The notes under the pieces were generated by a model. That model ran no database searches. It was not told the DNA's origin and saw only the letters and a list, made by a program, of their open reading frames with translations. 64,000 bases of DNA from Candidatus Hydrogenedentota bacterium (GTDB lineage Bacteria > Hydrogenedentota > Hydrogenedentia > Hydrogenedentales > SLHB01): NCBI GenBank assembly GCA_963674865.2, contig CAXXYE010000004.1, positions 256,001 to 320,000 on the forward strand, read 5' to 3'. The stretch's first letter is position 1. Every line of letters starts with the position of its first letter. The translations under genes were made by a program, and so were the position numbers. Shown piece by piece: positions 1 to 64,000 of this stretch.

Positions 1-447
1 CATCTTCCCGATGTCATGCAGGAGCCCGGCGATGAAGTCCTCGCCCTGAAGGCCCAATTCCATGTGGGTGGCGAGTTTCTTCGCGAGTGCGCCGACCATT
101 ACGGAGTGGCGCCATAGGTCTTGCGCGAGGAGGACAGCGGTGTACTCGTCCCGCAGGGCGGCGAATACGGAGATACCCATGACGATGTTGCGAATCTCTC
201 TAACGCCCAGGATGACGAGGGCGAGCTTGAGGGTGCCCACGTACTGCTTCATGCCGTAGTAGGGCGAATTGCTGACTCGCAGAATCTTGGCTGTCAGGGC
301 GGGGTCGCGCTGGATGGCGTCGCTGACTTCGGACAAGGCGGTATTCGGATCTTCGGTTAGTCTCAGTACTTCGGCCACAATCTCGGGCATGGCCGGTAGG
401 TCGCCCACGCGCGCAACTACTTTGTCCAGGGCACTATTCTCGTCCAC
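1..447 (-). CDS. HDOD domain-containing signalling protein (5' part; runs off window start)
   Basis: Not in the ORF track. My translation from GTG at 447: MDENSALDKVVARVGDLPAMPEIVAEVL...IQRDPALTAKILRVSNSPYYG...LWRHSVMVG...FIAGLLHDIGKM, which carries the HDOD motifs (LPxxP, DPALTAKILRxxNS, GLLHDIGK). Purine-rich RBS upstream. Confidence 0.9.
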   Translation of the reverse strand, partial: MDENSALDKVVARVGDLPAMPEIVAEVLRLTEDPNTALSEVSDAIQRDPALTAKILRVSNSPYYGMKQYVGTLKLALVILGVREIRNIVMGISVFAALRDEYTAVLLAQDLWRHSVMVGALAKKLATHMELGLQGEDFIAGLLHDIGKM

Positions 448-528
448 GTTTCATCTGCCCCCTTGAGGTCAATCCGGTTTCTTTTTCCAAGCACACTAAC
501 AGTTCACTTCACGTAATTCCGCTGTCGC

Positions 529-1359
529 TCAACGCGTAAGCAGCAGCGGGCACCCGGCGTGATTCATGGCGTAGGCGGTCGTGCTGCCCACGACGAACTC
601 CCGCACTTTCGTGTGTCCGTACGCCCCCATAACAAGCAGATCGGCCTTGGCTTCCTCCGCGTATCCCACGATGACTTCGCTTGGATCGCCCGCGCGGACG
701 ACGTAGGCAGCGTCCACGTCGTGCGTTCCGAGATATGCCTTTGCTTCCTCGATGCGCTCCTCGGCGCTACGGCCGCCGACGGTAAGGACGTCGAAGGGCC
801 TGTGCCAGTTCTCACCAATATTGGCCGCTGTTTGAAGGGCCTTCTTGGCATGGGGCGAGGCATCGTAGGCCACAAGAAACCGCCCGGAGCCGGGGGCGTC
901 GGTAGCTGTTACGAGTACGGGGCCGGCGGCCCGGCGGACGACGGCCTCGGTGGTCGAGCCGACGAGGCCGTCAAGCCATTGATCGTGCTCGCCGCCGCGG
1001 CCCATGACAATGAGGTCGGCCAGTTCGCCCCTTTCGATGATGCAGCGGGCGACAATGCCGACATCCTGGGTCGATTCGCAACGCACCCCGGCCTCTTCGC
1101 AGACCTCGCGGAAAGCCTCCAAGACCGCTTTTCCTCGCTCCTCGAGGATCATGGCGATATTGCCCTGGTAGTTGAGGTACGGGGCCGTGCCGAGAGAAGC
1201 CGAGATGTCGCGTAGGAATGGCCCCTCAAGGAGTTTGATGTCCACCACGTGTAGCCCGTGGAGGACCGCCTCGTAGCGCTTTGCCAGGGCCGCTGCGTAA
1301 CGTACGCCAATGGAGGCAGAATCACTTCCGTCAGTGGGCACGAGTATGCGTTTGATCAT
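529..1359 (-). CDS. Universal stress protein with tandem Usp domains
   Basis: MIKRILVPTDGS...DLIVMGRGG...LVGSTTEAVVR, then a second domain FLVAYDAS...DLLVMGAYGH...VVGSTT. Start placed at ATG 1359, which overlaps the hisH stop (ATGA). Confidence 0.92.
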   Translation of the reverse strand: MIKRILVPTDGSDSASIGVRYAAALAKRYEAVLHGLHVVDIKLLEGPFLRDISASLGTAPYLNYQGNIAMILEERGKAVLEAFREVCEEAGVRCESTQDVGIVARCIIERGELADLIVMGRGGEHDQWLDGLVGSTTEAVVRRAAGPVLVTATDAPGSGRFLVAYDASPHAKKALQTAANIGENWHRPFDVLTVGGRSAEERIEEAKAYLGTHDVDAAYVVRAGDPSEVIVGYAEEAKADLLVMGAYGHTKVREFVVGSTTAYAMNHAGCPLLLTR

Positions 1360-1988
1360 GATTCGCGTTCCGCCATCCGGCCAAAGGCTTGAAGGATCTT
1401 CATGCCTTCGCGCTGACTCTTCTCCGGGTGAAACTGAACTGCATATACGTTGTCCCGGCCCACGACGGCCGGAAAGGTCACGCCGTAGGTGCTGGTGGCG
1501 CAAATCAGGGCGTCATCCGTAGGCTGGGCGTGGTAACTATGCACGAAGTAGACGTATGGGCGCCAATCCGCATCCGGCAACAGTGGGCAGGGGTGCTCGG
1601 GATTGGGCTCGAGTTGATTCCATCCCATGTGAGGCACCTTGAGGTTTGCCATTTTGGGGTGAGGGAATCGCACCACCGAACCGGGGAATATGCCCAAGCC
1701 CTTGGAGCCCTGTCCTTCTTCGCTGTACTCGAAGAGGAGTTGAAGTCCGACGCAGATGCCAAGGAAGGGCCGGCCGCTTTGGGCGGCGTCAATGACGGGC
1801 CCCGTCAGATTGCGCTCCACAAGCCCGTTGTAGCAGTCGGCAAAGGCGCCGACGCCGGGGAGGACGACGGCCTCCGCCCGTTCGACATCGCTGGTTTTTT
1901 CCGAGATGACGGCTTCGTAGCCGACGTTCTCGAAGCCCTTCTGGGCACTCCGCAGATTGCCCATGCCGTAATCGACGATGACGATCAT
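1356..1988 (-). CDS. hisH: Imidazole glycerol phosphate synthase, glutamine amidotransferase subunit
   Basis: IVDYGMGNLRS, LPGVGAF, LGICVGLQLL, KVPHMGWN, YFVHSY, QFHPEKS. Confidence 0.97.
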   Translation of the reverse strand: MIVIVDYGMGNLRSAQKGFENVGYEAVISEKTSDVERAEAVVLPGVGAFADCYNGLVERNLTGPVIDAAQSGRPFLGICVGLQLLFEYSEEGQGSKGLGIFPGSVVRFPHPKMANLKVPHMGWNQLEPNPEHPCPLLPDADWRPYVYFVHSYHAQPTDDALICATSTYGVTFPAVVGRDNVYAVQFHPEKSQREGMKILQAFGRMAERES

Positions 1989-2575
1989 GTCTCCAACATG
2001 CCTTTGGTGGAAGGCACATCCTGGACCCGGGGATCGAGCTGAACGGCCTGGGCCAGGGCCTTGGCGAATGCCTTGAAAATGCCTTCGATACAGTGGTGTG
2101 CGTTGGCGCCGTAGCGCAGCACAATGTGAAGGGTGGTGCGGCTATTCATGGCGAAGGCGCGGAAGAACTCCTCGACGAGTTCCGCGTCGAAATCGCCTAC
2201 CTTGCTGCGAGGTATCTGCGCCTGAAAGGCAAGGAAGGGCCGCCCGCTCAAATCGATGGAGACTTCGGCCATGGCCTCGTCCATGGGGATGACGGCATGG
2301 CCGAAACGCGTGAGGCCCTTCGTGTCCTTGAGTGCCTTCTGTAGGGCCTTGCCGAGGCATATGCCGATGTCCTCGACGGTGTGGTGGGCATCGACCTCGA
2401 GATCGCCCTTGGCGCGCACGGATAGGTCGCAAAGCCCATGACGAGCCACATGAGTGAGCATATGATCAAGAAAACCGACGCCTGTCGCGATGTCCGCTTC
2501 GCCGGAGCCGTCGAGAACGAGCTTGACGGCGATGTCGGTTTCCTTGGTTTTTCTGGTGATATTGCCCTGCCGCAT
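1985..2575 (-). CDS. hisB: Imidazoleglycerol-phosphate dehydratase
   Basis: RKTKETDI, GFLDHML, DAHHTVEDIGI, PMDEA, NAHHCIEGIFKAF, VPSTKG. Confidence 0.97.
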   Translation of the reverse strand: MRQGNITRKTKETDIAVKLVLDGSGEADIATGVGFLDHMLTHVARHGLCDLSVRAKGDLEVDAHHTVEDIGICLGKALQKALKDTKGLTRFGHAVIPMDEAMAEVSIDLSGRPFLAFQAQIPRSKVGDFDAELVEEFFRAFAMNSRTTLHIVLRYGANAHHCIEGIFKAFAKALAQAVQLDPRVQDVPSTKGMLET

Positions 2576-2589
2576 GGAAAGCCTCTCTG

Positions 2590-3315
2590 CTATCGCCCAA
2601 GAGACAGGCGTTCGGCGAGGAAGTGGGGCAGTCCTTCCTCCCGGATGCGGTTAGCGGCGAGTTTGACCTCGTAGGCCACCCGCACCAATTCGTATTCACT
2701 TTTCTCGGTGTCGAGGATCCCGAAGGCGCTGCGTGGGTCGCCGTCACGGGGCTGCCCGACTGAGCCTGGATTTACGAAAAACACCTTGCCTTTGTCAAGA
2801 ATAAACTTCGCCTGAGCGTCCAGTCCATAGGTGCCGTCCGTCGAGAAGATACCGGGACTATGCGTATGGCCAAAGAAACACAGGGAACATCCCTCCGCCA
2901 GAACATGGTCCACGTGGGGAAGGATGTCCTCCCATGAGAACAGATAGGTGTTGCGGTTGGCGGGGGAGCCATGGGCCGCCACGAAATCACCGAAGGCGCG
3001 TGTATCGGGAAGTTGGCGGAGCCACTCGAGATTGTCGTGGGCGAGGTTGTCGCGAGTCCACATGGCGGCCTGAAGGGCAATCGGATTGAATCCCCACGGT
3101 TCTTCGAGTCCGCAAGCGACGGCATCGTGATTGCCGCAGATAGTAGGGATGTCCTTTTCTCGAATGATCTCAACGCATTCGTTTGGCGATCCGTTGTATC
3201 CGACCACGTCGCCCAGACAGACAATTTGGTCCACGCCAATCTCCTCGATCCTGTCCAGTACGGCAACCAAGGCTTCGAGATTGGCGTGAAGATCAGAGAT
3301 GATCGCGTATTTCAA
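2590..3315 (-). CDS. Calcineurin-like metallophosphoesterase (Metallophos_2 family)
   Basis: ISDLHAN, LGDVVGY, GNHD, AHGSP, FGHTH, NPGSVGQPRDGDPR; TTG start. Confidence 0.9.
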   Translation of the reverse strand: MKYAIISDLHANLEALVAVLDRIEEIGVDQIVCLGDVVGYNGSPNECVEIIREKDIPTICGNHDAVACGLEEPWGFNPIALQAAMWTRDNLAHDNLEWLRQLPDTRAFGDFVAAHGSPANRNTYLFSWEDILPHVDHVLAEGCSLCFFGHTHSPGIFSTDGTYGLDAQAKFILDKGKVFFVNPGSVGQPRDGDPRSAFGILDTEKSEYELVRVAYEVKLAANRIREEGLPHFLAERLSLGR

Positions 3316-3397
3316 ACCGACTGCCTTTCAATTGCTTCTTCCGAACCGGGCCAAAACACCCAGCCACAAGGACGTGTGTTCTGTCCGAAGGCACCCC

Positions 3398-3427
3398 ACC
3401 ATACCGGGTCTGTGCGGCAAATTACAA
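3398..3427 (-). promoter_or_regulatory. Possible sigma70 promoter for the phosphoesterase-hisB-hisH-usp operon
   Basis: TTGTAA-N18-TATGGT on the minus strand, about 80 nt upstream of the TTG start; weak match. Confidence 0.25.
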
Positions 3428-3855
3428 GTCTAGAGGACGGGCCCTCTTACCTCATGTTTCCTCTCTTCTTCGCCCGAGCCGACGCCGGGCAAAACCAACG
3501 GAGGACACTCATCGGAAGCAGGTGTTGGGCGACCTCCTCTGGTGGGCTCACTCGCCGGACTTCTGACGCCGGCGACTTCTTAACATGATAGCTTCAAAGC
3601 TTCTTCGGTATCCGCCCAGGCGTCCCGTAGCCTTGCGTTTGGCCTGATCTAGCCGCACCTATCCTATTGAGTGTGCCGACGCCATTGAACTCTTGCTTTG
3701 ACTCGTGGTCAAATGCCAGGAGGAGCAGCGATCGACGGAACCGTATGCAGTAGCCTGTATTCCGTGCATCTACCAGAGGCTCGGCCTGAACATGGCCGAG
3801 AAACCTGCAAATCCATGGGGTGGAGGAGCAGACAAGGCATCACAGGAGTGAACGC

Positions 3856-5379
3856 ATGAGAAGGCGTGATTTCCTCAGACAGACAACAACGGCCCTAGCG
3901 GGCGCCGCGGCGGCTTCGCAGCCCACTTTTTCTTCTGCTGAGGACGCCGTCCGGCCTGACATACTTCTCATCATGCCCGATCAAATGCGCGGGGACTGCC
4001 TGTCGGTTTTGGGGCACGCGGCTGTCCGTACGCCAACGTTGGACAAACTCGCAGAGGAGGGTGCGCTCTTTCGACGGGCGTACACGGGCGTAGCGTCGTG
4101 CATACCGGCGCGTTACGAGCTTCTTACGGGCCTCCATCCGCAGACAAGCGGGGTGGTAGGCTTCAAGGCGAAACCCATTACCACGGTGAGCATGCCCGCG
4201 GCCCTGGCTGCCGCGGGGTATGAGACGGCTCTCGTGGGGCGCTATATGCATCAACTGCCCGAAAGCGGCAATTGCGGCTACAAACGGGAGATACTTGGCT
4301 CGACCCACGTGGAGAATGACGAGTATCACAAGTTTCTGCGGGAGGCAGTGCCGGAGGCCAAAGAACTCAGGAATTACTTCACAAGTATGGGCCTAACCTA
4401 CAATCATTGGCAGGCGAAGCCATGGCCTCTAGCAGAGAACTTGCATCCCACGGCCTGGAGCGTGGCCCGGTCGCGCGATGTAGTGCGCGAGTCCGATTCG
4501 AAAACGCCCCTGTTCTTGACAACATCCTTTTATGCACCGCACCCGCCGCTATTCCCGCCTGAAAAGTACTTCGCCCCTCTGTTGGCGAGCGAGCACCTGC
4601 CTTCACCGGCGCACGGGGATTGGGTTGACTGGGAGGCGCTGACGCCCGAAGGCGACAAGCAGGGCCACCGCGTGTTGCTGGAGGGTGATGTCCTTCGCAA
4701 TGCGCAGGCCGGCTATTACGGACTCATCGAGCACCTCGACAGCCAGATCGCACTTCTAATCGAAGACTTCAAGGCTCGAAGTGAGCGAGCGAATAGGCCT
4801 TGGGTGATCGTATTCACGACAGATCACGGCGAGATGATGGGCGACCACGGCTATTTCCGCAAGTGCGAGCCATTCGAAGGTTCAGCCAATATCCCGTTTA
4901 TCATTGCCGGTTCGCGCGAGCTTGGATTCCGGCGGGGCCTGAAGATAAGGCAACCGGTTTGTCTGGCAGACATCATGCCGACATTGCTTGGCCTAGGCGG
5001 GGCAGATACGCCTGAGTACGTTGACGGTGTTGACTTGACGTTGACGCTCCGGGGCCGTGAAGAGCGAATTCGGGAATGGCTTCATTTTGAACACGCTCCG
5101 TGCTATAGCGAAGCACAGGCTTATCACGCACTGACGGATGGACGCCACAAGTACATCTGGCGCCCCGCGGATGGGCGTGAGCATTTGTTTGATCTCGAGA
5201 AGGATCCGCGGGAAGAGCGAGACTTGGCAACGGTGTCGTCGCAGCGTGCCACGCTGGACGCATGGCGCGCGCGCCTGGTGAAGCGTCTTTCCGACAGGCC
5301 CGAGGGTTTCGTGGCAGATGGCGGTTTGGCGCCTGGCCGCCCTTACCATCCGCTCAACGAAGGGACCTTGTGCAGCTAG
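3856..5379 (+). CDS. Sulfatase (Cys-type, formylglycine-dependent) with Tat signal peptide
   Basis: MRRRDFLRQ twin-arginine motif with AGGAG RBS before ATG 3856; PDILLIMPDQMRGD, CIPAR (CxPxR), PHPP, TDHGEMMGDHG. Confidence 0.92.
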   Translation: MRRRDFLRQTTTALAGAAAASQPTFSSAEDAVRPDILLIMPDQMRGDCLSVLGHAAVRTPTLDKLAEEGALFRRAYTGVASCIPARYELLTGLHPQTSGVVGFKAKPITTVSMPAALAAAGYETALVGRYMHQLPESGNCGYKREILGSTHVENDEYHKFLREAVPEAKELRNYFTSMGLTYNHWQAKPWPLAENLHPTAWSVARSRDVVRESDSKTPLFLTTSFYAPHPPLFPPEKYFAPLLASEHLPSPAHGDWVDWEALTPEGDKQGHRVLLEGDVLRNAQAGYYGLIEHLDSQIALLIEDFKARSERANRPWVIVFTTDHGEMMGDHGYFRKCEPFEGSANIPFIIAGSRELGFRRGLKIRQPVCLADIMPTLLGLGGADTPEYVDGVDLTLTLRGREERIREWLHFEHAPCYSEAQAYHALTDGRHKYIWRPADGREHLFDLEKDPREERDLATVSSQRATLDAWRARLVKRLSDRPEGFVADGGLAPGRPYHPLNEGTLCS

Positions 5380-5499
5380 CCTAACGTTGGGAGACCCCCC
5401 GGCTGTGCCGGGGAGGCAGCCGAAGTTTGACAGTTCCAGGAGTCCATCGACGAAACTCCTAGGCGTGAGCCGCTCAAGCACACGCAGAGGAGTTCATCG

Positions 5500-5931
5500 A
5501 TGGACGATTACCAGAGTCTAAGTCACACGAAATGGGAGTGCAAATACCATGTGGTGTTTATCCCGAAAGGCCGGCGGAAGACGCTGTATAAGGCGCTGCG
5601 GGAGCACCTGGGTGAGGTGTTTCGGGAACTTGCGTTGAGAAAGGAGAGCCGGGTTGAGGAAGGTCACCTGATGCCCGACCATGTGCACATGATGCTGACG
5701 ATTCCCCCGAAGTACGCCGTATCGCAGGTGGTGGGCTACGTCAAAGGGAAGAGCGCGATTCACATTGCTCGGGTCTATAGTGAGCGCAAGCGCAACTTCG
5801 TGGGGCAGCACTTCTGGGCACGGGGCTACTTCGTTTCTACCTTGGGCCGAGACGAGGAGGTGATACGGGACTACATCAGGCGGCAGGAGCAGGAAGACCG
5901 CCGCCTGGACCAGATGGATATGCTACGCTGA
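5500..5931 (+). CDS. tnpA: IS200/IS605 family Y1 (HUH) transposase
   Basis: SLSHTKWECKYHVVFIPK, HUH motif DHVHM, FWARGYFVST, catalytic Tyr in IRDYIRRQ; GAGGAG RBS. Confidence 0.96.
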   Translation: MDDYQSLSHTKWECKYHVVFIPKGRRKTLYKALREHLGEVFRELALRKESRVEEGHLMPDHVHMMLTIPPKYAVSQVVGYVKGKSAIHIARVYSERKRNFVGQHFWARGYFVSTLGRDEEVIRDYIRRQEQEDRRLDQMDMLR

Positions 5932-5933
5932 CA

Positions 5934-5952
5934 GCCACCCGATAAGGGTGGC
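5934..5952 (+). other. Hairpin immediately after the tnpA stop
   Basis: GCCACCC-GATAA-GGGTGGC perfect 7-bp stem. Confidence 0.6.
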
Positions 5953-6253
5953 CCCAACGCGCGAGCGCGCTAGCGCCCAGCGCAGCCGCTTTGAGCGCCT
6001 CACGGTAAAGCCCCCGGCTCTGCCGGGGGATACTTACTGCAGTCTGAAAGGCCTGGCGCCCTGTTCGCCGCAAGGCAACGAGTGCCGTGGCCGCAGGAGG
6101 CCCCCAGTGGCCGGGCTGCCGATTGTGCCGCGCGTCAAGTCGTTTGGATTAAAGCTATTGGCAAGACAAGCACCCTTACCTAACGGGTGAGTATGTCCTA
6201 AGAGACGGAGTTGATAAGAAGCGCCCAGTGCGCGGCATGATCGAGTTTCCCGG

Positions 6254-8620
6254 ATGGGCGGGAGAACCAACTTGTTGCATGAGAGAAAGGTGAGTGACGA
6301 GGGCCAAGACAAGGTGAGGCCGTTCCGCTCACCTGAGTTCCTTGCGGCTCTTCTCACGTTCACCGTGAGCATGGCCTGGTTCTGTGGGCACCTGAGGCCG
6401 GGCACGGAGTTTGGCATTTGGCAGGGGCCCATGCTGGAAGGGGGGGGGCTCCACGCGTTGCCTGTCCTGGCAGAGGGTATGACGGCGATAGTGAGGCGTT
6501 TGCCGGGGGGCACGTTTGCCTGGCGCCTGAGTGTCTTGTCGGCGGCCTTTGGGGGGCTTGCAGCGGGGATGGCGGCGTTCATTGGAGCGTCGATTGCGGC
6601 GAGAGTCGCGCACCGTTCGGCCGCCCTATTCTGCGGTGTACTGTGCGGCATATGGTTCGCTACGACGCCGTCGGTAACGCATGCCGCTACGGGGGCGGGG
6701 CCCGGCACGCTGAGTGCGGCGCTGGGCATGATGTCTTTGGCCGGACTGGTGATATATGTACAGGGGAGGCGGGACTTAGGCGTTCTCTGCGTGACTTCGC
6801 TCTGTGCCGGGCTGGCGACGGCGAACCATGTATCCCTGGGACTTCTCGTGCTGCCGGTTCTGCTCGTTTCGTTGATCTGCGATGACGATGGTATCCACGG
6901 CTTCCGGCGGGCGGTGCTGGCGCTCGCGGTTTTCGCCGCAATGACGCAGATACCGGTGGCTGTGGCGCTCCTTAGAGGGGAGACGCTGCGCGGTTTTCTT
7001 GGGCATGCCGTGCGTGCTCCTTATCCTACCTTTGGCGGCGGCCAGCCACACTTGGGATTTGGGCGGGAGCTCATGGGGGAATTGCCGCTGACGGCCATCG
7101 TGGCGGGGCTGCTGGGCGCCCTGATGTTCGCGAGTGCGGCGACGCGTCCGGCCGGACTCATCTGCGTCTTTGTGTTCCTGGTCTTTGGGCCTTTCCTGCC
7201 TTTGTTTACGCACCAGGGGGCGGCGGGCTATGCGCTGCGGGATGATGGCGGGCCGCGTCTCTTGGTGCTGGCGGCGACGGCAGTGTTTAGCGGGTGCGGC
7301 GTGCTTCTGGCCGTGGAGCGCTTGGCGAAAGGGCCTCGATATGTAGTGGCGAGAGCTATCGTGCTGGTGGGCGTTGCTTGTGCCCTTGTGGCGAGTCAGT
7401 GGGCGCCTTGGCCGAGTGGGAGTACCGGTGCGGCGTCCGAAGTCGCGGACGAGATCATGGCCGGTTGCCCGCCCGACGCAATTCTTTTCAGCGGCGATCC
7501 CGCGCTCACTTCCCTGGTGATCGCGGCACAGCAATGTGAGGGCAAGCGACAGGATGTTGTGGTGCTGCCGGCCCCTTACTTGGCGAATCCGGTGCAAAGG
7601 CGGAGGCTCTCGGCGCGGATTGGCGAAAGGGCAAGCCTGAGCGTGGATTATCCGCCGCGGGATGCGGTCGAGGTTTGGCGGCGGGAGGCGCCTATGCTGG
7701 TGCTTCGACTGCTGGAAGGGCGTGCAAAAGGGGAGTTGGGACGAAGCAGCCTGGAAGACCTGGCCTTGTGGGATTTCGTAAAGGAGAACGCCGCGCGGCG
7801 GCCTTTGTGCTTCATGGGGATGTCTTCGGCATGGCTTACGGCACGCGCACAGGTTTCGGGCTGTGTGTTGATCTATCCACGGCGCGAAGCGCCCGTCGCG
7901 GGCCGAGTGGAAAGGCTTCTCAGGAAGAACTTTGTGGGAGAACATGTGAATCGACGTCCCGACGCTTCCTGGGCCATCTACAACTTGCTGCTGCCGCTGG
8001 CCGAAGCGGCCCGACGGCAGGACCGCGGCGATGAGGCCTACCGCTTGGGCAGGTTGGCGACGATTGTCTGTCCTGGAAAACCGCAAGCGTGGTTAGGGCT
8101 TGCCCGTGTCAGCGCCCGGGCGGGGCGCAGGGAGGCCATGATGGAATTCGCGGCGGGGCATCTGCATGCGTTGGCCGCTGCGGAAGATGATGAGGGACTG
8201 AGCGAGGTACTGGGTTCAGACTTTGAGCGGTACGGGGCCGTCGAAGCGTTCAGGGCGGAATTGGCACAGGAGAGCGAGAAAGGAGTCCCGCGGCCTGATG
8301 TACGGAAAAGGGCTGCCGCCGAGCTTTGGGATTGGGATGAACTTGCGGTGTTGGCCGAGGGATATGGGCGCCTACTTGAGGCCTTTCCGACGGATGAGAG
8401 CGCGCTCTACCAGCGGGCGGCGGCCTTGGCGCAACTGGGAGATCTGGAAGGCGCTCGGCAGGACTTGAGCCGTTGGATCCGTGTTTCGCAGAGGTCTGAG
8501 GCGGAGATGGTGGCGTGTATCCGGGAGGATGGCCGCCTTGCCCTGCTGCGTACCTATGTGCCGGAGGAGGTCGAGCCGGAGTCGCCTGAAGTGGAAAGGG
8601 AGGGGCGGCCAACCTTGTAG
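6254..8620 (+). CDS. Polytopic membrane protein, DUF2723/GT-C glycosyltransferase-like, with C-terminal TPR-like repeats
   Basis: About 10 hydrophobic segments; AWRLSVLSAAFG and GLATANH motifs resemble DUF2723; soluble PPDAILF...GKRQDVVV segment; C-terminal TPR-like PTDESALYQRAAALAQLGDLEGARQDL. Start uncertain. Confidence 0.6.
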   Translation: MGGRTNLLHERKVSDEGQDKVRPFRSPEFLAALLTFTVSMAWFCGHLRPGTEFGIWQGPMLEGGGLHALPVLAEGMTAIVRRLPGGTFAWRLSVLSAAFGGLAAGMAAFIGASIAARVAHRSAALFCGVLCGIWFATTPSVTHAATGAGPGTLSAALGMMSLAGLVIYVQGRRDLGVLCVTSLCAGLATANHVSLGLLVLPVLLVSLICDDDGIHGFRRAVLALAVFAAMTQIPVAVALLRGETLRGFLGHAVRAPYPTFGGGQPHLGFGRELMGELPLTAIVAGLLGALMFASAATRPAGLICVFVFLVFGPFLPLFTHQGAAGYALRDDGGPRLLVLAATAVFSGCGVLLAVERLAKGPRYVVARAIVLVGVACALVASQWAPWPSGSTGAASEVADEIMAGCPPDAILFSGDPALTSLVIAAQQCEGKRQDVVVLPAPYLANPVQRRRLSARIGERASLSVDYPPRDAVEVWRREAPMLVLRLLEGRAKGELGRSSLEDLALWDFVKENAARRPLCFMGMSSAWLTARAQVSGCVLIYPRREAPVAGRVERLLRKNFVGEHVNRRPDASWAIYNLLLPLAEAARRQDRGDEAYRLGRLATIVCPGKPQAWLGLARVSARAGRREAMMEFAAGHLHALAAAEDDEGLSEVLGSDFERYGAVEAFRAELAQESEKGVPRPDVRKRAAAELWDWDELAVLAEGYGRLLEAFPTDESALYQRAAALAQLGDLEGARQDLSRWIRVSQRSEAEMVACIREDGRLALLRTYVPEEVEPESPEVEREGRPTL

Positions 8621-8944
8621 CTTCCTTTCCTTGGGGCTATGTAGGCTTGTGGCGCCGGGGCCGTAGTCGTTAGGATGTGGCACTACTTCCTTTGGCCCGC
8701 GGGGGCAAGGTTGTCAGGCGAGGATTTCGCCGGCCTGGGTATCTCACACGTAGTTGTCTGCGGCCTGCTTTTCTCACCTATCATTCAATGGGAACGGGCT
8801 TGGTGAGGACAAGCGGCCGAGGACGTCGTGAGACGCTCAGTGGACTTTCGAACAGCAGGCTTGGGAAGAAGATCGCCCGTTCCTCATGACGTGCGTGAGT
8901 CTCGTTATGCGGCTGTGAGAAAAGCAGGCTAAGGGAGTTCGGAT

Positions 8945-9754
8945 ATGGGCATTGTTCGGTGGTATCAGGGACTGATCGACGGGCTGCTTGCGTTCTTCCT
9001 GGAGCGTTTCGGATTGCCGGAACTGGCGCCGCAGTGGCGGCTACTCTACGAGATAGGCATTTCCCTTCTTCTTGTTTTCATGATCGCGGAGGTCGGCTTA
9101 CGCATTTATGAGGCCGTGAAGAAACGCCGGAACAAGCGGTCGCTCCTGGAGGACGAGCGCATTATCGAGCCGAAACTGAAGAAGCCGGGATTCATCGATA
9201 CGATTGAGGCGGCGCATCATCTGACGGGGACAATTCAGCCGCTTCTCAGGGCGAAGAAGTATGATCGGGTCGCGGATGTGTATGCATCGTTCAACATGCA
9301 TAAGGAGGCCGGCAAGTATTACCAGAAGGCGGGCGATCCGAAGCGGGCGGCCGTTGAATTGGCGAAAGCGGGGGAGACGCTCAAGGCGGCGAAGTTGCTT
9401 GTGAAGGCTGAGGATTATGTGACGGCGGCGCGCTTCTACTCGGAAGCGGGGAAGCATGAAGCCGCGGGCGACGCGCTGCGAGAGTCGGGCGATCTTCCGG
9501 CAGCGGCGGCGGCGTACTTCCGCGCCGAGCGCTATCCGAAGGCCGCCGAGTGCTTCGCGGATTACTTCGAGGAAGCGGGGGAGGCGGCACAGAGCCAACT
9601 CACGGCGGCTGATGCGTGCCTGCGTATGATTGAGACGGAGGCGATTCAAGAGAACGTTAACGCCGATTTCCTGAAAACGCTTGGCGAGACGCTTGCGGGT
9701 GTTTTTGAACAAGCGCAAAGGCCGGATTTGGCGCAGCGTGCCCGGGCCGTCTAG
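8945..9754 (+). CDS. Membrane-anchored TPR/alpha-solenoid repeat protein
   Basis: One N-terminal TM helix followed by short helical repeats (AGKYYQKAGD, AAKLLVKAED, AARFYSEAGK, AAAAYFRAER); GGGAG RBS. Confidence 0.7.
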   Translation: MGIVRWYQGLIDGLLAFFLERFGLPELAPQWRLLYEIGISLLLVFMIAEVGLRIYEAVKKRRNKRSLLEDERIIEPKLKKPGFIDTIEAAHHLTGTIQPLLRAKKYDRVADVYASFNMHKEAGKYYQKAGDPKRAAVELAKAGETLKAAKLLVKAEDYVTAARFYSEAGKHEAAGDALRESGDLPAAAAAYFRAERYPKAAECFADYFEEAGEAAQSQLTAADACLRMIETEAIQENVNADFLKTLGETLAGVFEQAQRPDLAQRARAV

Positions 9755-9891
9755 CGGGGAATGTCTCGTACGCGCTCGTGTGCGCCGTGATCTTCTCACC
9801 TATTGCCCAACGGGGGAGGGTGTTTCGACGATTGAAGGGAGTTGGTGGAACGACTTCACCGGCGTATGAGATAATCGCGGAGTTGGACATC

Positions 9892-9968
9892 GCGCCTGTA
9901 GCTCAGCCGGATAGAGCAACGGCCTTCTAAGCCGTAGGTCGTGCGTTCGAGTCGCACCAGGCGCGCCA
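9892..9968 (+). tRNA. tRNA-Arg(UCU)
   Basis: Acceptor stem GCGCCTG/CAGGCGC, D-arm GCTC...GAGC, anticodon arm ACGGC-CT TCT AA-GCCGT, T-loop GTTCGAGT, encoded CCA. Confidence 0.97.
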
Positions 9969-9982
9969 TATAGAGTATCATA

Positions 9983-10021
9983 GGCCAGAGGCTGATGGCT
10001 GAAGCCCCTGGCCGTTTTTTT
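9983..10021 (+). terminator. Rho-independent terminator after the tRNA
   Basis: GGCCAGAGGCT...AGCCCCTGGCC stem followed by GTTTTTTT. Confidence 0.85.
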
Positions 10022-10165
10022 ATGCTTGCGCGTGGGGGCCTCTGACGCCATTCGGCACGCGGAAGCCCTTGATGAACGCAGCTTCCGTCCGTCTTCCGCC
10101 GGCCGCGCGGTATTTCGGATAATGAGATTATTTCCGTCAGGCAGCGAATAGAAAGTGAGAGTGGT

Positions 10166-13100
10166 TTGAGGCGCAGTGTTGTGTTTGCGGTGTCGCTCGT
10201 GATGGCTTGCGTTTTGTTTCAGATGCACGGTATTGCGGATGGCGAAGTGAAAGATCCGCCGATGAAGGCAACAGCAGAGAGAAGTATGGAAGAGCAATTC
10301 AAGAATCCACCTCGCGAATTCAGTATGGCCCCGTTTTGGTCCTGGAATGACACGCTCGTTCCTGAGAAGCTGACGTGGCAGATCGATCAGATGATGGATA
10401 AGGGGATGTACTCGGCGTTTATGCACGCCCGCTCCGGCATTGAGTCCAGCGAGACGCCCTACTTCTCGGATGGCTGGTGGAAGGCGATCGAGGCGTGTGT
10501 GAAGCACGGCGCGGCCCACGGCTTCTACACGTGGCTGTACGATGAGGACAAGTGGCCGAGCGGATCCGCCGGGGGGCGCGTGGCGAAGCGCAATCCCGAG
10601 CGCAATCACCAGAAGTCGCTCCACATCGAGGAGTGGGAAGTGGCGGGGCCGGCGGGCGTGTCGCTGGACAAGCCGGAGGCCCTTTACTTCGTAGCCGGAC
10701 GCCTCCTCGACGACGACTCCCTTGCCCCCGACTCGCTAACGGACCTCACGGCAATGAAGGGCGGGGCATGGGATTGTCCCGAGGGCCGATGGCGCGTCTA
10801 CGCCTATTCCGTTGTGGACTACAACGAGATGGCCAACCACATGGATCCGGCCACGGTCCGCGATTTCATCGATATCACGCACGAGGAGTACTACAAGCGG
10901 TTTGGTGAGTACTTCGGCACAACGATCCCGGGGGTGTTTTTTGATGAGATCATGAATGATGCCGGTAAGAGCGCGGAGCATCTCGTATGGGCGGGCGGCT
11001 TCGCGGATAAGTTCCGCGAGATGCACGGCTATGACCTGGCGCCCTATCTGCCGGCGCTGAAGCATGACGCCGGCGTCCTAACGCCGCGCATACGTGTGGA
11101 CTTCTTCGAGACGTTCACGGCTTTGTACGAGGAGGCCTGGTTCAAGCAGCTCGGGGAATGGTGCGGAGAGCACAAGATTGCCCTTACCGGCCATACGGTG
11201 GAGGATCTGAACCGGTATATCACGCAGGGCGACTACATGCAGACGATGCGCCATCTCCAGATTCCTCTTACGGATAATGAGGATTTCCGCTACACCTGGC
11301 CGCGGACTATCGGCGCGTGGAAGCCGAAGCAGATCGCGAGCGTAAGCCATCTCTACGGACGGGAGCGTGTGGGCGCGGAGGCCTTGGGCGGGGCGGGGTG
11401 GACGTTCACACTCCACGCCGCGCGATACGGGCTAAACATGCTTTCGGCCTATGGCCTGAACTTCTTCGTGCTTCACCTGTTCCACTATTCCATGGCGAAT
11501 CCGGGGAATATGGACGACTGGCCGCAATCCTGGTGCTACCGCAATCCGTATTGGAAGTACTTCCGCACACTGGGCGATCACATGCGGCGGGTATCCTTCA
11601 TGCTCACCGGGGGCGATGCCGTGGCGGATGTTTCGATACTCTATCCGCAGGTGAACCAGTACGTCGGTTATGGGCCAGGCACGACGGAGGAGACGCTGGA
11701 TGCTCTCGTCGCGGCGCAGATCGACGCGGACATTCTCGATTCTCCCTCGCTCATCAGGGCAGAGATCCAGGATGGGGCCCTTGCCGTGGGCGGGATGCGG
11801 TATCGCGCCGTGATCCTGCCGGGCGTTCGATGCCTGCGGCGTGCGGAGGCCGATCGGCTGCTCGAATTCGCCCGGGCTGGCGGGATGGTTATTGTCCATG
11901 ATCGCTGGCCGACGGACTCGGCCGAAGAGGGGCGCGATGACGCGCACATGGCCGAGTTCCAGAGGGCCATGGAAGCGGCGGGCGTCTCGCTCATGAGCCT
12001 CGAAGCAACCGTGCCGCATCTGCGTTCTCTTCTGGACTGCGACGCCGTTTTCACGGGCGACAACGCCGTTCCACTTCGCTATCACCATCAGCGGCGCGGC
12101 GGGCGCGACATCTATTTCGTTATGAACGGCGGCCGGCGGGGTGGTACGTGGCTCGCGGATTTCCGTGCGGCGGGGACTCCTTCCCTGTGGGATCCGGAGG
12201 ACGGATCCATCTCGCCGATGCCTGATGCTCTCCATCGCGGTGGGCGCACGGAATGCACGGTGAAGCTCGATGGCTGGCAGGGGATGTTTGTCGTTTTCAG
12301 TGATGGGCCGCAACAGGAAGGCGGCGCTATTCTGGCCGACTCCAATCTTGATGACACACATCTGGCGTTTGACGGCGGTCACTTGACTGCATCTGGTTGG
12401 GCGGGTCCTGAGGCCGATGCAGCCAATGTGGCGGCGCGTCTGCTTCGCAATGGCAAGGAGGTCCCGATCACGCTTCGGGGCGAAGTCACGCGCGTGCCAG
12501 CGGCTATTGCGCTGGACGGGACGTGGAATTTCTTGCCTACGGGTGGTCAACTCGACTATGAATGGCGAACCGATGTGGAAGACAGCGAACTGGAGCTGCC
12601 CGTGATGCGGGCGCGGTGGGAACGGGATCCTGAGGAGTCGCGCAAGGCTTGGCACTTGCCGGAATATGATGATGGGCGCTGGCTGGAGGTCCCGGTGCGC
12701 GGGAAGTCTGCGCCGGAGAAGGGCGTGCAGCGTTATCGCTCCCGGTGGGAAGCGCGCCATATCTCGTGGCGTTTTCTCGAATTCGAACTGGATCGCTTCT
12801 TCGGGCAGCCGGTGGGAGGCAAGGGGCTTGCGTGCCGCAAGGTGTTCCAATTGCCTCCTGAGGTGGCCGGGGGGTGGCTAGCCGTGGTATGTGAAGGCCC
12901 GTTCCGGGTGTTGGTGAACGGCCAGTTGATGGGAGAAGGCGCAGGCGGCACCGCCCCCGCCATGATTCAGTTGGACGGACTTCGCGCGGGGAGAAACGTC
13001 CTGGCTATCGAGGCGGAAGACGCCAAGTCCATCCTGGCGGAAGGGCAATTGCTCCCGGAAAATGGGGAGCCTGTCCCGATCTTCACGGATGACACATGGG

Positions 13101-13873
13101 AAGTGCGTATCGAGGGTGAGGAATGGACTCAGGCCTGGGTGTATCTTGCGGCGCATGAAACGCCGGGCGGCGAACCGGAGTATCCGCTTGCTGTGCCGGC
13201 GCCGACAGCCGTCTGGCTGCGCCAACCGCTGCCTCCAGGTGTGACGCGCGTTAGCCTTCCCGAGATAGACGGGGATTGGCAGGCGTGGCTCGACGGCGAG
13301 CCGCTGGTGTTCTCGGATGGTGTGTGTCGCCTACCTGAGCCGGCGCGTAGCGGGGCCGTGCTGGCCCTGCGCGTTTCGATCGCCGGTGAAGATGAGAAGC
13401 CGGGGCTGGCGGAGGCGATACGTGTCGTGTGCGTACCGGCGGCGGAGCGCCTCGGATCATGGACAGAGCAGCATCTAGATTGGTATTCCGGAAGGGCGAT
13501 GTACGCGAAGGAGTTCGAACTCACTGACGCCTATGTTGAAGAGGATCTGCGGTTCACGCTCGACCTGGGCAGCGTGTGCTATTGCGCGGAGATCTGGGTG
13601 AACGGCGAACTCGCCGGAACGCGCGTCTGGCCGCCTTACCGTATCGACGTGACGGACCTCGTCCACGCCGGAAAGAACCGGGTGGTCATCGTGGTGGCCA
13701 ACCTACTGGCGAATCGCATGCGGTGGGATATGTTTGAATCGGCTAAAACCAACCTGTACGCCCGCCGCTGGCACGATAACACCATCCGGCGCGATGCGTG
13801 GGCACTTGAATCGGGGCTTGTTGGGCCGGTGCGGCTCATTCCTCAGCGCAAGGTAGTCCTGACGAGTCCGTGA
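10166..13873 (+). CDS. Large secreted glycoside hydrolase, GH106 (alpha-L-rhamnosidase)-like, with beta-sandwich/GH2-type sugar-binding domains
   Basis: Signal peptide; PFWSWND, FMHARSG, WLYDEDKWPSGSAGG, GVFFDE, GAEALG; C-terminal LDLGSVCYCAEIWVNG...PPYRIDVT...SGLVGPV. Confidence 0.72.
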   Translation: MRRSVVFAVSLVMACVLFQMHGIADGEVKDPPMKATAERSMEEQFKNPPREFSMAPFWSWNDTLVPEKLTWQIDQMMDKGMYSAFMHARSGIESSETPYFSDGWWKAIEACVKHGAAHGFYTWLYDEDKWPSGSAGGRVAKRNPERNHQKSLHIEEWEVAGPAGVSLDKPEALYFVAGRLLDDDSLAPDSLTDLTAMKGGAWDCPEGRWRVYAYSVVDYNEMANHMDPATVRDFIDITHEEYYKRFGEYFGTTIPGVFFDEIMNDAGKSAEHLVWAGGFADKFREMHGYDLAPYLPALKHDAGVLTPRIRVDFFETFTALYEEAWFKQLGEWCGEHKIALTGHTVEDLNRYITQGDYMQTMRHLQIPLTDNEDFRYTWPRTIGAWKPKQIASVSHLYGRERVGAEALGGAGWTFTLHAARYGLNMLSAYGLNFFVLHLFHYSMANPGNMDDWPQSWCYRNPYWKYFRTLGDHMRRVSFMLTGGDAVADVSILYPQVNQYVGYGPGTTEETLDALVAAQIDADILDSPSLIRAEIQDGALAVGGMRYRAVILPGVRCLRRAEADRLLEFARAGGMVIVHDRWPTDSAEEGRDDAHMAEFQRAMEAAGVSLMSLEATVPHLRSLLDCDAVFTGDNAVPLRYHHQRRGGRDIYFVMNGGRRGGTWLADFRAAGTPSLWDPEDGSISPMPDALHRGGRTECTVKLDGWQGMFVVFSDGPQQEGGAILADSNLDDTHLAFDGGHLTASGWAGPEADAANVAARLLRNGKEVPITLRGEVTRVPAAIALDGTWNFLPTGGQLDYEWRTDVEDSELELPVMRARWERDPEESRKAWHLPEYDDGRWLEVPVRGKSAPEKGVQRYRSRWEARHISWRFLEFELDRFFGQPVGGKGLACRKVFQLPPEVAGGWLAVVCEGPFRVLVNGQLMGEGAGGTAPAMIQLDGLRAGRNVLAIEAEDAKSILAEGQLLPENGEPVPIFTDDTWEVRIEGEEWTQAWVYLAAHETPGGEPEYPLAVPAPTAVWLRQPLPPGVTRVSLPEIDGDWQAWLDGEPLVFSDGVCRLPEPARSGAVLALRVSIAGEDEKPGLAEAIRVVCVPAAERLGSWTEQHLDWYSGRAMYAKEFELTDAYVEEDLRFTLDLGSVCYCAEIWVNGELAGTRVWPPYRIDVTDLVHAGKNRVVIVVANLLANRMRWDMFESAKTNLYARRWHDNTIRRDAWALESGLVGPVRLIPQRKVVLTSP

Positions 13874-13897
13874 GAGGCGTGGGATGTCGTGGCCTGC

Positions 13898-15901
13898 CTA
13901 TCGATTGCCGACCGTGATGCCGGGCCATGTGTCCGTCCGGAAGGGGGCGGCGGGGAGCGCGGCGCCGTTGTAGAGGTTGCCGATGGGATTCGCGGCCCAG
14001 GCATACCGGACGGCAAGGGGCCGGGGCACGTTGGGACTGTTCACCACGACTGATTCGCCTTCGATGCGGGCGTCCGCCCAGTGAAACTCCCGATCTTCCC
14101 CTGCCACGGCGAAGCCTTGAAGCGGCTCTCCTTCCGGTGTTGAGAGTCTTTCGGCATGATCGAAGCTGAGGCGAACCTGATCACTATCGATGTGCATTGC
14201 GCGGAAGATGGGCCCTGAGCAGGGCACGTCTATTCCGTACACCTTGTGAAGGGCGTCTAGCGCAAGGCGGCGGCCGACTTCCTGCTTGTTGCGCGGGTGG
14301 ATGTCGTCGGCGTCGCCGATATCGATGGCGACGGCCATGCCTGTGTTGGGGAGGGATAGAGCCATTTGCTGGGCCTCGCGCAATTCCGCCCATTCGTCAT
14401 CGGTGGGGCGAGTCTGCCTGCGCTGCCAGTTGGCTAGTTGCACAAAGAGAAAGGGGAAATCGCCTTGCGCCCATTGGGCGCGCCAATCGGTTATGAGCGT
14501 CGTGAATAGACGCCGGTACTGATATGCGCGATCCGCGTTGGCTTCGCCTTGGTACCAGAGCATGCCGCGCATGCCGTAGGGGACGAGCGGAGCGATCTGG
14601 GCGTTGAAGATGACTGTGGGCCGATTGGCTCGGCTGGGCGGCCCGGCCGGGAGGGACGCGGCATCGGCTTCCGCGGGATCAATGCGGTATTTCCATGAGC
14701 CGGCCAGGGGCAGCGTTTCGCCGGCGGCAGTCTTGAGGTGCAATTGACGCGGTTCGCCGTAGAGCCCGTTGCGGTGTCCGATATTGAGAGCAAGAACGGT
14801 GATGACGTTGCGTCCGGGGCGAATTAGATCCTCGGGTACGGAGTAATTGCGGATGAGGCGACGGCCCGCGGTGCATCCGACTTCTTTGCCGTTGAACCAG
14901 GTGATATCGAAGTCGTGAATTGGGCCGAGGGAAAGGATTATATCGCCCGTGGGTTCCTCAGCTAATTCTACTTCCTTCCGAAGCCAAACCATTTGACGCA
15001 GGCCGGAGCCTGTCTCTTCCCTCTCTCGCGGCAGTTCAACAGGCGTCCAGTCTTCGGCGTCATATTCAGGAACCTGCCAGCCGCGAGTGTCAGCTCCGAG
15101 GCCGGATACTTGTCGGCGCAGCGCTTCTCTCCAGGCGTCGACCTTGCTTTCGTACAGCGCTTGAAATTGTTCGAGCGTGAAGTTCTCTTGCGTCATATTG
15201 AGGACGATCTCTCGGAACTCGGGATCGTTGAAGAGCGCGTCCCCGCTCATCCAATTCTCAATGGGGGTCCCACTCCAGGTTGTCTGAATGAGTCCCACGG
15301 GGATCCCGAGGCGGTTGTTGAGTTCCCGGCCAAAGAAGTACATGGCCGCGGAGAAATCGGTGACTGTGGCGGACGAACAGGGCAGCCAGCCATTGCTTGT
15401 GATGTGGCGGGAGGGCCGATCCGCGGCGGCATGCTCGACTTGGAACAGGCGTATGTTCGGGTAATCCGCCGCGGCAATCTCCTCTTCGCAGCGCAGGACT
15501 CGTGCCCAGTTGCTCTTGAGGGGCATCTCCATGTTGGACTGGCCCGATCCGAGCCACACCTCTCCGATCATGATATCCGAGACCTCTATGGTGTTATCAC
15601 CTGAGACGATGAGATCGAAGGGCCCGCCGGCGGGCATTGGCTCGAGTGTAACTCGCCACGTGCCGTCGGCCTGGACCTCAGAGGACTTGGTCTGCCCGGC
15701 GAACTCGACCTTCACTACGGCCCCCGGAGAGCCGTTGCCCCAGATGGGGATGGGGATATCCCGCTGCAGCACCATGTGATCGCCGAAGAGGGGCGGCAAG
15801 GTGATAGGGCCCGTGGGGGCCGGTGGGGAGGCGTTTTCCAGTCCGGCGAGGAGGAAGCCGGCTGTTAGGAATACATGCGGGATGGTGAAGGTGAAAGTCA
15901 T
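13898..15901 (-). CDS. Sialate/9-O-acetylesterase (SASA family) with inserted beta-sandwich domain
   Basis: LFGDHMVLQRD, GEVWLGSGQSNM, WYQGEAN, FLFVQLA, DIHPRNKQEVG, VRYAW; start set at ATG 15901. Confidence 0.9.
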   Translation of the reverse strand: MTFTFTIPHVFLTAGFLLAGLENASPPAPTGPITLPPLFGDHMVLQRDIPIPIWGNGSPGAVVKVEFAGQTKSSEVQADGTWRVTLEPMPAGGPFDLIVSGDNTIEVSDIMIGEVWLGSGQSNMEMPLKSNWARVLRCEEEIAAADYPNIRLFQVEHAAADRPSRHITSNGWLPCSSATVTDFSAAMYFFGRELNNRLGIPVGLIQTTWSGTPIENWMSGDALFNDPEFREIVLNMTQENFTLEQFQALYESKVDAWREALRRQVSGLGADTRGWQVPEYDAEDWTPVELPREREETGSGLRQMVWLRKEVELAEEPTGDIILSLGPIHDFDITWFNGKEVGCTAGRRLIRNYSVPEDLIRPGRNVITVLALNIGHRNGLYGEPRQLHLKTAAGETLPLAGSWKYRIDPAEADAASLPAGPPSRANRPTVIFNAQIAPLVPYGMRGMLWYQGEANADRAYQYRRLFTTLITDWRAQWAQGDFPFLFVQLANWQRRQTRPTDDEWAELREAQQMALSLPNTGMAVAIDIGDADDIHPRNKQEVGRRLALDALHKVYGIDVPCSGPIFRAMHIDSDQVRLSFDHAERLSTPEGEPLQGFAVAGEDREFHWADARIEGESVVVNSPNVPRPLAVRYAWAANPIGNLYNGAALPAAPFRTDTWPGITVGNR

Positions 15902-16160
15902 CTGTGAGTCTCGAACAACATGAGGGCAGGTTCCGGTTCCCAATTGCACACGAAGTATAGGTGACGGCGCGGGGCACTGTCGAATTAGTCGGCGATTGCG
16001 GAAGCGCCTTGTGTCCCATCGCTTCAGAGGGGCGCGGAGTGGGCAGAGGATGGCTTCGGTTCCTTTCCTTGATGCGGGATGCGGTGTTCGTTACCATTGG
16101 GCCGCATCGGAGCGTGTCGCTCTGCGTCAAGATGGCCTCACAGTATAGAAAGACAAGCCA

Positions 16161-17063
16161 ATGAAGGAATGGAAGAATCCCCTGGTGAAGAAGGGCGCGT
16201 TGCCCGTCATAGCCTCTGAATCAACGCCGTTTGTGTTCAATGATCGCTTGTACCGGCTTGAGAACTTCCACAAGAGCGATGAGTTTCTCGACAAACCGGT
16301 CGACTATCGATTCCACGAGGATGGCTTTCGTATCCGGGATGTGGAAGCGGATCGCGTCGTGAGTGTGCCGCTGCTCAATCATTACTTCGCCATCGCGTAT
16401 GTCTGGCAGGGGAGGGTTTATGCGTTCGCGGGCGACCTCGGCGAGGATGAGCCTTGGTGGCATATCCGCAAGATCATCATGATCTCGTCGGATGATCTTA
16501 TCACGTGGACGAAGCCGCAGGTGGTGCTGCGTTCGGAGCGTGGCGAGCGCATGTTCAACACGGGGATCTGCCATGATGGCTCGCAGTTCGTGATGCTATA
16601 CGAGACGGATGACAAGCGCTGGCCGAAGTTCACGTTCAAGTATCTACGCTCGACGGATATGGTGAATTGGGAGCCTATTCCGAACGCCCTGTATGGCACG
16701 GACAAGTATGTCGGCGGGCCGGCGCTCTATTTCGAGGGCGGCTGGTATTACACGCTCTATCTGGAGTCGTTGGGAGAGGGGCGTTACGAGACTCGGATCA
16801 CACGCTCGAAGGATCTGGTGAACTGGCAGGATGCACCGGCGGGCCGCCCGTTCTTGCCTCACGATCCAAACCGGCAACCTGATCCGGTGAATCATCCCGA
16901 AGTGTGGGAACTCAACGCGTCCGATCCGGATTTGTGCGAGTACAAAGGCAAAACCATCGTCTACTTCAACGGGGGGAACCAACTGGGTGTCGGTGACTTT
17001 CAATGGGCGGAGTTTGACGGTTCGCCGCGCGAGTTGTTTGAGTGTTTCTTCCAGGAAGAATAG
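16161..17063 (+). CDS. Putative beta-propeller glycosidase-like protein (GH32/43/130 superfamily-like)
   Basis: Repeated S-x-D-[LM]-x-x-W blade motifs (SSDDLITW, RSTDMVNW, RSKDLVNW), ESTPFVF, NASDPDL; no signal peptide. Confidence 0.55.
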   Translation: MKEWKNPLVKKGALPVIASESTPFVFNDRLYRLENFHKSDEFLDKPVDYRFHEDGFRIRDVEADRVVSVPLLNHYFAIAYVWQGRVYAFAGDLGEDEPWWHIRKIIMISSDDLITWTKPQVVLRSERGERMFNTGICHDGSQFVMLYETDDKRWPKFTFKYLRSTDMVNWEPIPNALYGTDKYVGGPALYFEGGWYYTLYLESLGEGRYETRITRSKDLVNWQDAPAGRPFLPHDPNRQPDPVNHPEVWELNASDPDLCEYKGKTIVYFNGGNQLGVGDFQWAEFDGSPRELFECFFQEE

Positions 17064-17289
17064 GCCCCTAAGACGCGCCTGAGCACCAAGTTGTTTCCGT
17101 GGGATAGAGGGAACGAAAGGCGTCCTCCAGGTATTGTATTCGGGCGGCACACCATCTGGCGTGTGAAGGGAAGAGCCGCCTGTTGAGACATTGCGCGTGT
17201 CTGCACCTGTTCGCTTTTGGGTGCTTGGACAGTGTATGGAGTAACTGGAGGATGTCTGGCGAGTTGTTGCGGCCACGGAACCGGCGATC

Positions 17290-18687
17290 ATGAGACGGGG
17301 GATTCCTCTTGCCTGCGTCCTGGCGCTTGTTCTCGCAGGGGTCTTCCTGGCATTTCATCGGCGTCAGACGGACACGAATGTAGTTGTGACGGGGGAGGAG
17401 CCCGAGGCGACGGGCCGAGCCGTTCGAGCGGAACACGTTCCTGAACGTGAGGGGCCTGAACTCGCGACGTCACCTTCGGAATCGCCCCAGATGTCGGAGG
17501 CAGAGGAGCAGCCGCCCGCGCTCGCGCTCCACGGCATTGTCCTAAGCGTAGCTGGGCGTCGCGTCAATGGGGCGGAGGTCCTTATCAATGAGTCCGATGC
17601 ACAACCGGCGGCGACGACTGATGTGCGTGGGTTTTTCGACATACAGGAGTTGCCAGCAGCCACGCGGACACTGTTTGTGCGCCACGCGGACTATGTCGCC
17701 AAGTTAGTGCCAGTCAGGGAGGCGGCCGCAAGTGGAGAGACGCTCGAGATCACATTGAGGCGGGGGGCGACACTTACCGGCACCGTGACTTCCCTTGGGC
17801 GGCCTCTTGCCAACCACGAGGTGAAGTCCAATGACTCTGGCTCTTGGTTCTTCGGCCGCGAATCACGAGTTGCCAGGACGGATGGCCGTGGTGTCTATAA
17901 GTTCGCGCATCTCAGGTCCGGCCGCTACAGTCCGGTGTGCTTCCTTCACGAGGATGATGGTGAGTCGGCGCCCAGAAAACTGACTGTAGACGCAATTCTC
18001 GAGGATGAGAAGACAACGGTTGCGAACTTCGAGTTTCGCGAGTGGAACGCGTCTCTGGAAGGGCGGATTCTGTTCAACGGACAGCCTGCGCAAGACGCTT
18101 ATGTCGAGGCTGTGTGCCGTACCGAGGACGAGGCGAGGGAGTCATTTCAGGAAAGAGCCGATGCCGATGGATACTACCGGTTTGACATCCTGCCGTCCGG
18201 CACACTTGACGTGGCGATTCGGATGCGGGTGGGTACAGCAGAACTCCAGAGAACGACTGTCATCGAGATCCCGGCGGGGGTCGTCACAACCAGGGACTTT
18301 GCATTTGGGGGCGCCGGCGCGATCAGCGGCTACTGTCTTGGCCTTGACGAGCATGGTGGCCAGAGAAACAGAATCTCCAAGCCGGAAGTCGTGCTTCTCA
18401 AGGGCGATATCTGTGACTCGTTGGCCGAGGTCGGCCTCTTGGGAACGGAGATGATGACGAATATGGACGCGGCCCTTCATGCGTATCAAGAGGTTGCGGA
18501 GGACGGCTCATTTCGAATGGACAACCTTGAAGAAGGAGCCTACACCGTCATCCTGGTTGCTGATATTGGACTGAACAGTCCTTTGACGTATGCCTTTTCG
18601 TGTGCCGCTGTTTCGGGGGCGCAAGAAACGGAGATTATCCTCGGGCCGGACTTTGTCACGGAGTACGCTGAACCGGGGGAGAAGTAG
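17290..18687 (+). CDS. Membrane-anchored protein with tandem carboxypeptidase-regulatory-like (transthyretin-fold) repeats
   Basis: N-terminal TM helix and low-complexity linker; repeats of GxV...GxPxxxAxV...TDxxGxY/FxF (TTDVRGFF, RTDGRGVY, ADADGYY, AEDGSF). Confidence 0.75.
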   Translation: MRRGIPLACVLALVLAGVFLAFHRRQTDTNVVVTGEEPEATGRAVRAEHVPEREGPELATSPSESPQMSEAEEQPPALALHGIVLSVAGRRVNGAEVLINESDAQPAATTDVRGFFDIQELPAATRTLFVRHADYVAKLVPVREAAASGETLEITLRRGATLTGTVTSLGRPLANHEVKSNDSGSWFFGRESRVARTDGRGVYKFAHLRSGRYSPVCFLHEDDGESAPRKLTVDAILEDEKTTVANFEFREWNASLEGRILFNGQPAQDAYVEAVCRTEDEARESFQERADADGYYRFDILPSGTLDVAIRMRVGTAELQRTTVIEIPAGVVTTRDFAFGGAGAISGYCLGLDEHGGQRNRISKPEVVLLKGDICDSLAEVGLLGTEMMTNMDAALHAYQEVAEDGSFRMDNLEEGAYTVILVADIGLNSPLTYAFSCAAVSGAQETEIILGPDFVTEYAEPGEK

Positions 18688-18720
18688 CGGACTCCGCAGA
18701 GGTTCTGGGACAGCTTCCAG

Positions 18721-20673
18721 TCAAAGTCCTGGTGCGGGCGTGTTGAGCCATGCCAGGTTGAATGTGTGGTGCAACCGGCTGCTGATGAGGTGTATGAGCC
18801 CGTTTGCGCCTTGGCAGGAGGCCACGTATCCAGCCGGTTCGGACGTTGTCTTGCTCATCATGCAGAAGCGTCCATCCATCGTCTCTACCATACGTCCCGG
18901 GCCGTCGTCGCTCACCGGCCTGCGTATGGGCCATGTTGCGCCATCGTCGAATGATACGGCGCAGTAGAGTCCGGTGATCGGCCGCTCCACACCGGTGGCG
19001 TCTTTGATTGGCATGGGTTCATTGGCGAATGATGCGAAGAAGAGCGGGCCTTCGCGCAGTCGCTTGAGCACTACGCGCTGCGAGGAGCGCACGGGGGGGA
19101 AGGGACTCGCGGAATAGCTCCATGTCCGGCCCATATCGTTGGAGATGCTCTGGGGCATCATGCCGTCGATATTGGCGTTTCGGCCAAAGGCCAGTAGCCG
19201 GCCGTCCGCCAGTTGCGCCACGCCCGCGTGGATGCCGGCGATAGTGCCGCCCGCATCATGCCAGGTGTCGCCGTCGTTGCCGCTTAGCCATAGGGCCGTG
19301 CCGTACTGGCCTCGGCCGACAGCGTCGCAGGTGAGCACGACGGTTCCGTCCTGGGCGCGAAAGGCCGATTCGATGGGCATGTGCCGGAGGCCGTGCTCGG
19401 GGACGATATACCGGGGCGTGGTCCAGGTGGCGCCGCTGTCATTGGAGGTGCGCATGACGATGGCGATGCTGCCCCAGGTTGCCGCGGCGGACACTCCGAT
19501 GAAATGGTGGATGCTGTCGCCATCGCGCCAGAGGAGCGAGGAGCCTATCGTGCGATCCGCCGGGCCCCAGAAGGCCGACGCCGGTTCCCATTCGTCTGTG
19601 CCATACCTACGGCGGCTGCCTGCCAAGGTTGTCTCACGGCCAGGCTCCTGGACGCAGGTATACCAGCAGGCCAGGAGGTCGCCGTTCGGGCATTCGGTGA
19701 TCGCCGGTACATGATTGTGATGTGCGAAAAGGGGGCCGTTCGCCCTGGGGGATATGCGTACGAACGGTTGGGGACGGGCGTAGTACGGCTTGTTGCTCGG
19801 CGGCGCGGCCTCGAGGTCCGCGGGCTGCTCCTGCTTGACGTTGTCGAGGCACATGGGGAGTGGGGGCGGGGGCAGCGGCTCAGTGTCCGGCATGGCGCCT
19901 AGGACGGGGCGGAATCCTATCAGCCAGCTTCGTTCCTCCGGCAGGGCGGCCATGCGGTTGGCCGAGCGCAGGTAGAAGAGTTCCGTCGAGTGGCTTCCGC
20001 CGCGTGTTACGCGGAATTCGCCGGACGCCCGCCCGAGCGGGTCCTGCTGCTCGCCCTCCTCGTAGGGGCCGTACCAGTCGAGGCACCACTCTTCGACGAG
20101 GCCGTGCATGGCCCATAGGCCCCATGGATTGGGCCTTTTCTGCATACAGCGCAATGTGACAATGTCTTCCCGTCCGCTTCTTCGAGGATCCGGATACCAG
20201 GATCGGTGTTGGTTCTTCCGGGAGTATTCGTGCAAGGTCATCCCTGTGCTATAGGGGGTCGTTGTGCCCGCGCGGCAGGCATATTCCCATTCAGCTTCCG
20301 TCGGCAAGCGGTATGGCAGGCCCTCTCTGTCCGAAAGCCAGTCACAGAAGCCAACGGCCTCGTGCCAACTGATGAATACGACGGCTTCATCGTCATCTTG
20401 GGAGAAGCCGAGTTTTCCGCGCAATTGGGCGTGAGCCGCGTCGAACTGTTCATAGACGGCGTTCGTGACGGGATGTGCCGCCATGTAGAAAGGCCGCGTG
20501 ATGTGCACGGTGTGAACCGGCTGCTCGTCGTGATCCCCTAGTTGGCGGTGCGGCAATCCGGCAATGCCCTCCGGCAGCGGGGTGGTGTCTACGCCCATGG
20601 TGAACGTGCCGGGCTCGAGCCTGACAAGCTGCTGGCCGAGTGAGTTGGTGTGTTCTTTGTCGGAAGGGAACAT
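18721..20673 (-). CDS. FGE-sulfatase (SUMF1-like) domain fused to a BNR-repeat sialidase-like domain
   Basis: N-half: PGTFTMG, PVTNAVYEQF, YRLPTEAEWEYACRAG, PNPWGL, RGGS. C-half: Asp-boxes SNDSGATW, GNDGDTW, SNDMGRTW, SFDDGATW. Confidence 0.85.
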   Translation of the reverse strand: MFPSDKEHTNSLGQQLVRLEPGTFTMGVDTTPLPEGIAGLPHRQLGDHDEQPVHTVHITRPFYMAAHPVTNAVYEQFDAAHAQLRGKLGFSQDDDEAVVFISWHEAVGFCDWLSDREGLPYRLPTEAEWEYACRAGTTTPYSTGMTLHEYSRKNQHRSWYPDPRRSGREDIVTLRCMQKRPNPWGLWAMHGLVEEWCLDWYGPYEEGEQQDPLGRASGEFRVTRGGSHSTELFYLRSANRMAALPEERSWLIGFRPVLGAMPDTEPLPPPPLPMCLDNVKQEQPADLEAAPPSNKPYYARPQPFVRISPRANGPLFAHHNHVPAITECPNGDLLACWYTCVQEPGRETTLAGSRRRYGTDEWEPASAFWGPADRTIGSSLLWRDGDSIHHFIGVSAAATWGSIAIVMRTSNDSGATWTTPRYIVPEHGLRHMPIESAFRAQDGTVVLTCDAVGRGQYGTALWLSGNDGDTWHDAGGTIAGIHAGVAQLADGRLLAFGRNANIDGMMPQSISNDMGRTWSYSASPFPPVRSSQRVVLKRLREGPLFFASFANEPMPIKDATGVERPITGLYCAVSFDDGATWPIRRPVSDDGPGRMVETMDGRFCMMSKTTSEPAGYVASCQGANGLIHLISSRLHHTFNLAWLNTPAPGL

Positions 20674-20773
20674 GATCTTGGGCTCTCTTTCGTCTTACTG
20701 TCGGTAAGTGATGTTGGGGGCGACTTCTTTCCCACTCTAGAGGCGCTGGATTGAAGGTTCAAGGGAAGCGCGG

Positions 20774-21946
20774 CTAGCGAAACACCTGTGCCAGTGCTTC
20801 GAGGTATGCCGTGCCGTGCTCGCTGTCGGGTTCAAGATGGCTGCCTTCCGTCCACTCGTTCCAGCAGTTCACGGTGACGATACGCGGCGAAACGCCGCGT
20901 GCTTCGATCCAGTCACGCACCGCCCGGCAGGCCGCCTCGAAGTTCTCGGGGGTGTTGTTACCGATAGTGGCCATGAACGGATAGCGCCATGTGTCGAAGG
21001 CGTCCGACTGCACGGTACGCGGACTGGGGTCCCAGCCCATGGTGATGTTGGGGAAGTAGGGCACGTCCATGGCTTCGGCATGCGCGTCCGCGAAGGCTAG
21101 GTATTTCCTCTGGACCTCGCGGTAGTCGGTTTCGGGAAAGTTCTCGAGCGCCACGTGATGAATCCACACGTAGGATGTTACTGAGTCGAAGTTGAGGGCC
21201 TTCACGATTAGGGCGGGGTCCATCGGCGCCGTCTCGCCCGGCAGGATGGCGCGTCCCCACACCACCGCGTTGAGGTGAAGGCCGGGCAGTCCGGCTTCCA
21301 CGCATTTCGCCCTGAACGCGTCGAGGGCGGCGCGGGTCGCGTCTACGCTCCCAAAGCTCGCGAGCAGGGCCGTGAGGTCGTAGATGGAGAAGTAGGGCCT
21401 TCCCTTGATTGTCCAGTAAGAGGGGTGGGGGAAGTAGGTCTTGACGAGAAACGTTGTCATGCGTTCCCATGTCTCGGGGGTGATTTTTCCGGGGAACTGT
21501 AACAGGGGTTGAACATGTCGCTTTGCGGGATGGATATCGGTCCAATCGTGGTTGGCCCACATCACGCCGAACTTCAGGCGATTGTTGTTTCTAGCTCCGA
21601 GGAAGCCCTTTTCGATGCCGCGTTCAAGGAATGGGCCATCATCATAGTAATACCAGTCAAAGATGAAGGCGTCGATTCCGTGGTTTGCCGCCGCGTCAAT
21701 CTTCTTTGCCATGATTTTGGGATCAGCCTCGTCTGTGTATCCCCATGCGGGGACTTTGGGCTGATGATGTCCAGGCCAGCGCGGCTTGGCTGCCTTGACG
21801 AGTTCCCACTCCGTCCAGCCGGGGCCGTGTTGGGCTTCATTGCGCGGATCGACGTGGTAGTTGGGGAAGTAGTAGCAGGCGATGGTAATGGGATCCGTGG
21901 CCGCGGGGGCGGCGGCGAGGGCAAGCGGTAGAAAGATGTGTGCCAT
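20774..21946 (-). CDS. GH99-like / WbsX-family glycoside hydrolase, secreted
   Basis: ACYYFPNYH, GWTEWELVK, HHQPKVP, GIDAFIFDWY, MWANHDW, GWDPSPR, NCWNEWTEGSHLEPD. Confidence 0.88.
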   Translation of the reverse strand: MAHIFLPLALAAAPAATDPITIACYYFPNYHVDPRNEAQHGPGWTEWELVKAAKPRWPGHHQPKVPAWGYTDEADPKIMAKKIDAAANHGIDAFIFDWYYYDDGPFLERGIEKGFLGARNNNRLKFGVMWANHDWTDIHPAKRHVQPLLQFPGKITPETWERMTTFLVKTYFPHPSYWTIKGRPYFSIYDLTALLASFGSVDATRAALDAFRAKCVEAGLPGLHLNAVVWGRAILPGETAPMDPALIVKALNFDSVTSYVWIHHVALENFPETDYREVQRKYLAFADAHAEAMDVPYFPNITMGWDPSPRTVQSDAFDTWRYPFMATIGNNTPENFEAACRAVRDWIEARGVSPRIVTVNCWNEWTEGSHLEPDSEHGTAYLEALAQVFR

Positions 21947-21961
21947 TCAAGAGGGCTCCCT

Positions 21962-22900
21962 TCAGTCTAATGGCTTTCCGATGAGCGAGAGGCCGCGGAT
22001 AGCGCCTTTGGCTTTGGACAGGCCGGGCATCTCCCAACCGATGTTGATGTGGACGATACGGTAGGCGTTGAGGGTGCCGGGGGAATCAGCCAGTGCGCCG
22101 CGTGCCTTCGCTTTGGCTAGTCCATCCGCAATCAAGGGCAGCAGGTCGGCTTCGATCTTGATCCAAGTTCCCTCGTGGAGCGATGGGCGATCCGCGAAGT
22201 ACTCCCGCGAGGATGGTATGAAGATACTCCGCCGTCCGGCTTGGGGCATATCGGGATTGAAGTCAACATGAAGCGATTCGTCATGGAAGGGCTTTCGCGA
22301 GTCGTATAGCGGCACGCCAAACCAGAAGAAGTCATTGCGGCCGGGGGAATCCGGCTGGTCGTCCTTGACGATGAAGAAGATCTGGAACTGAGCTGCGTGC
22401 AGGCCGGGGTCATAGCCTTTTTCGGCGTCCTCGATGTTATTGGCCTCCAGAATCCTCGCCTCGAGACTCAGTGTCAGGGATTCCAACCGGCCGAGGAAGG
22501 GCGAGTTGAGGCTCTGTTGAACCAGGAGATGCGGCCATCCCTGCGTCGCTTCGCGGAATGCGCCGTGATACTCAGTGATGGAATCGAGGCCAAGGATAAG
22601 CATGCCGTCGCTGTGGCGGAACTCGACCAATTTGGTTTCATCGTCGAATACCATGGCGCCATTCTCCATACTGCGCCGTTTGAGGGTGCTTTGCAGATTG
22701 AAGCGCGTGTGCCACTGGGCGATCTCCCAGGCCGGCTCCGGCCCGTCGTCCAGGTATTTCTCGACGCGGCAAACCTGCTTGGTAGCGGGATCCATTATTG
22801 CGAATCCATCCTGGAAACCTTGATCGCGAAGGATTGTGATGTATTCATCGGCATGTGCTATGCCGGATACCAGGAAGACGAACAGCGCGGCACTCATCAT
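21962..22900 (-). CDS. Secreted hypothetical protein
   Basis: Signal peptide MMSAALFVFLVSGIAHA; aromatic-rich body (WEIAQW, WPHLL, WFGVPLYD, NIGWEMPG) suggesting a beta-sandwich carbohydrate-active fold. Confidence 0.6.
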   Translation of the reverse strand: MMSAALFVFLVSGIAHADEYITILRDQGFQDGFAIMDPATKQVCRVEKYLDDGPEPAWEIAQWHTRFNLQSTLKRRSMENGAMVFDDETKLVEFRHSDGMLILGLDSITEYHGAFREATQGWPHLLVQQSLNSPFLGRLESLTLSLEARILEANNIEDAEKGYDPGLHAAQFQIFFIVKDDQPDSPGRNDFFWFGVPLYDSRKPFHDESLHVDFNPDMPQAGRRSIFIPSSREYFADRPSLHEGTWIKIEADLLPLIADGLAKAKARGALADSPGTLNAYRIVHINIGWEMPGLSKAKGAIRGLSLIGKPLD

Positions 22901-23058
22901 GAAATCACCCCGGTCGTCTAGGTTCCATTTGGGCATACTGGTCGAACAATGATCTCGACGGAAGTGTATCTCACTGAGCCTGCCTGGGGAAACAGGGCGT
23001 GAAGCGGATGTCGGCGCGTTTCATGCGTGAGTATGGCGAAACGGCACTCGGCTGGAGG

Positions 23059-23409
23059 TCATCCGTGAGGCGCGTTAGGTATCCTAACGAGAAACGTGGT
23101 TCCGGCCCCATGCCGTCTTTCGACGGATATGTCGCCCAAGTTCATGGTTACTACACCGCGGGCAGTGTCCGGCGTAACGTGCTCTTCTTGAGTTCGGGAT
23201 GTCTGATGAGGCACGGGGAGAGCGTCGTCGGCGTTCGCGCAGGCCATGACGGGGCGGCGGCTCACGGAGAGTTCCGATACACCGGCTTCGTCGATGGCGG
23301 CGCGGATCAGGTGTAGCACATCCGGCAGCGGCCGGGTGGCGATGTGATGAGTGGAACGGCCGTGCGGCCAGAATGTCTCATGGCGCTCGTAGTTTGCTGC
23401 ACCTTTCGC
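23059..23409 (-). pseudogene. Possible degenerate histidine-kinase ATPase-domain remnant
   Basis: The open frame ends ARGVVTMNLGDISVERRHGAGTTFLVRIP, resembling HATPase_c C-termini; no N/G1 boxes and no convincing start. Confidence 0.45.
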
Positions 23410-23471
23410 TTAGGTACTTGAGTCCCGGCCCCGCCAGGTGGCGCCCAAGCGCTGGATGGCCTCTCCCTCGG

Positions 23472-23495
23472 GGCCGCCGGTGCACTTCGGCGGCC
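23472..23495 (-). terminator. GC-rich hairpin just after the last gene of the hydrogenase operon
   Basis: GGCCGCCG-N8-CGGCGGCC, 7 nt past the stop at 23503; no U-tract. Confidence 0.4.
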
Positions 23496-23502
23496 GTGGG
23501 GA

Positions 23503-24981
23503 CTAGTCGGCGATGGGAAGACTCACGGTGAACGTAGTTCCCCGATCCGGCACGCTGACGGCGGCCACGTGTCCTTGATGCGTCTCGACGAGCCTCTTCA
23601 CGAGGCTTAGGCCCAAACCGCTGCCCGGGATCTCAACGGTATGCTGATTCTTGGCCCGGTAGAATTCATCAAACGCGTGTTCCAGTTCATCCTCCGCCAT
23701 CCCTATTCCGTCATCTTTCACGGTGACATGCACGAAGACATCGTTTTGGGCCACGTGCAAGTCCACGTGGCCGTCAGAGTGGGAGTACTTCACGGCATTG
23801 TTGATGAGGTTGCCGAATATGATGAGCAGCGAGTCGGGGTCGGCCAACACGCGTGTATCTTCGGTTCCCGGCGCGATGGAGAGATTCAGGGCGATCTTCT
23901 TCTGTTCCGCCTTCTCCCTATTGGTATCGAGCGAGTTTTTCACAACCTCAGAGATGTTGACAGGGGAGCGCCTAAGTGCGAATTTGCCCGCCTTGATGGC
24001 CTGGAGGTCGAGCAGCTCTTCAATCAACTCTCTCAGAGCACTGATGCGGAGCAAGGAACGCGTGAGCATATGCCGCTGTTTGTCGGGATCGCCTTCTACC
24101 AGGCCGTTAAGAATGAGTTGAAGATAGTTGGCGACCGCCGCGAGGGGGCTCTTCAACTCGTGGGCAACCATGGACACGAACATGGATTTTGTGGTGTCGA
24201 GTTTTTTCAGGGCGGTAATGTCGCGCAGGACGGCCACGGCGCCCACGAGGGTGGCGTCCGGCTCGAAGACGGGACTTGCGCTGGCCAAGAAAGTCTGCTT
24301 GTCGACGGTGATTTCCTTGGACTCGATGACGGGGCCGGAGTCGGCACTCAGGGCTTGTTCGATGAGCTCGGCCAACATGGTACAGCCGATGTCCGAGACA
24401 GGGGAGGAAAGCGGCTGTTGCGCGCACGAGGGCATGGTACTCATGATGGCGGCATTTCGGAGAACAACCTGCCTATCACGGTTGACAACCAGGACGCCGT
24501 CGGTCATGCAACTAATGATGGTGTTGCATCTGGAACGCTCGACGGCTACCTCGAGAAGGCGGTTCTCTTTTTCCTCGCGAAGCCGGCGCGCCTCGATTGT
24601 CAGCGCGCGATGCTCGATGCCGTTTCGGACGGGTAAAAGCAACTCGTCTGGGGTGAATGGTTTAGGTATATATGCATAGGCTCCGCGGTGTGTTGCCTCA
24701 ACCGCGGTCTCTATGGTGGCGTAGGCCGTGATGACGAGGATGACGACATCCTTGTCGAGTGCCCGAAGCTTCTCAATCAATTCCATGCCGCCCATGCGCG
24801 GCATATTGAGGTCGACTAGAGCCATGGCAAAGTCGTTGCGGCTCTGGAAGAGCTCGAGTCCGGCCACGCCATCCGGGGCATCTTCAACAATGAATCCCTC
24901 AGGCGTGAGAATCTTGCGGCATCCCTGGCGCATGCCCTCTTCGTCGTCCACTACGAGGACGCGGGTGACTTCTTCGCTCAT
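23503..24981 (-). CDS. Hybrid response regulator / PAS / histidine kinase (REC-PAS-HisKA-HATPase)
   Basis: VLVVDDE...VDLNMP...KPF; MTDGVLVVN PAS; AHELKSPL; NLINNAVKY, DDGIG, GSGLGL. Confidence 0.93.
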   Translation of the reverse strand: MSEEVTRVLVVDDEEGMRQGCRKILTPEGFIVEDAPDGVAGLELFQSRNDFAMALVDLNMPRMGGMELIEKLRALDKDVVILVITAYATIETAVEATHRGAYAYIPKPFTPDELLLPVRNGIEHRALTIEARRLREEKENRLLEVAVERSRCNTIISCMTDGVLVVNRDRQVVLRNAAIMSTMPSCAQQPLSSPVSDIGCTMLAELIEQALSADSGPVIESKEITVDKQTFLASASPVFEPDATLVGAVAVLRDITALKKLDTTKSMFVSMVAHELKSPLAAVANYLQLILNGLVEGDPDKQRHMLTRSLLRISALRELIEELLDLQAIKAGKFALRRSPVNISEVVKNSLDTNREKAEQKKIALNLSIAPGTEDTRVLADPDSLLIIFGNLINNAVKYSHSDGHVDLHVAQNDVFVHVTVKDDGIGMAEDELEHAFDEFYRAKNQHTVEIPGSGLGLSLVKRLVETHQGHVAAVSVPDRGTTFTVSLPIAD

Positions 24982-25436
24982 TCTGCGTTCTCCCTTGGCT
25001 TTGTGGGAGTCCCATGCCCCTGCGGCGACGCGTCCTGTGATGCCAGAAGCCTATGCACTTCGCCCAGCAGTTGTTGGGGGTCGAGAGGTTTGCTCAAGAA
25101 TGCATCCGTGTTCATGGCCGCGAGATCTTCGTCGGTATGTGGGCGGAAATCGAATCCGCGTTGCGCCGCGGCCGCGGTGACGAGTATGACGGGGAGATGC
25201 TTTGCGCTCGTCATGTCTTTAATGCTCCGGGCAAGTGTGAAGCCGGAATCGAGAGCACTCATCATGAGGTCCGTGATCACAAGATCAGGCAGGTTTTCCT
25301 CCAGACGGGCCAAGGCTTCCGTGGGATCGGCGCACGTCCGAACACCATATCCTGCTCCTTCGAGGACGCACTTGGCCCAGAGAAGAAAGTCCACGTCGTC
25401 GTCGACAATCAGGATGTTCGCCGAAGACTTCGTCAT
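24978..25436 (-). CDS. Single-domain response regulator receiver
   Basis: ILIVDDD, DLVITDLMM, PVILVTA, FLSKP; start ATG 25436 (alternative GTG 25475); stop overlaps the next start. Confidence 0.9.
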   Translation of the reverse strand: MTKSSANILIVDDDVDFLLWAKCVLEGAGYGVRTCADPTEALARLEENLPDLVITDLMMSALDSGFTLARSIKDMTSAKHLPVILVTAAAAQRGFDFRPHTDEDLAAMNTDAFLSKPLDPQQLLGEVHRLLASQDASPQGHGTPTKPRENAE

Positions 25437-25499
25437 GTCACATGCGCTCCCATGGGGCAAGTTCGTGGTATTCACGCCCCGGATGGCCCCAATCCATTC

Positions 25500-27542
25500 C
25501 TACACCTCCGAGTGGCCCGGCGCTCCGTTATCGGAGACGGGCAGCGTGATCGTGAATGTGGTTCCCTTCCCGACCTCGCTTCGGGCCTTGATATCTCCCG
25601 AATGCATCTTAACAATACCGTAGGCTATGGCCAAGCCGAGGCCGGTGCCCTGGCCGATCTCCTTGGTCGTGAAGAAGGGCGTGAAGAGTTTGGCTATGTG
25701 CTCCTCAGGAATTCCCACGCCGTTGTCGGAGACTTCAAGGGCGACGCATCGCTCGCTCTCCGGCCAGGCCCGGACTTGTACTACACCACCCGCGCCATCG
25801 ATTGCATCGAGACCGTTCCCAACGAGGTTAATGAGCATCTGCTTTACCTGGTCGCCGTCGATCATCATGACGGGCAGGTCGTTCTTCACGGAGAAGTCCA
25901 GAACCACTTCATGCTGCTTGGCCTTCGGGGCCATGACGACTCTAACCTCTTCGAGCACACGCGTCAGGTCCGTGGCGGCCTTCGATATGCGTGACTGACG
26001 GGCAAAGTCCAATAGCCCCCTCACGATCTTCTTGCAGCGATCGGCCTCCTTGACAACCATCAGGAGATCGGTCCGTTTGGGATCATCTTCTTGAAGCTGC
26101 TTGAGAAGCATGTGCGAGTAGATCAAAACGGTTCCGAGCGGATTATTAATCTCGTGGGCGACGCCGGCGGAAAGCTGTCCCATGGAGGCGAGGCGTTCGG
26201 TTTGTACCAAGCGTTGCTGCGCTGAAGCCAGCTTCACGTGGGAGTTCTGAAGGCTTTCGCAGGTCTGCTGGAGTTCCTCGATGAGATAGGGGAGACACAT
26301 CTGCGGCTCGGCGAGTCCCTGCCACACCGCAATGGCCTTTTCCCGGCAGGTGGGATAACCGCAGGCTCCGCAGTTCAGTTGGTCCTCCGGACGGAGCTTG
26401 CGCATGCTCGCAAGTGTCTGCTCGATCTCTTCCTCGGAGGGCTCGGTGAGCTCGATATTCTGGGCGGTGAAATAGCGCCCCATGTCCAAGTCTGCGAATT
26501 CGGCCATGCCCTCGACGAGATCGCGTTGTGCCGTATACCTGCCTTGGACATTGACGAAGTCAACGACGCGTTCTTTTCGGACGAGCATGCTGAGGTCGTT
26601 GGCCATTTTCGGCCCACTGATGCAACCTTCACAGAAGAGAATGTCGAAGCATCGCGCTTTGCTTCTTCCTGTGACGAGCTCTTTTAGGACGGCCAGAGCG
26701 CGGTCTTTCCCGTCCGTCATCACGATTTCGCTTTCGAGAATGTCCGCTCCGAGGCCGGCCGTTTTGAGGAGGCCACCGGTGATGGGAAAGGTCCGGCCGA
26801 AGTAGCACCGCGGGCTGTCGAAGCCGCTCTCGGTCATCTCGGTCGCGTCGAGCCCATCGGCTTCGAGCATACGCCCGAGTTCCGGGAAGGTGAGAACCGC
26901 GTCGACGCAGCCAGCTACCGCGGGCTTCCGCATTTCGTTTTTCTTGGCGATACAAGGTCCGATGAAGACGACGGCTGCGTCGGGGCAGCGTTTGCGAACA
27001 GCGCGGGCGGTCGCCACCATGGGCGATACGACGGGGGCAAGCACGTCGAGCAGCTCGGGCATGTATTTCTCGACGTAGGCCACGATGGCGGGGCACGCCG
27101 TCGCGACGACCTTTGCCCCCGTACGCTCGGACTCGTGGAAGAGCCTGGTGTACTCGCGGGAGACGAGCTCCGCGCCAAACGCGACTTCCCAGACGGCGTG
27201 AAAGCCGAGCGCGCGCACGGCCGCGACTACCTGGCCGGGGCTGAGGTCGCTGAAGGCCGCCGGGAAGGACGGGGCTAGGCAGGCGAACACGGGTTTGTCA
27301 CCGGCAAGAAGCTGCCGGACCTCGACGGTGCTATCCTGGATGTGCTTTGCCTTTTGGGCGCAGACCTTTACGCAGTTTCCGCATGCGATGCAGCGGTTCT
27401 CAATCACCACCGCCTGGCCTTCTTCAACCTTGATGGCCTTTGCGGGGCATTCGCGCACACAGGTATAGCATCGCCGACACTTCTCGGGGATAGTCGAGAT
27501 TACCGGGGGGCGGTTTTCTGCTTCGGAACCGGGGCCTTTCAT
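25500..27542 (-). CDS. Putative sensory [FeFe]-hydrogenase (group C-like) fused to a histidine kinase
   Basis: Two CxxCxxCxxxC ferredoxin motifs; H-cluster-like motifs ATACPA, GPCIAKKNE, DILFCEGCISG; FeS motif CGACGYPTC...C; AHEINNPL, NLVGNGLDA, DNGVG, GTGLGL. Confidence 0.88.
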   Translation of the reverse strand: MKGPGSEAENRPPVISTIPEKCRRCYTCVRECPAKAIKVEEGQAVVIENRCIACGNCVKVCAQKAKHIQDSTVEVRQLLAGDKPVFACLAPSFPAAFSDLSPGQVVAAVRALGFHAVWEVAFGAELVSREYTRLFHESERTGAKVVATACPAIVAYVEKYMPELLDVLAPVVSPMVATARAVRKRCPDAAVVFIGPCIAKKNEMRKPAVAGCVDAVLTFPELGRMLEADGLDATEMTESGFDSPRCYFGRTFPITGGLLKTAGLGADILESEIVMTDGKDRALAVLKELVTGRSKARCFDILFCEGCISGPKMANDLSMLVRKERVVDFVNVQGRYTAQRDLVEGMAEFADLDMGRYFTAQNIELTEPSEEEIEQTLASMRKLRPEDQLNCGACGYPTCREKAIAVWQGLAEPQMCLPYLIEELQQTCESLQNSHVKLASAQQRLVQTERLASMGQLSAGVAHEINNPLGTVLIYSHMLLKQLQEDDPKRTDLLMVVKEADRCKKIVRGLLDFARQSRISKAATDLTRVLEEVRVVMAPKAKQHEVVLDFSVKNDLPVMMIDGDQVKQMLINLVGNGLDAIDGAGGVVQVRAWPESERCVALEVSDNGVGIPEEHIAKLFTPFFTTKEIGQGTGLGLAIAYGIVKMHSGDIKARSEVGKGTTFTITLPVSDNGAPGHSEV

Positions 27543-27555
27543 CGTTTATAGTCCT

Positions 27556-29328
27556 CTAGACTCGCGTTCTCTCGCTATAGGCCGTGTGCAAGAGATGGTG
27601 TGACTTTTCGCCGAGAGGGGTGCCGAGGAACTCTTCATAGAGCTGTTTGATCTCGGGATTCTCGTGGGACTTGCGCAGTTTCTTGCCTTCATCTTCACGG
27701 CAGATGGCGGCGATGCGCGCCTTGCGCACTTGATCCGTGGTTACTCGCGGTTGGCCGCCGCCGCCGATGCATCCGCCGGGACAGGTCATGATTTCGACGA
27801 AATGGTATTGGGCCTCGCCGCTTCGGATGCGCTCGATAACCTTGCGCGCGTTACCGAGGCCGTGCGCCACGGCGACATTGAGGGCAACGCCGTCGAGGAA
27901 GGCCCATTCCGGAAGCGGGTCCTGGATGGTGAGCGACGCTTCTTTGATGCCGTCCAATCCGGCGATGGGCTCAACGCGCAGGCTGTCGAAGGGCAGTTCC
28001 CTGCCTGTGACGAGTTCATAAGCGGTGCGGAGGGCGGCTTCCATTACGCCGCCGGTGTTGGCGAAGATATCGGCGGCGCCGCTGGACATTCCGATGGGGG
28101 CGTCCATGGTGTCATCGGGCAGGGAGTCGAAGGCGACGCCTGCTTGCTTGATCATGCGCCCAAGCTCTCGGGTGGTAAGCACGATATCTACATCGCGCAC
28201 GCCGCTGTCGTCCATCTCGGGGCGCTGGGCTTCGAACTTCTTCGCTGTGCATGGCATCACGGAGACGACGACAATGTCGTCGGGATCTTTGTTGATCTTC
28301 TTAGCGTAGTAGGTCTTGGCAATCGCGCCGAACATCTGCTGGGGAGACTTGCACGTGGAGACGTTGTCCAGCATGTCGGGATGGAAGTACTCGATGAACT
28401 TGATCCAGCCGGGTGAACAACTCGTGAATTGTGGAAGCGCAACGGGCTGCTGATCGACCAGGGCTGTCTTAAGGCGGCTAAGGAGCTCGGAGCCCTCTTC
28501 CATGATCGTCAGATCCGCGGCGAAATTGGTGTCGAATACCGCGTCGAATCCCAAGCGGCGAAGGGCGGAAACCATCTTCCCGGTGACGAGTGTCCCCGGC
28601 GGATAGCCGAAGCATTCTCCGAGGGCCGCTCGAATGGCCGGCGCGGTCTGCACGACGACGTGCTTGTTCGGATTGTCAAGGGCGGCCCATACTTCGGCGA
28701 TTTCGTCCTTCTCGCTGATGGCGCCGACGGGGCATACGGCGGCGCACTGGCCGCACTGGACGCAGACGACATCGGCGAGGTCGTTACAGAAGGCGGGGCC
28801 TATCACCGTATCGAATCCGCGGTTCTGAGGGAAGAGTCCGCCTACGCCCTGCACTTCGCCGCATACGGTTACGCATCGGCGGCAGAGGACGCACTTGGCG
28901 GAGTCGCGGATGAGCGCCGGTGTACTGTCGTCCACGAAGCGCCGGCTCTTCTCACCGGTGTAGGTTATTTCCCGGATTCCGAGATCGCGGGCGAGGGTTT
29001 GTAGTTCACAGTCCTCGTTGCGATCGCAGGTCTGACAGTCGCCGTCGTGGTCGGAGAGCAGAAGCTCGACGACGGTTCGGCGCGCCTCACGTGCGCGCTT
29101 GCTGTTGGTGAATACCTTCATCCCGTCCGTGGCCGGCGTCGCGCACGAGGCCACGAGCGCCCTGGCGCCCTCGACCTCGACGAGGCAGACGCGGCAGGCG
29201 CCGATGGCTTGGGCGCCCTCCATATAGCACAGCGTAGGGATGGTGACGCCGGCGAGCTCGGCAGCCTTGAGGATGGTGGTCCCCTCCGAGACTTCGACGG
29301 TGATATTGTCGACAGTCAATGTCGGCAT
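27556..29328 (-). CDS. hydA: [FeFe]-hydrogenase catalytic subunit, group A3 type (HydA/HndD)
   Basis: N-terminal 2Fe-2S (IPTLC...CRVCLVE), HxxxCxxC, two 4Fe-4S motifs, FTSCSPGW, MPCTAKKFE, EIMTCPGGCIGGGGQP, SHENP...LLHT; GAGGAG RBS before ATG 29328. Confidence 0.96.
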   Translation of the reverse strand: MPTLTVDNITVEVSEGTTILKAAELAGVTIPTLCYMEGAQAIGACRVCLVEVEGARALVASCATPATDGMKVFTNSKRAREARRTVVELLLSDHDGDCQTCDRNEDCELQTLARDLGIREITYTGEKSRRFVDDSTPALIRDSAKCVLCRRCVTVCGEVQGVGGLFPQNRGFDTVIGPAFCNDLADVVCVQCGQCAAVCPVGAISEKDEIAEVWAALDNPNKHVVVQTAPAIRAALGECFGYPPGTLVTGKMVSALRRLGFDAVFDTNFAADLTIMEEGSELLSRLKTALVDQQPVALPQFTSCSPGWIKFIEYFHPDMLDNVSTCKSPQQMFGAIAKTYYAKKINKDPDDIVVVSVMPCTAKKFEAQRPEMDDSGVRDVDIVLTTRELGRMIKQAGVAFDSLPDDTMDAPIGMSSGAADIFANTGGVMEAALRTAYELVTGRELPFDSLRVEPIAGLDGIKEASLTIQDPLPEWAFLDGVALNVAVAHGLGNARKVIERIRSGEAQYHFVEIMTCPGGCIGGGGQPRVTTDQVRKARIAAICREDEGKKLRKSHENPEIKQLYEEFLGTPLGEKSHHLLHTAYSERTRV

Positions 29329-29382
29329 ACTTCCTAAACTCCTCTTTATGTTTCCGTTGCCTTCGGACGACATCCAAGGGCG

Positions 29383-32300
29383 CTAGGCCTGCAGATTCGT
29401 CTCGACTCCGTAGTCGCAGCGAAGGCAGCGGCATGCCTCGCGCAGGGCCGTTTTTTCCTCGAAGGGCAATTCCACTTCATTGAAATTCTCTCGGCGTTTT
29501 GCAATGGGAAGCAGCTTGATGCATGCGCGTGGGGCCTCCGATGGCTCCGCATCGGGGTCGAAGGAAGTGTCGACTTCGTAAGGCATGCGCCAGAAGGCGT
29601 GCTCCTCGTTGGTCAGGTACTTATCAATGCCGACGGCGGCGCGTTCACCGGCGCCGACGGCTTCGACGACGGAAGACGGCCCGCGCGCGGCATCGCCGCC
29701 CGCAAAGAGCCATTCCACCGAGGTCTGGCCTGTGAGCCGGTCGGACCACACGAAGTTCCATGAGGTCAGCTCAACGTCAAGGCCGTCGAGGACTGATTCA
29801 AGGTCCAACTTCTGCCCGATGGCGGCGATGACTTGGTCGCCTTCTTCGACAAAGGTGCGGCCTTCGCACGCCTCGGGGCGTCTGCGGCCGCTCCTATCGA
29901 ACTCGCCGAGAGCCATGTGGCTGCACAGTACGCCGGTGACGCGCCCGTTCTCGACGACGATCTCGCTCGGCGAGACGAGCATCTTGAGAAGAACGCCTTC
30001 ATGCTCGGCCTCTTCGACCTCTTCGGCATAGGCGGGCATTTCCTCGCGGGTGCGCCGGTACAGGATGGTCACGGATGATGCGCCCAGCCGGACGGCGGTG
30101 CGGGCGGCGTCCACGGCGGCGTTTCCGCCACCGATAACGATGACCTTCTTGCCAACGGGCACCGAACCGCGCAGGTTGTACTCGCGAAGGAAGCGAATGG
30201 CGTCGGTGACGCCTTGGGCATCTTCGTTAGGGATGCCTAGGCGGGTGCCGTGGGGGGCGCCCACGCCGAGGAATACCGCGTCATATCCGTCTTCGCGCAA
30301 ACCGTTCAAGGTGAAGTCGTGTCCGAGGCGCATGCCGGTTTCGATATCTACGCCGAGGCGTTCGATCATACGGATCTCGCGAGCGAGTTCTTCGCGCGGG
30401 AGGCGGTACGCGGGAATGGTCTGGACGAGCATTCCGCCCGGACGCGGCTCGGCCTCGAATACCGTGGGGCGGTAGCCTAGACGCGCGAGGAAATAGGCGC
30501 AGGAGAGTCCGGCCGGGCCCGCGCCGATGACGGCGATTTTTCGTTGGGCGTTTTTCTCGTTGTCGCGGACGTCGGGAAGCTGGATCGTCACTTCCTGTTC
30601 GACGAGGTAGCGCTTGAGGCCACGGATGGAGACGGCGTCATCCAGCGTGGAGCGTCGGCACTTGTCCTCGCAGGTATGGAAGCAGACGCGGGCGCATACC
30701 GACGCGAAGGGATTCCGGTTGCGATGGAGTCGAAGGGCTTCGGCATAGCGCTTCTCGGCGATGAGTGAGACGAAGCCTGGAATATTGACGTTTGCGGGGC
30801 AGGCGCTGATGCAAGGGGCGCGCACCAGGGCGGGGCACACGCCCGCCGGGCAGCGCTTCTCTCGGATGTGCGCCTCGAACTCGTCCCGGAAATGGCGGAT
30901 GGCCGACAGCACGGGATTGGCCGCGGTTTGGCCCAAGCCGCACAGGGCCGTGTCCTTGATCTGGTTTCCAAGGGTGATGAGGCGTTCGATGTCGCCCTCT
31001 TCACCTTTGCCTTCACAGATTCGCGTGACAATCTCCAGCATGCGTTTGGTGCCTATCCGGCAGGGAACGCACTTGCCGCATGACTCGTCCTGCACGAAGT
31101 CGAGGAAGTAGCGGGCCATATCGACCATGCACGTATCCTCGTCCATGACGATGAGTCCGCCGGAGCCCATGATGGCCCCGAGTTCATTGAGGGATTCGTA
31201 GTCAACCGGCACGTTCAGGTACTGCTTGGGTATGCAGCCGCCGGAGGGGCCGCCAATCTGCGCGGCTTTGAATGCCTTACCTTTGGGGATGCCTCCGCCG
31301 ATGTCGTAGATGATTTCCCCGAGCGCGGTGCCGACGGGCACCTCAACGAGGCCGGTGTTGTTGACGGCGCCCGCGAGCGCAAAGACCTTCGTCCCTTTGC
31401 TCTTCTCGGTTCCGAAGGTGCTGTACCAGTCGGCGCCCCTCTGGATAATGACGGGGATGTTTGCGTAGGTTTCGACATTATTGAGGAGGCTGGGCTTTTC
31501 CCAGAGGCCTTTGACGGCCGGGAATGGGGGACGGGGGCGGGGCTCGCCGCGCTTGCCCTCGACAGAGCGCATCAAGGCGGTTTCCTCACCGCAGACAAAG
31601 GCCCCTGATCCCATCCGGATCTCGAGGTCGAAACTGAAGTCTGCTCCGAGGATATTCTGCCCAAGGAGTCCGTATTCCCTCGCTTGGGCGATGGCGTTTT
31701 CGAGGCGCTCAACGGCCAGGGGATATTCGGCGCGGACGTAGATGAATCCCTGGCTCGCACCGACGGCGTATCCCGCGATGGCCATGGCCTCGATGACGCT
31801 GTGCGGATCGCCTTCGAGGACGCTGCGATCCATGAACGCGCCCGGATCGCCCTCATCGCCATTGCAGAGGACATACTTCGTGTCGCCCGGCGCCTTGCGC
31901 GTGAAGCTCCACTTCAGGCCGGTGTTGAAGCCGGCGCCGCCGCGCCCGCGCAGTCCGGAGCGTTTGACTTCGTCAATGACTTGGTCAGGACTCATCTCCG
32001 TGAGCGCCTTGGAGAGGGCCTGGTAGCCGTCCCGTGCGATGTACTCGTCAATGTTGGTGGGGTCGATGACTCCGCAATTGCGAAGCACCACCTTCTGTTG
32101 CTGTTGGAAGAATCCTATCTCCCTGAGGGCCGGGACGATCTGCGCCGTCGCCGGTGTCTGGAAGTTCAGGCGCTCGACCACCCTTCCTTTGAGGAGGTGT
32201 TCTTCAACGAGGTCGGCGGCGTCTTCCGGTTTGAGGCCTTGGTAGAAGATCCCGTCCGGATAGACCACTGCCACGGGGCCGACGGCGCAGGGGCCGAGGC

Positions 32301-32442
32301 ATCCCGTTTCGACTAGCCGCACTTCTTTCTCAAGGCCATGTTTCTCGAGTGCCGCGCGAATAGCCGCACTCACCTCTAAAGCGCCCGAGGCCACACAACT
32401 CGCTCCAGCGCATACAAGGACGTGCGATCGAATGCCGTCCAT
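29383..32442 (-). CDS. hydB: HydB/HndC (NuoF-like FMN/NADH subunit) fused to a GltD/NfnB-like FAD/NADPH oxidoreductase module
   Basis: Thioredoxin-like 2Fe-2S, LRGRGGAGF, NGDEGDPGAFMDR, GAFVCGEETAL, ESCGKCVPCR; then PCISACP, CARVCFHTCEDKC, IGAGPAGL, IGGGNAAVD...YRR, FAGGD, EACRCLRC; start ATG 32442. Confidence 0.92.
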   Translation of the reverse strand: MDGIRSHVLVCAGASCVASGALEVSAAIRAALEKHGLEKEVRLVETGCLGPCAVGPVAVVYPDGIFYQGLKPEDAADLVEEHLLKGRVVERLNFQTPATAQIVPALREIGFFQQQQKVVLRNCGVIDPTNIDEYIARDGYQALSKALTEMSPDQVIDEVKRSGLRGRGGAGFNTGLKWSFTRKAPGDTKYVLCNGDEGDPGAFMDRSVLEGDPHSVIEAMAIAGYAVGASQGFIYVRAEYPLAVERLENAIAQAREYGLLGQNILGADFSFDLEIRMGSGAFVCGEETALMRSVEGKRGEPRPRPPFPAVKGLWEKPSLLNNVETYANIPVIIQRGADWYSTFGTEKSKGTKVFALAGAVNNTGLVEVPVGTALGEIIYDIGGGIPKGKAFKAAQIGGPSGGCIPKQYLNVPVDYESLNELGAIMGSGGLIVMDEDTCMVDMARYFLDFVQDESCGKCVPCRIGTKRMLEIVTRICEGKGEEGDIERLITLGNQIKDTALCGLGQTAANPVLSAIRHFRDEFEAHIREKRCPAGVCPALVRAPCISACPANVNIPGFVSLIAEKRYAEALRLHRNRNPFASVCARVCFHTCEDKCRRSTLDDAVSIRGLKRYLVEQEVTIQLPDVRDNEKNAQRKIAVIGAGPAGLSCAYFLARLGYRPTVFEAEPRPGGMLVQTIPAYRLPREELAREIRMIERLGVDIETGMRLGHDFTLNGLREDGYDAVFLGVGAPHGTRLGIPNEDAQGVTDAIRFLREYNLRGSVPVGKKVIVIGGGNAAVDAARTAVRLGASSVTILYRRTREEMPAYAEEVEEAEHEGVLLKMLVSPSEIVVENGRVTGVLCSHMALGEFDRSGRRRPEACEGRTFVEEGDQVIAAIGQKLDLESVLDGLDVELTSWNFVWSDRLTGQTSVEWLFAGGDAARGPSSVVEAVGAGERAAVGIDKYLTNEEHAFWRMPYEVDTSFDPDAEPSEAPRACIKLLPIAKRRENFNEVELPFEEKTALREACRCLRCDYGVETNLQA

Positions 32443-32490
32443 ACTCCACTGCTCTCCTTTCACGTCGGGTTCGCGGAAAATCCCGCCCCG

Positions 32491-32862
32491 TTAGTCTGCG
32501 ATCAAATACTCGAGGACGGGTTGTCCGTCGAGGACGTGTTCCTGGACAATTTTTCGGATTCGCTCGGCGTTGAGCTTCCCGTAGTGGTGCTCGGCGCCAT
32601 CGCCCGTCGCTACCGTCAGCATGGGCTCGCGGTCACAAAGGCCGGCGCATCCCGACTGACGCAAGGTGACGTTATCGACCTGGGATGATTCGAGTTCGGC
32701 GACCAGGGCGGCAAGCACGTCGCGTGCGCCGGCGGCGATTCCGCAGGTGCCCATGTGTACGGTGATCTGGATATCCTTGGGTTTGCCGCGAACATCCATT
32801 TCGGCACGTGCACTTTCCCGAAGCGCATTGAGGTCCTTAGGATTGTTGATTTTTGGCGACAT
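32491..32862 (-). CDS. Thioredoxin-like [2Fe-2S] ferredoxin subunit (HydD/HndB-like)
   Basis: VHMGTCGIAAGA, QSGCAGLCDREP, IVQEHVLDG; AAGGAG RBS. Confidence 0.88.
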   Translation of the reverse strand: MSPKINNPKDLNALRESARAEMDVRGKPKDIQITVHMGTCGIAAGARDVLAALVAELESSQVDNVTLRQSGCAGLCDREPMLTVATGDGAEHHYGKLNAERIRKIVQEHVLDGQPVLEYLIAD

Positions 32863-32900
32863 CGTTTCCCTTCTCCTTGAGCCGGGCCCTTGCCCGTATC

Positions 32901-33437
32901 CTATGCCTGGTTCACGGGGGAAAGGTCTTCCCTCTCGATATACTCGTCCAGGATCGCCTGGATCTTTGTGGGTTTGACGCGTTGATAGACGTCATTGTCG
33001 ATCATGATGGCCGGGGCAAGGCCGCAAGCTCCAAAACAGCGCGCCACGTCGAGCGAGAAGAGGCGGTCTTCCGTCGTCTGGCCGACGTCAATGCCAAGGC
33101 GTTGCTTTAGCGCCTCGAGTACCTGCTTGCCTCCGCGGACATAACACGCTGTGCCCAGGCAAACACGAATGACGTGCTTGCCTCTTGGGATAGTCGAGAA
33201 GAAGGAGTAGAAACTCACCACTCCCGCCACTTCGCTGTAGGATTTGCTGAGGCCCAGACTGATGGCCTTCAGCGCTGACTCGGGAAGGTAGCCGAACATG
33301 GCCTGCGCGATTTGCAGCACCGGGATGAGGGCTCCCGGCTTGTCGCGGTAGTCGGCAATGACTTCATTGAGCCGCTCCAGCAATTCCTCTTCTGAGAGCC
33401 CTTCCGTACAGGCGCAGGGCTTGGTTTGCTCGCTCAT
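32901..33437 (-). CDS. hydC: HydC/HndA (NuoE-like 2Fe-2S subunit); also the C-terminal half of the 384-aa ORF
   Basis: LIPVLQIAQ, GVVSFYSFF, IRVCLGTACYVRG, RCFGACGLAP; own RBS GAAGGAGA before ATG 33437. Confidence 0.9.
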   Translation of the reverse strand: MSEQTKPCACTEGLSEEELLERLNEVIADYRDKPGALIPVLQIAQAMFGYLPESALKAISLGLSKSYSEVAGVVSFYSFFSTIPRGKHVIRVCLGTACYVRGGKQVLEALKQRLGIDVGQTTEDRLFSLDVARCFGACGLAPAIMIDNDVYQRVKPTKIQAILDEYIEREDLSPVNQA

Positions 33438-34055
33438 ACATCTCTCCTTCTCGATGACATTGTTTCCATTCCCTTTAATGCGTTCGAGCCCCATGGCGGC
33501 GTGCGCGGCGGGGCGACAACTGAACAAGGCTGTGAGGTGCGCACGAAGCTTTTCCGAGACGCGGCGTGCGACGACAAGGCCATATCTATCGTCTGAATCG
33601 ATCTCGCGGGCCACATCCGACACGCGAATCGAGCAATCGGAGCCGTCCGCTTTTATCTGGCACCAAAGGTCCAAGGCCGGGTTTGTACAGACAACGGACG
33701 ACAAGGTGGTCGCGAGATCGCCCAAGGGCTGGCGGTCCACGTTGCTCAATTGCATCTTGACGTCGACCTGTAGTCCGCCGAGCCTTGATTTGTCCATGGA
33801 GAGCGAGCCGCCCGCGCGTTCGGCCGCAGCCTTGAAGAGGCTGAGGCCAAGTCCCGTTCGCTTCCCGTTTTTCGTCGTGTAATAGGGGTCGAGGGCCTGT
33901 TCGGGCGTTACCGTCAGTCCAGGGCCGTTATCCTCGACGATGAGCTTAAGCCAATCTTCGGCGCGGCTTTCGGCGATGGTGACCGCGATGACGGAGGCGC
34001 CGGCGCGGAGCGCGTTCTCGACGACGTCCAGAATATGTAGGGATATCTCACGCAA
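32901..34055 (-). CDS. HATPase_c (kinase-like ATPase) reading in frame into hydC
   Basis: MREISLHILDVVENALRAGA, EDNGPG, DPYYTTK, GLGLSL, DRQPLGD; no stop before the hydC start; TTG start overlaps the PHP gene stop. Confidence 0.8.
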   Translation of the reverse strand: MREISLHILDVVENALRAGASVIAVTIAESRAEDWLKLIVEDNGPGLTVTPEQALDPYYTTKNGKRTGLGLSLFKAAAERAGGSLSMDKSRLGGLQVDVKMQLSNVDRQPLGDLATTLSSVVCTNPALDLWCQIKADGSDCSIRVSDVAREIDSDDRYGLVVARRVSEKLRAHLTALFSCRPAAHAAMGLERIKGNGNNVIEKERCMSEQTKPCACTEGLSEEELLERLNEVIADYRDKPGALIPVLQIAQAMFGYLPESALKAISLGLSKSYSEVAGVVSFYSFFSTIPRGKHVIRVCLGTACYVRGGKQVLEALKQRLGIDVGQTTEDRLFSLDVARCFGACGLAPAIMIDNDVYQRVKPTKIQAILDEYIEREDLSPVNQA

Positions 34056-34782
34056 TTGAACAGCTTCTCCCTGATGCGCCGGCTAAGGCCAGAGCCAATT
34101 CCTCGAACGTTGCGTCGTGCATGTGGAACACGGTGTGGCAACTTCCGAGGTCGTCGAGGAAATGACTGTCCGAAGCCGCCAAGACGGGGAATCCGAGGTG
34201 GGCGAAGTCCTGGGAACGGCCGGCGCGAACGCCGACAGGAGAGATTTCGATGGCGTCGAAATGAGTCTTTTCAGGCCATATGCCGAGTTGGCTGGTTACT
34301 GAGAAAGAGGGCCTATCGACGTGCGAAGCGATGGCCAATGCGCCGTGGGCGTGGGCAAAGTCTACAGCGTCGTCGAGGGAAAGGCGCCATGCCGAGGACA
34401 GAAGACGCGACTCTTTTCCGATGGTGTTTCCACGGGATTCCATCAAGCGTTGGGAGCCAAAGGTGTCGCTGCGATCCGCGCCGTTCGGCAGGTCATCTAG
34501 AATCGTCCGTCCGGCTCGTGATGCCGCGTCCGCATCCGGAAACAGCGCAAGAACATGGATCTCCTCGGCGGTCGTCATCTCGATGCCGGCGAACACCGTC
34601 AGGTTGTCCCCTGCGGCCGTCATGACGGCCGCAGCGTTTCCTGCCGTGTTATGGTCGCAGATGGCCACGATGTCGAGTCCTTTGTTGATCGCTTGGGAAA
34701 CGATCGCCGGGGGCGTCATTTCCGGGTCGGCGCACGGCGATAGCGCGGTGTGTACGTGCAGATCTGCTGCGAACGCCTTCAC
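34048..34782 (-). CDS. PHP-domain phosphoesterase of hydrogenase-associated type
   Basis: ADLHVHTALSPC, AICDHN, GIEMTTAEEIH, SHVDR, SDSH. Confidence 0.9.
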   Translation of the reverse strand: MKAFAADLHVHTALSPCADPEMTPPAIVSQAINKGLDIVAICDHNTAGNAAAVMTAAGDNLTVFAGIEMTTAEEIHVLALFPDADAASRAGRTILDDLPNGADRSDTFGSQRLMESRGNTIGKESRLLSSAWRLSLDDAVDFAHAHGALAIASHVDRPSFSVTSQLGIWPEKTHFDAIEISPVGVRAGRSQDFAHLGFPVLAASDSHFLDDLGSCHTVFHMHDATFEELALALAGASGRSCSIA

Positions 34783-35132
34783 TCATTGGGCCCTCGCAAA
34801 CCAAGGGCGTAAAGACGCCCGACGATGTCAAACGCCGGTTGCCGGGAAGTGTAGAGGGCGATTCCCTCCTCGGCGGCCTTGGCACGGGTGTTTTCATCGG
34901 GCCGGCGGTCGGAGGCGAAGATAATCGCCGCCAACTCGGTATGTAACGCCACGGCTACGACGTTGGTGTGTACCTGAACCGTAACAAGGACGCCGGAGCG
35001 CGGCGCGTGGGCTAGGACATCGCTCAATAGGTCGGACACGTGGCCGCCCGCTACTTCCCTTTCATCGTCGGGGGTAATTTCGGGGGTCAGGTTCTCTAGT
35101 TCCAGTTTTCGAGCGATTTCAGCTAGTTTCAC
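34779..35132 (-). CDS. DRTGG-domain protein
   Basis: GTG start overlapping the upstream stop; VKLAEIARKLEL...GGHVSDLLSDVLA...VTVQVHTNVVAVA...AEEGIAL. Confidence 0.82.
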   Translation of the reverse strand: MKLAEIARKLELENLTPEITPDDEREVAGGHVSDLLSDVLAHAPRSGVLVTVQVHTNVVAVALHTELAAIIFASDRRPDENTRAKAAEEGIALYTSRQPAFDIVGRLYALGLRGPNE

Positions 35133-36712
35133 GGGAGTTCCTCCGCCCGCGGCGCGCCTGCGTAGGGGCACGCCGACAGTTTGGCCCGGCCTAGGACGAT
35201 ATCTTCCGCAAGTGCCGAACAGGTCGGGGCGCCGCACACTCCGCAGTTTCGTCCGGGAAGCGATGCGGCCATTTTGTCCATCCGGCCCAGTTTTTCGATG
35301 GCTTTGGCCATGTCGGGGTCGAGTCGGATCCCGGCTATCGGCCTTATGTCTTTCAGTCGGCAAACAGCGCCCGCCCGCGCGGGCGCCAAGTGGTCGTTTA
35401 GGAGAGAGGCGGCTGTGCGCCATGAGCGTTCAGCCAAGTAGGGGTCTTGGCCCCACACCGGAGAGCCGAAGCACCCCTGTTGACAGGCGTAGAGTTCCAG
35501 GACGCGGGCGCCTGGATCGGCGCCGGTCTCGAGCGCCTCGAGAACGGCCGTAACATGGCCAAGGCCGCTTACCTGGAGCACGTCGCCGGGCGCACCTTTC
35601 GTCGGCGTCTCGTCGACGGAAGGCGACGGTGTCTTCCTGTCCCGGAGGCCCGTCATGACGGCTTCATAAAGTGCTCGGGCGGAGATCATGTCCGTTCCCG
35701 TCAAGAGGCCGGCAGCGTGCAGAACGGCGATCTGGGCCGGGCAGAGCGCGATGAAAGAGGAGTGAGAGCAGGTGAGTTCTTGGCAGGCTGCCTCGATTGG
35801 CGTCAGGAATGGGGCCACCAATCGCAATAGCGAGGCGTACCGCAGGTGGATCAGATTCATCACGGCCGGACACACGGGTGAGATGATCGGCCCAAGATTT
35901 GAGCGGCGCGCGTAGTTCCTGACGGCCTCGCGAAGAGGGATTTCCCATTCGCTGCTGAGCCGAATCGTCTCAAATCCGAGTTCTCTCAGCGTAGCTAGAA
36001 TGTCCTGCGGCCGGTAGGCGAGCCCGAACTGGCCAAGGAAGGCCTCCGGCAGTACCAGGCATTTATCGGCTGAAAAGGGAAGCGGCTCCGCGTCGCGCCA
36101 CACGCCTAACGCCCCGGTATCGCAGGCCTCGATACATGACGCGCAGCCTACGCACAGATGATCCAGGATGGCGGGCGCGTCGTTGCGGATGCGGACGGCT
36201 TGTGTTGGGCAGGCGCGCAGGCAGGCCAGGCAAGTGTGGCAGCGTTCCGGATGGATGTGGACATGGCTCGAATGCCGCGCCGGCTCGCCGGTTTCCTGTT
36301 GGAGCAGCACCTTGAATCGAACCTGAGTGCCGCAGCCAACCGTGGAACTGACGGAGAACTCATCGGTGTTCCGCCGTATGTTGGGGAAACCCATTCCGGC
36401 GCCGAAGCCCAGTTCCCGCGCGCGGGGGGGGGCGGTGGAGAAACCTTCCCGCATAGCCTGAGGGATATCGGATATCCCGGGGCCGGTGTCCTCAATGGAC
36501 ACATCCACCTGAGAGGGATCGATGCCGATACGCATGACGCCTCCTCGTGCGTGGATCACGGTGTTCATCTCGGCCTCGTAGGCTGCGATCATCGTTCTGC
36601 GAATGCTCTCCGGCGACGCACCGATGCGTTTCAACATTTCCTTAAGCTGTCTTGTGGCATGCCCCCCGGCCTCGTAGTCGCCTCCGGCGATGTCGAACAC
36701 CGCCGTCTTCAT
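35129..36712 (-). CDS. RsbT-like Ser/Thr kinase (HATPase) fused to ferredoxin, degenerate [FeFe]-hydrogenase-like and FeS domains
   Basis: AAYEAEMNTVIHA, DTGPGISDI, EGFSTA, GFGAGMG; CHTCLACLRACP and CVGCASCIEAC; SPVCPAV, ALCPAQ, ELYACQQGCFGS; LPGRNCGVCGAPTC; start ATG 36712. Confidence 0.82.
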   Translation of the reverse strand: MKTAVFDIAGGDYEAGGHATRQLKEMLKRIGASPESIRRTMIAAYEAEMNTVIHARGGVMRIGIDPSQVDVSIEDTGPGISDIPQAMREGFSTAPPRARELGFGAGMGFPNIRRNTDEFSVSSTVGCGTQVRFKVLLQQETGEPARHSSHVHIHPERCHTCLACLRACPTQAVRIRNDAPAILDHLCVGCASCIEACDTGALGVWRDAEPLPFSADKCLVLPEAFLGQFGLAYRPQDILATLRELGFETIRLSSEWEIPLREAVRNYARRSNLGPIISPVCPAVMNLIHLRYASLLRLVAPFLTPIEAACQELTCSHSSFIALCPAQIAVLHAAGLLTGTDMISARALYEAVMTGLRDRKTPSPSVDETPTKGAPGDVLQVSGLGHVTAVLEALETGADPGARVLELYACQQGCFGSPVWGQDPYLAERSWRTAASLLNDHLAPARAGAVCRLKDIRPIAGIRLDPDMAKAIEKLGRMDKMAASLPGRNCGVCGAPTCSALAEDIVLGRAKLSACPYAGAPRAEELP

Positions 36713-37059
36713 TGGGCCGGGGTGTCCATGAGTCCGTCGCCAAAGAGGTGGCCAAGGCGGGCGCACGTCTCGCTCATGTCGTGGGGAGACACCATAAGGG
36801 CCATACCGTGGTCGGCGACTGCCTCAACCAGTGCCGGTTCGGGCTTGATGCCGTTGAGCAGACAGATGCCTGCTCCGTCCATCAGTGCGACGGGACCCGC
36901 CAGCAGGGCGTGCGAAAGGTTGGTGACTAACAGCGTGCCATGTGTTACCTCACTCAACAGGTCGCTCATTCTGTCCCCCCCGTAGGCGCGCGTAATGGCT
37001 TCCGTCCCGGGGGTCAACAGACTGGCTTCGATGCTCGCTGCAATGTTTTCTGGTGTCAT
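36709..37059 (-). CDS. DRTGG-domain protein (first gene of the hydrogenase operon)
   Basis: AYGGDRMSDLL, TLLVTNL, GICLLNGIKP; paralogous pattern to 34779..35132. Confidence 0.78.
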   Translation of the reverse strand: MTPENIAASIEASLLTPGTEAITRAYGGDRMSDLLSEVTHGTLLVTNLSHALLAGPVALMDGAGICLLNGIKPEPALVEAVADHGMALMVSPHDMSETCARLGHLFGDGLMDTPAQ

Positions 37060-37092
37060 GAAGGCGCCACCTTTTCTAACCGTGAAAGGAAG

Positions 37093-37108
37093 AGCAAGTC
37101 TCGGGCCA
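37093..37108 (-). promoter_or_regulatory. sigma54 (-24/-12) promoter of the hydrogenase operon
   Basis: TGGCCCGAGACTTGCT: GG-N10-GC, a close match to TGGCACG-N4-TTGCW, 33 nt upstream of ATG 37059. Confidence 0.8.
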
Positions 37109-37196
37109 GTTCGGCGTCATTGATCGATGTTGTCGTAAGTGGTGGCGATGCAATGACATGCGGCGATTGCGGGGAGTTGGTTCCGGCGGGAGGCCG

Positions 37197-37230
37197 TGTT
37201 CCTCTTTCTCCCATGGGAGATCTGTGCACA
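37197..37230. promoter_or_regulatory. Candidate upstream activator sequence (inverted repeat) for a sigma54 activator
   Basis: TGTTCCTCTTTCTCCCA|TGGGAGATCTGTGCACA: two inverted TGT-N11-CCA units around the perfect 14-bp palindrome TCTCCCATGGGAGA, about 90-120 bp upstream of the -24 box. Confidence 0.55.
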
Positions 37231-37303
37231 CGCTGGGGCCGAGAGCGGGTGGAGGCGGTGGCGTTCGGAAGGCGGGAGGCTGCGAGGCCTCCGGGTGGCG
37301 TCG

Positions 37304-38704
37304 TTACCGGCGGAAAGATTCTGCGCTAAAGCCGTATTTCTTCATGCGCTCGTAGAGCGCTCGCCGCGAAATGCCCAGCATTTGGCTGGTGGCCGTTACC
37401 TCGCCGCGTTGCTCGCGTAAGGCTGCCTCGATCACGGCAGACTCGGTGCGTTCCATCTCATCGCGCAGGCGGCCGGCCGTGGCGGGCAAGGATAGGAGCC
37501 GGGTCGGATTTCCCGGCGAATCCAGGTCGGGTTCTCCCGCGACGCCGTCGGCGGCGGTGAGTACCATTCGCTCGACGGCGTTCCGGAGTTCGCGGACATT
37601 GCCGGGCCACTCGTACCGCAGTAAACGCGCGAGGACGGACTCCGGTACTACCGGAGCGGGGACGCCGTAGCGATCGGCAATCCGCCGGGCAAAATACGAA
37701 ACGAACAGGGGAATATCATCCGCACGTTCTCGGAGGGGGGGGACGAAGACACGGAGCACGACGATGCGGTGGTAGAAGTCCTCGCGCATATCGCCGTCGC
37801 GAACTAATCGCGCCAGGTCCACTTTGGTTGTTGCAAGAAGCCGAACGTCTACCCGGCGCGCGGAGTCCTTGCCCAGTGGCTCAACCATCCCGTCTTCGAG
37901 GACGCGCAGCAGGTGCAACTGGGCTCGTTCGGATATGCTCTCGACCTCGTCCAAGAGGAGGGAGCCGCCGGTTGCCGCCACAAGCTTTCCATCGCGGTCC
38001 TCGGTGGCGCCGGTGAAGGCGCCTCGGGCGTGGCCGAACAGCTCGCTTTCGAGAAGCGCTTCCGGCAGGGCGCCTGCATTGGCCGCGACGAAGGGCCCGT
38101 CCGCACGGCGGCTCTGTGAATGGATGGCGCGCGCGGCGAGTTCCTTTCCGACGCCCGTTTCGCCCACAACGAGTACCGGTGCGTCGGAGCGAGCGGCCAT
38201 TTCGATCTGCTCGTACACATCCTGCATCGCGGGACTGCGGCCCACCATTCCGAAGCGGCCGTCTTCGCCGGTGGGCAGCATGCTCAGGCGCCTGCGCAGC
38301 TCTTCGCTTTCGCGCTGAAGCTCGGATTTCTCGACTGCGCGCTGTACGCGAGCCAGTAGGAAGTCGTCCTCGAAGGGCTTCTCAATGAAGTCGTAGGCCC
38401 CCGTCTTGAGGCAACGTACGGCCATGGCGACGTCGCCGTGGCCGGTGATCATCACAATAGGACACGGCACCTTGCGCCGCATGGCCTCCTCCAGGAACTC
38501 CTCGCCGTCCATTCCAGGCATCTTGATATCGCTGATGGCGCAGTCGGCCTCCATAAGCCGGGGCCAGGCCAAGGCTGCCTCCGCGGACGAGAAGAACTCG
38601 ACGGTATAGCCTCGGAGTTGGAGCATTTGGCCGATGGAGAAGCGGGCCGCCTCGTCATCATCTATGACTGCCACCAATCCGTGCCGCTGTTCCGTTCGGC
38701 TCAT
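37304..38704 (-). CDS. sigma54-dependent response regulator (NtrC/DctD family: REC-AAA+-HTH)
   Basis: VIDDD, SDIKMP, GETGVGKE, ESELFGHARGAFTGA, LLLDEV, WPGNVRELRN, LGISRRALYERMKKY. Confidence 0.95.
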   Translation of the reverse strand: MSRTEQRHGLVAVIDDDEAARFSIGQMLQLRGYTVEFFSSAEAALAWPRLMEADCAISDIKMPGMDGEEFLEEAMRRKVPCPIVMITGHGDVAMAVRCLKTGAYDFIEKPFEDDFLLARVQRAVEKSELQRESEELRRRLSMLPTGEDGRFGMVGRSPAMQDVYEQIEMAARSDAPVLVVGETGVGKELAARAIHSQSRRADGPFVAANAGALPEALLESELFGHARGAFTGATEDRDGKLVAATGGSLLLDEVESISERAQLHLLRVLEDGMVEPLGKDSARRVDVRLLATTKVDLARLVRDGDMREDFYHRIVVLRVFVPPLRERADDIPLFVSYFARRIADRYGVPAPVVPESVLARLLRYEWPGNVRELRNAVERMVLTAADGVAGEPDLDSPGNPTRLLSLPATAGRLRDEMERTESAVIEAALREQRGEVTATSQMLGISRRALYERMKKYGFSAESFRR

Positions 38705-40191
38705 GATTCGTCCGATGCCTCCTGGGCCGATGCGCCGGCCTCCGCAGTTTCGGCGGCGGGCAAACGTACCGTGAAGGTCGCGCCGCGCCCATCGTCGCTG
38801 TGGGCTTCGATGCTGCCGTTGTGGTCTTTGACGATGCTCAACGATATCGAGAGTCCCAGGCCTGTGCCGTGGCGGCTCTTCTTGGTGCTGTAGAAGGGCG
38901 CGAAAAGCCTTTCGGTTGTTTCCGGAGCGAATCCCTTGCCCGTATCGACGATCTCTATGACGACGGGGCGGTCGTTCTCCGGCTCGTGCCGCGTTCGGAT
39001 TTCGAGCCGGCGTACCTCCATGTCCTCCATGGCTTGGCGGGCGTTCGTGAGCAGATTCAGAAAGACTTGCTCTAAGCGTATTGCGTCCCCGGACACCGGG
39101 GGCAGGTCTTCCGCGAGCGAATGCGAGACGGATACGCCCGAAAGTCTCAACTGGGGCATCACGAACTCGACGGTTTCGACAAGCTTCTGGTTGATGTCCA
39201 CGAGGGCAAACTGCCGCTCCGATCGGCGGGCCAGTTCGCGCATCTGCGCAATGATCCTCGAGGCCCTGTCCACCTGGCCCGCGATCAGGCGTAGATTCTC
39301 CGCCACGTCACCGACATTTTCCCGGAGCATGTAGGATGCGTTTTGGGCGTAGTTCTTGATGCCTGTCAACGGCTGGTTCAATTCATGGGCGATTCCTGCC
39401 GCCATCTCGCCCATCTCCGCCAGACGTGTCGAGTGAACCAGTTGCTCCTCTTGTTTCCGGGCGAGTCTGGAAAGCTCTTGGTGCTTGGCCTCGATTCGCT
39501 CCATTTCCGAAATGTCATAGACACTGGCCAACACCGCGCGTTTCCCTTCGTATTCCACCAGCGAACTCGCGATGTCTCCCCAGACGGTGCGGCCATCCTT
39601 GGCCACGAGACGGCAATCGTAACGCAGGTCGGAAGCGGCTGCGTTCTTGCGAGACGCCACCAGTTCCCGCACCTTAGGTTGATCATCTTTATGGATGAAG
39701 TCCCAGAATGGCCGCCCGGCCACTTCGTCGAAGCGATATCCCATGAACTCCTGGATGCGGGGATTGGCGTAGAGAATGCCCTCATCGCTGTAGATGACGA
39801 TGCCGGAAAGCGACTTCTCGACGATGTCGCGGTAGCGCCTTTCAGAGGCCCTGCATGCCCGGTGTGCCGCAAGGGCCTGATCCCGAACGGCGCCCAATCC
39901 GAGGGCCACGACGAAGAATGATACGAGGCGCGCCGAGTCGCCCCACGGATCAGGTGTGGCGACGAGCCAGATCCGCGCGGCAAGCGGGACGGCTGCAAGA
40001 ATGCCCGCCATAAGGACGCCTTTGCGGCCCCACCACAACGCACTGAGTACGAGCGCCATGTAGGCCAAGGGCGAGAAGAAGCTCTCGGAACGCGCGTTGC
40101 CGGCATGCACCACCATCAGAACGCAATACGCGGCCCCCAGCGCGAGAATCGCGGACGTCTGGAGCCATTGTGACCTTCGAGGCATACGCAT
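38701..40191 (-). CDS. Membrane PAS-domain sensor histidine kinase
   Basis: N-terminal TM helices, PAS (SERRYRDIVE...YANP...FIHKDD), AHELNQPL, QVFLNLLTNARQA, DTGKG, GTGLGL. Confidence 0.93.
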   Translation of the reverse strand: MRMPRRSQWLQTSAILALGAAYCVLMVVHAGNARSESFFSPLAYMALVLSALWWGRKGVLMAGILAAVPLAARIWLVATPDPWGDSARLVSFFVVALGLGAVRDQALAAHRACRASERRYRDIVEKSLSGIVIYSDEGILYANPRIQEFMGYRFDEVAGRPFWDFIHKDDQPKVRELVASRKNAAASDLRYDCRLVAKDGRTVWGDIASSLVEYEGKRAVLASVYDISEMERIEAKHQELSRLARKQEEQLVHSTRLAEMGEMAAGIAHELNQPLTGIKNYAQNASYMLRENVGDVAENLRLIAGQVDRASRIIAQMRELARRSERQFALVDINQKLVETVEFVMPQLRLSGVSVSHSLAEDLPPVSGDAIRLEQVFLNLLTNARQAMEDMEVRRLEIRTRHEPENDRPVVIEIVDTGKGFAPETTERLFAPFYSTKKSRHGTGLGLSISLSIVKDHNGSIEAHSDDGRGATFTVRLPAAETAEAGASAQEASDES

Positions 40192-40478
40192 GGTTCATTC
40201 CGTTTTGCGTTCCTAATTCAATTAGCGGGGATAGCGCCACTCGGTGTGGAAGTATGCCGTCGCGAACGAGCCGCGTCAAGAAGTGGCCGGGGACCTCGTC
40301 GGTTGGGGTGGCGAGCGCACCGCGGTCTTGTGCCTTGATTGTGGGGAACCGAAGCGCGTGCTTCGGGTGATTCGCCATGAGTCAGGGAAAACGAGGGCCC
40401 AAGCCAGGTGGTTGCGCGGGGCATCGGGGGCATGCCGTGAACACGTGGGCTGAGGGGCTCAGTGCGCGGGGACGGAAC

Positions 40479-41909
40479 TTATTTGCTCTCAGTGTGGCCG
40501 CCCGCGTGGGGAAGGGCAGCGTCGTGTGGCCTCCCGGGAATGAGCGTCTGCCCGTCCGTGAATCCCTCTGGGCGGCCGCGCAACTGCTCAATCAGGCGTT
40601 TGCGCCAGAGCGAAAGCGTTTCCGCATGCTCGGGGGCCCGCGCAAGGTCCCGTAACTCATGAGGATCGGCGACGAGATCGAAGAATTGCTCCGATCCATC
40701 ATGTGGAAACCATATGTACTTCACTTTGCCGTCCGTGAGGTAATGATTAGCCTGCTCATAGCTGTAGCATGTTGCGTGTTCCCCGTGGACGAATGTGCGG
40801 CCTATTCCGTCTGTCCGTCCATGGAGAATGGGTGACAGGTCTTTGCCCTCCACCGACGCGGGAATCTCGCATCCTGCAAGGGAAAGAACGCTGGGCATGA
40901 TGTCCTGATGGCATACGGGGATGTCGCATACGGCGCCCGCCGCCACGCCGGGGCCAGACATGAGGAATGGCACTCGAGCCGACCCGTCGTACGCATAGCA
41001 TTTGCGGAAGAGGTAGTGATCGCCGAGCATTTCGCCATGATCACTGGTGAAGATCACGTAAGTGTTACGTAAGTCATCGCGCGACAAGGTTGAAGTCGGA
41101 CCGAGAAGGCGGTGCAGTTGATCGTCGACATGGTTGATCAGGCCGTAATATCCCGCGCGGGCCGAGCGCAAGGCCTCTCCCTCGAGCTGCACTTCGGCGG
41201 ATGCTACCGGCAGGCCTTTACCTTTGTTGGGCGGCGGCGTTGCCCAGTCGCCAATCCACGGCTCTGTCAGATCCTGACGAAGATAACGCTCGAGATAGAA
41301 CGCGGGGGGCACGAGGGGAGGATGCGGGGCGACAAAGGATACCACCAGGAAGAATGGGCAGGAAGGATCACGGCGCTCGAGGAAGCGCAGCGCTTCCGTG
41401 ACGGTCCATGTGGTCTGATGCAGTTTCTCGTCCAAATGCCATGGGCGGGCCTGCCATCCGTTGAACGAGATGCCATGGGCATTGACGTCAACATCGCCTT
41501 GGCTGTTGGCGGCAACGTAGCGATCGTAGTCTTGGCCGTGGAGCACCATCTCATCGAAGCCGTAACGCTTCCGCCGGGGATGAAGATGCATATCGCGCCC
41601 CACGATCGCGGTGTGATAGCCGGCGTCTCGGAGCACGCCAGGCATCGTAGGCGGCGCGTCCCATTCGAGGTGGTCCCTGTAGCCGACGACGCCGTGGGTG
41701 GCGGGATTCTGGCCGGTCATCAGTGAGCGTCGGGCGGCGATGCAGCTCGGACAACTGGAGTAGGCCTGACGGAAATGGACGCCGCTGCCTCCAATGTGGT
41801 CGATGTTCGGGGTGAGCACATTGGGGTGATCCGCCAACGAGAGGCAATCCCCGCGCTGCTGGTCCGTCATGATCAATAGGAAATTGGGGCGCCGATTGCC
41901 GCGGCTCAT
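40479..41909 (-). CDS. Cytoplasmic sulfatase (Cys-type, CxAxR variant)
   Basis: RPNFLLIMTDQQRGD, CIAARRSLMTG, PHPP, SDHGEMLGDH; no signal peptide; AGGAG RBS. Confidence 0.92.
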   Translation of the reverse strand: MSRGNRRPNFLLIMTDQQRGDCLSLADHPNVLTPNIDHIGGSGVHFRQAYSSCPSCIAARRSLMTGQNPATHGVVGYRDHLEWDAPPTMPGVLRDAGYHTAIVGRDMHLHPRRKRYGFDEMVLHGQDYDRYVAANSQGDVDVNAHGISFNGWQARPWHLDEKLHQTTWTVTEALRFLERRDPSCPFFLVVSFVAPHPPLVPPAFYLERYLRQDLTEPWIGDWATPPPNKGKGLPVASAEVQLEGEALRSARAGYYGLINHVDDQLHRLLGPTSTLSRDDLRNTYVIFTSDHGEMLGDHYLFRKCYAYDGSARVPFLMSGPGVAAGAVCDIPVCHQDIMPSVLSLAGCEIPASVEGKDLSPILHGRTDGIGRTFVHGEHATCYSYEQANHYLTDGKVKYIWFPHDGSEQFFDLVADPHELRDLARAPEHAETLSLWRKRLIEQLRGRPEGFTDGQTLIPGRPHDAALPHAGGHTESK

Positions 41910-41958
41910 GGTGTTCTCCTCCCGGCTTCTGTGCCGATTCCTTCCAGATTCCTTGTCC

Positions 41959-44007
41959 CTACAGACTCCAGACGGCTACCTCATGCGCTGCAAGGGAGAA
42001 TTCATAGGTGTCTTTCGGAGAGCCTGTTTGCGAACCGTCGAGGCGGATGATCCTCCCGCTTGACTGACTGCCAGAGGCCGTGAACATGCCTGCGTCAACC
42101 GAGACCCGGCCACAGGCGGCCTTTTCGGGGGCGCCGACAATAACCGTCGGGCCCCGGGGACTGTCGTAAGCGAAGGCCAGAAAGCCTTCGTCGCAGTCCA
42201 GATGCAATCCTCGCTGGTTCACGAAACGCGCCATGGTCGTGTTGTGCGATGTGGCCCGGCGCAGGCGCGCCAGGGCCGCGACATACTCTCCAAACTCGGG
42301 CTCGTCTTCGAGCGTGCCTTCGCCGCCGTGTACCATCAGGCATAATTGCATGCCCAGCATGAAGGCCAGCGCGGCCCGTTCAAGTTCGTGGTCCACCACC
42401 CAGGACAAGATCGTGTGCGGCATGGCGTAGCGCATCATGGCTACGCGCTCGACTAACGAGGGGGAAGGAGCGGCAATCGACCAACTCATCCACTGATCAA
42501 TGTACGGCGTTGCGTGGATGTCGCACTCCTCGCCAATCACCACGGCTTCTGCATCTCGGCTCAGAAGGAGGTCTCGTACTGCCCCGACAAGTTTCAGTGC
42601 CTCATGATGTGTTGCACCGGGCGGCTGTCCGCTACCGATGAAGCCGTAGTCAGGATGGATCTCGAAAGGCTGGTCATAGAACATGGAGCGGTAGCCTAGA
42701 TCGAGGTAATCGCGTGTCAGTTGGAGCACGCGCTCACGGTGAGCTGGCGAAAAGGGACTGAATACATAACTTTCAGGGCCGATGTGCTTCGCCCAGAGGT
42801 CGCCAAAGGTGTGATTGCCCGTCCAGTTCTCCGTGCGGAACGTGCCCGTATAGCGGCGTTGCACGCGCTCCGGCAAATCCGGTGCAGATAGATGCAGGGC
42901 GACATTCGGATGGCGGAAGTTAATCAGCGCGCAAGTTCGTGTGCCGTCTTCTTCGGCCTGTCGCAGCCCGCGGCTCAGTAATTCACGCTCCTCGGGGCCG
43001 TAGTCGGTTAGGTCGCGGGGATTGTGGCGCGCATAATTCCCGAGTGTGAGCGTGTCCCAGACGCAGAGCATGTCGACGCCGTAGCGGCGTCCTGCGGCGG
43101 CTACTTGGGGGATGACCTCAAGGGGGCGGATCGGCGTGCCGTCGAATCCTCTGAAGAATACGTTTTGAAAGCCTATGCGGGAGCGGATTCCCGGGCGGCT
43201 GTAGTCGGGCGGGCGCCGGGCGTCGAACCAAGCGCGGTAGCGTTCGGCAGTGGCAGTCCAGTCGCTTCCGTGCGCGGCCAAGCCCATGGGAGGGGAGGTC
43301 CACGAGTCCCCGGGCCTTAGGGCGATCATGTGTGCCCAGCCGAACATGAGGCGGAAATCATTGCCGTATCCGGCCAGGTTCTCGATCCAGAATTTGCCGT
43401 TCCTGCCTTCTGTCATGTAGTTGAGATAGGCCAGCCCCCCGCCGGGGCCGGAAACATCCACCCAGGGACAGGCCAACTCCACGGGATAATGCCACCCCTT
43501 CCTCCTCCCGTTGCGGGCATAGTTGTTGCCCGCGGCGGCTTCCAGTGAGCGAGGGGCGATGATGCTGTTGGCGCCAAGAGCAATGCGGCTGCGTTCGCCT
43601 TGGTCGTGCCAGCCGCCCAGGAGGGGGAACGTAGTGTCCAGCACATCTCGCGGCCCCCGATTCGCCACGTGCATGGACAGTCGAAACTCGTCGGGAAGTT
43701 CGCCCGGGCTGATTTCTACTTTGACGGCGACGCCGGTTTCTCGCCCGTCCGCGTCCCTCAGGTTAGGATATGCCAGCACGACGCCATCGCCATGGCGCAC
43801 GCATTCCACCTGCGTCTGATTCTGACTATCGGCATAGCAGGACCACCATGAGTCGGCGGGGATGACTACGCGGAAAAGGCGGGCGTCGTCACGCCCCTCC
43901 CGGTGCGCATCCAGGTGGACGTGGCCCGCCACATCATCTTGGATGCGTAGGATCGAGCCGGTGCGTGGGTCGATGGTGACCTTCGTTCTTCCGCTTGTCA
44001 ATTCCAT
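41959..44007 (-). CDS. Hypothetical protein, probable glycoside-hydrolase-like TIM barrel with N-terminal beta-sandwich (DUF6259-like)
   Basis: Long well-formed ORF; HGSDWTATAERYRAW, SMFYDQ, VIGEEC pattern; AAGGA RBS before ATG 44007. Confidence 0.5.
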   Translation of the reverse strand: MELTSGRTKVTIDPRTGSILRIQDDVAGHVHLDAHREGRDDARLFRVVIPADSWWSCYADSQNQTQVECVRHGDGVVLAYPNLRDADGRETGVAVKVEISPGELPDEFRLSMHVANRGPRDVLDTTFPLLGGWHDQGERSRIALGANSIIAPRSLEAAAGNNYARNGRRKGWHYPVELACPWVDVSGPGGGLAYLNYMTEGRNGKFWIENLAGYGNDFRLMFGWAHMIALRPGDSWTSPPMGLAAHGSDWTATAERYRAWFDARRPPDYSRPGIRSRIGFQNVFFRGFDGTPIRPLEVIPQVAAAGRRYGVDMLCVWDTLTLGNYARHNPRDLTDYGPEERELLSRGLRQAEEDGTRTCALINFRHPNVALHLSAPDLPERVQRRYTGTFRTENWTGNHTFGDLWAKHIGPESYVFSPFSPAHRERVLQLTRDYLDLGYRSMFYDQPFEIHPDYGFIGSGQPPGATHHEALKLVGAVRDLLLSRDAEAVVIGEECDIHATPYIDQWMSWSIAAPSPSLVERVAMMRYAMPHTILSWVVDHELERAALAFMLGMQLCLMVHGGEGTLEDEPEFGEYVAALARLRRATSHNTTMARFVNQRGLHLDCDEGFLAFAYDSPRGPTVIVGAPEKAACGRVSVDAGMFTASGSQSSGRIIRLDGSQTGSPKDTYEFSLAAHEVAVWSL

Positions 44008-44340
44008 GGCGAGATGATCCTTTTCTCTGTTGACGCGGGCTGCGTGGGCGACGCGAAGCATCAGGCATCTTGTGTCGGCCAGTTGTGCCTACCGCAAGGC
44101 CACGCACCGCGCCCCCATCGTAACATCTCCCTGACATCGTGCTCACTCCTTTTGAGCCGATGCGGTGGATCGGGGGCCTCCAGTGATGACTCTTGTGCGG
44201 GCGGGATGTGCTGCATCGCGTTGGAGGGTGCTTCCCAAGTCGAACACCTTGACGACTATGTGCCAGGCTCTTATGCTGACACGAGCCAAGACGGCATTTG
44301 TGGTGTCGAGCGGAGCACGACGGATGGAGGAGGGCGCGGG

Positions 44341-46497
44341 ATGCGAGTGCAAGGCTATGTAGCGGGAGCGATGCTGCTGCTGTCGAGTTTCGCTGTCTTT
44401 GCTTCGGGGGAGCCTCGGGAGTGGCCGGCATGGCGTGAGGTCCCGGATGGCAGGTTCGGCATTGCCCACGGCGGCGTGGCCGTTCGAGGACGCCTGCCTT
44501 TGCACGATTTCTACCTCATGGAACAGGCCGGGATCACATGGACGCGCGTGACGCCGGAGCAAGTTTTGAATTGGTGGGGCGCGACGGAACTCGGCAATCT
44601 CGAGTGGACGCCATGGGCGCGTCTTGACAATTTCCTTGGGGAGGCCGCGTGTCATGGCGTGAACACACTTATGCTTCTGTCGCAGCCCATGGGCCACATG
44701 CAAACCGAGGATGGCAAGCATGTCTATACATACATACCTGCCGAGGGGGAGCGCTTTGATGAACACATCCGGTTTGTGCGGGAGCTGGCCGCCCGGTGCA
44801 AGGGGAAAGTGCATGTTTGGGAATTCGTCAACGAGATGAATCTCCACCACTACCGCTATGGTGTTCCGAGCGTGGACGAATACCTGGCGTGGCTCAAACC
44901 GACGTACGAGGCGATCAAGAAAATCGACCCGGAGGCCCGCCTGACTAGCGGCGGGTTTGGCTACCGCCCGATCCCCTATCTCCGGGAGATGATGGAGAAG
45001 GGCGCGGGGGCGTTTTTTGACATCCTGAACGTTCACTATTATCCAAATAGGCCGGAGGACATGTTTTTCGAATGGGTCGAGGAACTCCGCGATATTCTCA
45101 AGGAGTACGGCCTGAACAAGCCGATCTGGATTACGGAAATCGGTTGGACGACCTCCGAGGGCAGCACAAGTGAGGAGGATCACGGCGATTACATGAGCCG
45201 GGCGGCGGTCATGTGCCTGGCCAGCGGCGTGTCCGTCGTGTTTCCCCACATGATCGGCTGCTTCGGACTCGAGCCAACGGATGATGAGTTCAATTTCGGC
45301 CTGCTGCGGGTGGATGATTCGCCCAAACCGGCGTGGACGTCATACAAGTCTACGATCCGCCAGCTTTGGGGGAAGGATTTCGTGGGCGACATCCTGGGTG
45401 AATTCGGCGACGTGCGCGGATATCTCTTTGAACGCGGCGAAGAGCGGACGGTTGCCTTATGGGCGCTCTATGGGCCTGAAGAGCTCGTGCTCCCGGTGGA
45501 TACGCCGCTGCTTACGATTGTGGACGCCTATGGCAAGCCCGTTTTCCCAAGCATCGACGGCGGCGAACTGAGACTAAGCCTGAGCGAAACGCCCGTCTTC
45601 GTGACGGGCCGCCCACTGGAAGCATTGCGGCGCCGGGCGTGCGTACGCGTCACGGCTCCGGTAGACGCCGCGCTGTCCGGCACGCCACTGCCCGTCGGCT
45701 TGGCCGTGGCCTCGAACACCCTCCAGTCGCAAGGCGTAGCCGTGCAGGCCAGGGCATTTCCCGCGGGCACGGTTGAGCCTAGTGAGGCCACTTTCACGGC
45801 GGGACAGGCGCCGGTAGAGGTGGCTTTCATCCTCACGCCTGAGGAATTGACAGGCGGCGATCTGGCCACGGGCATCGAATTCACCGTGAAATACGAAGAC
45901 GGGGCCAAGGTCGAGCGTCAATTCCGCCGGTTCATGCCGTATCCATGGCTCATCTGCGGGCCCTTTCCCAATCCTGAAGGCGAAGTGAAAGAACCTGTCG
46001 ATGGTACGGGGCTGGACATCGACTACCTTGTCGAACACGGCGGAGAAGCCTCCATCGAACCTGTTTTGGGTATGACGCACACGGGCTCACTCGCGCCTGA
46101 CGGGGCCGCTGTTTGGCGCAAAGCCACCGAGTATCGTGGGGAACGTGTGGGCTTCGAGCGTGAATTCACAGAGAGCCGCATAGGGGTGGCCTATGCCTAC
46201 GTGAGCATCCATGCCGACAAAGCCGGCCCGGTGAAGTTCGTCTTGGGGAGTAATGACGGCGTGAAGGTGTGGGTAAACCACAAGCTTATCCACCACAACC
46301 ACCGCCATCGAAACTCCTATCGCGAGACGGACATCTTGACGGTGAATCTCAACGAAGGCGAGAATCCGTGTCTGGTAAAGGTGGAGCAGGTCGGCGGCAA
46401 GTGGAACTTCTATCTCCACCCGTGGCGCAAGGGCGACCCTCCCGTCTCGATGGTGGGGGGCATGCAGGTGGCGGCACCGTTTTTCGTCGCCCCGTGA
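44341..46497 (+). CDS. Secreted clan GH-A glycoside hydrolase (GH39/GH5-like) with C-terminal beta-sandwich domain
   Basis: Signal peptide; acid/base WEFVNEMN, FDILNVHYY, nucleophile PIWITEIGW, FGLL...PKPA; C-terminal WLICGPF...GSNDGVKVWVN; GGAGG RBS. Confidence 0.8.
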   Translation: MRVQGYVAGAMLLLSSFAVFASGEPREWPAWREVPDGRFGIAHGGVAVRGRLPLHDFYLMEQAGITWTRVTPEQVLNWWGATELGNLEWTPWARLDNFLGEAACHGVNTLMLLSQPMGHMQTEDGKHVYTYIPAEGERFDEHIRFVRELAARCKGKVHVWEFVNEMNLHHYRYGVPSVDEYLAWLKPTYEAIKKIDPEARLTSGGFGYRPIPYLREMMEKGAGAFFDILNVHYYPNRPEDMFFEWVEELRDILKEYGLNKPIWITEIGWTTSEGSTSEEDHGDYMSRAAVMCLASGVSVVFPHMIGCFGLEPTDDEFNFGLLRVDDSPKPAWTSYKSTIRQLWGKDFVGDILGEFGDVRGYLFERGEERTVALWALYGPEELVLPVDTPLLTIVDAYGKPVFPSIDGGELRLSLSETPVFVTGRPLEALRRRACVRVTAPVDAALSGTPLPVGLAVASNTLQSQGVAVQARAFPAGTVEPSEATFTAGQAPVEVAFILTPEELTGGDLATGIEFTVKYEDGAKVERQFRRFMPYPWLICGPFPNPEGEVKEPVDGTGLDIDYLVEHGGEASIEPVLGMTHTGSLAPDGAAVWRKATEYRGERVGFEREFTESRIGVAYAYVSIHADKAGPVKFVLGSNDGVKVWVNHKLIHHNHRHRNSYRETDILTVNLNEGENPCLVKVEQVGGKWNFYLHPWRKGDPPVSMVGGMQVAAPFFVAP

Positions 46498-46653
46498 AAC
46501 AGTGGCCATGGTGCGGCACCTGCAGAATCCCGCGAGTGTTGGGGGACGGGACACCGTTTAATCAGGGGCATTCAAGCCACGGTAACCTTGTTCTGAGGCG
46601 ATTTGAGAGAAGATAAGGGGATTCTGCGGCAAGCTCTTGCCCCTTGGAGGCGA

Positions 46654-46680
46654 GGAACTCCTTTCGGGCGTGGAACGTTG
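46654..46680 (+). promoter_or_regulatory. Candidate ECF sigma-factor promoter upstream of the macroglobulin-pbpC operon
   Basis: GGAAC-N17-CGTTG. Confidence 0.45.
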
Positions 46681-46798
46681 AGGGGATTCGAGATATTAAC
46701 CACGAGGGGCTGGGGGCCTTGCCGGGTGGTGGCAGGTATCACTAGAGTAGGGCCTCGCCGCTCGCCATGGCCAATTATCTGCAAGGAGACACGGGAAG

Positions 46799-49700
46799 AT
46801 GTCCAGGAACTTGACACAGAAACTCGCCTATCCACTTGCCTTATCTCTGGCGGCGATAGCGATCCTGAGCGGCGTGTACCTCGCCTCCGTCGCCAAGAAT
46901 GAGGATGAGGCGCCCTCGGGCGCCGCCAGGGCCGAAGGGGAGCAACCGGCGGCGTCGCTGCCCGCAGCGCCCGCGGGCGAGGCCGGGATAGTTGCCACGG
47001 ACACACATTCCGCGAACGGCCCGCCCGATGAGGAGCCGCCGGAAGCGGGGCCGCCTCTCCGACTGGCTGAGCCGCAGGAAGGGATGCTGAACATCATCGG
47101 CATGATCCCTTTGCACGGCCAGAGGCTGGAGAAGCAGATTGTTTTGTTCTTCGACGATGACATCGTGCTGCCTACGTCTCCTGATGGAACGCCGGGCGAA
47201 CCGTTTACACTCTCTCCTCCTCTCAAGGGGCAATTCCGTGTTGAAAGAAACTACGCGGCCTTCCTGCTCACGCCCAACCAAAGCCTTCCGCCGTCGGCCT
47301 ATTTTGACCTCTGTGTCGAGCCAGGTATCCGCTCGAAAGACGGTAAGGCGCTTGGGCGTGAGCAGGGCAATCTGCGCGTTGCCATGTTCGCGTTTGAGCC
47401 TCAACGGGTGTGGCTGCTTGAGAAGAACGAGGAGCGAACCGTTCTCGGCATCTTCTTCCCGGTAACGGTTGACGTCGGGGCGCTCCGTGCCTGTCTCGAA
47501 GTGAGGGATGGCTCGGACAGGGAAGTTCCGTTCTCCCTGGAATACGGCACGTCGAAGCAGTCTTTCCGCCTCTTTGTGGATAGCAAGGCGGAGATTCCGC
47601 TGAAGCTGAAGGTTGAGGCGGGGCTACGGGACGCGCAAGGCCAGTTCACGCTGGCGCTGGATCGTACGTTCACCTATCCGGCGGATCCCTTCTTCCATGT
47701 TGAGGAAGTGAAGTGGGGCGGACGATCGCAGAATCACCAAGATTTGCTGATCCGTTTCACCAAGCCTGTGCGCGGCGAGGAACTGAGGTGGCACGCCGTC
47801 TTCACCAATATGGCCGACAAAGAGCGGATATCCTTTGACGTGCCTGATAAGGGGCTAAACACACAGCAACGCGTCCGGCTCATGAGAAAGGGCGATGAGG
47901 GAGCCGTCCGTGTAGCGCTTTCGGCCGATCTGCCGGGTGAGCAGGCGACGCGTCTGGTGGAGGACTACACCGAGGTGCTCCCGCCCGCCCCGGTGCCTTT
48001 GGCGGTATCGGGGACGCAATGGGGGCCTTCAGCTAACAACGAGTACGTCCTCTTCATCCGCTTCTCCAGTCCCGTGGCGCGCGAGGATCTGGAGGAGCAC
48101 CTCACCATCGTGGACGAGAAGACGAGCGAGCCGCTCGAGTACACCATCGACACGCGCCAGATCGCTGACAGTCACCGTGTGAGGTTTTCCTACCTTTCGC
48201 CTGAAGGGCCGCGCGTCACCTTGAGCGTTTCGGATGGCCTGACGGCGCCAGACAAGTCCGTCCTGCTCGAATCCTACACGACATCGCTCAAGTGGAGTCC
48301 GCCGAAGCTCTACATTCACAACCTTGCCTATCAAACTGAGGGTGCTGCCGGGATCGTCGTTCGCGTGAGGCTGAATAGGATAATCAATGTGACGGATCTT
48401 CAGAAGCATCTGCAGGTCTTTCCGGACGTCGGCGAGGTGCGGGCGGTTGCGGGGAACCGGATGCAATACACGCTGTACGCGAAGTGGCGTATGGACGTTC
48501 CCTACGAAATACGCGTCCAGCCGGGCGTCAAGTTCGCTGACGGCTCGCTTAGCAGCAATACCGCAACGCGCTCATTCACCATCAACGACCTTCGGCCGGC
48601 CCTCGCGTTCAGCCACCCGGGCAAGTACTACTTCACCATGCGCGAGGGGACTCCGCTGAGCATTCAATCTTTCGGGCTCCACCAGACGCGGGTGACGGTT
48701 CACCGGGTGTTTCCTTCAAACGTTGTCTACGCCTTGGGGAGACTGACGCAGGAGGAGGAATACGACTTCCGTCGAAGGGGGGCGCGCGAATCCGTAGACG
48801 ACACCATCGCGCAGTGGGCTGAGAAGTTGTATGAGAAGAACATAGAGCTTGCCTACGGCCGGGGGGAGGTCACCGATACCAACCTGGACATGGCGGACGT
48901 CTTGCCCGCAGACAAGCGGGGCGTTTTCTGTCTTGAGGCCGAGTGTAAGGTCGGTGACATCAATTACCGTGCCGAGAAGCTGGTTATGTTCACAAACATC
49001 GGCCTGCTCTCGCACTGGCAAGATGATCAGGTGGTCCTTTTCGCCCACGACTTGATGACGCTGGCGCCGCTTCAACGGGCGCGTGTGTCGATCTACTCGA
49101 CGAAGAGGCAACTGATGCACATGGGATACACCGACGGGAGCGGGGTCCTCCGCGCCGGCGGATTCGATACGGAACTTGGGGAGCCGCAGTTGGCCATCGT
49201 CGAGTTCGGGGATGATACAGCGTTTCTCGAACTCATTCCGAGGAAGGATGATACGGCCGCGATCAAGCCAGGCATGCCGCGGTACGATAGCGAGGCATAC
49301 GACGCCTTCCTGTACGCCGACCGCGATCTATATCGGCCGGGCGAGACCGTCCACTTGCGCTGGATGGTTCGCACGGATTTCGGCGATGCGCTGGCTGATG
49401 TACCTCTTGAGTTCGTGATCGGCGGGCCGAGGAATCGGGAAATCCGGCGGCAGCCGACGACCTTGTCGGCCTTCGGGACGAACGGATTCGACTATGTGAC
49501 GTCGAAGACCGATCCCACCGGGGAGTACAGAGTCGAGCTGAGGCTGCCGGGCTCGCATGACGCGCCCATCGGCTCCTACCGATTCCGGCTTGAGGAGTTT
49601 GTGCCGAACCGGCTGAAGACGACCGTGGAACTGCCTGCCAAGGAAATGCGGCCGGATACGGAATATCCGATTGTGGTCAAGGCGGAGCACCTGTTCGGAG

Positions 49701-52700
49701 CGAGCGGCGCGGATCGCAAGAGCGCATGCGAAGTTGTGCTGGAGAAAAGCGACTGGAAGCCCGAAGCCTGGCCGGGATACCGCTTCTCGAATGACAGACA
49801 CTTCACCCGCGACCGCGTCAACTGTGGTGAAGAGCAGACGGATGAGGACGGTAAGGCCACCTATACGTTCTCCTATGTCCCGGTGGCCGATGCAACATTC
49901 CCGCTGCGCGTTACGGCCTTCGGCAGCGTGTTCGAGCTGGGGGGGCGAGTGGTGACGCAGAAGGCCGATGCCGTCTTTTTTCCCTCGGACATATGCCTTG
50001 GAGTCCGCGCCAGCAAGCCGTCGGACGGCTCGGGCGTCGAGGTGCACGTCGCGGCCGTCACGCCCGATGGCGCGCCCGCGGACCTCACGTCCGTCAAAGT
50101 GACGCTGGAGCGGCAGGTGTGGGACTACTATATCCGGCGCTACGATAGCCGCTACGAATCCAATTGGGCGGACTCGTATGAGGAAATTGAGACGCGCGAG
50201 GTGCCGCTCGACGCGGGACGTGGGGCGGTAACGATGGACGTGAAGGGATACGGAAGATACCGCGTTCGCGTCCACTCGGAGCAAACGCCGCAATTCAGCA
50301 CGTTGTCTTTCCACTCCTATTGGTACGGGGCCCAGATCTCTTTCGGCGATAGCGCCCGGCCCACATTGATCAAGCTGGAGGTGGATAAAGAGCGCTACCG
50401 CCCCGGGGACGAGGCGGTGCTGCTTGTGGAGTCGCCCTTTGACGGGCGGGGCCTGGTGGTGGTCCAGGGCGAGGCGATCCAAAACATGATCCCCTTCGAG
50501 ATCAAGGGCAATAAGGCTGAGGTAAAGGTGCCTATCACGGCGGAGAACGTGCCCAATCTGTGGCTCGAGGTGACGGCGCTGCATGAGCTGAAAACCGACC
50601 GCGCCCAGGTCTACCCCTTCTCGAGTTTCGCCATGATCCCGCTGCGCGTCGAGCATGCCAATCGCGTTTTGCACGTAGAATTCCCGGGATTGCCGGAGGA
50701 GATCCGGCCCGCCACCGGGGCGCAATTCGAGATAAGCGTGCGCGACGGCGAAGGAAAACCGGTTCAGGCGGAACTCACGCTCGCGGCCGTGGATGAGGGC
50801 ATTCACGCGATTACGGACTATCGCACGCCGGATCCCTATGGCTTCTTCTCGCGGCCCCGGCAGCCGGACTACCGGCGCGCCCACTACTACGACAAAGTGG
50901 CGTACTCCTTTGACAAGCCTGGTTTCGGCGGCGGGTCGGAGCGGAGTAAGCGCGCCCTTACCATCGGGGAGAACTGGATCAGGCCGGTGGCGCTGTGGTC
51001 GGGCGTGGTCGAAACAGACGCCGAGGGCAAGGCTCTTGTTTCGATGGACTTGCCGGAGTTCACGGGACAGCTCCGCCTGGTGGCCGTGGCGTGCTCCGCG
51101 ACGGCAAGCGGGGCGGGCAGTGGAAACGTGTTCGTCAGGCGGCCGTTTGTCCTTCGCACCAGCATGCCGCGTTTCATGCTGCCCGGTGACGTGGCCGACT
51201 GCGCCGCCATCGTCTTCAACACGACGGAGCAGCCGGCTCAGGCAGCAATATCTTGGACTGCGTCGGGGCCGGTAAGCACCGAAGGCGGCGAGGAGCGCCT
51301 TGAAATCGGGCCAAAGGCCGAGGGGCGGGCCTTGGCGCGTTTCACTGCCGCTCAGGGCGTCGGACAGGGGCATATCACGTGGCGTGTCGTCGTAACCGAT
51401 GCGCAAGGCCACCAACTGGAAGACCTTAAGCTGGAGGCGCCGATGCCCGTGCGCCCCTCATCGAGCTATCAGTCCGACTATCAGTTCGCCGTATTGGATC
51501 CGGGACAGACTCGCGCCTTCAAGAATGAGCGGTTCCTCGAGAACGCGTGGGCGGAGTGTCATATCTCCGTCACGGCGGATCCGCTTTCGCGACTCGAACC
51601 GGCGCTGAAATACCTCATCGACTACCCCTACGGGTGCATTGAGCAAACGGTTTCGCGCCTTATGCCGCTGTACTTGCTGCGGTCGAGCCGAGCGACGCTC
51701 GGGCATGCGGCAGAGGATAGCGAGGCACTGAGTACGATTATCGAGGCAGGTATCCAGCGTATTTTCTCAATGCAGATGCCGAACGGCGGACTGGCGGCTT
51801 GGCCGGGCGGCTATCGCACCTATCCGTACGGCTCTCTGTATGCGCTCCACTTCCTGACGCTGGTGAAGAATGATCGCCAGTTCCCTGTCCCCGGCGCGCC
51901 GTATAACGGGCTCCAGCAGTACGCGCGGACAGTCGCCTCCGATTGGTCGGACGCTTCCGAGTCGCACCTGTACCAGCGGGCTTATGCGCTGTACGTGTTG
52001 ACGCTGGGGGGAGATCTCGAGGCGGCCAAGCAGATTGGGCGGTTCGACAACATCAAGATGCCGCAGCCGGGGCGGTATCTCCTGGCCGCGGCTCTGGCGC
52101 GGGCGACGCAGGACGCCGATCGCGTCAAGATGTATCTCACGGAAATGCCATCCGTTCCCTACGAGGTGGTCGAGCAGTCCGGGAGTCTCAGTTCAGACAT
52201 CCGCAATGTTGCCGTCGAACTCATGGCGCTACACCAGATGGGCGGCGAGCCCGATGAGGTCCACGCGCGGGCGGAGACGCTGATCCGCTATTTCGAATGG
52301 CGGCGGCATGGGAATACGCAGGAGACTGCTTTCGCCGTCACGGCCTTGTGCGAGTATCTGGGCGAACTGGCGGCGGGACTCGAGAGCCCTTCGGCTACTA
52401 TCGCCGGGCCTTCGGGCAGCATGGGCATCGCGGATCAAGGCCTTTACGTCGATAGCCACCAAGGCCCGGGCGCTGAATACACCGTGACGAACACGGGCCA
52501 ATCGCCCATGTTTGTCAATCTCACTACCAAGGGCTTTCTCGCGAAATCCGAGACTGCCGCTGTCCGCGAAGGCGTCGGCGTGGAGCGGATTATCCTGACA
52601 AAGGAGGGGATGCCCATAGAGGATACGGCCGTGAGGCAAACGGACACGTACGTCGTGCATCTCACGATCCACGCCGATGCGCGCAGGGACAACCTTGTTG

Positions 52701-52993
52701 TGGTGGACATGCTGCCGGCCGGCTTCGAGATCGAGAATCCGAGGCTCACCAAGAACATCCCGGAGCTTGACGGGCTGGACAGAGTCACGCCGTCTCATAC
52801 GGATATCCGCGATGACAGGATTATCCTGGTTTTTGACTATGTCATGAAAGGAACCTATCACTACCACTATGTCGTTCGTGCCGTGACGCCGGGGGTCTTT
52901 CAGTATCCCGCCGCGGCGGCGGAGTGCATGTACGACGCGCAGATCCACGGGAACTCATTGCCCACCACGATCACGGTGAGCCGTGCGGAGTAA
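46799..52993 (+). CDS. Bacterial alpha-2-macroglobulin (YfhM-like) with thioester motif
   Basis: N-terminal TM helix; DRDLYRPGETV, EEFVPNRL, LAAVDEGI, LPEFTGQLRL, thioester YPYGCIEQ, DMLPAGFEIENP, RAVTPG...AECMY. Confidence 0.95.
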   Translation: MSRNLTQKLAYPLALSLAAIAILSGVYLASVAKNEDEAPSGAARAEGEQPAASLPAAPAGEAGIVATDTHSANGPPDEEPPEAGPPLRLAEPQEGMLNIIGMIPLHGQRLEKQIVLFFDDDIVLPTSPDGTPGEPFTLSPPLKGQFRVERNYAAFLLTPNQSLPPSAYFDLCVEPGIRSKDGKALGREQGNLRVAMFAFEPQRVWLLEKNEERTVLGIFFPVTVDVGALRACLEVRDGSDREVPFSLEYGTSKQSFRLFVDSKAEIPLKLKVEAGLRDAQGQFTLALDRTFTYPADPFFHVEEVKWGGRSQNHQDLLIRFTKPVRGEELRWHAVFTNMADKERISFDVPDKGLNTQQRVRLMRKGDEGAVRVALSADLPGEQATRLVEDYTEVLPPAPVPLAVSGTQWGPSANNEYVLFIRFSSPVAREDLEEHLTIVDEKTSEPLEYTIDTRQIADSHRVRFSYLSPEGPRVTLSVSDGLTAPDKSVLLESYTTSLKWSPPKLYIHNLAYQTEGAAGIVVRVRLNRIINVTDLQKHLQVFPDVGEVRAVAGNRMQYTLYAKWRMDVPYEIRVQPGVKFADGSLSSNTATRSFTINDLRPALAFSHPGKYYFTMREGTPLSIQSFGLHQTRVTVHRVFPSNVVYALGRLTQEEEYDFRRRGARESVDDTIAQWAEKLYEKNIELAYGRGEVTDTNLDMADVLPADKRGVFCLEAECKVGDINYRAEKLVMFTNIGLLSHWQDDQVVLFAHDLMTLAPLQRARVSIYSTKRQLMHMGYTDGSGVLRAGGFDTELGEPQLAIVEFGDDTAFLELIPRKDDTAAIKPGMPRYDSEAYDAFLYADRDLYRPGETVHLRWMVRTDFGDALADVPLEFVIGGPRNREIRRQPTTLSAFGTNGFDYVTSKTDPTGEYRVELRLPGSHDAPIGSYRFRLEEFVPNRLKTTVELPAKEMRPDTEYPIVVKAEHLFGASGADRKSACEVVLEKSDWKPEAWPGYRFSNDRHFTRDRVNCGEEQTDEDGKATYTFSYVPVADATFPLRVTAFGSVFELGGRVVTQKADAVFFPSDICLGVRASKPSDGSGVEVHVAAVTPDGAPADLTSVKVTLERQVWDYYIRRYDSRYESNWADSYEEIETREVPLDAGRGAVTMDVKGYGRYRVRVHSEQTPQFSTLSFHSYWYGAQISFGDSARPTLIKLEVDKERYRPGDEAVLLVESPFDGRGLVVVQGEAIQNMIPFEIKGNKAEVKVPITAENVPNLWLEVTALHELKTDRAQVYPFSSFAMIPLRVEHANRVLHVEFPGLPEEIRPATGAQFEISVRDGEGKPVQAELTLAAVDEGIHAITDYRTPDPYGFFSRPRQPDYRRAHYYDKVAYSFDKPGFGGGSERSKRALTIGENWIRPVALWSGVVETDAEGKALVSMDLPEFTGQLRLVAVACSATASGAGSGNVFVRRPFVLRTSMPRFMLPGDVADCAAIVFNTTEQPAQAAISWTASGPVSTEGGEERLEIGPKAEGRALARFTAAQGVGQGHITWRVVVTDAQGHQLEDLKLEAPMPVRPSSSYQSDYQFAVLDPGQTRAFKNERFLENAWAECHISVTADPLSRLEPALKYLIDYPYGCIEQTVSRLMPLYLLRSSRATLGHAAEDSEALSTIIEAGIQRIFSMQMPNGGLAAWPGGYRTYPYGSLYALHFLTLVKNDRQFPVPGAPYNGLQQYARTVASDWSDASESHLYQRAYALYVLTLGGDLEAAKQIGRFDNIKMPQPGRYLLAAALARATQDADRVKMYLTEMPSVPYEVVEQSGSLSSDIRNVAVELMALHQMGGEPDEVHARAETLIRYFEWRRHGNTQETAFAVTALCEYLGELAAGLESPSATIAGPSGSMGIADQGLYVDSHQGPGAEYTVTNTGQSPMFVNLTTKGFLAKSETAAVREGVGVERIILTKEGMPIEDTAVRQTDTYVVHLTIHADARRDNLVVVDMLPAGFEIENPRLTKNIPELDGLDRVTPSHTDIRDDRIILVFDYVMKGTYHYHYVVRAVTPGVFQYPAAAAECMYDAQIHGNSLPTTITVSRAE

Positions 52994-55324
52994 GTGAACG
53001 TGCTTTCGAGTGAAGAGCGAAGATCCCGCGGATCTGGGGCCGGCCGCCTACGGCTTCTAGCGTCTCTGTTGGACGGCGTGGCGGCGGCCCTTGTTTCCGC
53101 GGCCGCCCTGCTATGGCCAATGGATACGGGCCGGTATCTTACCGTGGACGCCTCCGGGGAGGTTCTGGATCGCAATGGGCAGACGCTGATGGCGTTTCTG
53201 AACGAAGGCGAGCAGTGGTGTTTCCCGCGTGGTTTGGACGAAATGAGCCCATACCTCAGGCAGGCTACCATCGCCGTGGAGGACGGGCGTTTCTCAGTCC
53301 ATCCCGGCGTGGATCCGGCAGCCGTTCTTCGCGCTTTGGGGCAGAACATCCACGGGAGGCGCGTCATCTCCGGTGCATCCACCATTACGATGCAGGTGGT
53401 TAAGAAGGACGCGGCCTCGTCGCGATCACTCTTGGGGAAGGCGCTTCAGGCGTTGCGGGCAGTTCGCCTTGACCTCCGAGTCGGCAAGGAACGCATTCTG
53501 GAGGCGTACCTTAACTCAGCGCCGTACGGCATCAATCTTGTGGGATGTGAAGCTGCCTCCCGCCGGTACTTCGGTGTACCGGCCAGGGAGCTCACCTTGC
53601 CTGAGGCCGCTCTACTGGCCGGGCTTCCGAAGTCGCCGACGGGCTTCATGCCGCTGGCGCATCCTCGCTCGGCCCGAAAGCGCCGGGACTACGTGCTCAC
53701 GAGGATGCGGGAGGAACGATACATCTCCTCCGCTGAGCTTGAGGAAGCCAGGAAAACGCCTTTGGGCGCGGCATGGCATGACTATCCGATGCTCTCGCCC
53801 CATTACGGAATGCGGCTGGCCGAGCAGACGCGGGAGCGGAAGCAGGTAGAGACTGCCCTAGATGGCAGTATCCAGGCCCGCGCTGAGGCGCTGGTAAGAC
53901 GCCACCTGCGCGATTATCCCGGTGAGATTACCAATGCCGCCATGCTCGTCGTCGACGTGGAAAGCGCGGAGGTACTGGCCCGCGTGGGCTCGGGCGACTT
54001 CTTTGACACGCCCGGCGGCGGGCAGGTGGACGCATGCCGCGCGCTGCGCTCTCCGGGATCTACGTTGAAGCCCTTCATCTACGGCTACGCTATCGAGCAT
54101 GACGTGCTCTATCCATGCGAGACGCTGTATGACGGTAGGCTCGACTACGGAGGCTATAGTCCGGAGAACTTCGACGGGGGATACAGCGGCCTCACGACGG
54201 CCTCGGAGGCCCTCCACTGCTCGCTCAACATTCCCGCGATCACGGTGCTCGGCCGCGTGGGCGTCTCGGCTTTTCGTGCGTTTCTACCGCACCTAGGTAT
54301 CGATACCGCCCGGAAGCCCTCGGATTTCTACGGATTGGGCCTCACGCTCGGGAATTGTGAGGTGCGGCTCGAGGACATGGCGGCCGCCTATTGCATGATC
54401 GCGAATCTGGGCGAGTACCGCCCGCTCAGACTATCCCCGTCCGCGCCGGCCGCTCCCCCGCGTCGCTGCTTCTCGCGCGGAACTTGCCTGGCGCTCTACG
54501 ACATGCTCGAACAGCCGCTGCCCGAGGAGTTCTCCGTGGATCTGGTGCCCACGGGACGCCTGGCGCCCCGCGTGTGTTGGAAAACGGGCACCTCCGCGGA
54601 TTACCGGGACGCCTGGACCTTTGTCTTCAACCGGCACTACCTTGTCGGTGTATGGATGGGCAATAACGACGGCTCGAGCTCAAAATGGCTGGTGGGGGCC
54701 GATGCCGCGCTGCCGCTGGCGGCCCGGATGTTTCGCAGCCTTCCGCCGAAAGCCTATCCGGCTTGGCCCGAGGCCGGCGAGGATATGAAGGCTGTCCGGG
54801 TGTGCGCGCTCAGCGGCTTGCCCTGTACGGAATGGTGTCCGCACACGCGCACCGCGCTCATTCCCCGCGATCAGTATCTTCTGCGCCGGTGCGATGTGCA
54901 CTATCCCTCCGCTCGTACCTCGCATGGGGAGGAGGGCCTTTTGGTGCGATGGCCTGGCTCGCCTGAAGCATGGGACTTGGCGTCGGTGGCGGGCGCTATG
55001 GGGGATTCAGCACCTGAACCTGACGCCAAGGTCGTGAGGCGCAAGGAACTCCGCATCCTTCAGCCCGTCAACGGGGCGCATTACCTCCTGACGGGCGGCG
55101 CCAAGGCAGAGCGCGTAGCACTGTGGGCTTCCACCGAGCACAATACGCCCCTGCACTGGTATGTGGGGCGCCGCTATCTCGGTACATCGGAGCCGGAGAC
55201 GCCTCTCTTGATGCCGCTGGAGCGCGGCACGCATCGCCTTGCCTGCATGAGTCCCGACGGGGCGGTGGACAGCGTCGTCTTCGAGGTGACGCTCCCGACT
55301 GCCACCGGCAAAGCTACTCTTTGA
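52994..55324 (+). CDS. pbpC: Penicillin-binding protein 1C
   Basis: Transglycosylase AVEDGRF, SGASTITMQ, LAGLPKSP; transpeptidase GSTLKPF, SLN, KTGT; C-terminal PBP1C domain; directly follows the macroglobulin gene. Start uncertain. Confidence 0.93.
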   Translation: MNVLSSEERRSRGSGAGRLRLLASLLDGVAAALVSAAALLWPMDTGRYLTVDASGEVLDRNGQTLMAFLNEGEQWCFPRGLDEMSPYLRQATIAVEDGRFSVHPGVDPAAVLRALGQNIHGRRVISGASTITMQVVKKDAASSRSLLGKALQALRAVRLDLRVGKERILEAYLNSAPYGINLVGCEAASRRYFGVPARELTLPEAALLAGLPKSPTGFMPLAHPRSARKRRDYVLTRMREERYISSAELEEARKTPLGAAWHDYPMLSPHYGMRLAEQTRERKQVETALDGSIQARAEALVRRHLRDYPGEITNAAMLVVDVESAEVLARVGSGDFFDTPGGGQVDACRALRSPGSTLKPFIYGYAIEHDVLYPCETLYDGRLDYGGYSPENFDGGYSGLTTASEALHCSLNIPAITVLGRVGVSAFRAFLPHLGIDTARKPSDFYGLGLTLGNCEVRLEDMAAAYCMIANLGEYRPLRLSPSAPAAPPRRCFSRGTCLALYDMLEQPLPEEFSVDLVPTGRLAPRVCWKTGTSADYRDAWTFVFNRHYLVGVWMGNNDGSSSKWLVGADAALPLAARMFRSLPPKAYPAWPEAGEDMKAVRVCALSGLPCTEWCPHTRTALIPRDQYLLRRCDVHYPSARTSHGEEGLLVRWPGSPEAWDLASVAGAMGDSAPEPDAKVVRRKELRILQPVNGAHYLLTGGAKAERVALWASTEHNTPLHWYVGRRYLGTSEPETPLLMPLERGTHRLACMSPDGAVDSVVFEVTLPTATGKATL

Positions 55325-57812
55325 TGAGCCACACCTCGGCCACTTGCGCGCCGCGTCCGGTGAGCCGCTGCCAGGTGAGGTCAAGTGTTCCGTCCTCCGT
55401 CGCCTCCGGGGGAATCAGGAATTCGAGAGGCGTCACGACGGGCGGCGGGCTGCCCTCTTCGGGGGTGACGATGGCTGCGCTATCGCGCTTGACGGTGTAC
55501 CGCACGCCCTCGAGCGTATGCCCATAGGCGCCGTGTATCTCGTACTTGCCATCGGCTACGAGGCGGATAATCGCCTTGTAGCGGCCCAGATAGGTGACGC
55601 GGACACGGTACGTTGCGTCGGCATCGAGTCCGTCGTAGTGCAAGGTGAGCGGCGTGGCGTTGAGGGCTTCACCCAAGTCGAGCCAGGAGAGTCGATCCGG
55701 GGCGCCTTTATCAAAGGTATGCCCTTCGCGGGGCGTGGTCACGCCAGCAGGATCGTCCCAGAGCGGCTTGGGCTTGGCCAGATGGGGCTGTTTCCATGAG
55801 CATCCGAGGTCATCGTAGAAACCGCCGGGGCCGGGATCTTCCCAGTCGGCTACGCGAGCCAGCCGGGCAAGGCGCACATCGCCGTCGCCGGGATCCTCCG
55901 GCATCGTGGCCGTGAATCGGCCGGTGAGAATGGCGTCGAGCTCATTCTCGATCCAGAGCTTGTTGTTGAGCGGCGTATCGAGGAAATCCAATACTGCACC
56001 GCGCTCCGTGCGTTTGGCCTGGTAGTTCTCGACGTCCAACTGCGCCCCGATGCTCTTGAACAATTCCGCGCCTAGCTCGATGATACGCGCCTTGAGCACG
56101 TCCGTGCGATCATCCTGATCGGACTTGGCTAATATGGCCCGCGCTTCGGCGATGGCCTGCTCGACGCCCATATCGGGGGCCTTGCGCAGCACCGCGCACG
56201 CCCGCTCCTCAATCTCGTTGGCCTTGAGCAGGCGGAGCCGCGTGTAGTGATCGTAGTAGGCGCGAAGCAGGCACTCCTGAAAGCGCCAATTGGCGAGCAG
56301 CGCGTCATCGGCGCCGTCTTCGATCGATTTCCAGAGCGCGAACGTTTTTTCGATGTTCGCATTCTCGGCGAGAGGCCCGACAAAGGCATCCTCCAGCGCA
56401 TACAGTCCCTCACGCACCTTCTCGCCGATGTCCCATCCGAAGAAGAACCGGGCGTAGTCGAGCAGGATGTCGTCAAGGTCGCGATCAGGCTCCCAGCCGA
56501 GGGCCGTCCAGACGACTTTGTTCACATCATCGCCGACGCCGTCGGAGTACGTCACGAAGCCGTCGGCGTACTGATCGAAAAGGTTGTGGATCCGCGCGTG
56601 CCACTTGGGACGCGGTGCAAAGGGCTCGCGGCCCAGCGTCCGCGCCAACGCGCGATCCCAGGCGGCGACGGGATATTGCGCGCGAACGCAATGGCCGATA
56701 TCGCAGTAGCGGCGGATGGGATACTTCTCCGGCACGCCGGCGCGCTGCTCGTCCAGCAAGATGCGCGACCACGCGCCGTAGACGACACCCGTCACCCAGT
56801 CCGGCTGTTCTTGCTGAAGGTAGCCGAAGAACGCGTTGTTCATCTCAGGCGGGAAGCCTTGGTTGGAAACCCATATGCCCAGGCCGGGGTGAATCTTACG
56901 CGCTTCTTCGGCGAACCGGCCCGTCCAGTCGAACATGAGATCGGGCCGCCGGTGATTGCTGCCGCCGTCCCCGCCCGTGAGGTAAAGGTGGTCGAGATGG
57001 GGGACGGCGCGCAAGATGGCGAGCTTCTGCGCGAAGGCTTCCTCGACCTCTTCAAGCGGCTTGCCCTCGCCGCCCAGTGCGCCGGTGAACATCCAGAAGT
57101 CGAATCCATAGTCGCCGCAGATGCGCGACCACTCGGCGGCCATTTCGCCGCCGGTGAGTTTCGCGTGGGGGCCGTCATGTTCATCTGGATCGGCGAACGC
57201 GGTTGTTTCGAAGCCGTTGGCCCCGAATACGGCCATCTCGCGCATGTACTGCTCGTAGGTATCCGGCGTCCATGCATCGTAGCAGTGGGCCAGGCTGCGG
57301 TAGCCAATCTGATGGCCGCGATAGGGATAGCGCGGGGCCGTTGCGATGCGGTAGTCCGAAGAGAGTTCTACCCGCCCCTTTTCCATGTGCAGTTGCAGGA
57401 GGAGGCGGCCGGCGGCGAACAAGATGCCCCGCTCATCGCGTCCCGCGAGGACAACGATGGGAGCCTCCATGTCCTTGTTGACGGCTATGGCGAAGCCCTC
57501 GGCCTTCCGCGGGACATTCATGGCTTGCACAAAGGACGTCAAAGAGGCCGGTGGCTTGTCGGCAAGGCAGAGCAGAATGGTGGGAGATGTTCCCAAGGCG
57601 ATCGTCGGCGTGTTGGGCATTTCGATGCCCGTTCGCTTGGCCACCTCTTCCGTGAGCATCCGCTGCGCCGTCTTGATGACGGGGCTGTCCTCCGGGCAAA
57701 CGAGGACGGCCTTGGCAAGATCTATGGCCGCGGGGGCGGCCGCCGCATGCGCCGCGAGGGCCAGAAACACCAACATCAATATCGACTTGCAGGTGACAGA
57801 GAACGACTTCAT
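55314..57812 (-). CDS. Secreted hypothetical protein with GH20/GH67-type N-terminal domain (putative glycoside hydrolase)
   Basis: Signal peptide ending AHAAA; EGFAI...VLAGRDERGILFAAGRLL...APRYPYRG N-domain pattern; AAGGAAG RBS. Confidence 0.62.
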   Translation of the reverse strand: MKSFSVTCKSILMLVFLALAAHAAAAPAAIDLAKAVLVCPEDSPVIKTAQRMLTEEVAKRTGIEMPNTPTIALGTSPTILLCLADKPPASLTSFVQAMNVPRKAEGFAIAVNKDMEAPIVVLAGRDERGILFAAGRLLLQLHMEKGRVELSSDYRIATAPRYPYRGHQIGYRSLAHCYDAWTPDTYEQYMREMAVFGANGFETTAFADPDEHDGPHAKLTGGEMAAEWSRICGDYGFDFWMFTGALGGEGKPLEEVEEAFAQKLAILRAVPHLDHLYLTGGDGGSNHRRPDLMFDWTGRFAEEARKIHPGLGIWVSNQGFPPEMNNAFFGYLQQEQPDWVTGVVYGAWSRILLDEQRAGVPEKYPIRRYCDIGHCVRAQYPVAAWDRALARTLGREPFAPRPKWHARIHNLFDQYADGFVTYSDGVGDDVNKVVWTALGWEPDRDLDDILLDYARFFFGWDIGEKVREGLYALEDAFVGPLAENANIEKTFALWKSIEDGADDALLANWRFQECLLRAYYDHYTRLRLLKANEIEERACAVLRKAPDMGVEQAIAEARAILAKSDQDDRTDVLKARIIELGAELFKSIGAQLDVENYQAKRTERGAVLDFLDTPLNNKLWIENELDAILTGRFTATMPEDPGDGDVRLARLARVADWEDPGPGGFYDDLGCSWKQPHLAKPKPLWDDPAGVTTPREGHTFDKGAPDRLSWLDLGEALNATPLTLHYDGLDADATYRVRVTYLGRYKAIIRLVADGKYEIHGAYGHTLEGVRYTVKRDSAAIVTPEEGSPPPVVTPLEFLIPPEATEDGTLDLTWQRLTGRGAQVAEVWLIKE

Positions 57813-57940
57813 GGCTCATTCTTCCTTCCGAATAGGGCCGACAAGAGAGGAATACGATTCCTCAAGAGTTCGCGCCAATTGCAGCTCACTTTCTCATTGT
57901 ATACGCTAGCAGGAGAGCGCGCAAAGACGGAGGACGCGGC

Positions 57941-59185
57941 ATGAGCGGCAAGACAGCGTTGGCGGTGTTTCTCGTTTCGGTGTTGAGTGCTCCGGGCGCG
58001 TTAGCCGGCGACGCAGAGGAGGGTGCTCATGGCGGCTCGGCGATGGTGGTGCTCTCATGGGATGAATCGGGGCAGTTCGGCCCCCAGACGCCCGGCACCA
58101 AGACGGCGGGCTGGCAGGAGGCCATCGACTACTGCGTCGAGCACGGACAGGATCTCTACGCTAAAGGCGGCTGGGGCGGCCGCAAGGCCATTTACCACGT
58201 GCAGGACACGATCCGGATTCCCGCGACGCAGGATTTTCGCATCGACGGCGGCGTGTATGTGATCAACTGGGAGGGCCCGGCGGATGATCCGGCGAAGGAC
58301 CTCATGATCATCGACTCGTCGATGAATTGCGAATACCACTTCGGCATCTTCGTGTACGGCGGGGCGGGGGCGGCCCTTCGTATCCGGCCGGAGCATCCGG
58401 TGCCCATCGACGGCTTCCCGGTGGTCGTCGAGACGGAGATCAAGTCGCAGGGGCTCGCCGATCCGCAGCCGTTTGTGCGGGGCGAGCGCCGGGCGGGGAC
58501 GGGCCTGGTTCTGGATGCGACGCGCGCCGGTATCACGTGCAGCCGATTCGACTTCGTCGGCGGCATCCTCAACTTCCAGACGTGTGTGGCCGCGATGGGC
58601 AGCTTCCGGCAGAATCATTTCTCCTGCCTGCATCTTCACACGAACGCCGACAAAAGCACGCTTCTGACGCTCGGCCCGGGATGCTCGCAAAACGTGGTGG
58701 AGGTCGCCATCGGCGTCGATATGGGCGCGGAAGACGTGCGGGGCATTGTGGTTGAGGGGAGCAATAACACGTTTCAGATGATGACGCGCGGCAGTTTCCC
58801 CCGCGGCAATGATCTGATCCTCGAAGGCGCCGCAGCAGGGAACCGCATTGATGTGATTCATGGAAAGGACGCGTTCGATCCCGCCGATTTCCTGACAGAC
58901 AAGGCGGACAAAGCGACGAACCGCCTCACCTGGGTGGGCGGCCGCGTGCCGCTCTACACCGTGGAAGGCTCATCCGGGACGTGGGTGTATACGCAACGGC
59001 TCTATCCGGCCTGCGTTCGCCTTGTCGGGGGCGACGTGCTGGGGATGAAACTCGTCCGCGGAGAGGACAGCGTCGACTGCTACGAATCCTGCAGAGCCGA
59101 CATTCTCATGGACGTGGGCGATGAACTGCACGTCATGAGCACCGAAGCCCCGGCCTTGCAGGTGCGGGCCATCGGAGGGCGCTAG
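57941..59185 (+). CDS. Secreted putative right-handed beta-helix protein
   Basis: Signal peptide; N-cap TAGWQEAIDY...DLY; Asn-ladder-like repeats (FRQNHF, CSQNVV, GSNNTF, AAGNRI); GGAGG RBS. Confidence 0.55.
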   Translation: MSGKTALAVFLVSVLSAPGALAGDAEEGAHGGSAMVVLSWDESGQFGPQTPGTKTAGWQEAIDYCVEHGQDLYAKGGWGGRKAIYHVQDTIRIPATQDFRIDGGVYVINWEGPADDPAKDLMIIDSSMNCEYHFGIFVYGGAGAALRIRPEHPVPIDGFPVVVETEIKSQGLADPQPFVRGERRAGTGLVLDATRAGITCSRFDFVGGILNFQTCVAAMGSFRQNHFSCLHLHTNADKSTLLTLGPGCSQNVVEVAIGVDMGAEDVRGIVVEGSNNTFQMMTRGSFPRGNDLILEGAAAGNRIDVIHGKDAFDPADFLTDKADKATNRLTWVGGRVPLYTVEGSSGTWVYTQRLYPACVRLVGGDVLGMKLVRGEDSVDCYESCRADILMDVGDELHVMSTEAPALQVRAIGGR

Positions 59186-59399
59186 GCAGGCGAGAGCCGT
59201 CCACAAGTCGCTGCCGCGGGCCGGACTCCCGTCACGGCGCACGGGCACGACACTTCTTGGTGAAGGAAGCCGCTCTCATTTGGGAGTATTCATGCTATAA
59301 CTGTATGTGCAGTCCGGGGCGGGGAAGCAGTGAAGGGGGGACGCCTTGACGTCGGCGTCGTAGGCGCTGTACGCGGAGTGCCGGCAAAGGAGGTTCGTA

Positions 59400-60680
59400 G
59401 TGGTGGTGCGGATGAGGCCTCTTCTGAGGCGGGGCGGCGGCAATGGCGGACGCCCCGGACATACAAGACTTCCGGCCTGGACGAGCATCGGCGTGTTGGC
59501 CGTTCTTATGGCGCTGTTGTGTTTCCCGCGGTACGCCGCCGCGCAAGCGGACAGGGAGGTGTCGCTGTCCGATATCGCCGCCCGCTTGAAGGCGAACTTC
59601 GAGCGCGTGAAAGACCTGACAGTCGAGATAGAGTTCTCCAAGACGTACCGCTCTCCTCCGCCGGCGGAATCCCCGAAGAAGCTGCATCAGCGTCTCTTGG
59701 TAGCCACGATGGGCGAGGACTGCCTGCTCTGGCGCCAGAGCGAGTCGGTGTCCTCCGAGGAGGCACTGCCGCAGACGTATATCAGGCAGTGCGGCTGGGA
59801 CAAGGAGTGCTACTGGCGTGAGAGCGAGCCGCTTAGAGTCGGGGGCGTGGGCGGCACCATAAGTCCACGAAACGAGGCGGATAGAATAGTGCTCTCTCTG
59901 CCCGCTTCCGGCTTCCCCTGCTTCGGATGGGATCCCTTCCATTTTGGGCCTAGCCTGATCGAAAGTTTGGAGAGGGCCGACGCTCACATTGTCGGCGTTC
60001 GGGAGGCAGAAGGGGAGCAGTGCGTTGTTGTGCGGTGCTATGCTGACGTGAGACGCAATAGGTTCAGGCGTAAGGTCTTTCTGTCAAAAGACTTGGGCTA
60101 TGCTTCAGTCCGTTGGGAGGTTTTCATTAGAGGCCACATCCGCGAGATAGGAAGGGTGACGAAGTTCAAGGAGATTCTGCCCGGCCTATGGTTTCCTGAG
60201 GAGTTGATCTGGGAATGGGACGTTGGTGCGGCAAGCTTTGACCGCGTGTCGTGGCCTATGACGTTTAAGGTACTTCATCTGGAGGTGAATCAGGATCTTC
60301 CGGCCGACATGTTCGCCCCGAGTTTTGAGCCTGGGACGAAGGTGGAAGACTCCCGCTCCGGCACCGCGAAGATCTTCCTGTGGGGGCTGGGCCCTGACGC
60401 GTCTGGCGGGCGGCCTGAGGCGTTCGCGCCTGTGTCCGAGAACAAGTTCAGGCCGGCGCGACTTGCCGCGAAGAAGGCCCCGCCCAAGAGGAGTGGCTCT
60501 ATCCCGCCGGTGACTCCCGGTGAGGTGGACGGCGTCAAGACTGAGCGTAAGAAGCCTGTTGTGAGCTGGACGGCGTGCATTGTTATCGCATTTGTGCTGG
60601 TAGACGTCGCGCTGCTTCTCGCTGCCAGAAAGATCCGGGCGCCGGAGGCCCGGCAGGGCGAAGACGAAGCCGGACTATAG
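59400..60680 (+). CDS. Exported protein, possibly LolA-like fold, with C-terminal membrane anchor
   Basis: Signal peptide ending YAAA; LEVNQDLPADMF pattern; Pro/Lys linker then TM helix WTACIVIAFVLVDVALLLAARK. Start uncertain. Confidence 0.5.
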   Translation: MVVRMRPLLRRGGGNGGRPGHTRLPAWTSIGVLAVLMALLCFPRYAAAQADREVSLSDIAARLKANFERVKDLTVEIEFSKTYRSPPPAESPKKLHQRLLVATMGEDCLLWRQSESVSSEEALPQTYIRQCGWDKECYWRESEPLRVGGVGGTISPRNEADRIVLSLPASGFPCFGWDPFHFGPSLIESLERADAHIVGVREAEGEQCVVVRCYADVRRNRFRRKVFLSKDLGYASVRWEVFIRGHIREIGRVTKFKEILPGLWFPEELIWEWDVGAASFDRVSWPMTFKVLHLEVNQDLPADMFAPSFEPGTKVEDSRSGTAKIFLWGLGPDASGGRPEAFAPVSENKFRPARLAAKKAPPKRSGSIPPVTPGEVDGVKTERKKPVVSWTACIVIAFVLVDVALLLAARKIRAPEARQGEDEAGL

Positions 60681-60737
60681 ACAGCCACGTGTGGGCCGTT
60701 CGGACTATCTGCGTTCACAGCCGCCGCGGTGTTCTGC

Positions 60738-61196
60738 CTATCTCTCCCGGGCCGAGAGGCGGTGCTCGATGTGGCGTGCGCCGGGCCGGAGCAGGCCTTC
60801 CGCCAGCATGACGGAATACAGCACGGTAAGGAGAGCCACCGCCATAGCCACGCCAATTATGGAGGGGTCGTCGACTGTCGTCAGTATCTGCACGAGGCCG
60901 ATTGCCGTTCCGAGCACGCCAGCGGCGTACGCCGGTGGAATAAGGCCGCGGAGCACCTGAGCCTGTGTCTGATGGAGGGCCTCATCCGGCAGGCGGATGA
61001 CGATCATCCTGAGCGCCAGGACACCATTGAGCAGGTCCCGGAGGCCGAAAGCCATCAGCCCCGCGCCGAGGGTGACGCCCACTACGATGCAGGCGGCGGT
61101 GGGACAGAAGAATATCGCCGGCTCTCCTCCCATCGCCATGGCCATGATGAGGAGTCCCCAGAAACCGATTAGTCCAACAATACCTGAGATGTTCAT
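60738..61196 (-). CDS. Short MotA/PomA (MotA/TolQ/ExbB)-like membrane protein
   Basis: MotA-like N-terminus (GG...FFCPTAACIVVGVTLG) and TM3/TM4 motifs AAGVLGTAIGLVQIL, DDPSIIGVAMAVALLTVLY; only 152 aa; GGAGG RBS. Confidence 0.75.
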   Translation of the reverse strand: MNISGIVGLIGFWGLLIMAMAMGGEPAIFFCPTAACIVVGVTLGAGLMAFGLRDLLNGVLALRMIVIRLPDEALHQTQAQVLRGLIPPAYAAGVLGTAIGLVQILTTVDDPSIIGVAMAVALLTVLYSVMLAEGLLRPGARHIEHRLSARER

Positions 61197-61284
61197 TCCT
61201 TGCCTCCTTCCGCGCCGTAGACGTGTCCCTTACCCGAAGTCCGCTTGAGGGGCCTCTAATAGACGGCGAAAACCCCCGTATCCC

Positions 61285-61318
61285 CCGAAGGGCCGAGCGC
61301 AGGCGCGTCGGCCTTCGG
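61285..61318 (-). terminator. GC-rich hairpin directly after the creatininase-like gene
   Basis: CCGAAG-G-GCCGA-GCGC / GCGC-G-TCGGC-CTTCGG imperfect stem. Confidence 0.4.
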
Positions 61319-61319
61319 C

Positions 61320-62321
61320 CTAACGATTACAACGCTCGAATTCCTCCCATTCCTGCTTTAGTGTCTCCCAAGCCCCGCGTGCTCGGCCGGTGAAGGGGCG
61401 TGTGAGATCATCCCAAAGCTCGATCCGCCTCCGCACCCATTCGCGGCCCTTCAGCGCGGCCAATGCCTCAATCACGCCCGGTGAGCGGCGCATGCACAAG
61501 AAGCAGTAAGGATCTTCCCAACGCTCATCATCGTTCCAGTATCCCTCTTCGAGATCGCGGATGTTTTGGCAGTCTTTCCAGCACGCGGTGGTTTGGAAGA
61601 AGGTGCCGTCGACGAGGTGCTGCCTGGGCGCTTCGAGTGCGGCGCGCACGAGACACGCCGTCCCTTCGGCGATCAGCTCGTACATGCGCTCCCCTTCCTC
61701 GGCGCTCGCATGTAGGCGGGGATCCAGGCCCCACCACTCGCCGTGATCGGCAGCTATGCGGGACATGTCGACGCGTTCGGGATGCGCCGCCATCATGAAG
61801 GAGGTTTCCCACTTCGCGGCGTGATCGGCCACCTTGTAGCGATGCCTCACCACCGGTTCGAGGTCATTGATGCACAGCACCTTGGCCTGTGTATCTTCCC
61901 GCATCATGTACTCGCGGGCCGCCTGCTCGTGGGTGTTGATGTTCGGCGCGTTCGTATGGCCGTAGAAGAGCACGATGAGTTCGAACCCCAACTGCTCAAG
62001 CTGTCCGAGGAGTTCCGTGAGGTAGGCGCGCACGAGGGCTTCCGAGAAATTGATGCCGCCGTGCGGCAGCGGCTCAATGGGGCCGTGGAAAGCGCCGACG
62101 CCGACATAGGATGGCATGTGAACCAGGCCGCCGGTGCGCTGTGCGGTGCGTTTGCACATCTCGACCATTTTCAAGGTGTCTGTGCCGAGGGGATTCTGTG
62201 CGTCATGCCATTCATAAATGCCCGAGGGGACGAATACCACCGGGCACGCCTGGATACGCTCCTGAAGTTCCCCCGGCCTCAGCCTATCCATCTCCGCCCA
62301 TCCAGATGACTCAGATTCCAT
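61320..62321 (-). CDS. Creatininase/creatinine amidohydrolase family protein with C-terminal extension
   Basis: PSGIYEWHD..NPLGTD, YGH, DHAAKWETS match creatininase metal-ligand motifs; AGGAGG RBS. Confidence 0.82.
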   Translation of the reverse strand: MESESSGWAEMDRLRPGELQERIQACPVVFVPSGIYEWHDAQNPLGTDTLKMVEMCKRTAQRTGGLVHMPSYVGVGAFHGPIEPLPHGGINFSEALVRAYLTELLGQLEQLGFELIVLFYGHTNAPNINTHEQAAREYMMREDTQAKVLCINDLEPVVRHRYKVADHAAKWETSFMMAAHPERVDMSRIAADHGEWWGLDPRLHASAEEGERMYELIAEGTACLVRAALEAPRQHLVDGTFFQTTACWKDCQNIRDLEEGYWNDDERWEDPYCFLCMRRSPGVIEALAALKGREWVRRRIELWDDLTRPFTGRARGAWETLKQEWEEFERCNR

Positions 62322-62348
62322 CGTGTGGCCTCCTCTTTCCCCACTGTC

Positions 62349-62377
62349 ATTATAGCTCCAGGCGGCCGGGGTACCAA
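62349..62377 (-). promoter_or_regulatory. sigma70-type promoter of the creatininase-like gene
   Basis: TTGGTA-N17-TATAAT, 27 nt upstream of ATG 62321. Confidence 0.6.
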
Positions 62378-62462
62378 TTGTGAGACTAGCGCAATCCTCG
62401 AGCGAGTGGGAGAATCATGAATCCGAAGTGAAGGTATCTTTGTTCAACGTTCCCTCCACCGA

Positions 62463-63848
62463 CTACCATGCCAGTCTTGTCAGTAGGGCGCCACCCGGAG
62501 GAAGGCGTAACTCGACGGTGTTGGAATCTGTAGCGGCCCAGTTCTCAGCGGACGCATCGAAGATTTCAAGTTGGCCGGGGCCAATGAGGGATCGCGGAGT
62601 GGATGCCAGAAACTCTTCACGCCTGGGATGGCCCGCGCCGGCGTATGTGCGGTAGCCGAGATTGACGACGAGCGCATGGGTGGGAGAGTGCTCCTTCCCG
62701 AAATAGCCAATGATATACCCTTCGACGGGATTGCCCGGTGAGCATTCCTTCGCCGGCACTGGAGGCTCAAACCTGAAGGGCGCATCGGCAGGAAGTTGCC
62801 TTGTGCCCGCAGGCAGCATACCGGCATGGTACACCGCAATCGACTTCAGCGATTTCAATTCTCCAGCGATAGCCACGAACTCCTTGTTCACCTCTTTCAC
62901 GAAGTAATAGAGGGGTGTGGGCGAACCATCAACGAGGTACATCATCGCGCCGTCATGCTCGGGATAGCCGTACACGTAGTACGAGATGCCCTGCGATCCG
63001 TAGGCGAGCGTTGTGTTCGCTAGCCATCGCACCTCCTCACCTGTGGGTATGCGCATTTTCACTGTCCAACTGCAGGCCTGCACAATCACCATGAACGGGA
63101 TTCCGGCTTCGAGCGAGGCGTCCCTGATCTGCGCCAGGTTGAGGAAATACTTGTCACCGTCGCCCTTAACGGCGAAATGGTAGTGGTCATAGCTTAGAAG
63201 TTGCGGCTTGAACACCTCGACAAACCTGTGGACATACTCCGCGTAGGCCTTCAGATAGACGGGGTCGCCTTCGGTACCAAGCTGCTTTGCGGAGGCGTAA
63301 TTCGGGAGAAGGTTCACGTACTTGAGACGCGAGGGATCTTTTTCATCCAAGTACGCCTTCAGTCGGGCAAGAGCCTGAAATGTGGCAGCATTCGGTTCGT
63401 CTTTGAAGTGATAGGCATACACGGCGGGATGGTGTCGCACCCCTTCGACGAAGGCGTCCAGTTTGGCCTTCTCCTCGGGTATGTCCAGCGTTGCCGGATT
63501 GAGCAGAGGGCTGCTGACGATGGCCCGCAAACCGTGGCGCTGGAGGATGTCGAGTTGGCGGCGATAGTGCTCGATATCGTCAGGAGCCGCGCCTTGCCCC
63601 GTGCACCAGGCAAGGTTCCAGTTGCCCTCGGCCATCTGCGTGGCGACAGCTTCCGTCATCGGCGTGGGACCTGCCCAGTAGCTTACGATGGGCGCGCCCA
63701 TCTTCCATTGCGGAGATTGCATCATCGGTTCTCTCCCAGCCGCCGGAGCTTGGACAACACTCCGGCAGGCAGTAGCCGACAGCACCAATGCGACGGCAAG
63801 GCCTGCCATTGCCACGGCGGCAACGCGTCTTTGCTGAGCGACATTCAC
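62463..63848 (-). CDS. Putative lipoprotein with glycoside-hydrolase-like TIM barrel
   Basis: Signal ending LSATAC; HPAVYAYHFKDEP, LSYDHY, LAYGSQGISYY pattern typical of clan-A-like barrels. Confidence 0.6.
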   Translation of the reverse strand: MNVAQQRRVAAVAMAGLAVALVLSATACRSVVQAPAAGREPMMQSPQWKMGAPIVSYWAGPTPMTEAVATQMAEGNWNLAWCTGQGAAPDDIEHYRRQLDILQRHGLRAIVSSPLLNPATLDIPEEKAKLDAFVEGVRHHPAVYAYHFKDEPNAATFQALARLKAYLDEKDPSRLKYVNLLPNYASAKQLGTEGDPVYLKAYAEYVHRFVEVFKPQLLSYDHYHFAVKGDGDKYFLNLAQIRDASLEAGIPFMVIVQACSWTVKMRIPTGEEVRWLANTTLAYGSQGISYYVYGYPEHDGAMMYLVDGSPTPLYYFVKEVNKEFVAIAGELKSLKSIAVYHAGMLPAGTRQLPADAPFRFEPPVPAKECSPGNPVEGYIIGYFGKEHSPTHALVVNLGYRTYAGAGHPRREEFLASTPRSLIGPGQLEIFDASAENWAATDSNTVELRLPPGGALLTRLAW

Positions 63849-64000
63849 TTTTGGCTCCCCGTTGAAGACGAAGAGGTGTCGGCATAGGCCCGCGCTATGT
63901 GGGACAAGCCCAAGACCTTGACTGGGACCTTGCTTCCGGCATCACTTCGACTCAAACGCTACTTTCAGGCCAATCCCGGGCCAATTCACCTCGATTCCGT

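Follow-up and report, generated by a model that had tools for sequence, protein, structure and literature searches.

A sub-type I [FeFe]-hydrogenase operon of a Candidatus Hydrogenedentota bacterium with three probably separable signalling modules

Introduction

What do the kinases around the [FeFe]-hydrogenase genes of this Candidatus Hydrogenedentota bacterium sense, and what do they control? The interaction partners of the group D enzyme TamHydS were still unidentified in April 2026, and identifying the partners of group D enzymes was called critical (PMC13104023). We analysed the locus in a 64-kb window, which is the whole stretch of DNA under study, together with related genomes and metagenomes. 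It is probable that the locus is a sub-type I HydABCD (HydB-GltD) operon with three separable signalling modules. The sites, their co-occurrence, and the residue losses behind this reading were observed directly.

Results

Architecture of the locus

According to ORF, domain and junction analysis, the locus consisted of 14 modules, all on the minus strand from 40191 to 23503, in the order first described (Table 1). The sequence-only reading had described a co-directional block with stop/start overlaps, and this was confirmed, as six gene junctions shared 4 bp. The start of the HATPase gene was also overlapped by the PHP gene. The remaining gaps inside the locus ranged from 13 to about 65 bp, with the exception of 244 bp between the activator and DRTGG1. 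Scans for sigma70 promoters (2 vs 4.0 expected) and terminators (17 vs 15.7 expected) gave chance-level counts. HydG, HydF, and RpoN were encoded in the same genome. The locus was conserved across phyla.

The HATPase and hydC had been read as separate genes. This stood insofar as hydC had its own ribosome-binding site and an ATG at 33437, but one continuous frame of 384 aa (34055-32901) joined the two with no stop between them. The junction letters were identical in two assemblies, both from one sample, and an assembly slip is not an obvious cause of the read-through in contigs that share this sample. The read-through occurred in 1/25 related pairs. A conserved HATPase::HydC fusion was ruled out, with one fused vs 24 separate pairs in relatives and a different linker. 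The earlier label of the last gene, REC-PAS-kinase, was retained for the REC and kinase parts, while the PAS had no Pfam match and its PAS-like part was deduced from PhoR/WalK profile coverage.

Table 1. Features of the hydrogenase locus (positions in the 64-kb window)
Feature	Position	Strand	Remarks
Membrane sensor His kinase	38701..40191	-	Hydrophobic N-terminus (weakly DUF4118-like), PAS, HisKA, HATPase; Pfam and motifs
Sigma54 enhancer-binding response regulator	37304..38704	-	REC, AAA+ with GAFTGA, Fis-type HTH
34-bp imperfect palindrome	37197..37230	-	Candidate upstream activator sequence; two tandem 17-bp sites
Sigma54 -24/-12 element GG-N10-GC	37093..37109	-	Predicted; 33 bp before DRTGG1 start
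DRTGG1, stand-alone	36709..37059	-	Invariant Asp29/Ser32; candidate substrate of RsbT-like kinase
RsbT/SpoIIAB-like Ser/Thr kinase :: 2x[4Fe-4S] :: degenerate group D H-domain :: C-terminal Fe-S motif	35129..36712	-	
DRTGG2, stand-alone	34779..35132	-	Near-invariant Ser37; candidate partner of second GHKL protein
PHP-family metallo-phosphoesterase	34048..34782	-	Metal ligands intact
Stand-alone GHKL (HATPase_c)	33438..34055	-	Without HisKA; reads through into hydC
HydC, NuoE-like, [2Fe-2S]	32901..33437	-	
HydD, thioredoxin-like [2Fe-2S]	32491..32862	-	
HydB :: DPD_II + FAD/NAD(P) GltD-type module	29383..32442	-	Module in place of B3/B4 ferredoxin end
HydA, catalytic group A subunit	27556..29328	-	H-cluster motifs complete; NF040763 above cut-off
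Group C-like sensory H-domain :: HisKA-HATPase	25500..27542	-	2x[4Fe-4S], C-terminal Fe-S motif
Single-domain receiver	24978..25436	-	Phospho-site intact; ATG start assumed, GTG at 25475 possible
REC-(PAS-like)-HisKA-HATPase hybrid kinase	23503..24981	-	

The hydrogenase HydABCD

HydA was accompanied by NuoE- and NuoF-like subunits, the subunit set of group A3/Bfu enzymes, and its L1 motif was that of A. woodii HydA1 (7q4v). Bifurcating beta-subunits are marked by Ala/Met in the NADH region, Phe near FMN, and GGPSG (PMC7311640). These marks were present in HydB, as judged from the match to A. woodii HydB with the T. maritima numbering not aligned directly, and 10/10 related HydB fusions carried the same motifs. 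BfuB of the bifurcating type has five Fe-S clusters, including a C-terminal B3/B4 pair (PMC9304861, PMC11406978). HydB lacked B3/B4, since its similarity to 7q4v_B stopped at residue 540 and was followed by DPD_II and Pyr_redox_2. The two pyridine-nucleotide sites claimed earlier were recovered as two pyridine-nucleotide folds in HydB. By its DPD_II plus FAD/NAD(P) domain, together with HydD as BfuD, the enzyme fits sub-type I BfuABDC. Given the domain loss observed, its most likely reaction couples H2 with NAD(H) and NADP(H), and ferredoxin would take no part.

The sub-type I BfuABDC of Hydrogenedentota (Zheng and Huang, 2024; PMC11406978) likewise has BfuD and Ser in P1, and its BfuB carries DPD_II and FAD/NAD(P) domains where B3/B4 would be. 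Close homologues are named Ca. Hydrogenedentes. The HydA and HydB cores also aligned with those of the A. woodii operon hydC-hydE-hydD-hydB-hydA (PMC10472528, 7q4v), with E values of 1e-194 and 2e-246. That operon likewise has an internal kinase-like gene, with HydE a putative homologue of the present HATPase by position and annotation, whereas the A. woodii HydB end is ferredoxin-like and the present one is an NADP-type module.

The system had been put forward as the best candidate for an undescribed one, which was not supported. PMC11406978 describes 'C1' hydrogenases that have HATPase_c and H motifs which can hardly be recognised, and a 'C3' set in which BfuT bears a His-kinase domain. The HydB-GltD enzyme seems to correspond to one described there from genomes in 2024, as do both types of hydrogenase-kinase fusion. 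The match is by description, not by sequence, as a motif search of the data set of that paper gave no matches and the fusions were likened to 'C1' and 'C3' by description only. BfuT is tied there to sub-types IV and V, while here the His-kinase H-domain follows sub-type I hydA. Neither the supplement text nor the available main-text portion mentions DRTGG, anti-sigma, sigma-54, or RsbT, and no promoter or activator is described in the parts available. The view that the full combination is uncharacterised held for the literature searched. The same literature, with few subscription papers within reach, yielded no paper on sigma54 control of the HydB-GltD enzyme or on DRTGG proteins in hydrogenase operons. 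Two points are new here. One is the conserved DNA switch by which the activator can be recognised, and the other is that the 'hydrogen sensor' fused to a kinase has lost the pocket for binding hydrogen.

The sigma54 switch

Sigma54 control, which had been claimed earlier, received direct sequence support from the activator with GAFTGA and HTH, the genomic RpoN, the -24/-12 element, and a conserved upstream site. The palindrome was the sole match in the window, with 0.02 expected. In the 5.8-Mb genome it scored 34.4 bits with a matrix built without this site. The next site scored 14.6 bits, and neither the maturase genes, nor two further hydrogenase clusters, nor any other place in the genome was found to be a target. 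Among the 135 genomes examined, the palindrome headed the sub-type I hydrogenase operon in 7/7 activator-bearing genomes, and the activator was unlinked to the operon in five of the seven. Activator orthologues (68-71%) were found in six other genomes of the phylum. Both the HTH helix of the activator and the palindrome were conserved in relatives, and those with the palindrome had the same -24/-12 element.

Metagenome matches to the palindrome pattern preceded cassette genes in 16/20 cases, a count that includes several near-copies (16 distinct strings among 20) and a pattern derived partly from loci counted afterwards. The -24/-12 element was the only site above threshold in the window, and 19/20 metagenome matches had a -24/-12 score that is reached by 2.5% of random windows, using a matrix hand-made from the consensus and a threshold of 18.2 chosen once the matches were known. 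Neither the palindrome nor an activator orthologue was found in two genomes with the same 12-gene cassette (G014 and G024). The palindrome was present and the activator was not found in G023, whose genome is 84% complete, and the strong palindrome of G021 had no neighbouring target. Pattern matches in G037 and G047 were dropped as weak (11.7 and 4.7 bits). On sequence grounds, the conserved DNA switch marks an activator that is likely to turn on the operon.

The membrane PAS kinase adjoined the activator in every examined locus extending that far, and it is likely the cognate kinase of the activator. Its weak likeness to DUF4118 came from matches below cut-off in two orthologous domains and from an atlas lead at 0.88. 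Since the likely kinase of the activator is this membrane protein, a link from H2 sensing to transcription is not established. The hydrogenase-derived kinases had been proposed to control expression. This proposal was not sustained, as it is the membrane PAS kinase that accompanies the activator, and the His-kinase branch showed no visible output.

The RsbT fusion and its degenerate group D H-domain

The RsbT fusion contained the 2x[4Fe-4S], the four H-cluster Cys, and the C-terminal Cx2Cx4Cx16C of group D (M2e), and the E289 equivalent was kept in 114/120. It lacked three other group D marks, namely Ser/Thr at M353, the E252 relay, and the L2 Lys, which its unfused relatives carried. The L2 lysine helps to hold the 2Fe subcluster. 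A paper on this role of the lysine was not found in the literature searched. Lys occurred in 0/120 fused proteins vs 63/68 unfused relatives (0/41 vs 63/68 in the aligned subset), and the residues found at its position in the 120 fused proteins were Q (98), H (11), and E (7). The E252 column was gapped in 36/41 fused proteins, while E was kept in 62/68 unfused relatives, and the M353 position held Ala/Pro/Val in 41/41 fused proteins and S/T in 67/68 unfused relatives. The fused H-domains formed one clade with support 100 on the group D side of a quick tree.

Because the Lys of the 2Fe pocket and the E252 loop are lost, the RsbT-fused domain is probably an Fe-S redox sensor and not an H2 sensor. 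The two H-cluster inputs claimed from the sequence were thus not supported. It seems very improbable that this domain still senses H2 with a 2Fe subcluster bound in an altered pocket, which would give the locus two H2 sensors with different ranges. The retained cysteines and E289 equivalent would fit such a pocket, as would a predicted fold that is still hydrogenase-like and the loading of 2Fe by TamHydS despite many changes (PMC8163306), but the loss was a joint one, of the Lys, the hydroxyl at the M353 position, the GGE loop, and some 26 residues of the domain, and P1-P3 motifs are hardly findable in the HATPase-bearing 'C1' set (PMC11406978).

TamHydS (group D, M2e; PMC8163306, PMC10407848, PMC11803613, PMC13104023) has the same domain order, with 2x[4Fe-4S], the H-domain, and Cx2Cx4Cx16C. 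It is also encoded beside a kinase-like ATPase, with the genes of a multimeric hydrogenase downstream. The TamHydS protein takes up 2Fe and shows H2 turnover. The present domain differs from it in being fused to a kinase and in having lost K358, the hydroxyl at M353, E252, and D265.

The DRTGG/GHKL/PHP cassette

Neither DRTGG1 nor DRTGG2 had a Pfam match of its own. The label of both, given in the earlier description, nevertheless held through orthologues (PF07085 was matched by 64/70 DRTGG1 orthologues), fold (TM 0.83 to AF1212/2ioj), and comparison of the two profiles (HH probability 99.9). DRTGG1 was located upstream of the kinase in 110/115 evaluable cases, and in split operons DRTGG1 stayed with RsbT and DRTGG2 with the HATPase. 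There was no DRTGG within 2.6 kb upstream of the HATPase in 7/89 cases. The five-gene cassette occurred without a neighbouring hydrogenase in seven genomes. The PHP protein was co-conserved with the cassette. The DRTGG Ser was conserved in 100/100 DRTGG1 and 91/92 DRTGG2 proteins and lay at a helix N-terminus in the predicted model, and DRTGG1 of the window deviated at several family-conserved positions. From their near-invariant Ser, the two DRTGG proteins are candidate kinase substrates.

The first kinase had the SpoIIAB fold (TM 0.82-0.84 over SpoIIAB, PDB 1til) with invariant catalytic motifs, both shared with the kinases of the SpoIIAB/SpoIIAA and RsbT/RsbS switches. A SpoIIAB-like GHKL Ser kinase was therefore present, but these switches need STAS, PP2C, and a sigma factor, and none of the three was found in the locus; the 8 STAS and 4 SpoIIE matches of the genome all lay outside the window. 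The partner-switch circuit proposed earlier had to be given up in its usual sense, because the locus without these proteins is not a canonical partner switch. A separate STAS/PP2C cluster was present elsewhere in the genome.

The cassette could instead serve the NuoE/NuoF-type core as a module for nucleotide sensing or for assembly, in which the GHKL proteins would act as ATPases and the Ser would be structural or ligand-binding. We regard this as unlikely. Known DRTGG domains are regulatory or oligomerisation parts of pyrophosphatases and phosphotransacetylases, the DRTGG cassette has no output domain, and a GHKL gene (hydE) also lies inside the A. woodii operon, all of which would suit such a module. 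The fold and invariant motifs of the first kinase, its joining to an Fe-S sensor-like domain, the co-conserved metallo-phosphoesterase, and the modelled position of the Ser argue for Ser phosphorylation instead.

The His-kinase H-domain and its branch

The H-domain of the His-kinase fusion (HydS::HK) kept the four Cys and the Lys in 120/120. Like TmHydS (M2f) and HydDB class C1 ('histidine kinase-linked'; PMC10055695, PMC5037454), it is located in a hydrogenase operon and had Ala instead of the proton-relay Cys, Gly in place of M353, and an Fe-S motif at the C-terminus. These residues and the motif are group C (M2f) marks. HydS::HK differed from TmHydS in that the C-terminal PAS was absent and a complete HisKA-HATPase followed directly, so its output lies in the same chain. 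The spacing of its two L3 cysteines was shorter by one residue than that of HydA and group D proteins. Judged by these residues, HydS::HK would be the only one of the two fusions to keep a sensory H-cluster site, and the only plausible H2 sensor.

No shared output gene was found after the hybrid kinase in the downstream ORFs of the examined loci or among the query families. An integrated H2 feedback, in which the receiver and hybrid kinase would pass the HydS::HK signal on to the sigma54 activator or to the kinase of that activator and the operon would tune its own expression to H2, appears quite improbable. A single locus contains all its parts in the present genome, in G061, and in spirochetes, the G061 kinase at the HydS::HK position keeps the core (64%) and has a membrane domain like that of the activator kinase, and the hybrid kinase has an intact H-box yet no partner receiver downstream. 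However, G014 and G024 possess the His-kinase branch and lack a detected activator orthologue and palindrome, a paralogous branch stands behind another hydrogenase of the present genome without a palindrome, and the three kinases differ in the residues following the phospho-His.

Discussion

In the reading with three separable modules, the membrane PAS kinase of the first would phosphorylate the sigma54 activator, which may bind the palindrome, located some 130 bp before the predicted start, and would open the -24/-12 promoter of the 12-gene operon. The second would be a derived version of the common DRTGG-RsbT-group D-DRTGG-PHP-GHKL cassette, with kinase and group D protein fused. Four cubane sites are kept and the 2Fe pocket is lost, and the redox state is most likely read through the Fe-S clusters. 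DRTGG1 would be phosphorylated on a Ser by the RsbT fusion, DRTGG2 would have the second GHKL protein as its partner, and PHP may reverse both. In the third, the group C-like H-domain kinase would signal to the co-travelling receiver and hybrid kinase, with an output that may lie outside the locus or be post-translational.

A wider joint reading is put forward only tentatively. The stand-alone DRTGG proteins would be unrecognised Ser phospho-acceptors that replace STAS, and the two kinase-DRTGG pairs with one PHP would form the missing output circuit of group D. Here the sensor, joined to its kinase, would have turned into a redox sensor with four cubanes and no H-cluster, and H2 sensing would have moved to a separate His kinase. 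NuoF::GltD NAD/NADP enzymes would be controlled by a dedicated sigma54 activator, with a Rex::DRTGG fusion instead in Actinomycetota.

One palindrome copy preceded a molybdopterin oxidoreductase with the same NuoF::GltD module. Because the palindrome also stands there, the signal may be NAD(P) balance rather than H2.

For signalling by sensory [FeFe]-hydrogenases, the locus holds both sensor types, and since each shares a chain with its own kinase, kinase activity would be a direct read-out. The fused group D protein offers a natural 'no 2Fe pocket' control, and the palindrome allows an exact test, at the DNA level, of what turns on the HydB-GltD enzyme class.

Organization of the Locus and Its Genomic Setting

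The sequence-only reading of a co-directional locus of 14 modules was borne out, as every module was found on one strand. The genes run in the order membrane PAS His kinase, REC-AAA-HTH sigma54 activator, a 244-bp gap, DRTGG1, RsbT-like kinase::hydrogenase-like fusion (RsbT fusion), DRTGG2, PHP, HATPase, hydC, hydD, hydB-GltD and hydA, followed by the H-domain::His kinase fusion, a receiver and a hybrid kinase. The five His-Asp proteins have intact phospho-acceptor and ATP-binding motifs. A single open frame, absent from the earlier reading, spans HATPase and hydC, the latter with its own start; the same read-through was seen in G023, and 24 pairs are separate. The close homologues are named Ca. 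Hydrogenedentes.

The own genome encodes HydG, HydF and RpoN, together with two further multimeric hydrogenase clusters. Behind the cluster on contig C9 come paralogues of the H-domain kinase, receiver and hybrid kinase, and the cluster on C3 has a receiver ahead of hydC, with hydG and hydF nearby. An 86-codon frame behind the last kinase of the locus had no Pfam match and is possibly a relic; its end weakly resembles a HATPase C-terminus (tblastx 7.6e-4 against the HydS kinase).

Positions of the features (window coordinates unless a contig of the own genome, G000, or a fetched locus, L, is named; other G numbers are genomes of the phylum)
Feature	Position	Strand	Remark
Co-directional locus	40191-23503	minus	
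PAS kinase	38701-40191	minus	
Sigma54 activator	37304-38704	minus	
34-bp palindrome	37230-37197		
GG-N10-GC element	37109-37093		
HATPase	33438-34055	minus	reads through into hydC
HATPase-hydC frame, G023	L057:5691-6857		different linker
86-codon frame	23059-23319	minus	
Flanks	3820-22936, 40479-46497, 9892-9965		sulfatases, glycoside hydrolases, FGE-sulfatase/BNR fusion, one tRNA
Flank ORFs	6254-8620, 21962-22936, 41959-44061		no Pfam match
Gene pair	46799-55324		bacterial alpha-2-macroglobulin and PBP1C
Hydrogenase clusters	G000:C9:512244-520042, G000:C3:61377-64967		
rpoN-like loci and hydG matches	G000:C9:557873, C7:2916-4305, C3:58410, C1:451463		two rpoN-like loci, that on C7 in two pieces; two hydG matches over cut-off
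Stressosome-like cluster	G000:C3:107184-112019		four STAS matches, two RsbT-like genes, SpoIIE-type phosphatase
Kinase at the H-domain kinase position, G061	L044:3313-4518		
Palindrome, G021	L192:1500-1534		
Oxidoreductase operon	L176:144-7030		
Rex::DRTGG1	L083:8859-9971		
HydB with diverged GltD part	L187:9297-12371		

Conservation of the Cassette

The RsbT fusion was matched in 31 of the 135 phylum genomes, the own genome counted, and the surroundings were fetched for 24 of the 30 others. The 12-gene core was unbroken in G014, G024 and G027 and apparently split across short contigs in G023. In G061 the activator pair is present too, and the kinase downstream has a membrane domain in place of the H-domain. 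This kinase keeps the kinase core (64%), its membrane domain resembles that of the activator's kinase, and hydG/E/F-like genes lie further downstream. The cassette is shared out between two hydrogenase clusters in G020, G025 and G035, and the five small genes (DRTGG, RsbT fusion, DRTGG, PHP and HATPase) occur with no hydrogenase adjoining in seven genomes (L050-L056; G043, G078, G077, G048, G104, G101 and G097).

Among the best 80 of 577 GTDB loci, 70, mostly from Bacillota and Bacteroidota, encode the kinase and the hydrogenase-like protein in separate genes, and 10, from Brocadiia, Spirochaetota and Actinomycetota, encode them as a fusion. Within the same 80, hydB was visible in seven fused loci, always in the GltD form (7/7), and three spirochete loci also have the PAS kinase and activator upstream. 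The expected conservation of the signalling genes beside homologous hydrogenase clusters thus held in both the phylum genomes and the GTDB loci, and the cassette is common and modular.

The Candidate Activator Site

The 244-bp gap contains a GG-N10-GC element matching the sigma54 -24/-12 pattern, the sole site over threshold in the window, and a 34-bp imperfect palindrome with a chance expectation in the window of 0.02. With a matrix built from seven other loci, the palindrome scored 34.4 bits, compared to 14.6 for the next site in 5.8 Mb. An activator orthologue was found in 7 of the 135 genomes. The degenerate palindrome pattern, with one mismatch, matched 10 of the 135 genomes compared to 3 for the reversed control, namely six of the seven with the activator and four of the 128 without. 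The seventh activator genome, G025, has a site at 40.3 bits in its fetched hydrogenase operon. All seven have the palindrome and a -24/-12 element immediately ahead of the gene that opens the sub-type I operon (HydABCD with HydB-GltD); for G036 we only infer the link to hydB, because the contig sequence is interrupted between HATPase and hydD. The activator itself is located elsewhere, away from the operon, in five of the seven.

The four matches without an activator were a true site in G023 (84% complete), a strong one without target in G021 and two weak ones. The G021 palindrome (41 bits) has an efflux gene on one side and Fe-S genes on the other, and neither a -24/-12 element nor the cassette accompanies it. 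Neither activator nor palindrome was found in G014 (98%) and G024 (100%), which have the same cassette.

Scanning JGI metagenomes by DNA sequence alone yielded 20 loci (16 distinct strings, some kin to the loci behind the pattern), with cassette genes directly behind the site in 16 and a contig edge in 3. In the remaining locus (L176), the palindrome and -24/-12 element precede not a hydrogenase but an operon of molybdopterin oxidoreductase, NuoE and NuoF::GltD. A -24/-12 score of at least 18.2, a threshold chosen afterwards, was reached by 19 of the 20 loci compared to 2.5% of random windows. In five Actinomycetota loci (L083, L084, L085, L087 and L089), where no palindrome was seen, the first cassette gene encodes a Rex-type redox repressor with DRTGG1 fused to its C-terminal end (Rex domain confirmed by Pfam in 3/3 scanned).

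The H-domain kinase is adjoined by a receiver or hybrid kinase in most fetched loci, and no shared output gene of this branch was found in them. The activator keeps company with the membrane PAS kinase even where unlinked from the operon. Thus no finding in these loci connects H2 sensing with operon transcription, and the proposal that the hydrogenase-derived kinases control operon expression was not upheld.

Two Hydrogenase-Like Domains

The two hydrogenase-like domains are, by their residues, unlike each other. In the His-kinase-fused H-domain, the four cysteines are conserved in 120/120 homologues, as is the L2 lysine, which we take to have a role in the 2Fe pocket. The domain resembles TmHydS in its Gly at the M353 position and its lack of the proton-relay Cys, and may plausibly carry a full H-cluster.

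The RsbT-fused domain retains the cysteines and the E289 equivalent. In it, Gln, His or Glu takes the place of the L2 lysine, the M353 position is without the hydroxyl of group D, and the loop bearing E252, the proton relay in TamHydS, has been lost. The unfused relatives retain the lysine in 63/68, the M353 hydroxyl in 67/68 and E252 in 62/68. A quick tree of 67 sequences placed the fused domains together in a single clade with a long branch (support 100), on the side of group D. The model of the fusion (pLDDT 87.5) matched both [FeFe]-hydrogenases and SpoIIAB in structure. We read this domain as a putative cubane-only redox sensor.

The DRTGG Proteins

STAS, PP2C and sigma factor genes are absent from the locus, so its Ser/Thr part is not a canonical partner switch. 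A separate STAS/PP2C cluster lies elsewhere in the own genome. Both DRTGG proteins have an Asp-x-x-Ser motif, with the Ser kept in 100/100 and 91/92 sequences; that of DRTGG1 is placed at the beginning of a helix in the predicted model. Of the 115 cases that could be evaluated for the RsbT-like kinase gene, 110 have a DRTGG gene ahead of it; the HATPase has one upstream in 82 of 89. The loci are partly redundant and related. In split operons, DRTGG1 remains with RsbT and DRTGG2 with HATPase. As the simplest reading, we infer that two kinase-substrate pairs may share one phosphatase.

The Enzyme

HydA has an L1 motif identical to that of A. woodii HydA1. HydB lacks the B3/B4 end and has a DPD_II and FAD module instead, with a second Rossmann fold, presumably of the NADP type by its motif, in the C-terminal module. 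The marks of bifurcating subunits given in the available part of PMC7311640 are present, and one defining Bfu feature in that of PMC9304861 is missing. The complex would therefore work like HydABC, with H2 probably coupled to both NAD(H) and NADP(H) and ferredoxin left out. In L187 and L178 the HydB core is 81% identical and the GltD part just 38%, with a second hydC-hydB directly behind; on these identities the C-terminal module is a swapped one.

Relation to Known Systems

In the available parts of the sources, the present kind of enzyme is sub-type I, and the phylum has HATPase-bearing "C1" and His-kinase-bearing "C3" hydrogenases (PMC11406978, whose supplementary figures may already contain the gene order); C1 is kinase-linked and putative (HydDB); Thermoanaerobacter operons have an upstream kinase and a group D gene (PMC3608648); and hydE is noted for the A. 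woodii operon. The corresponding parts of a clostridial sigma54 survey give Fe_hyd_lg_C input domains in activators and mention no hydrogenase target, and those of the TamHydS papers name no interaction partners. The literature search turned up no description of DRTGG proteins in hydrogenase operons of this kind or of the palindromic candidate activator site. The locus is real, conserved and uncharacterised, and built from catalogued parts; its points of interest are the candidate activator site, a putative sensor kinase that lacks the pocket, and the DRTGG proteins as candidate substrates open to test.
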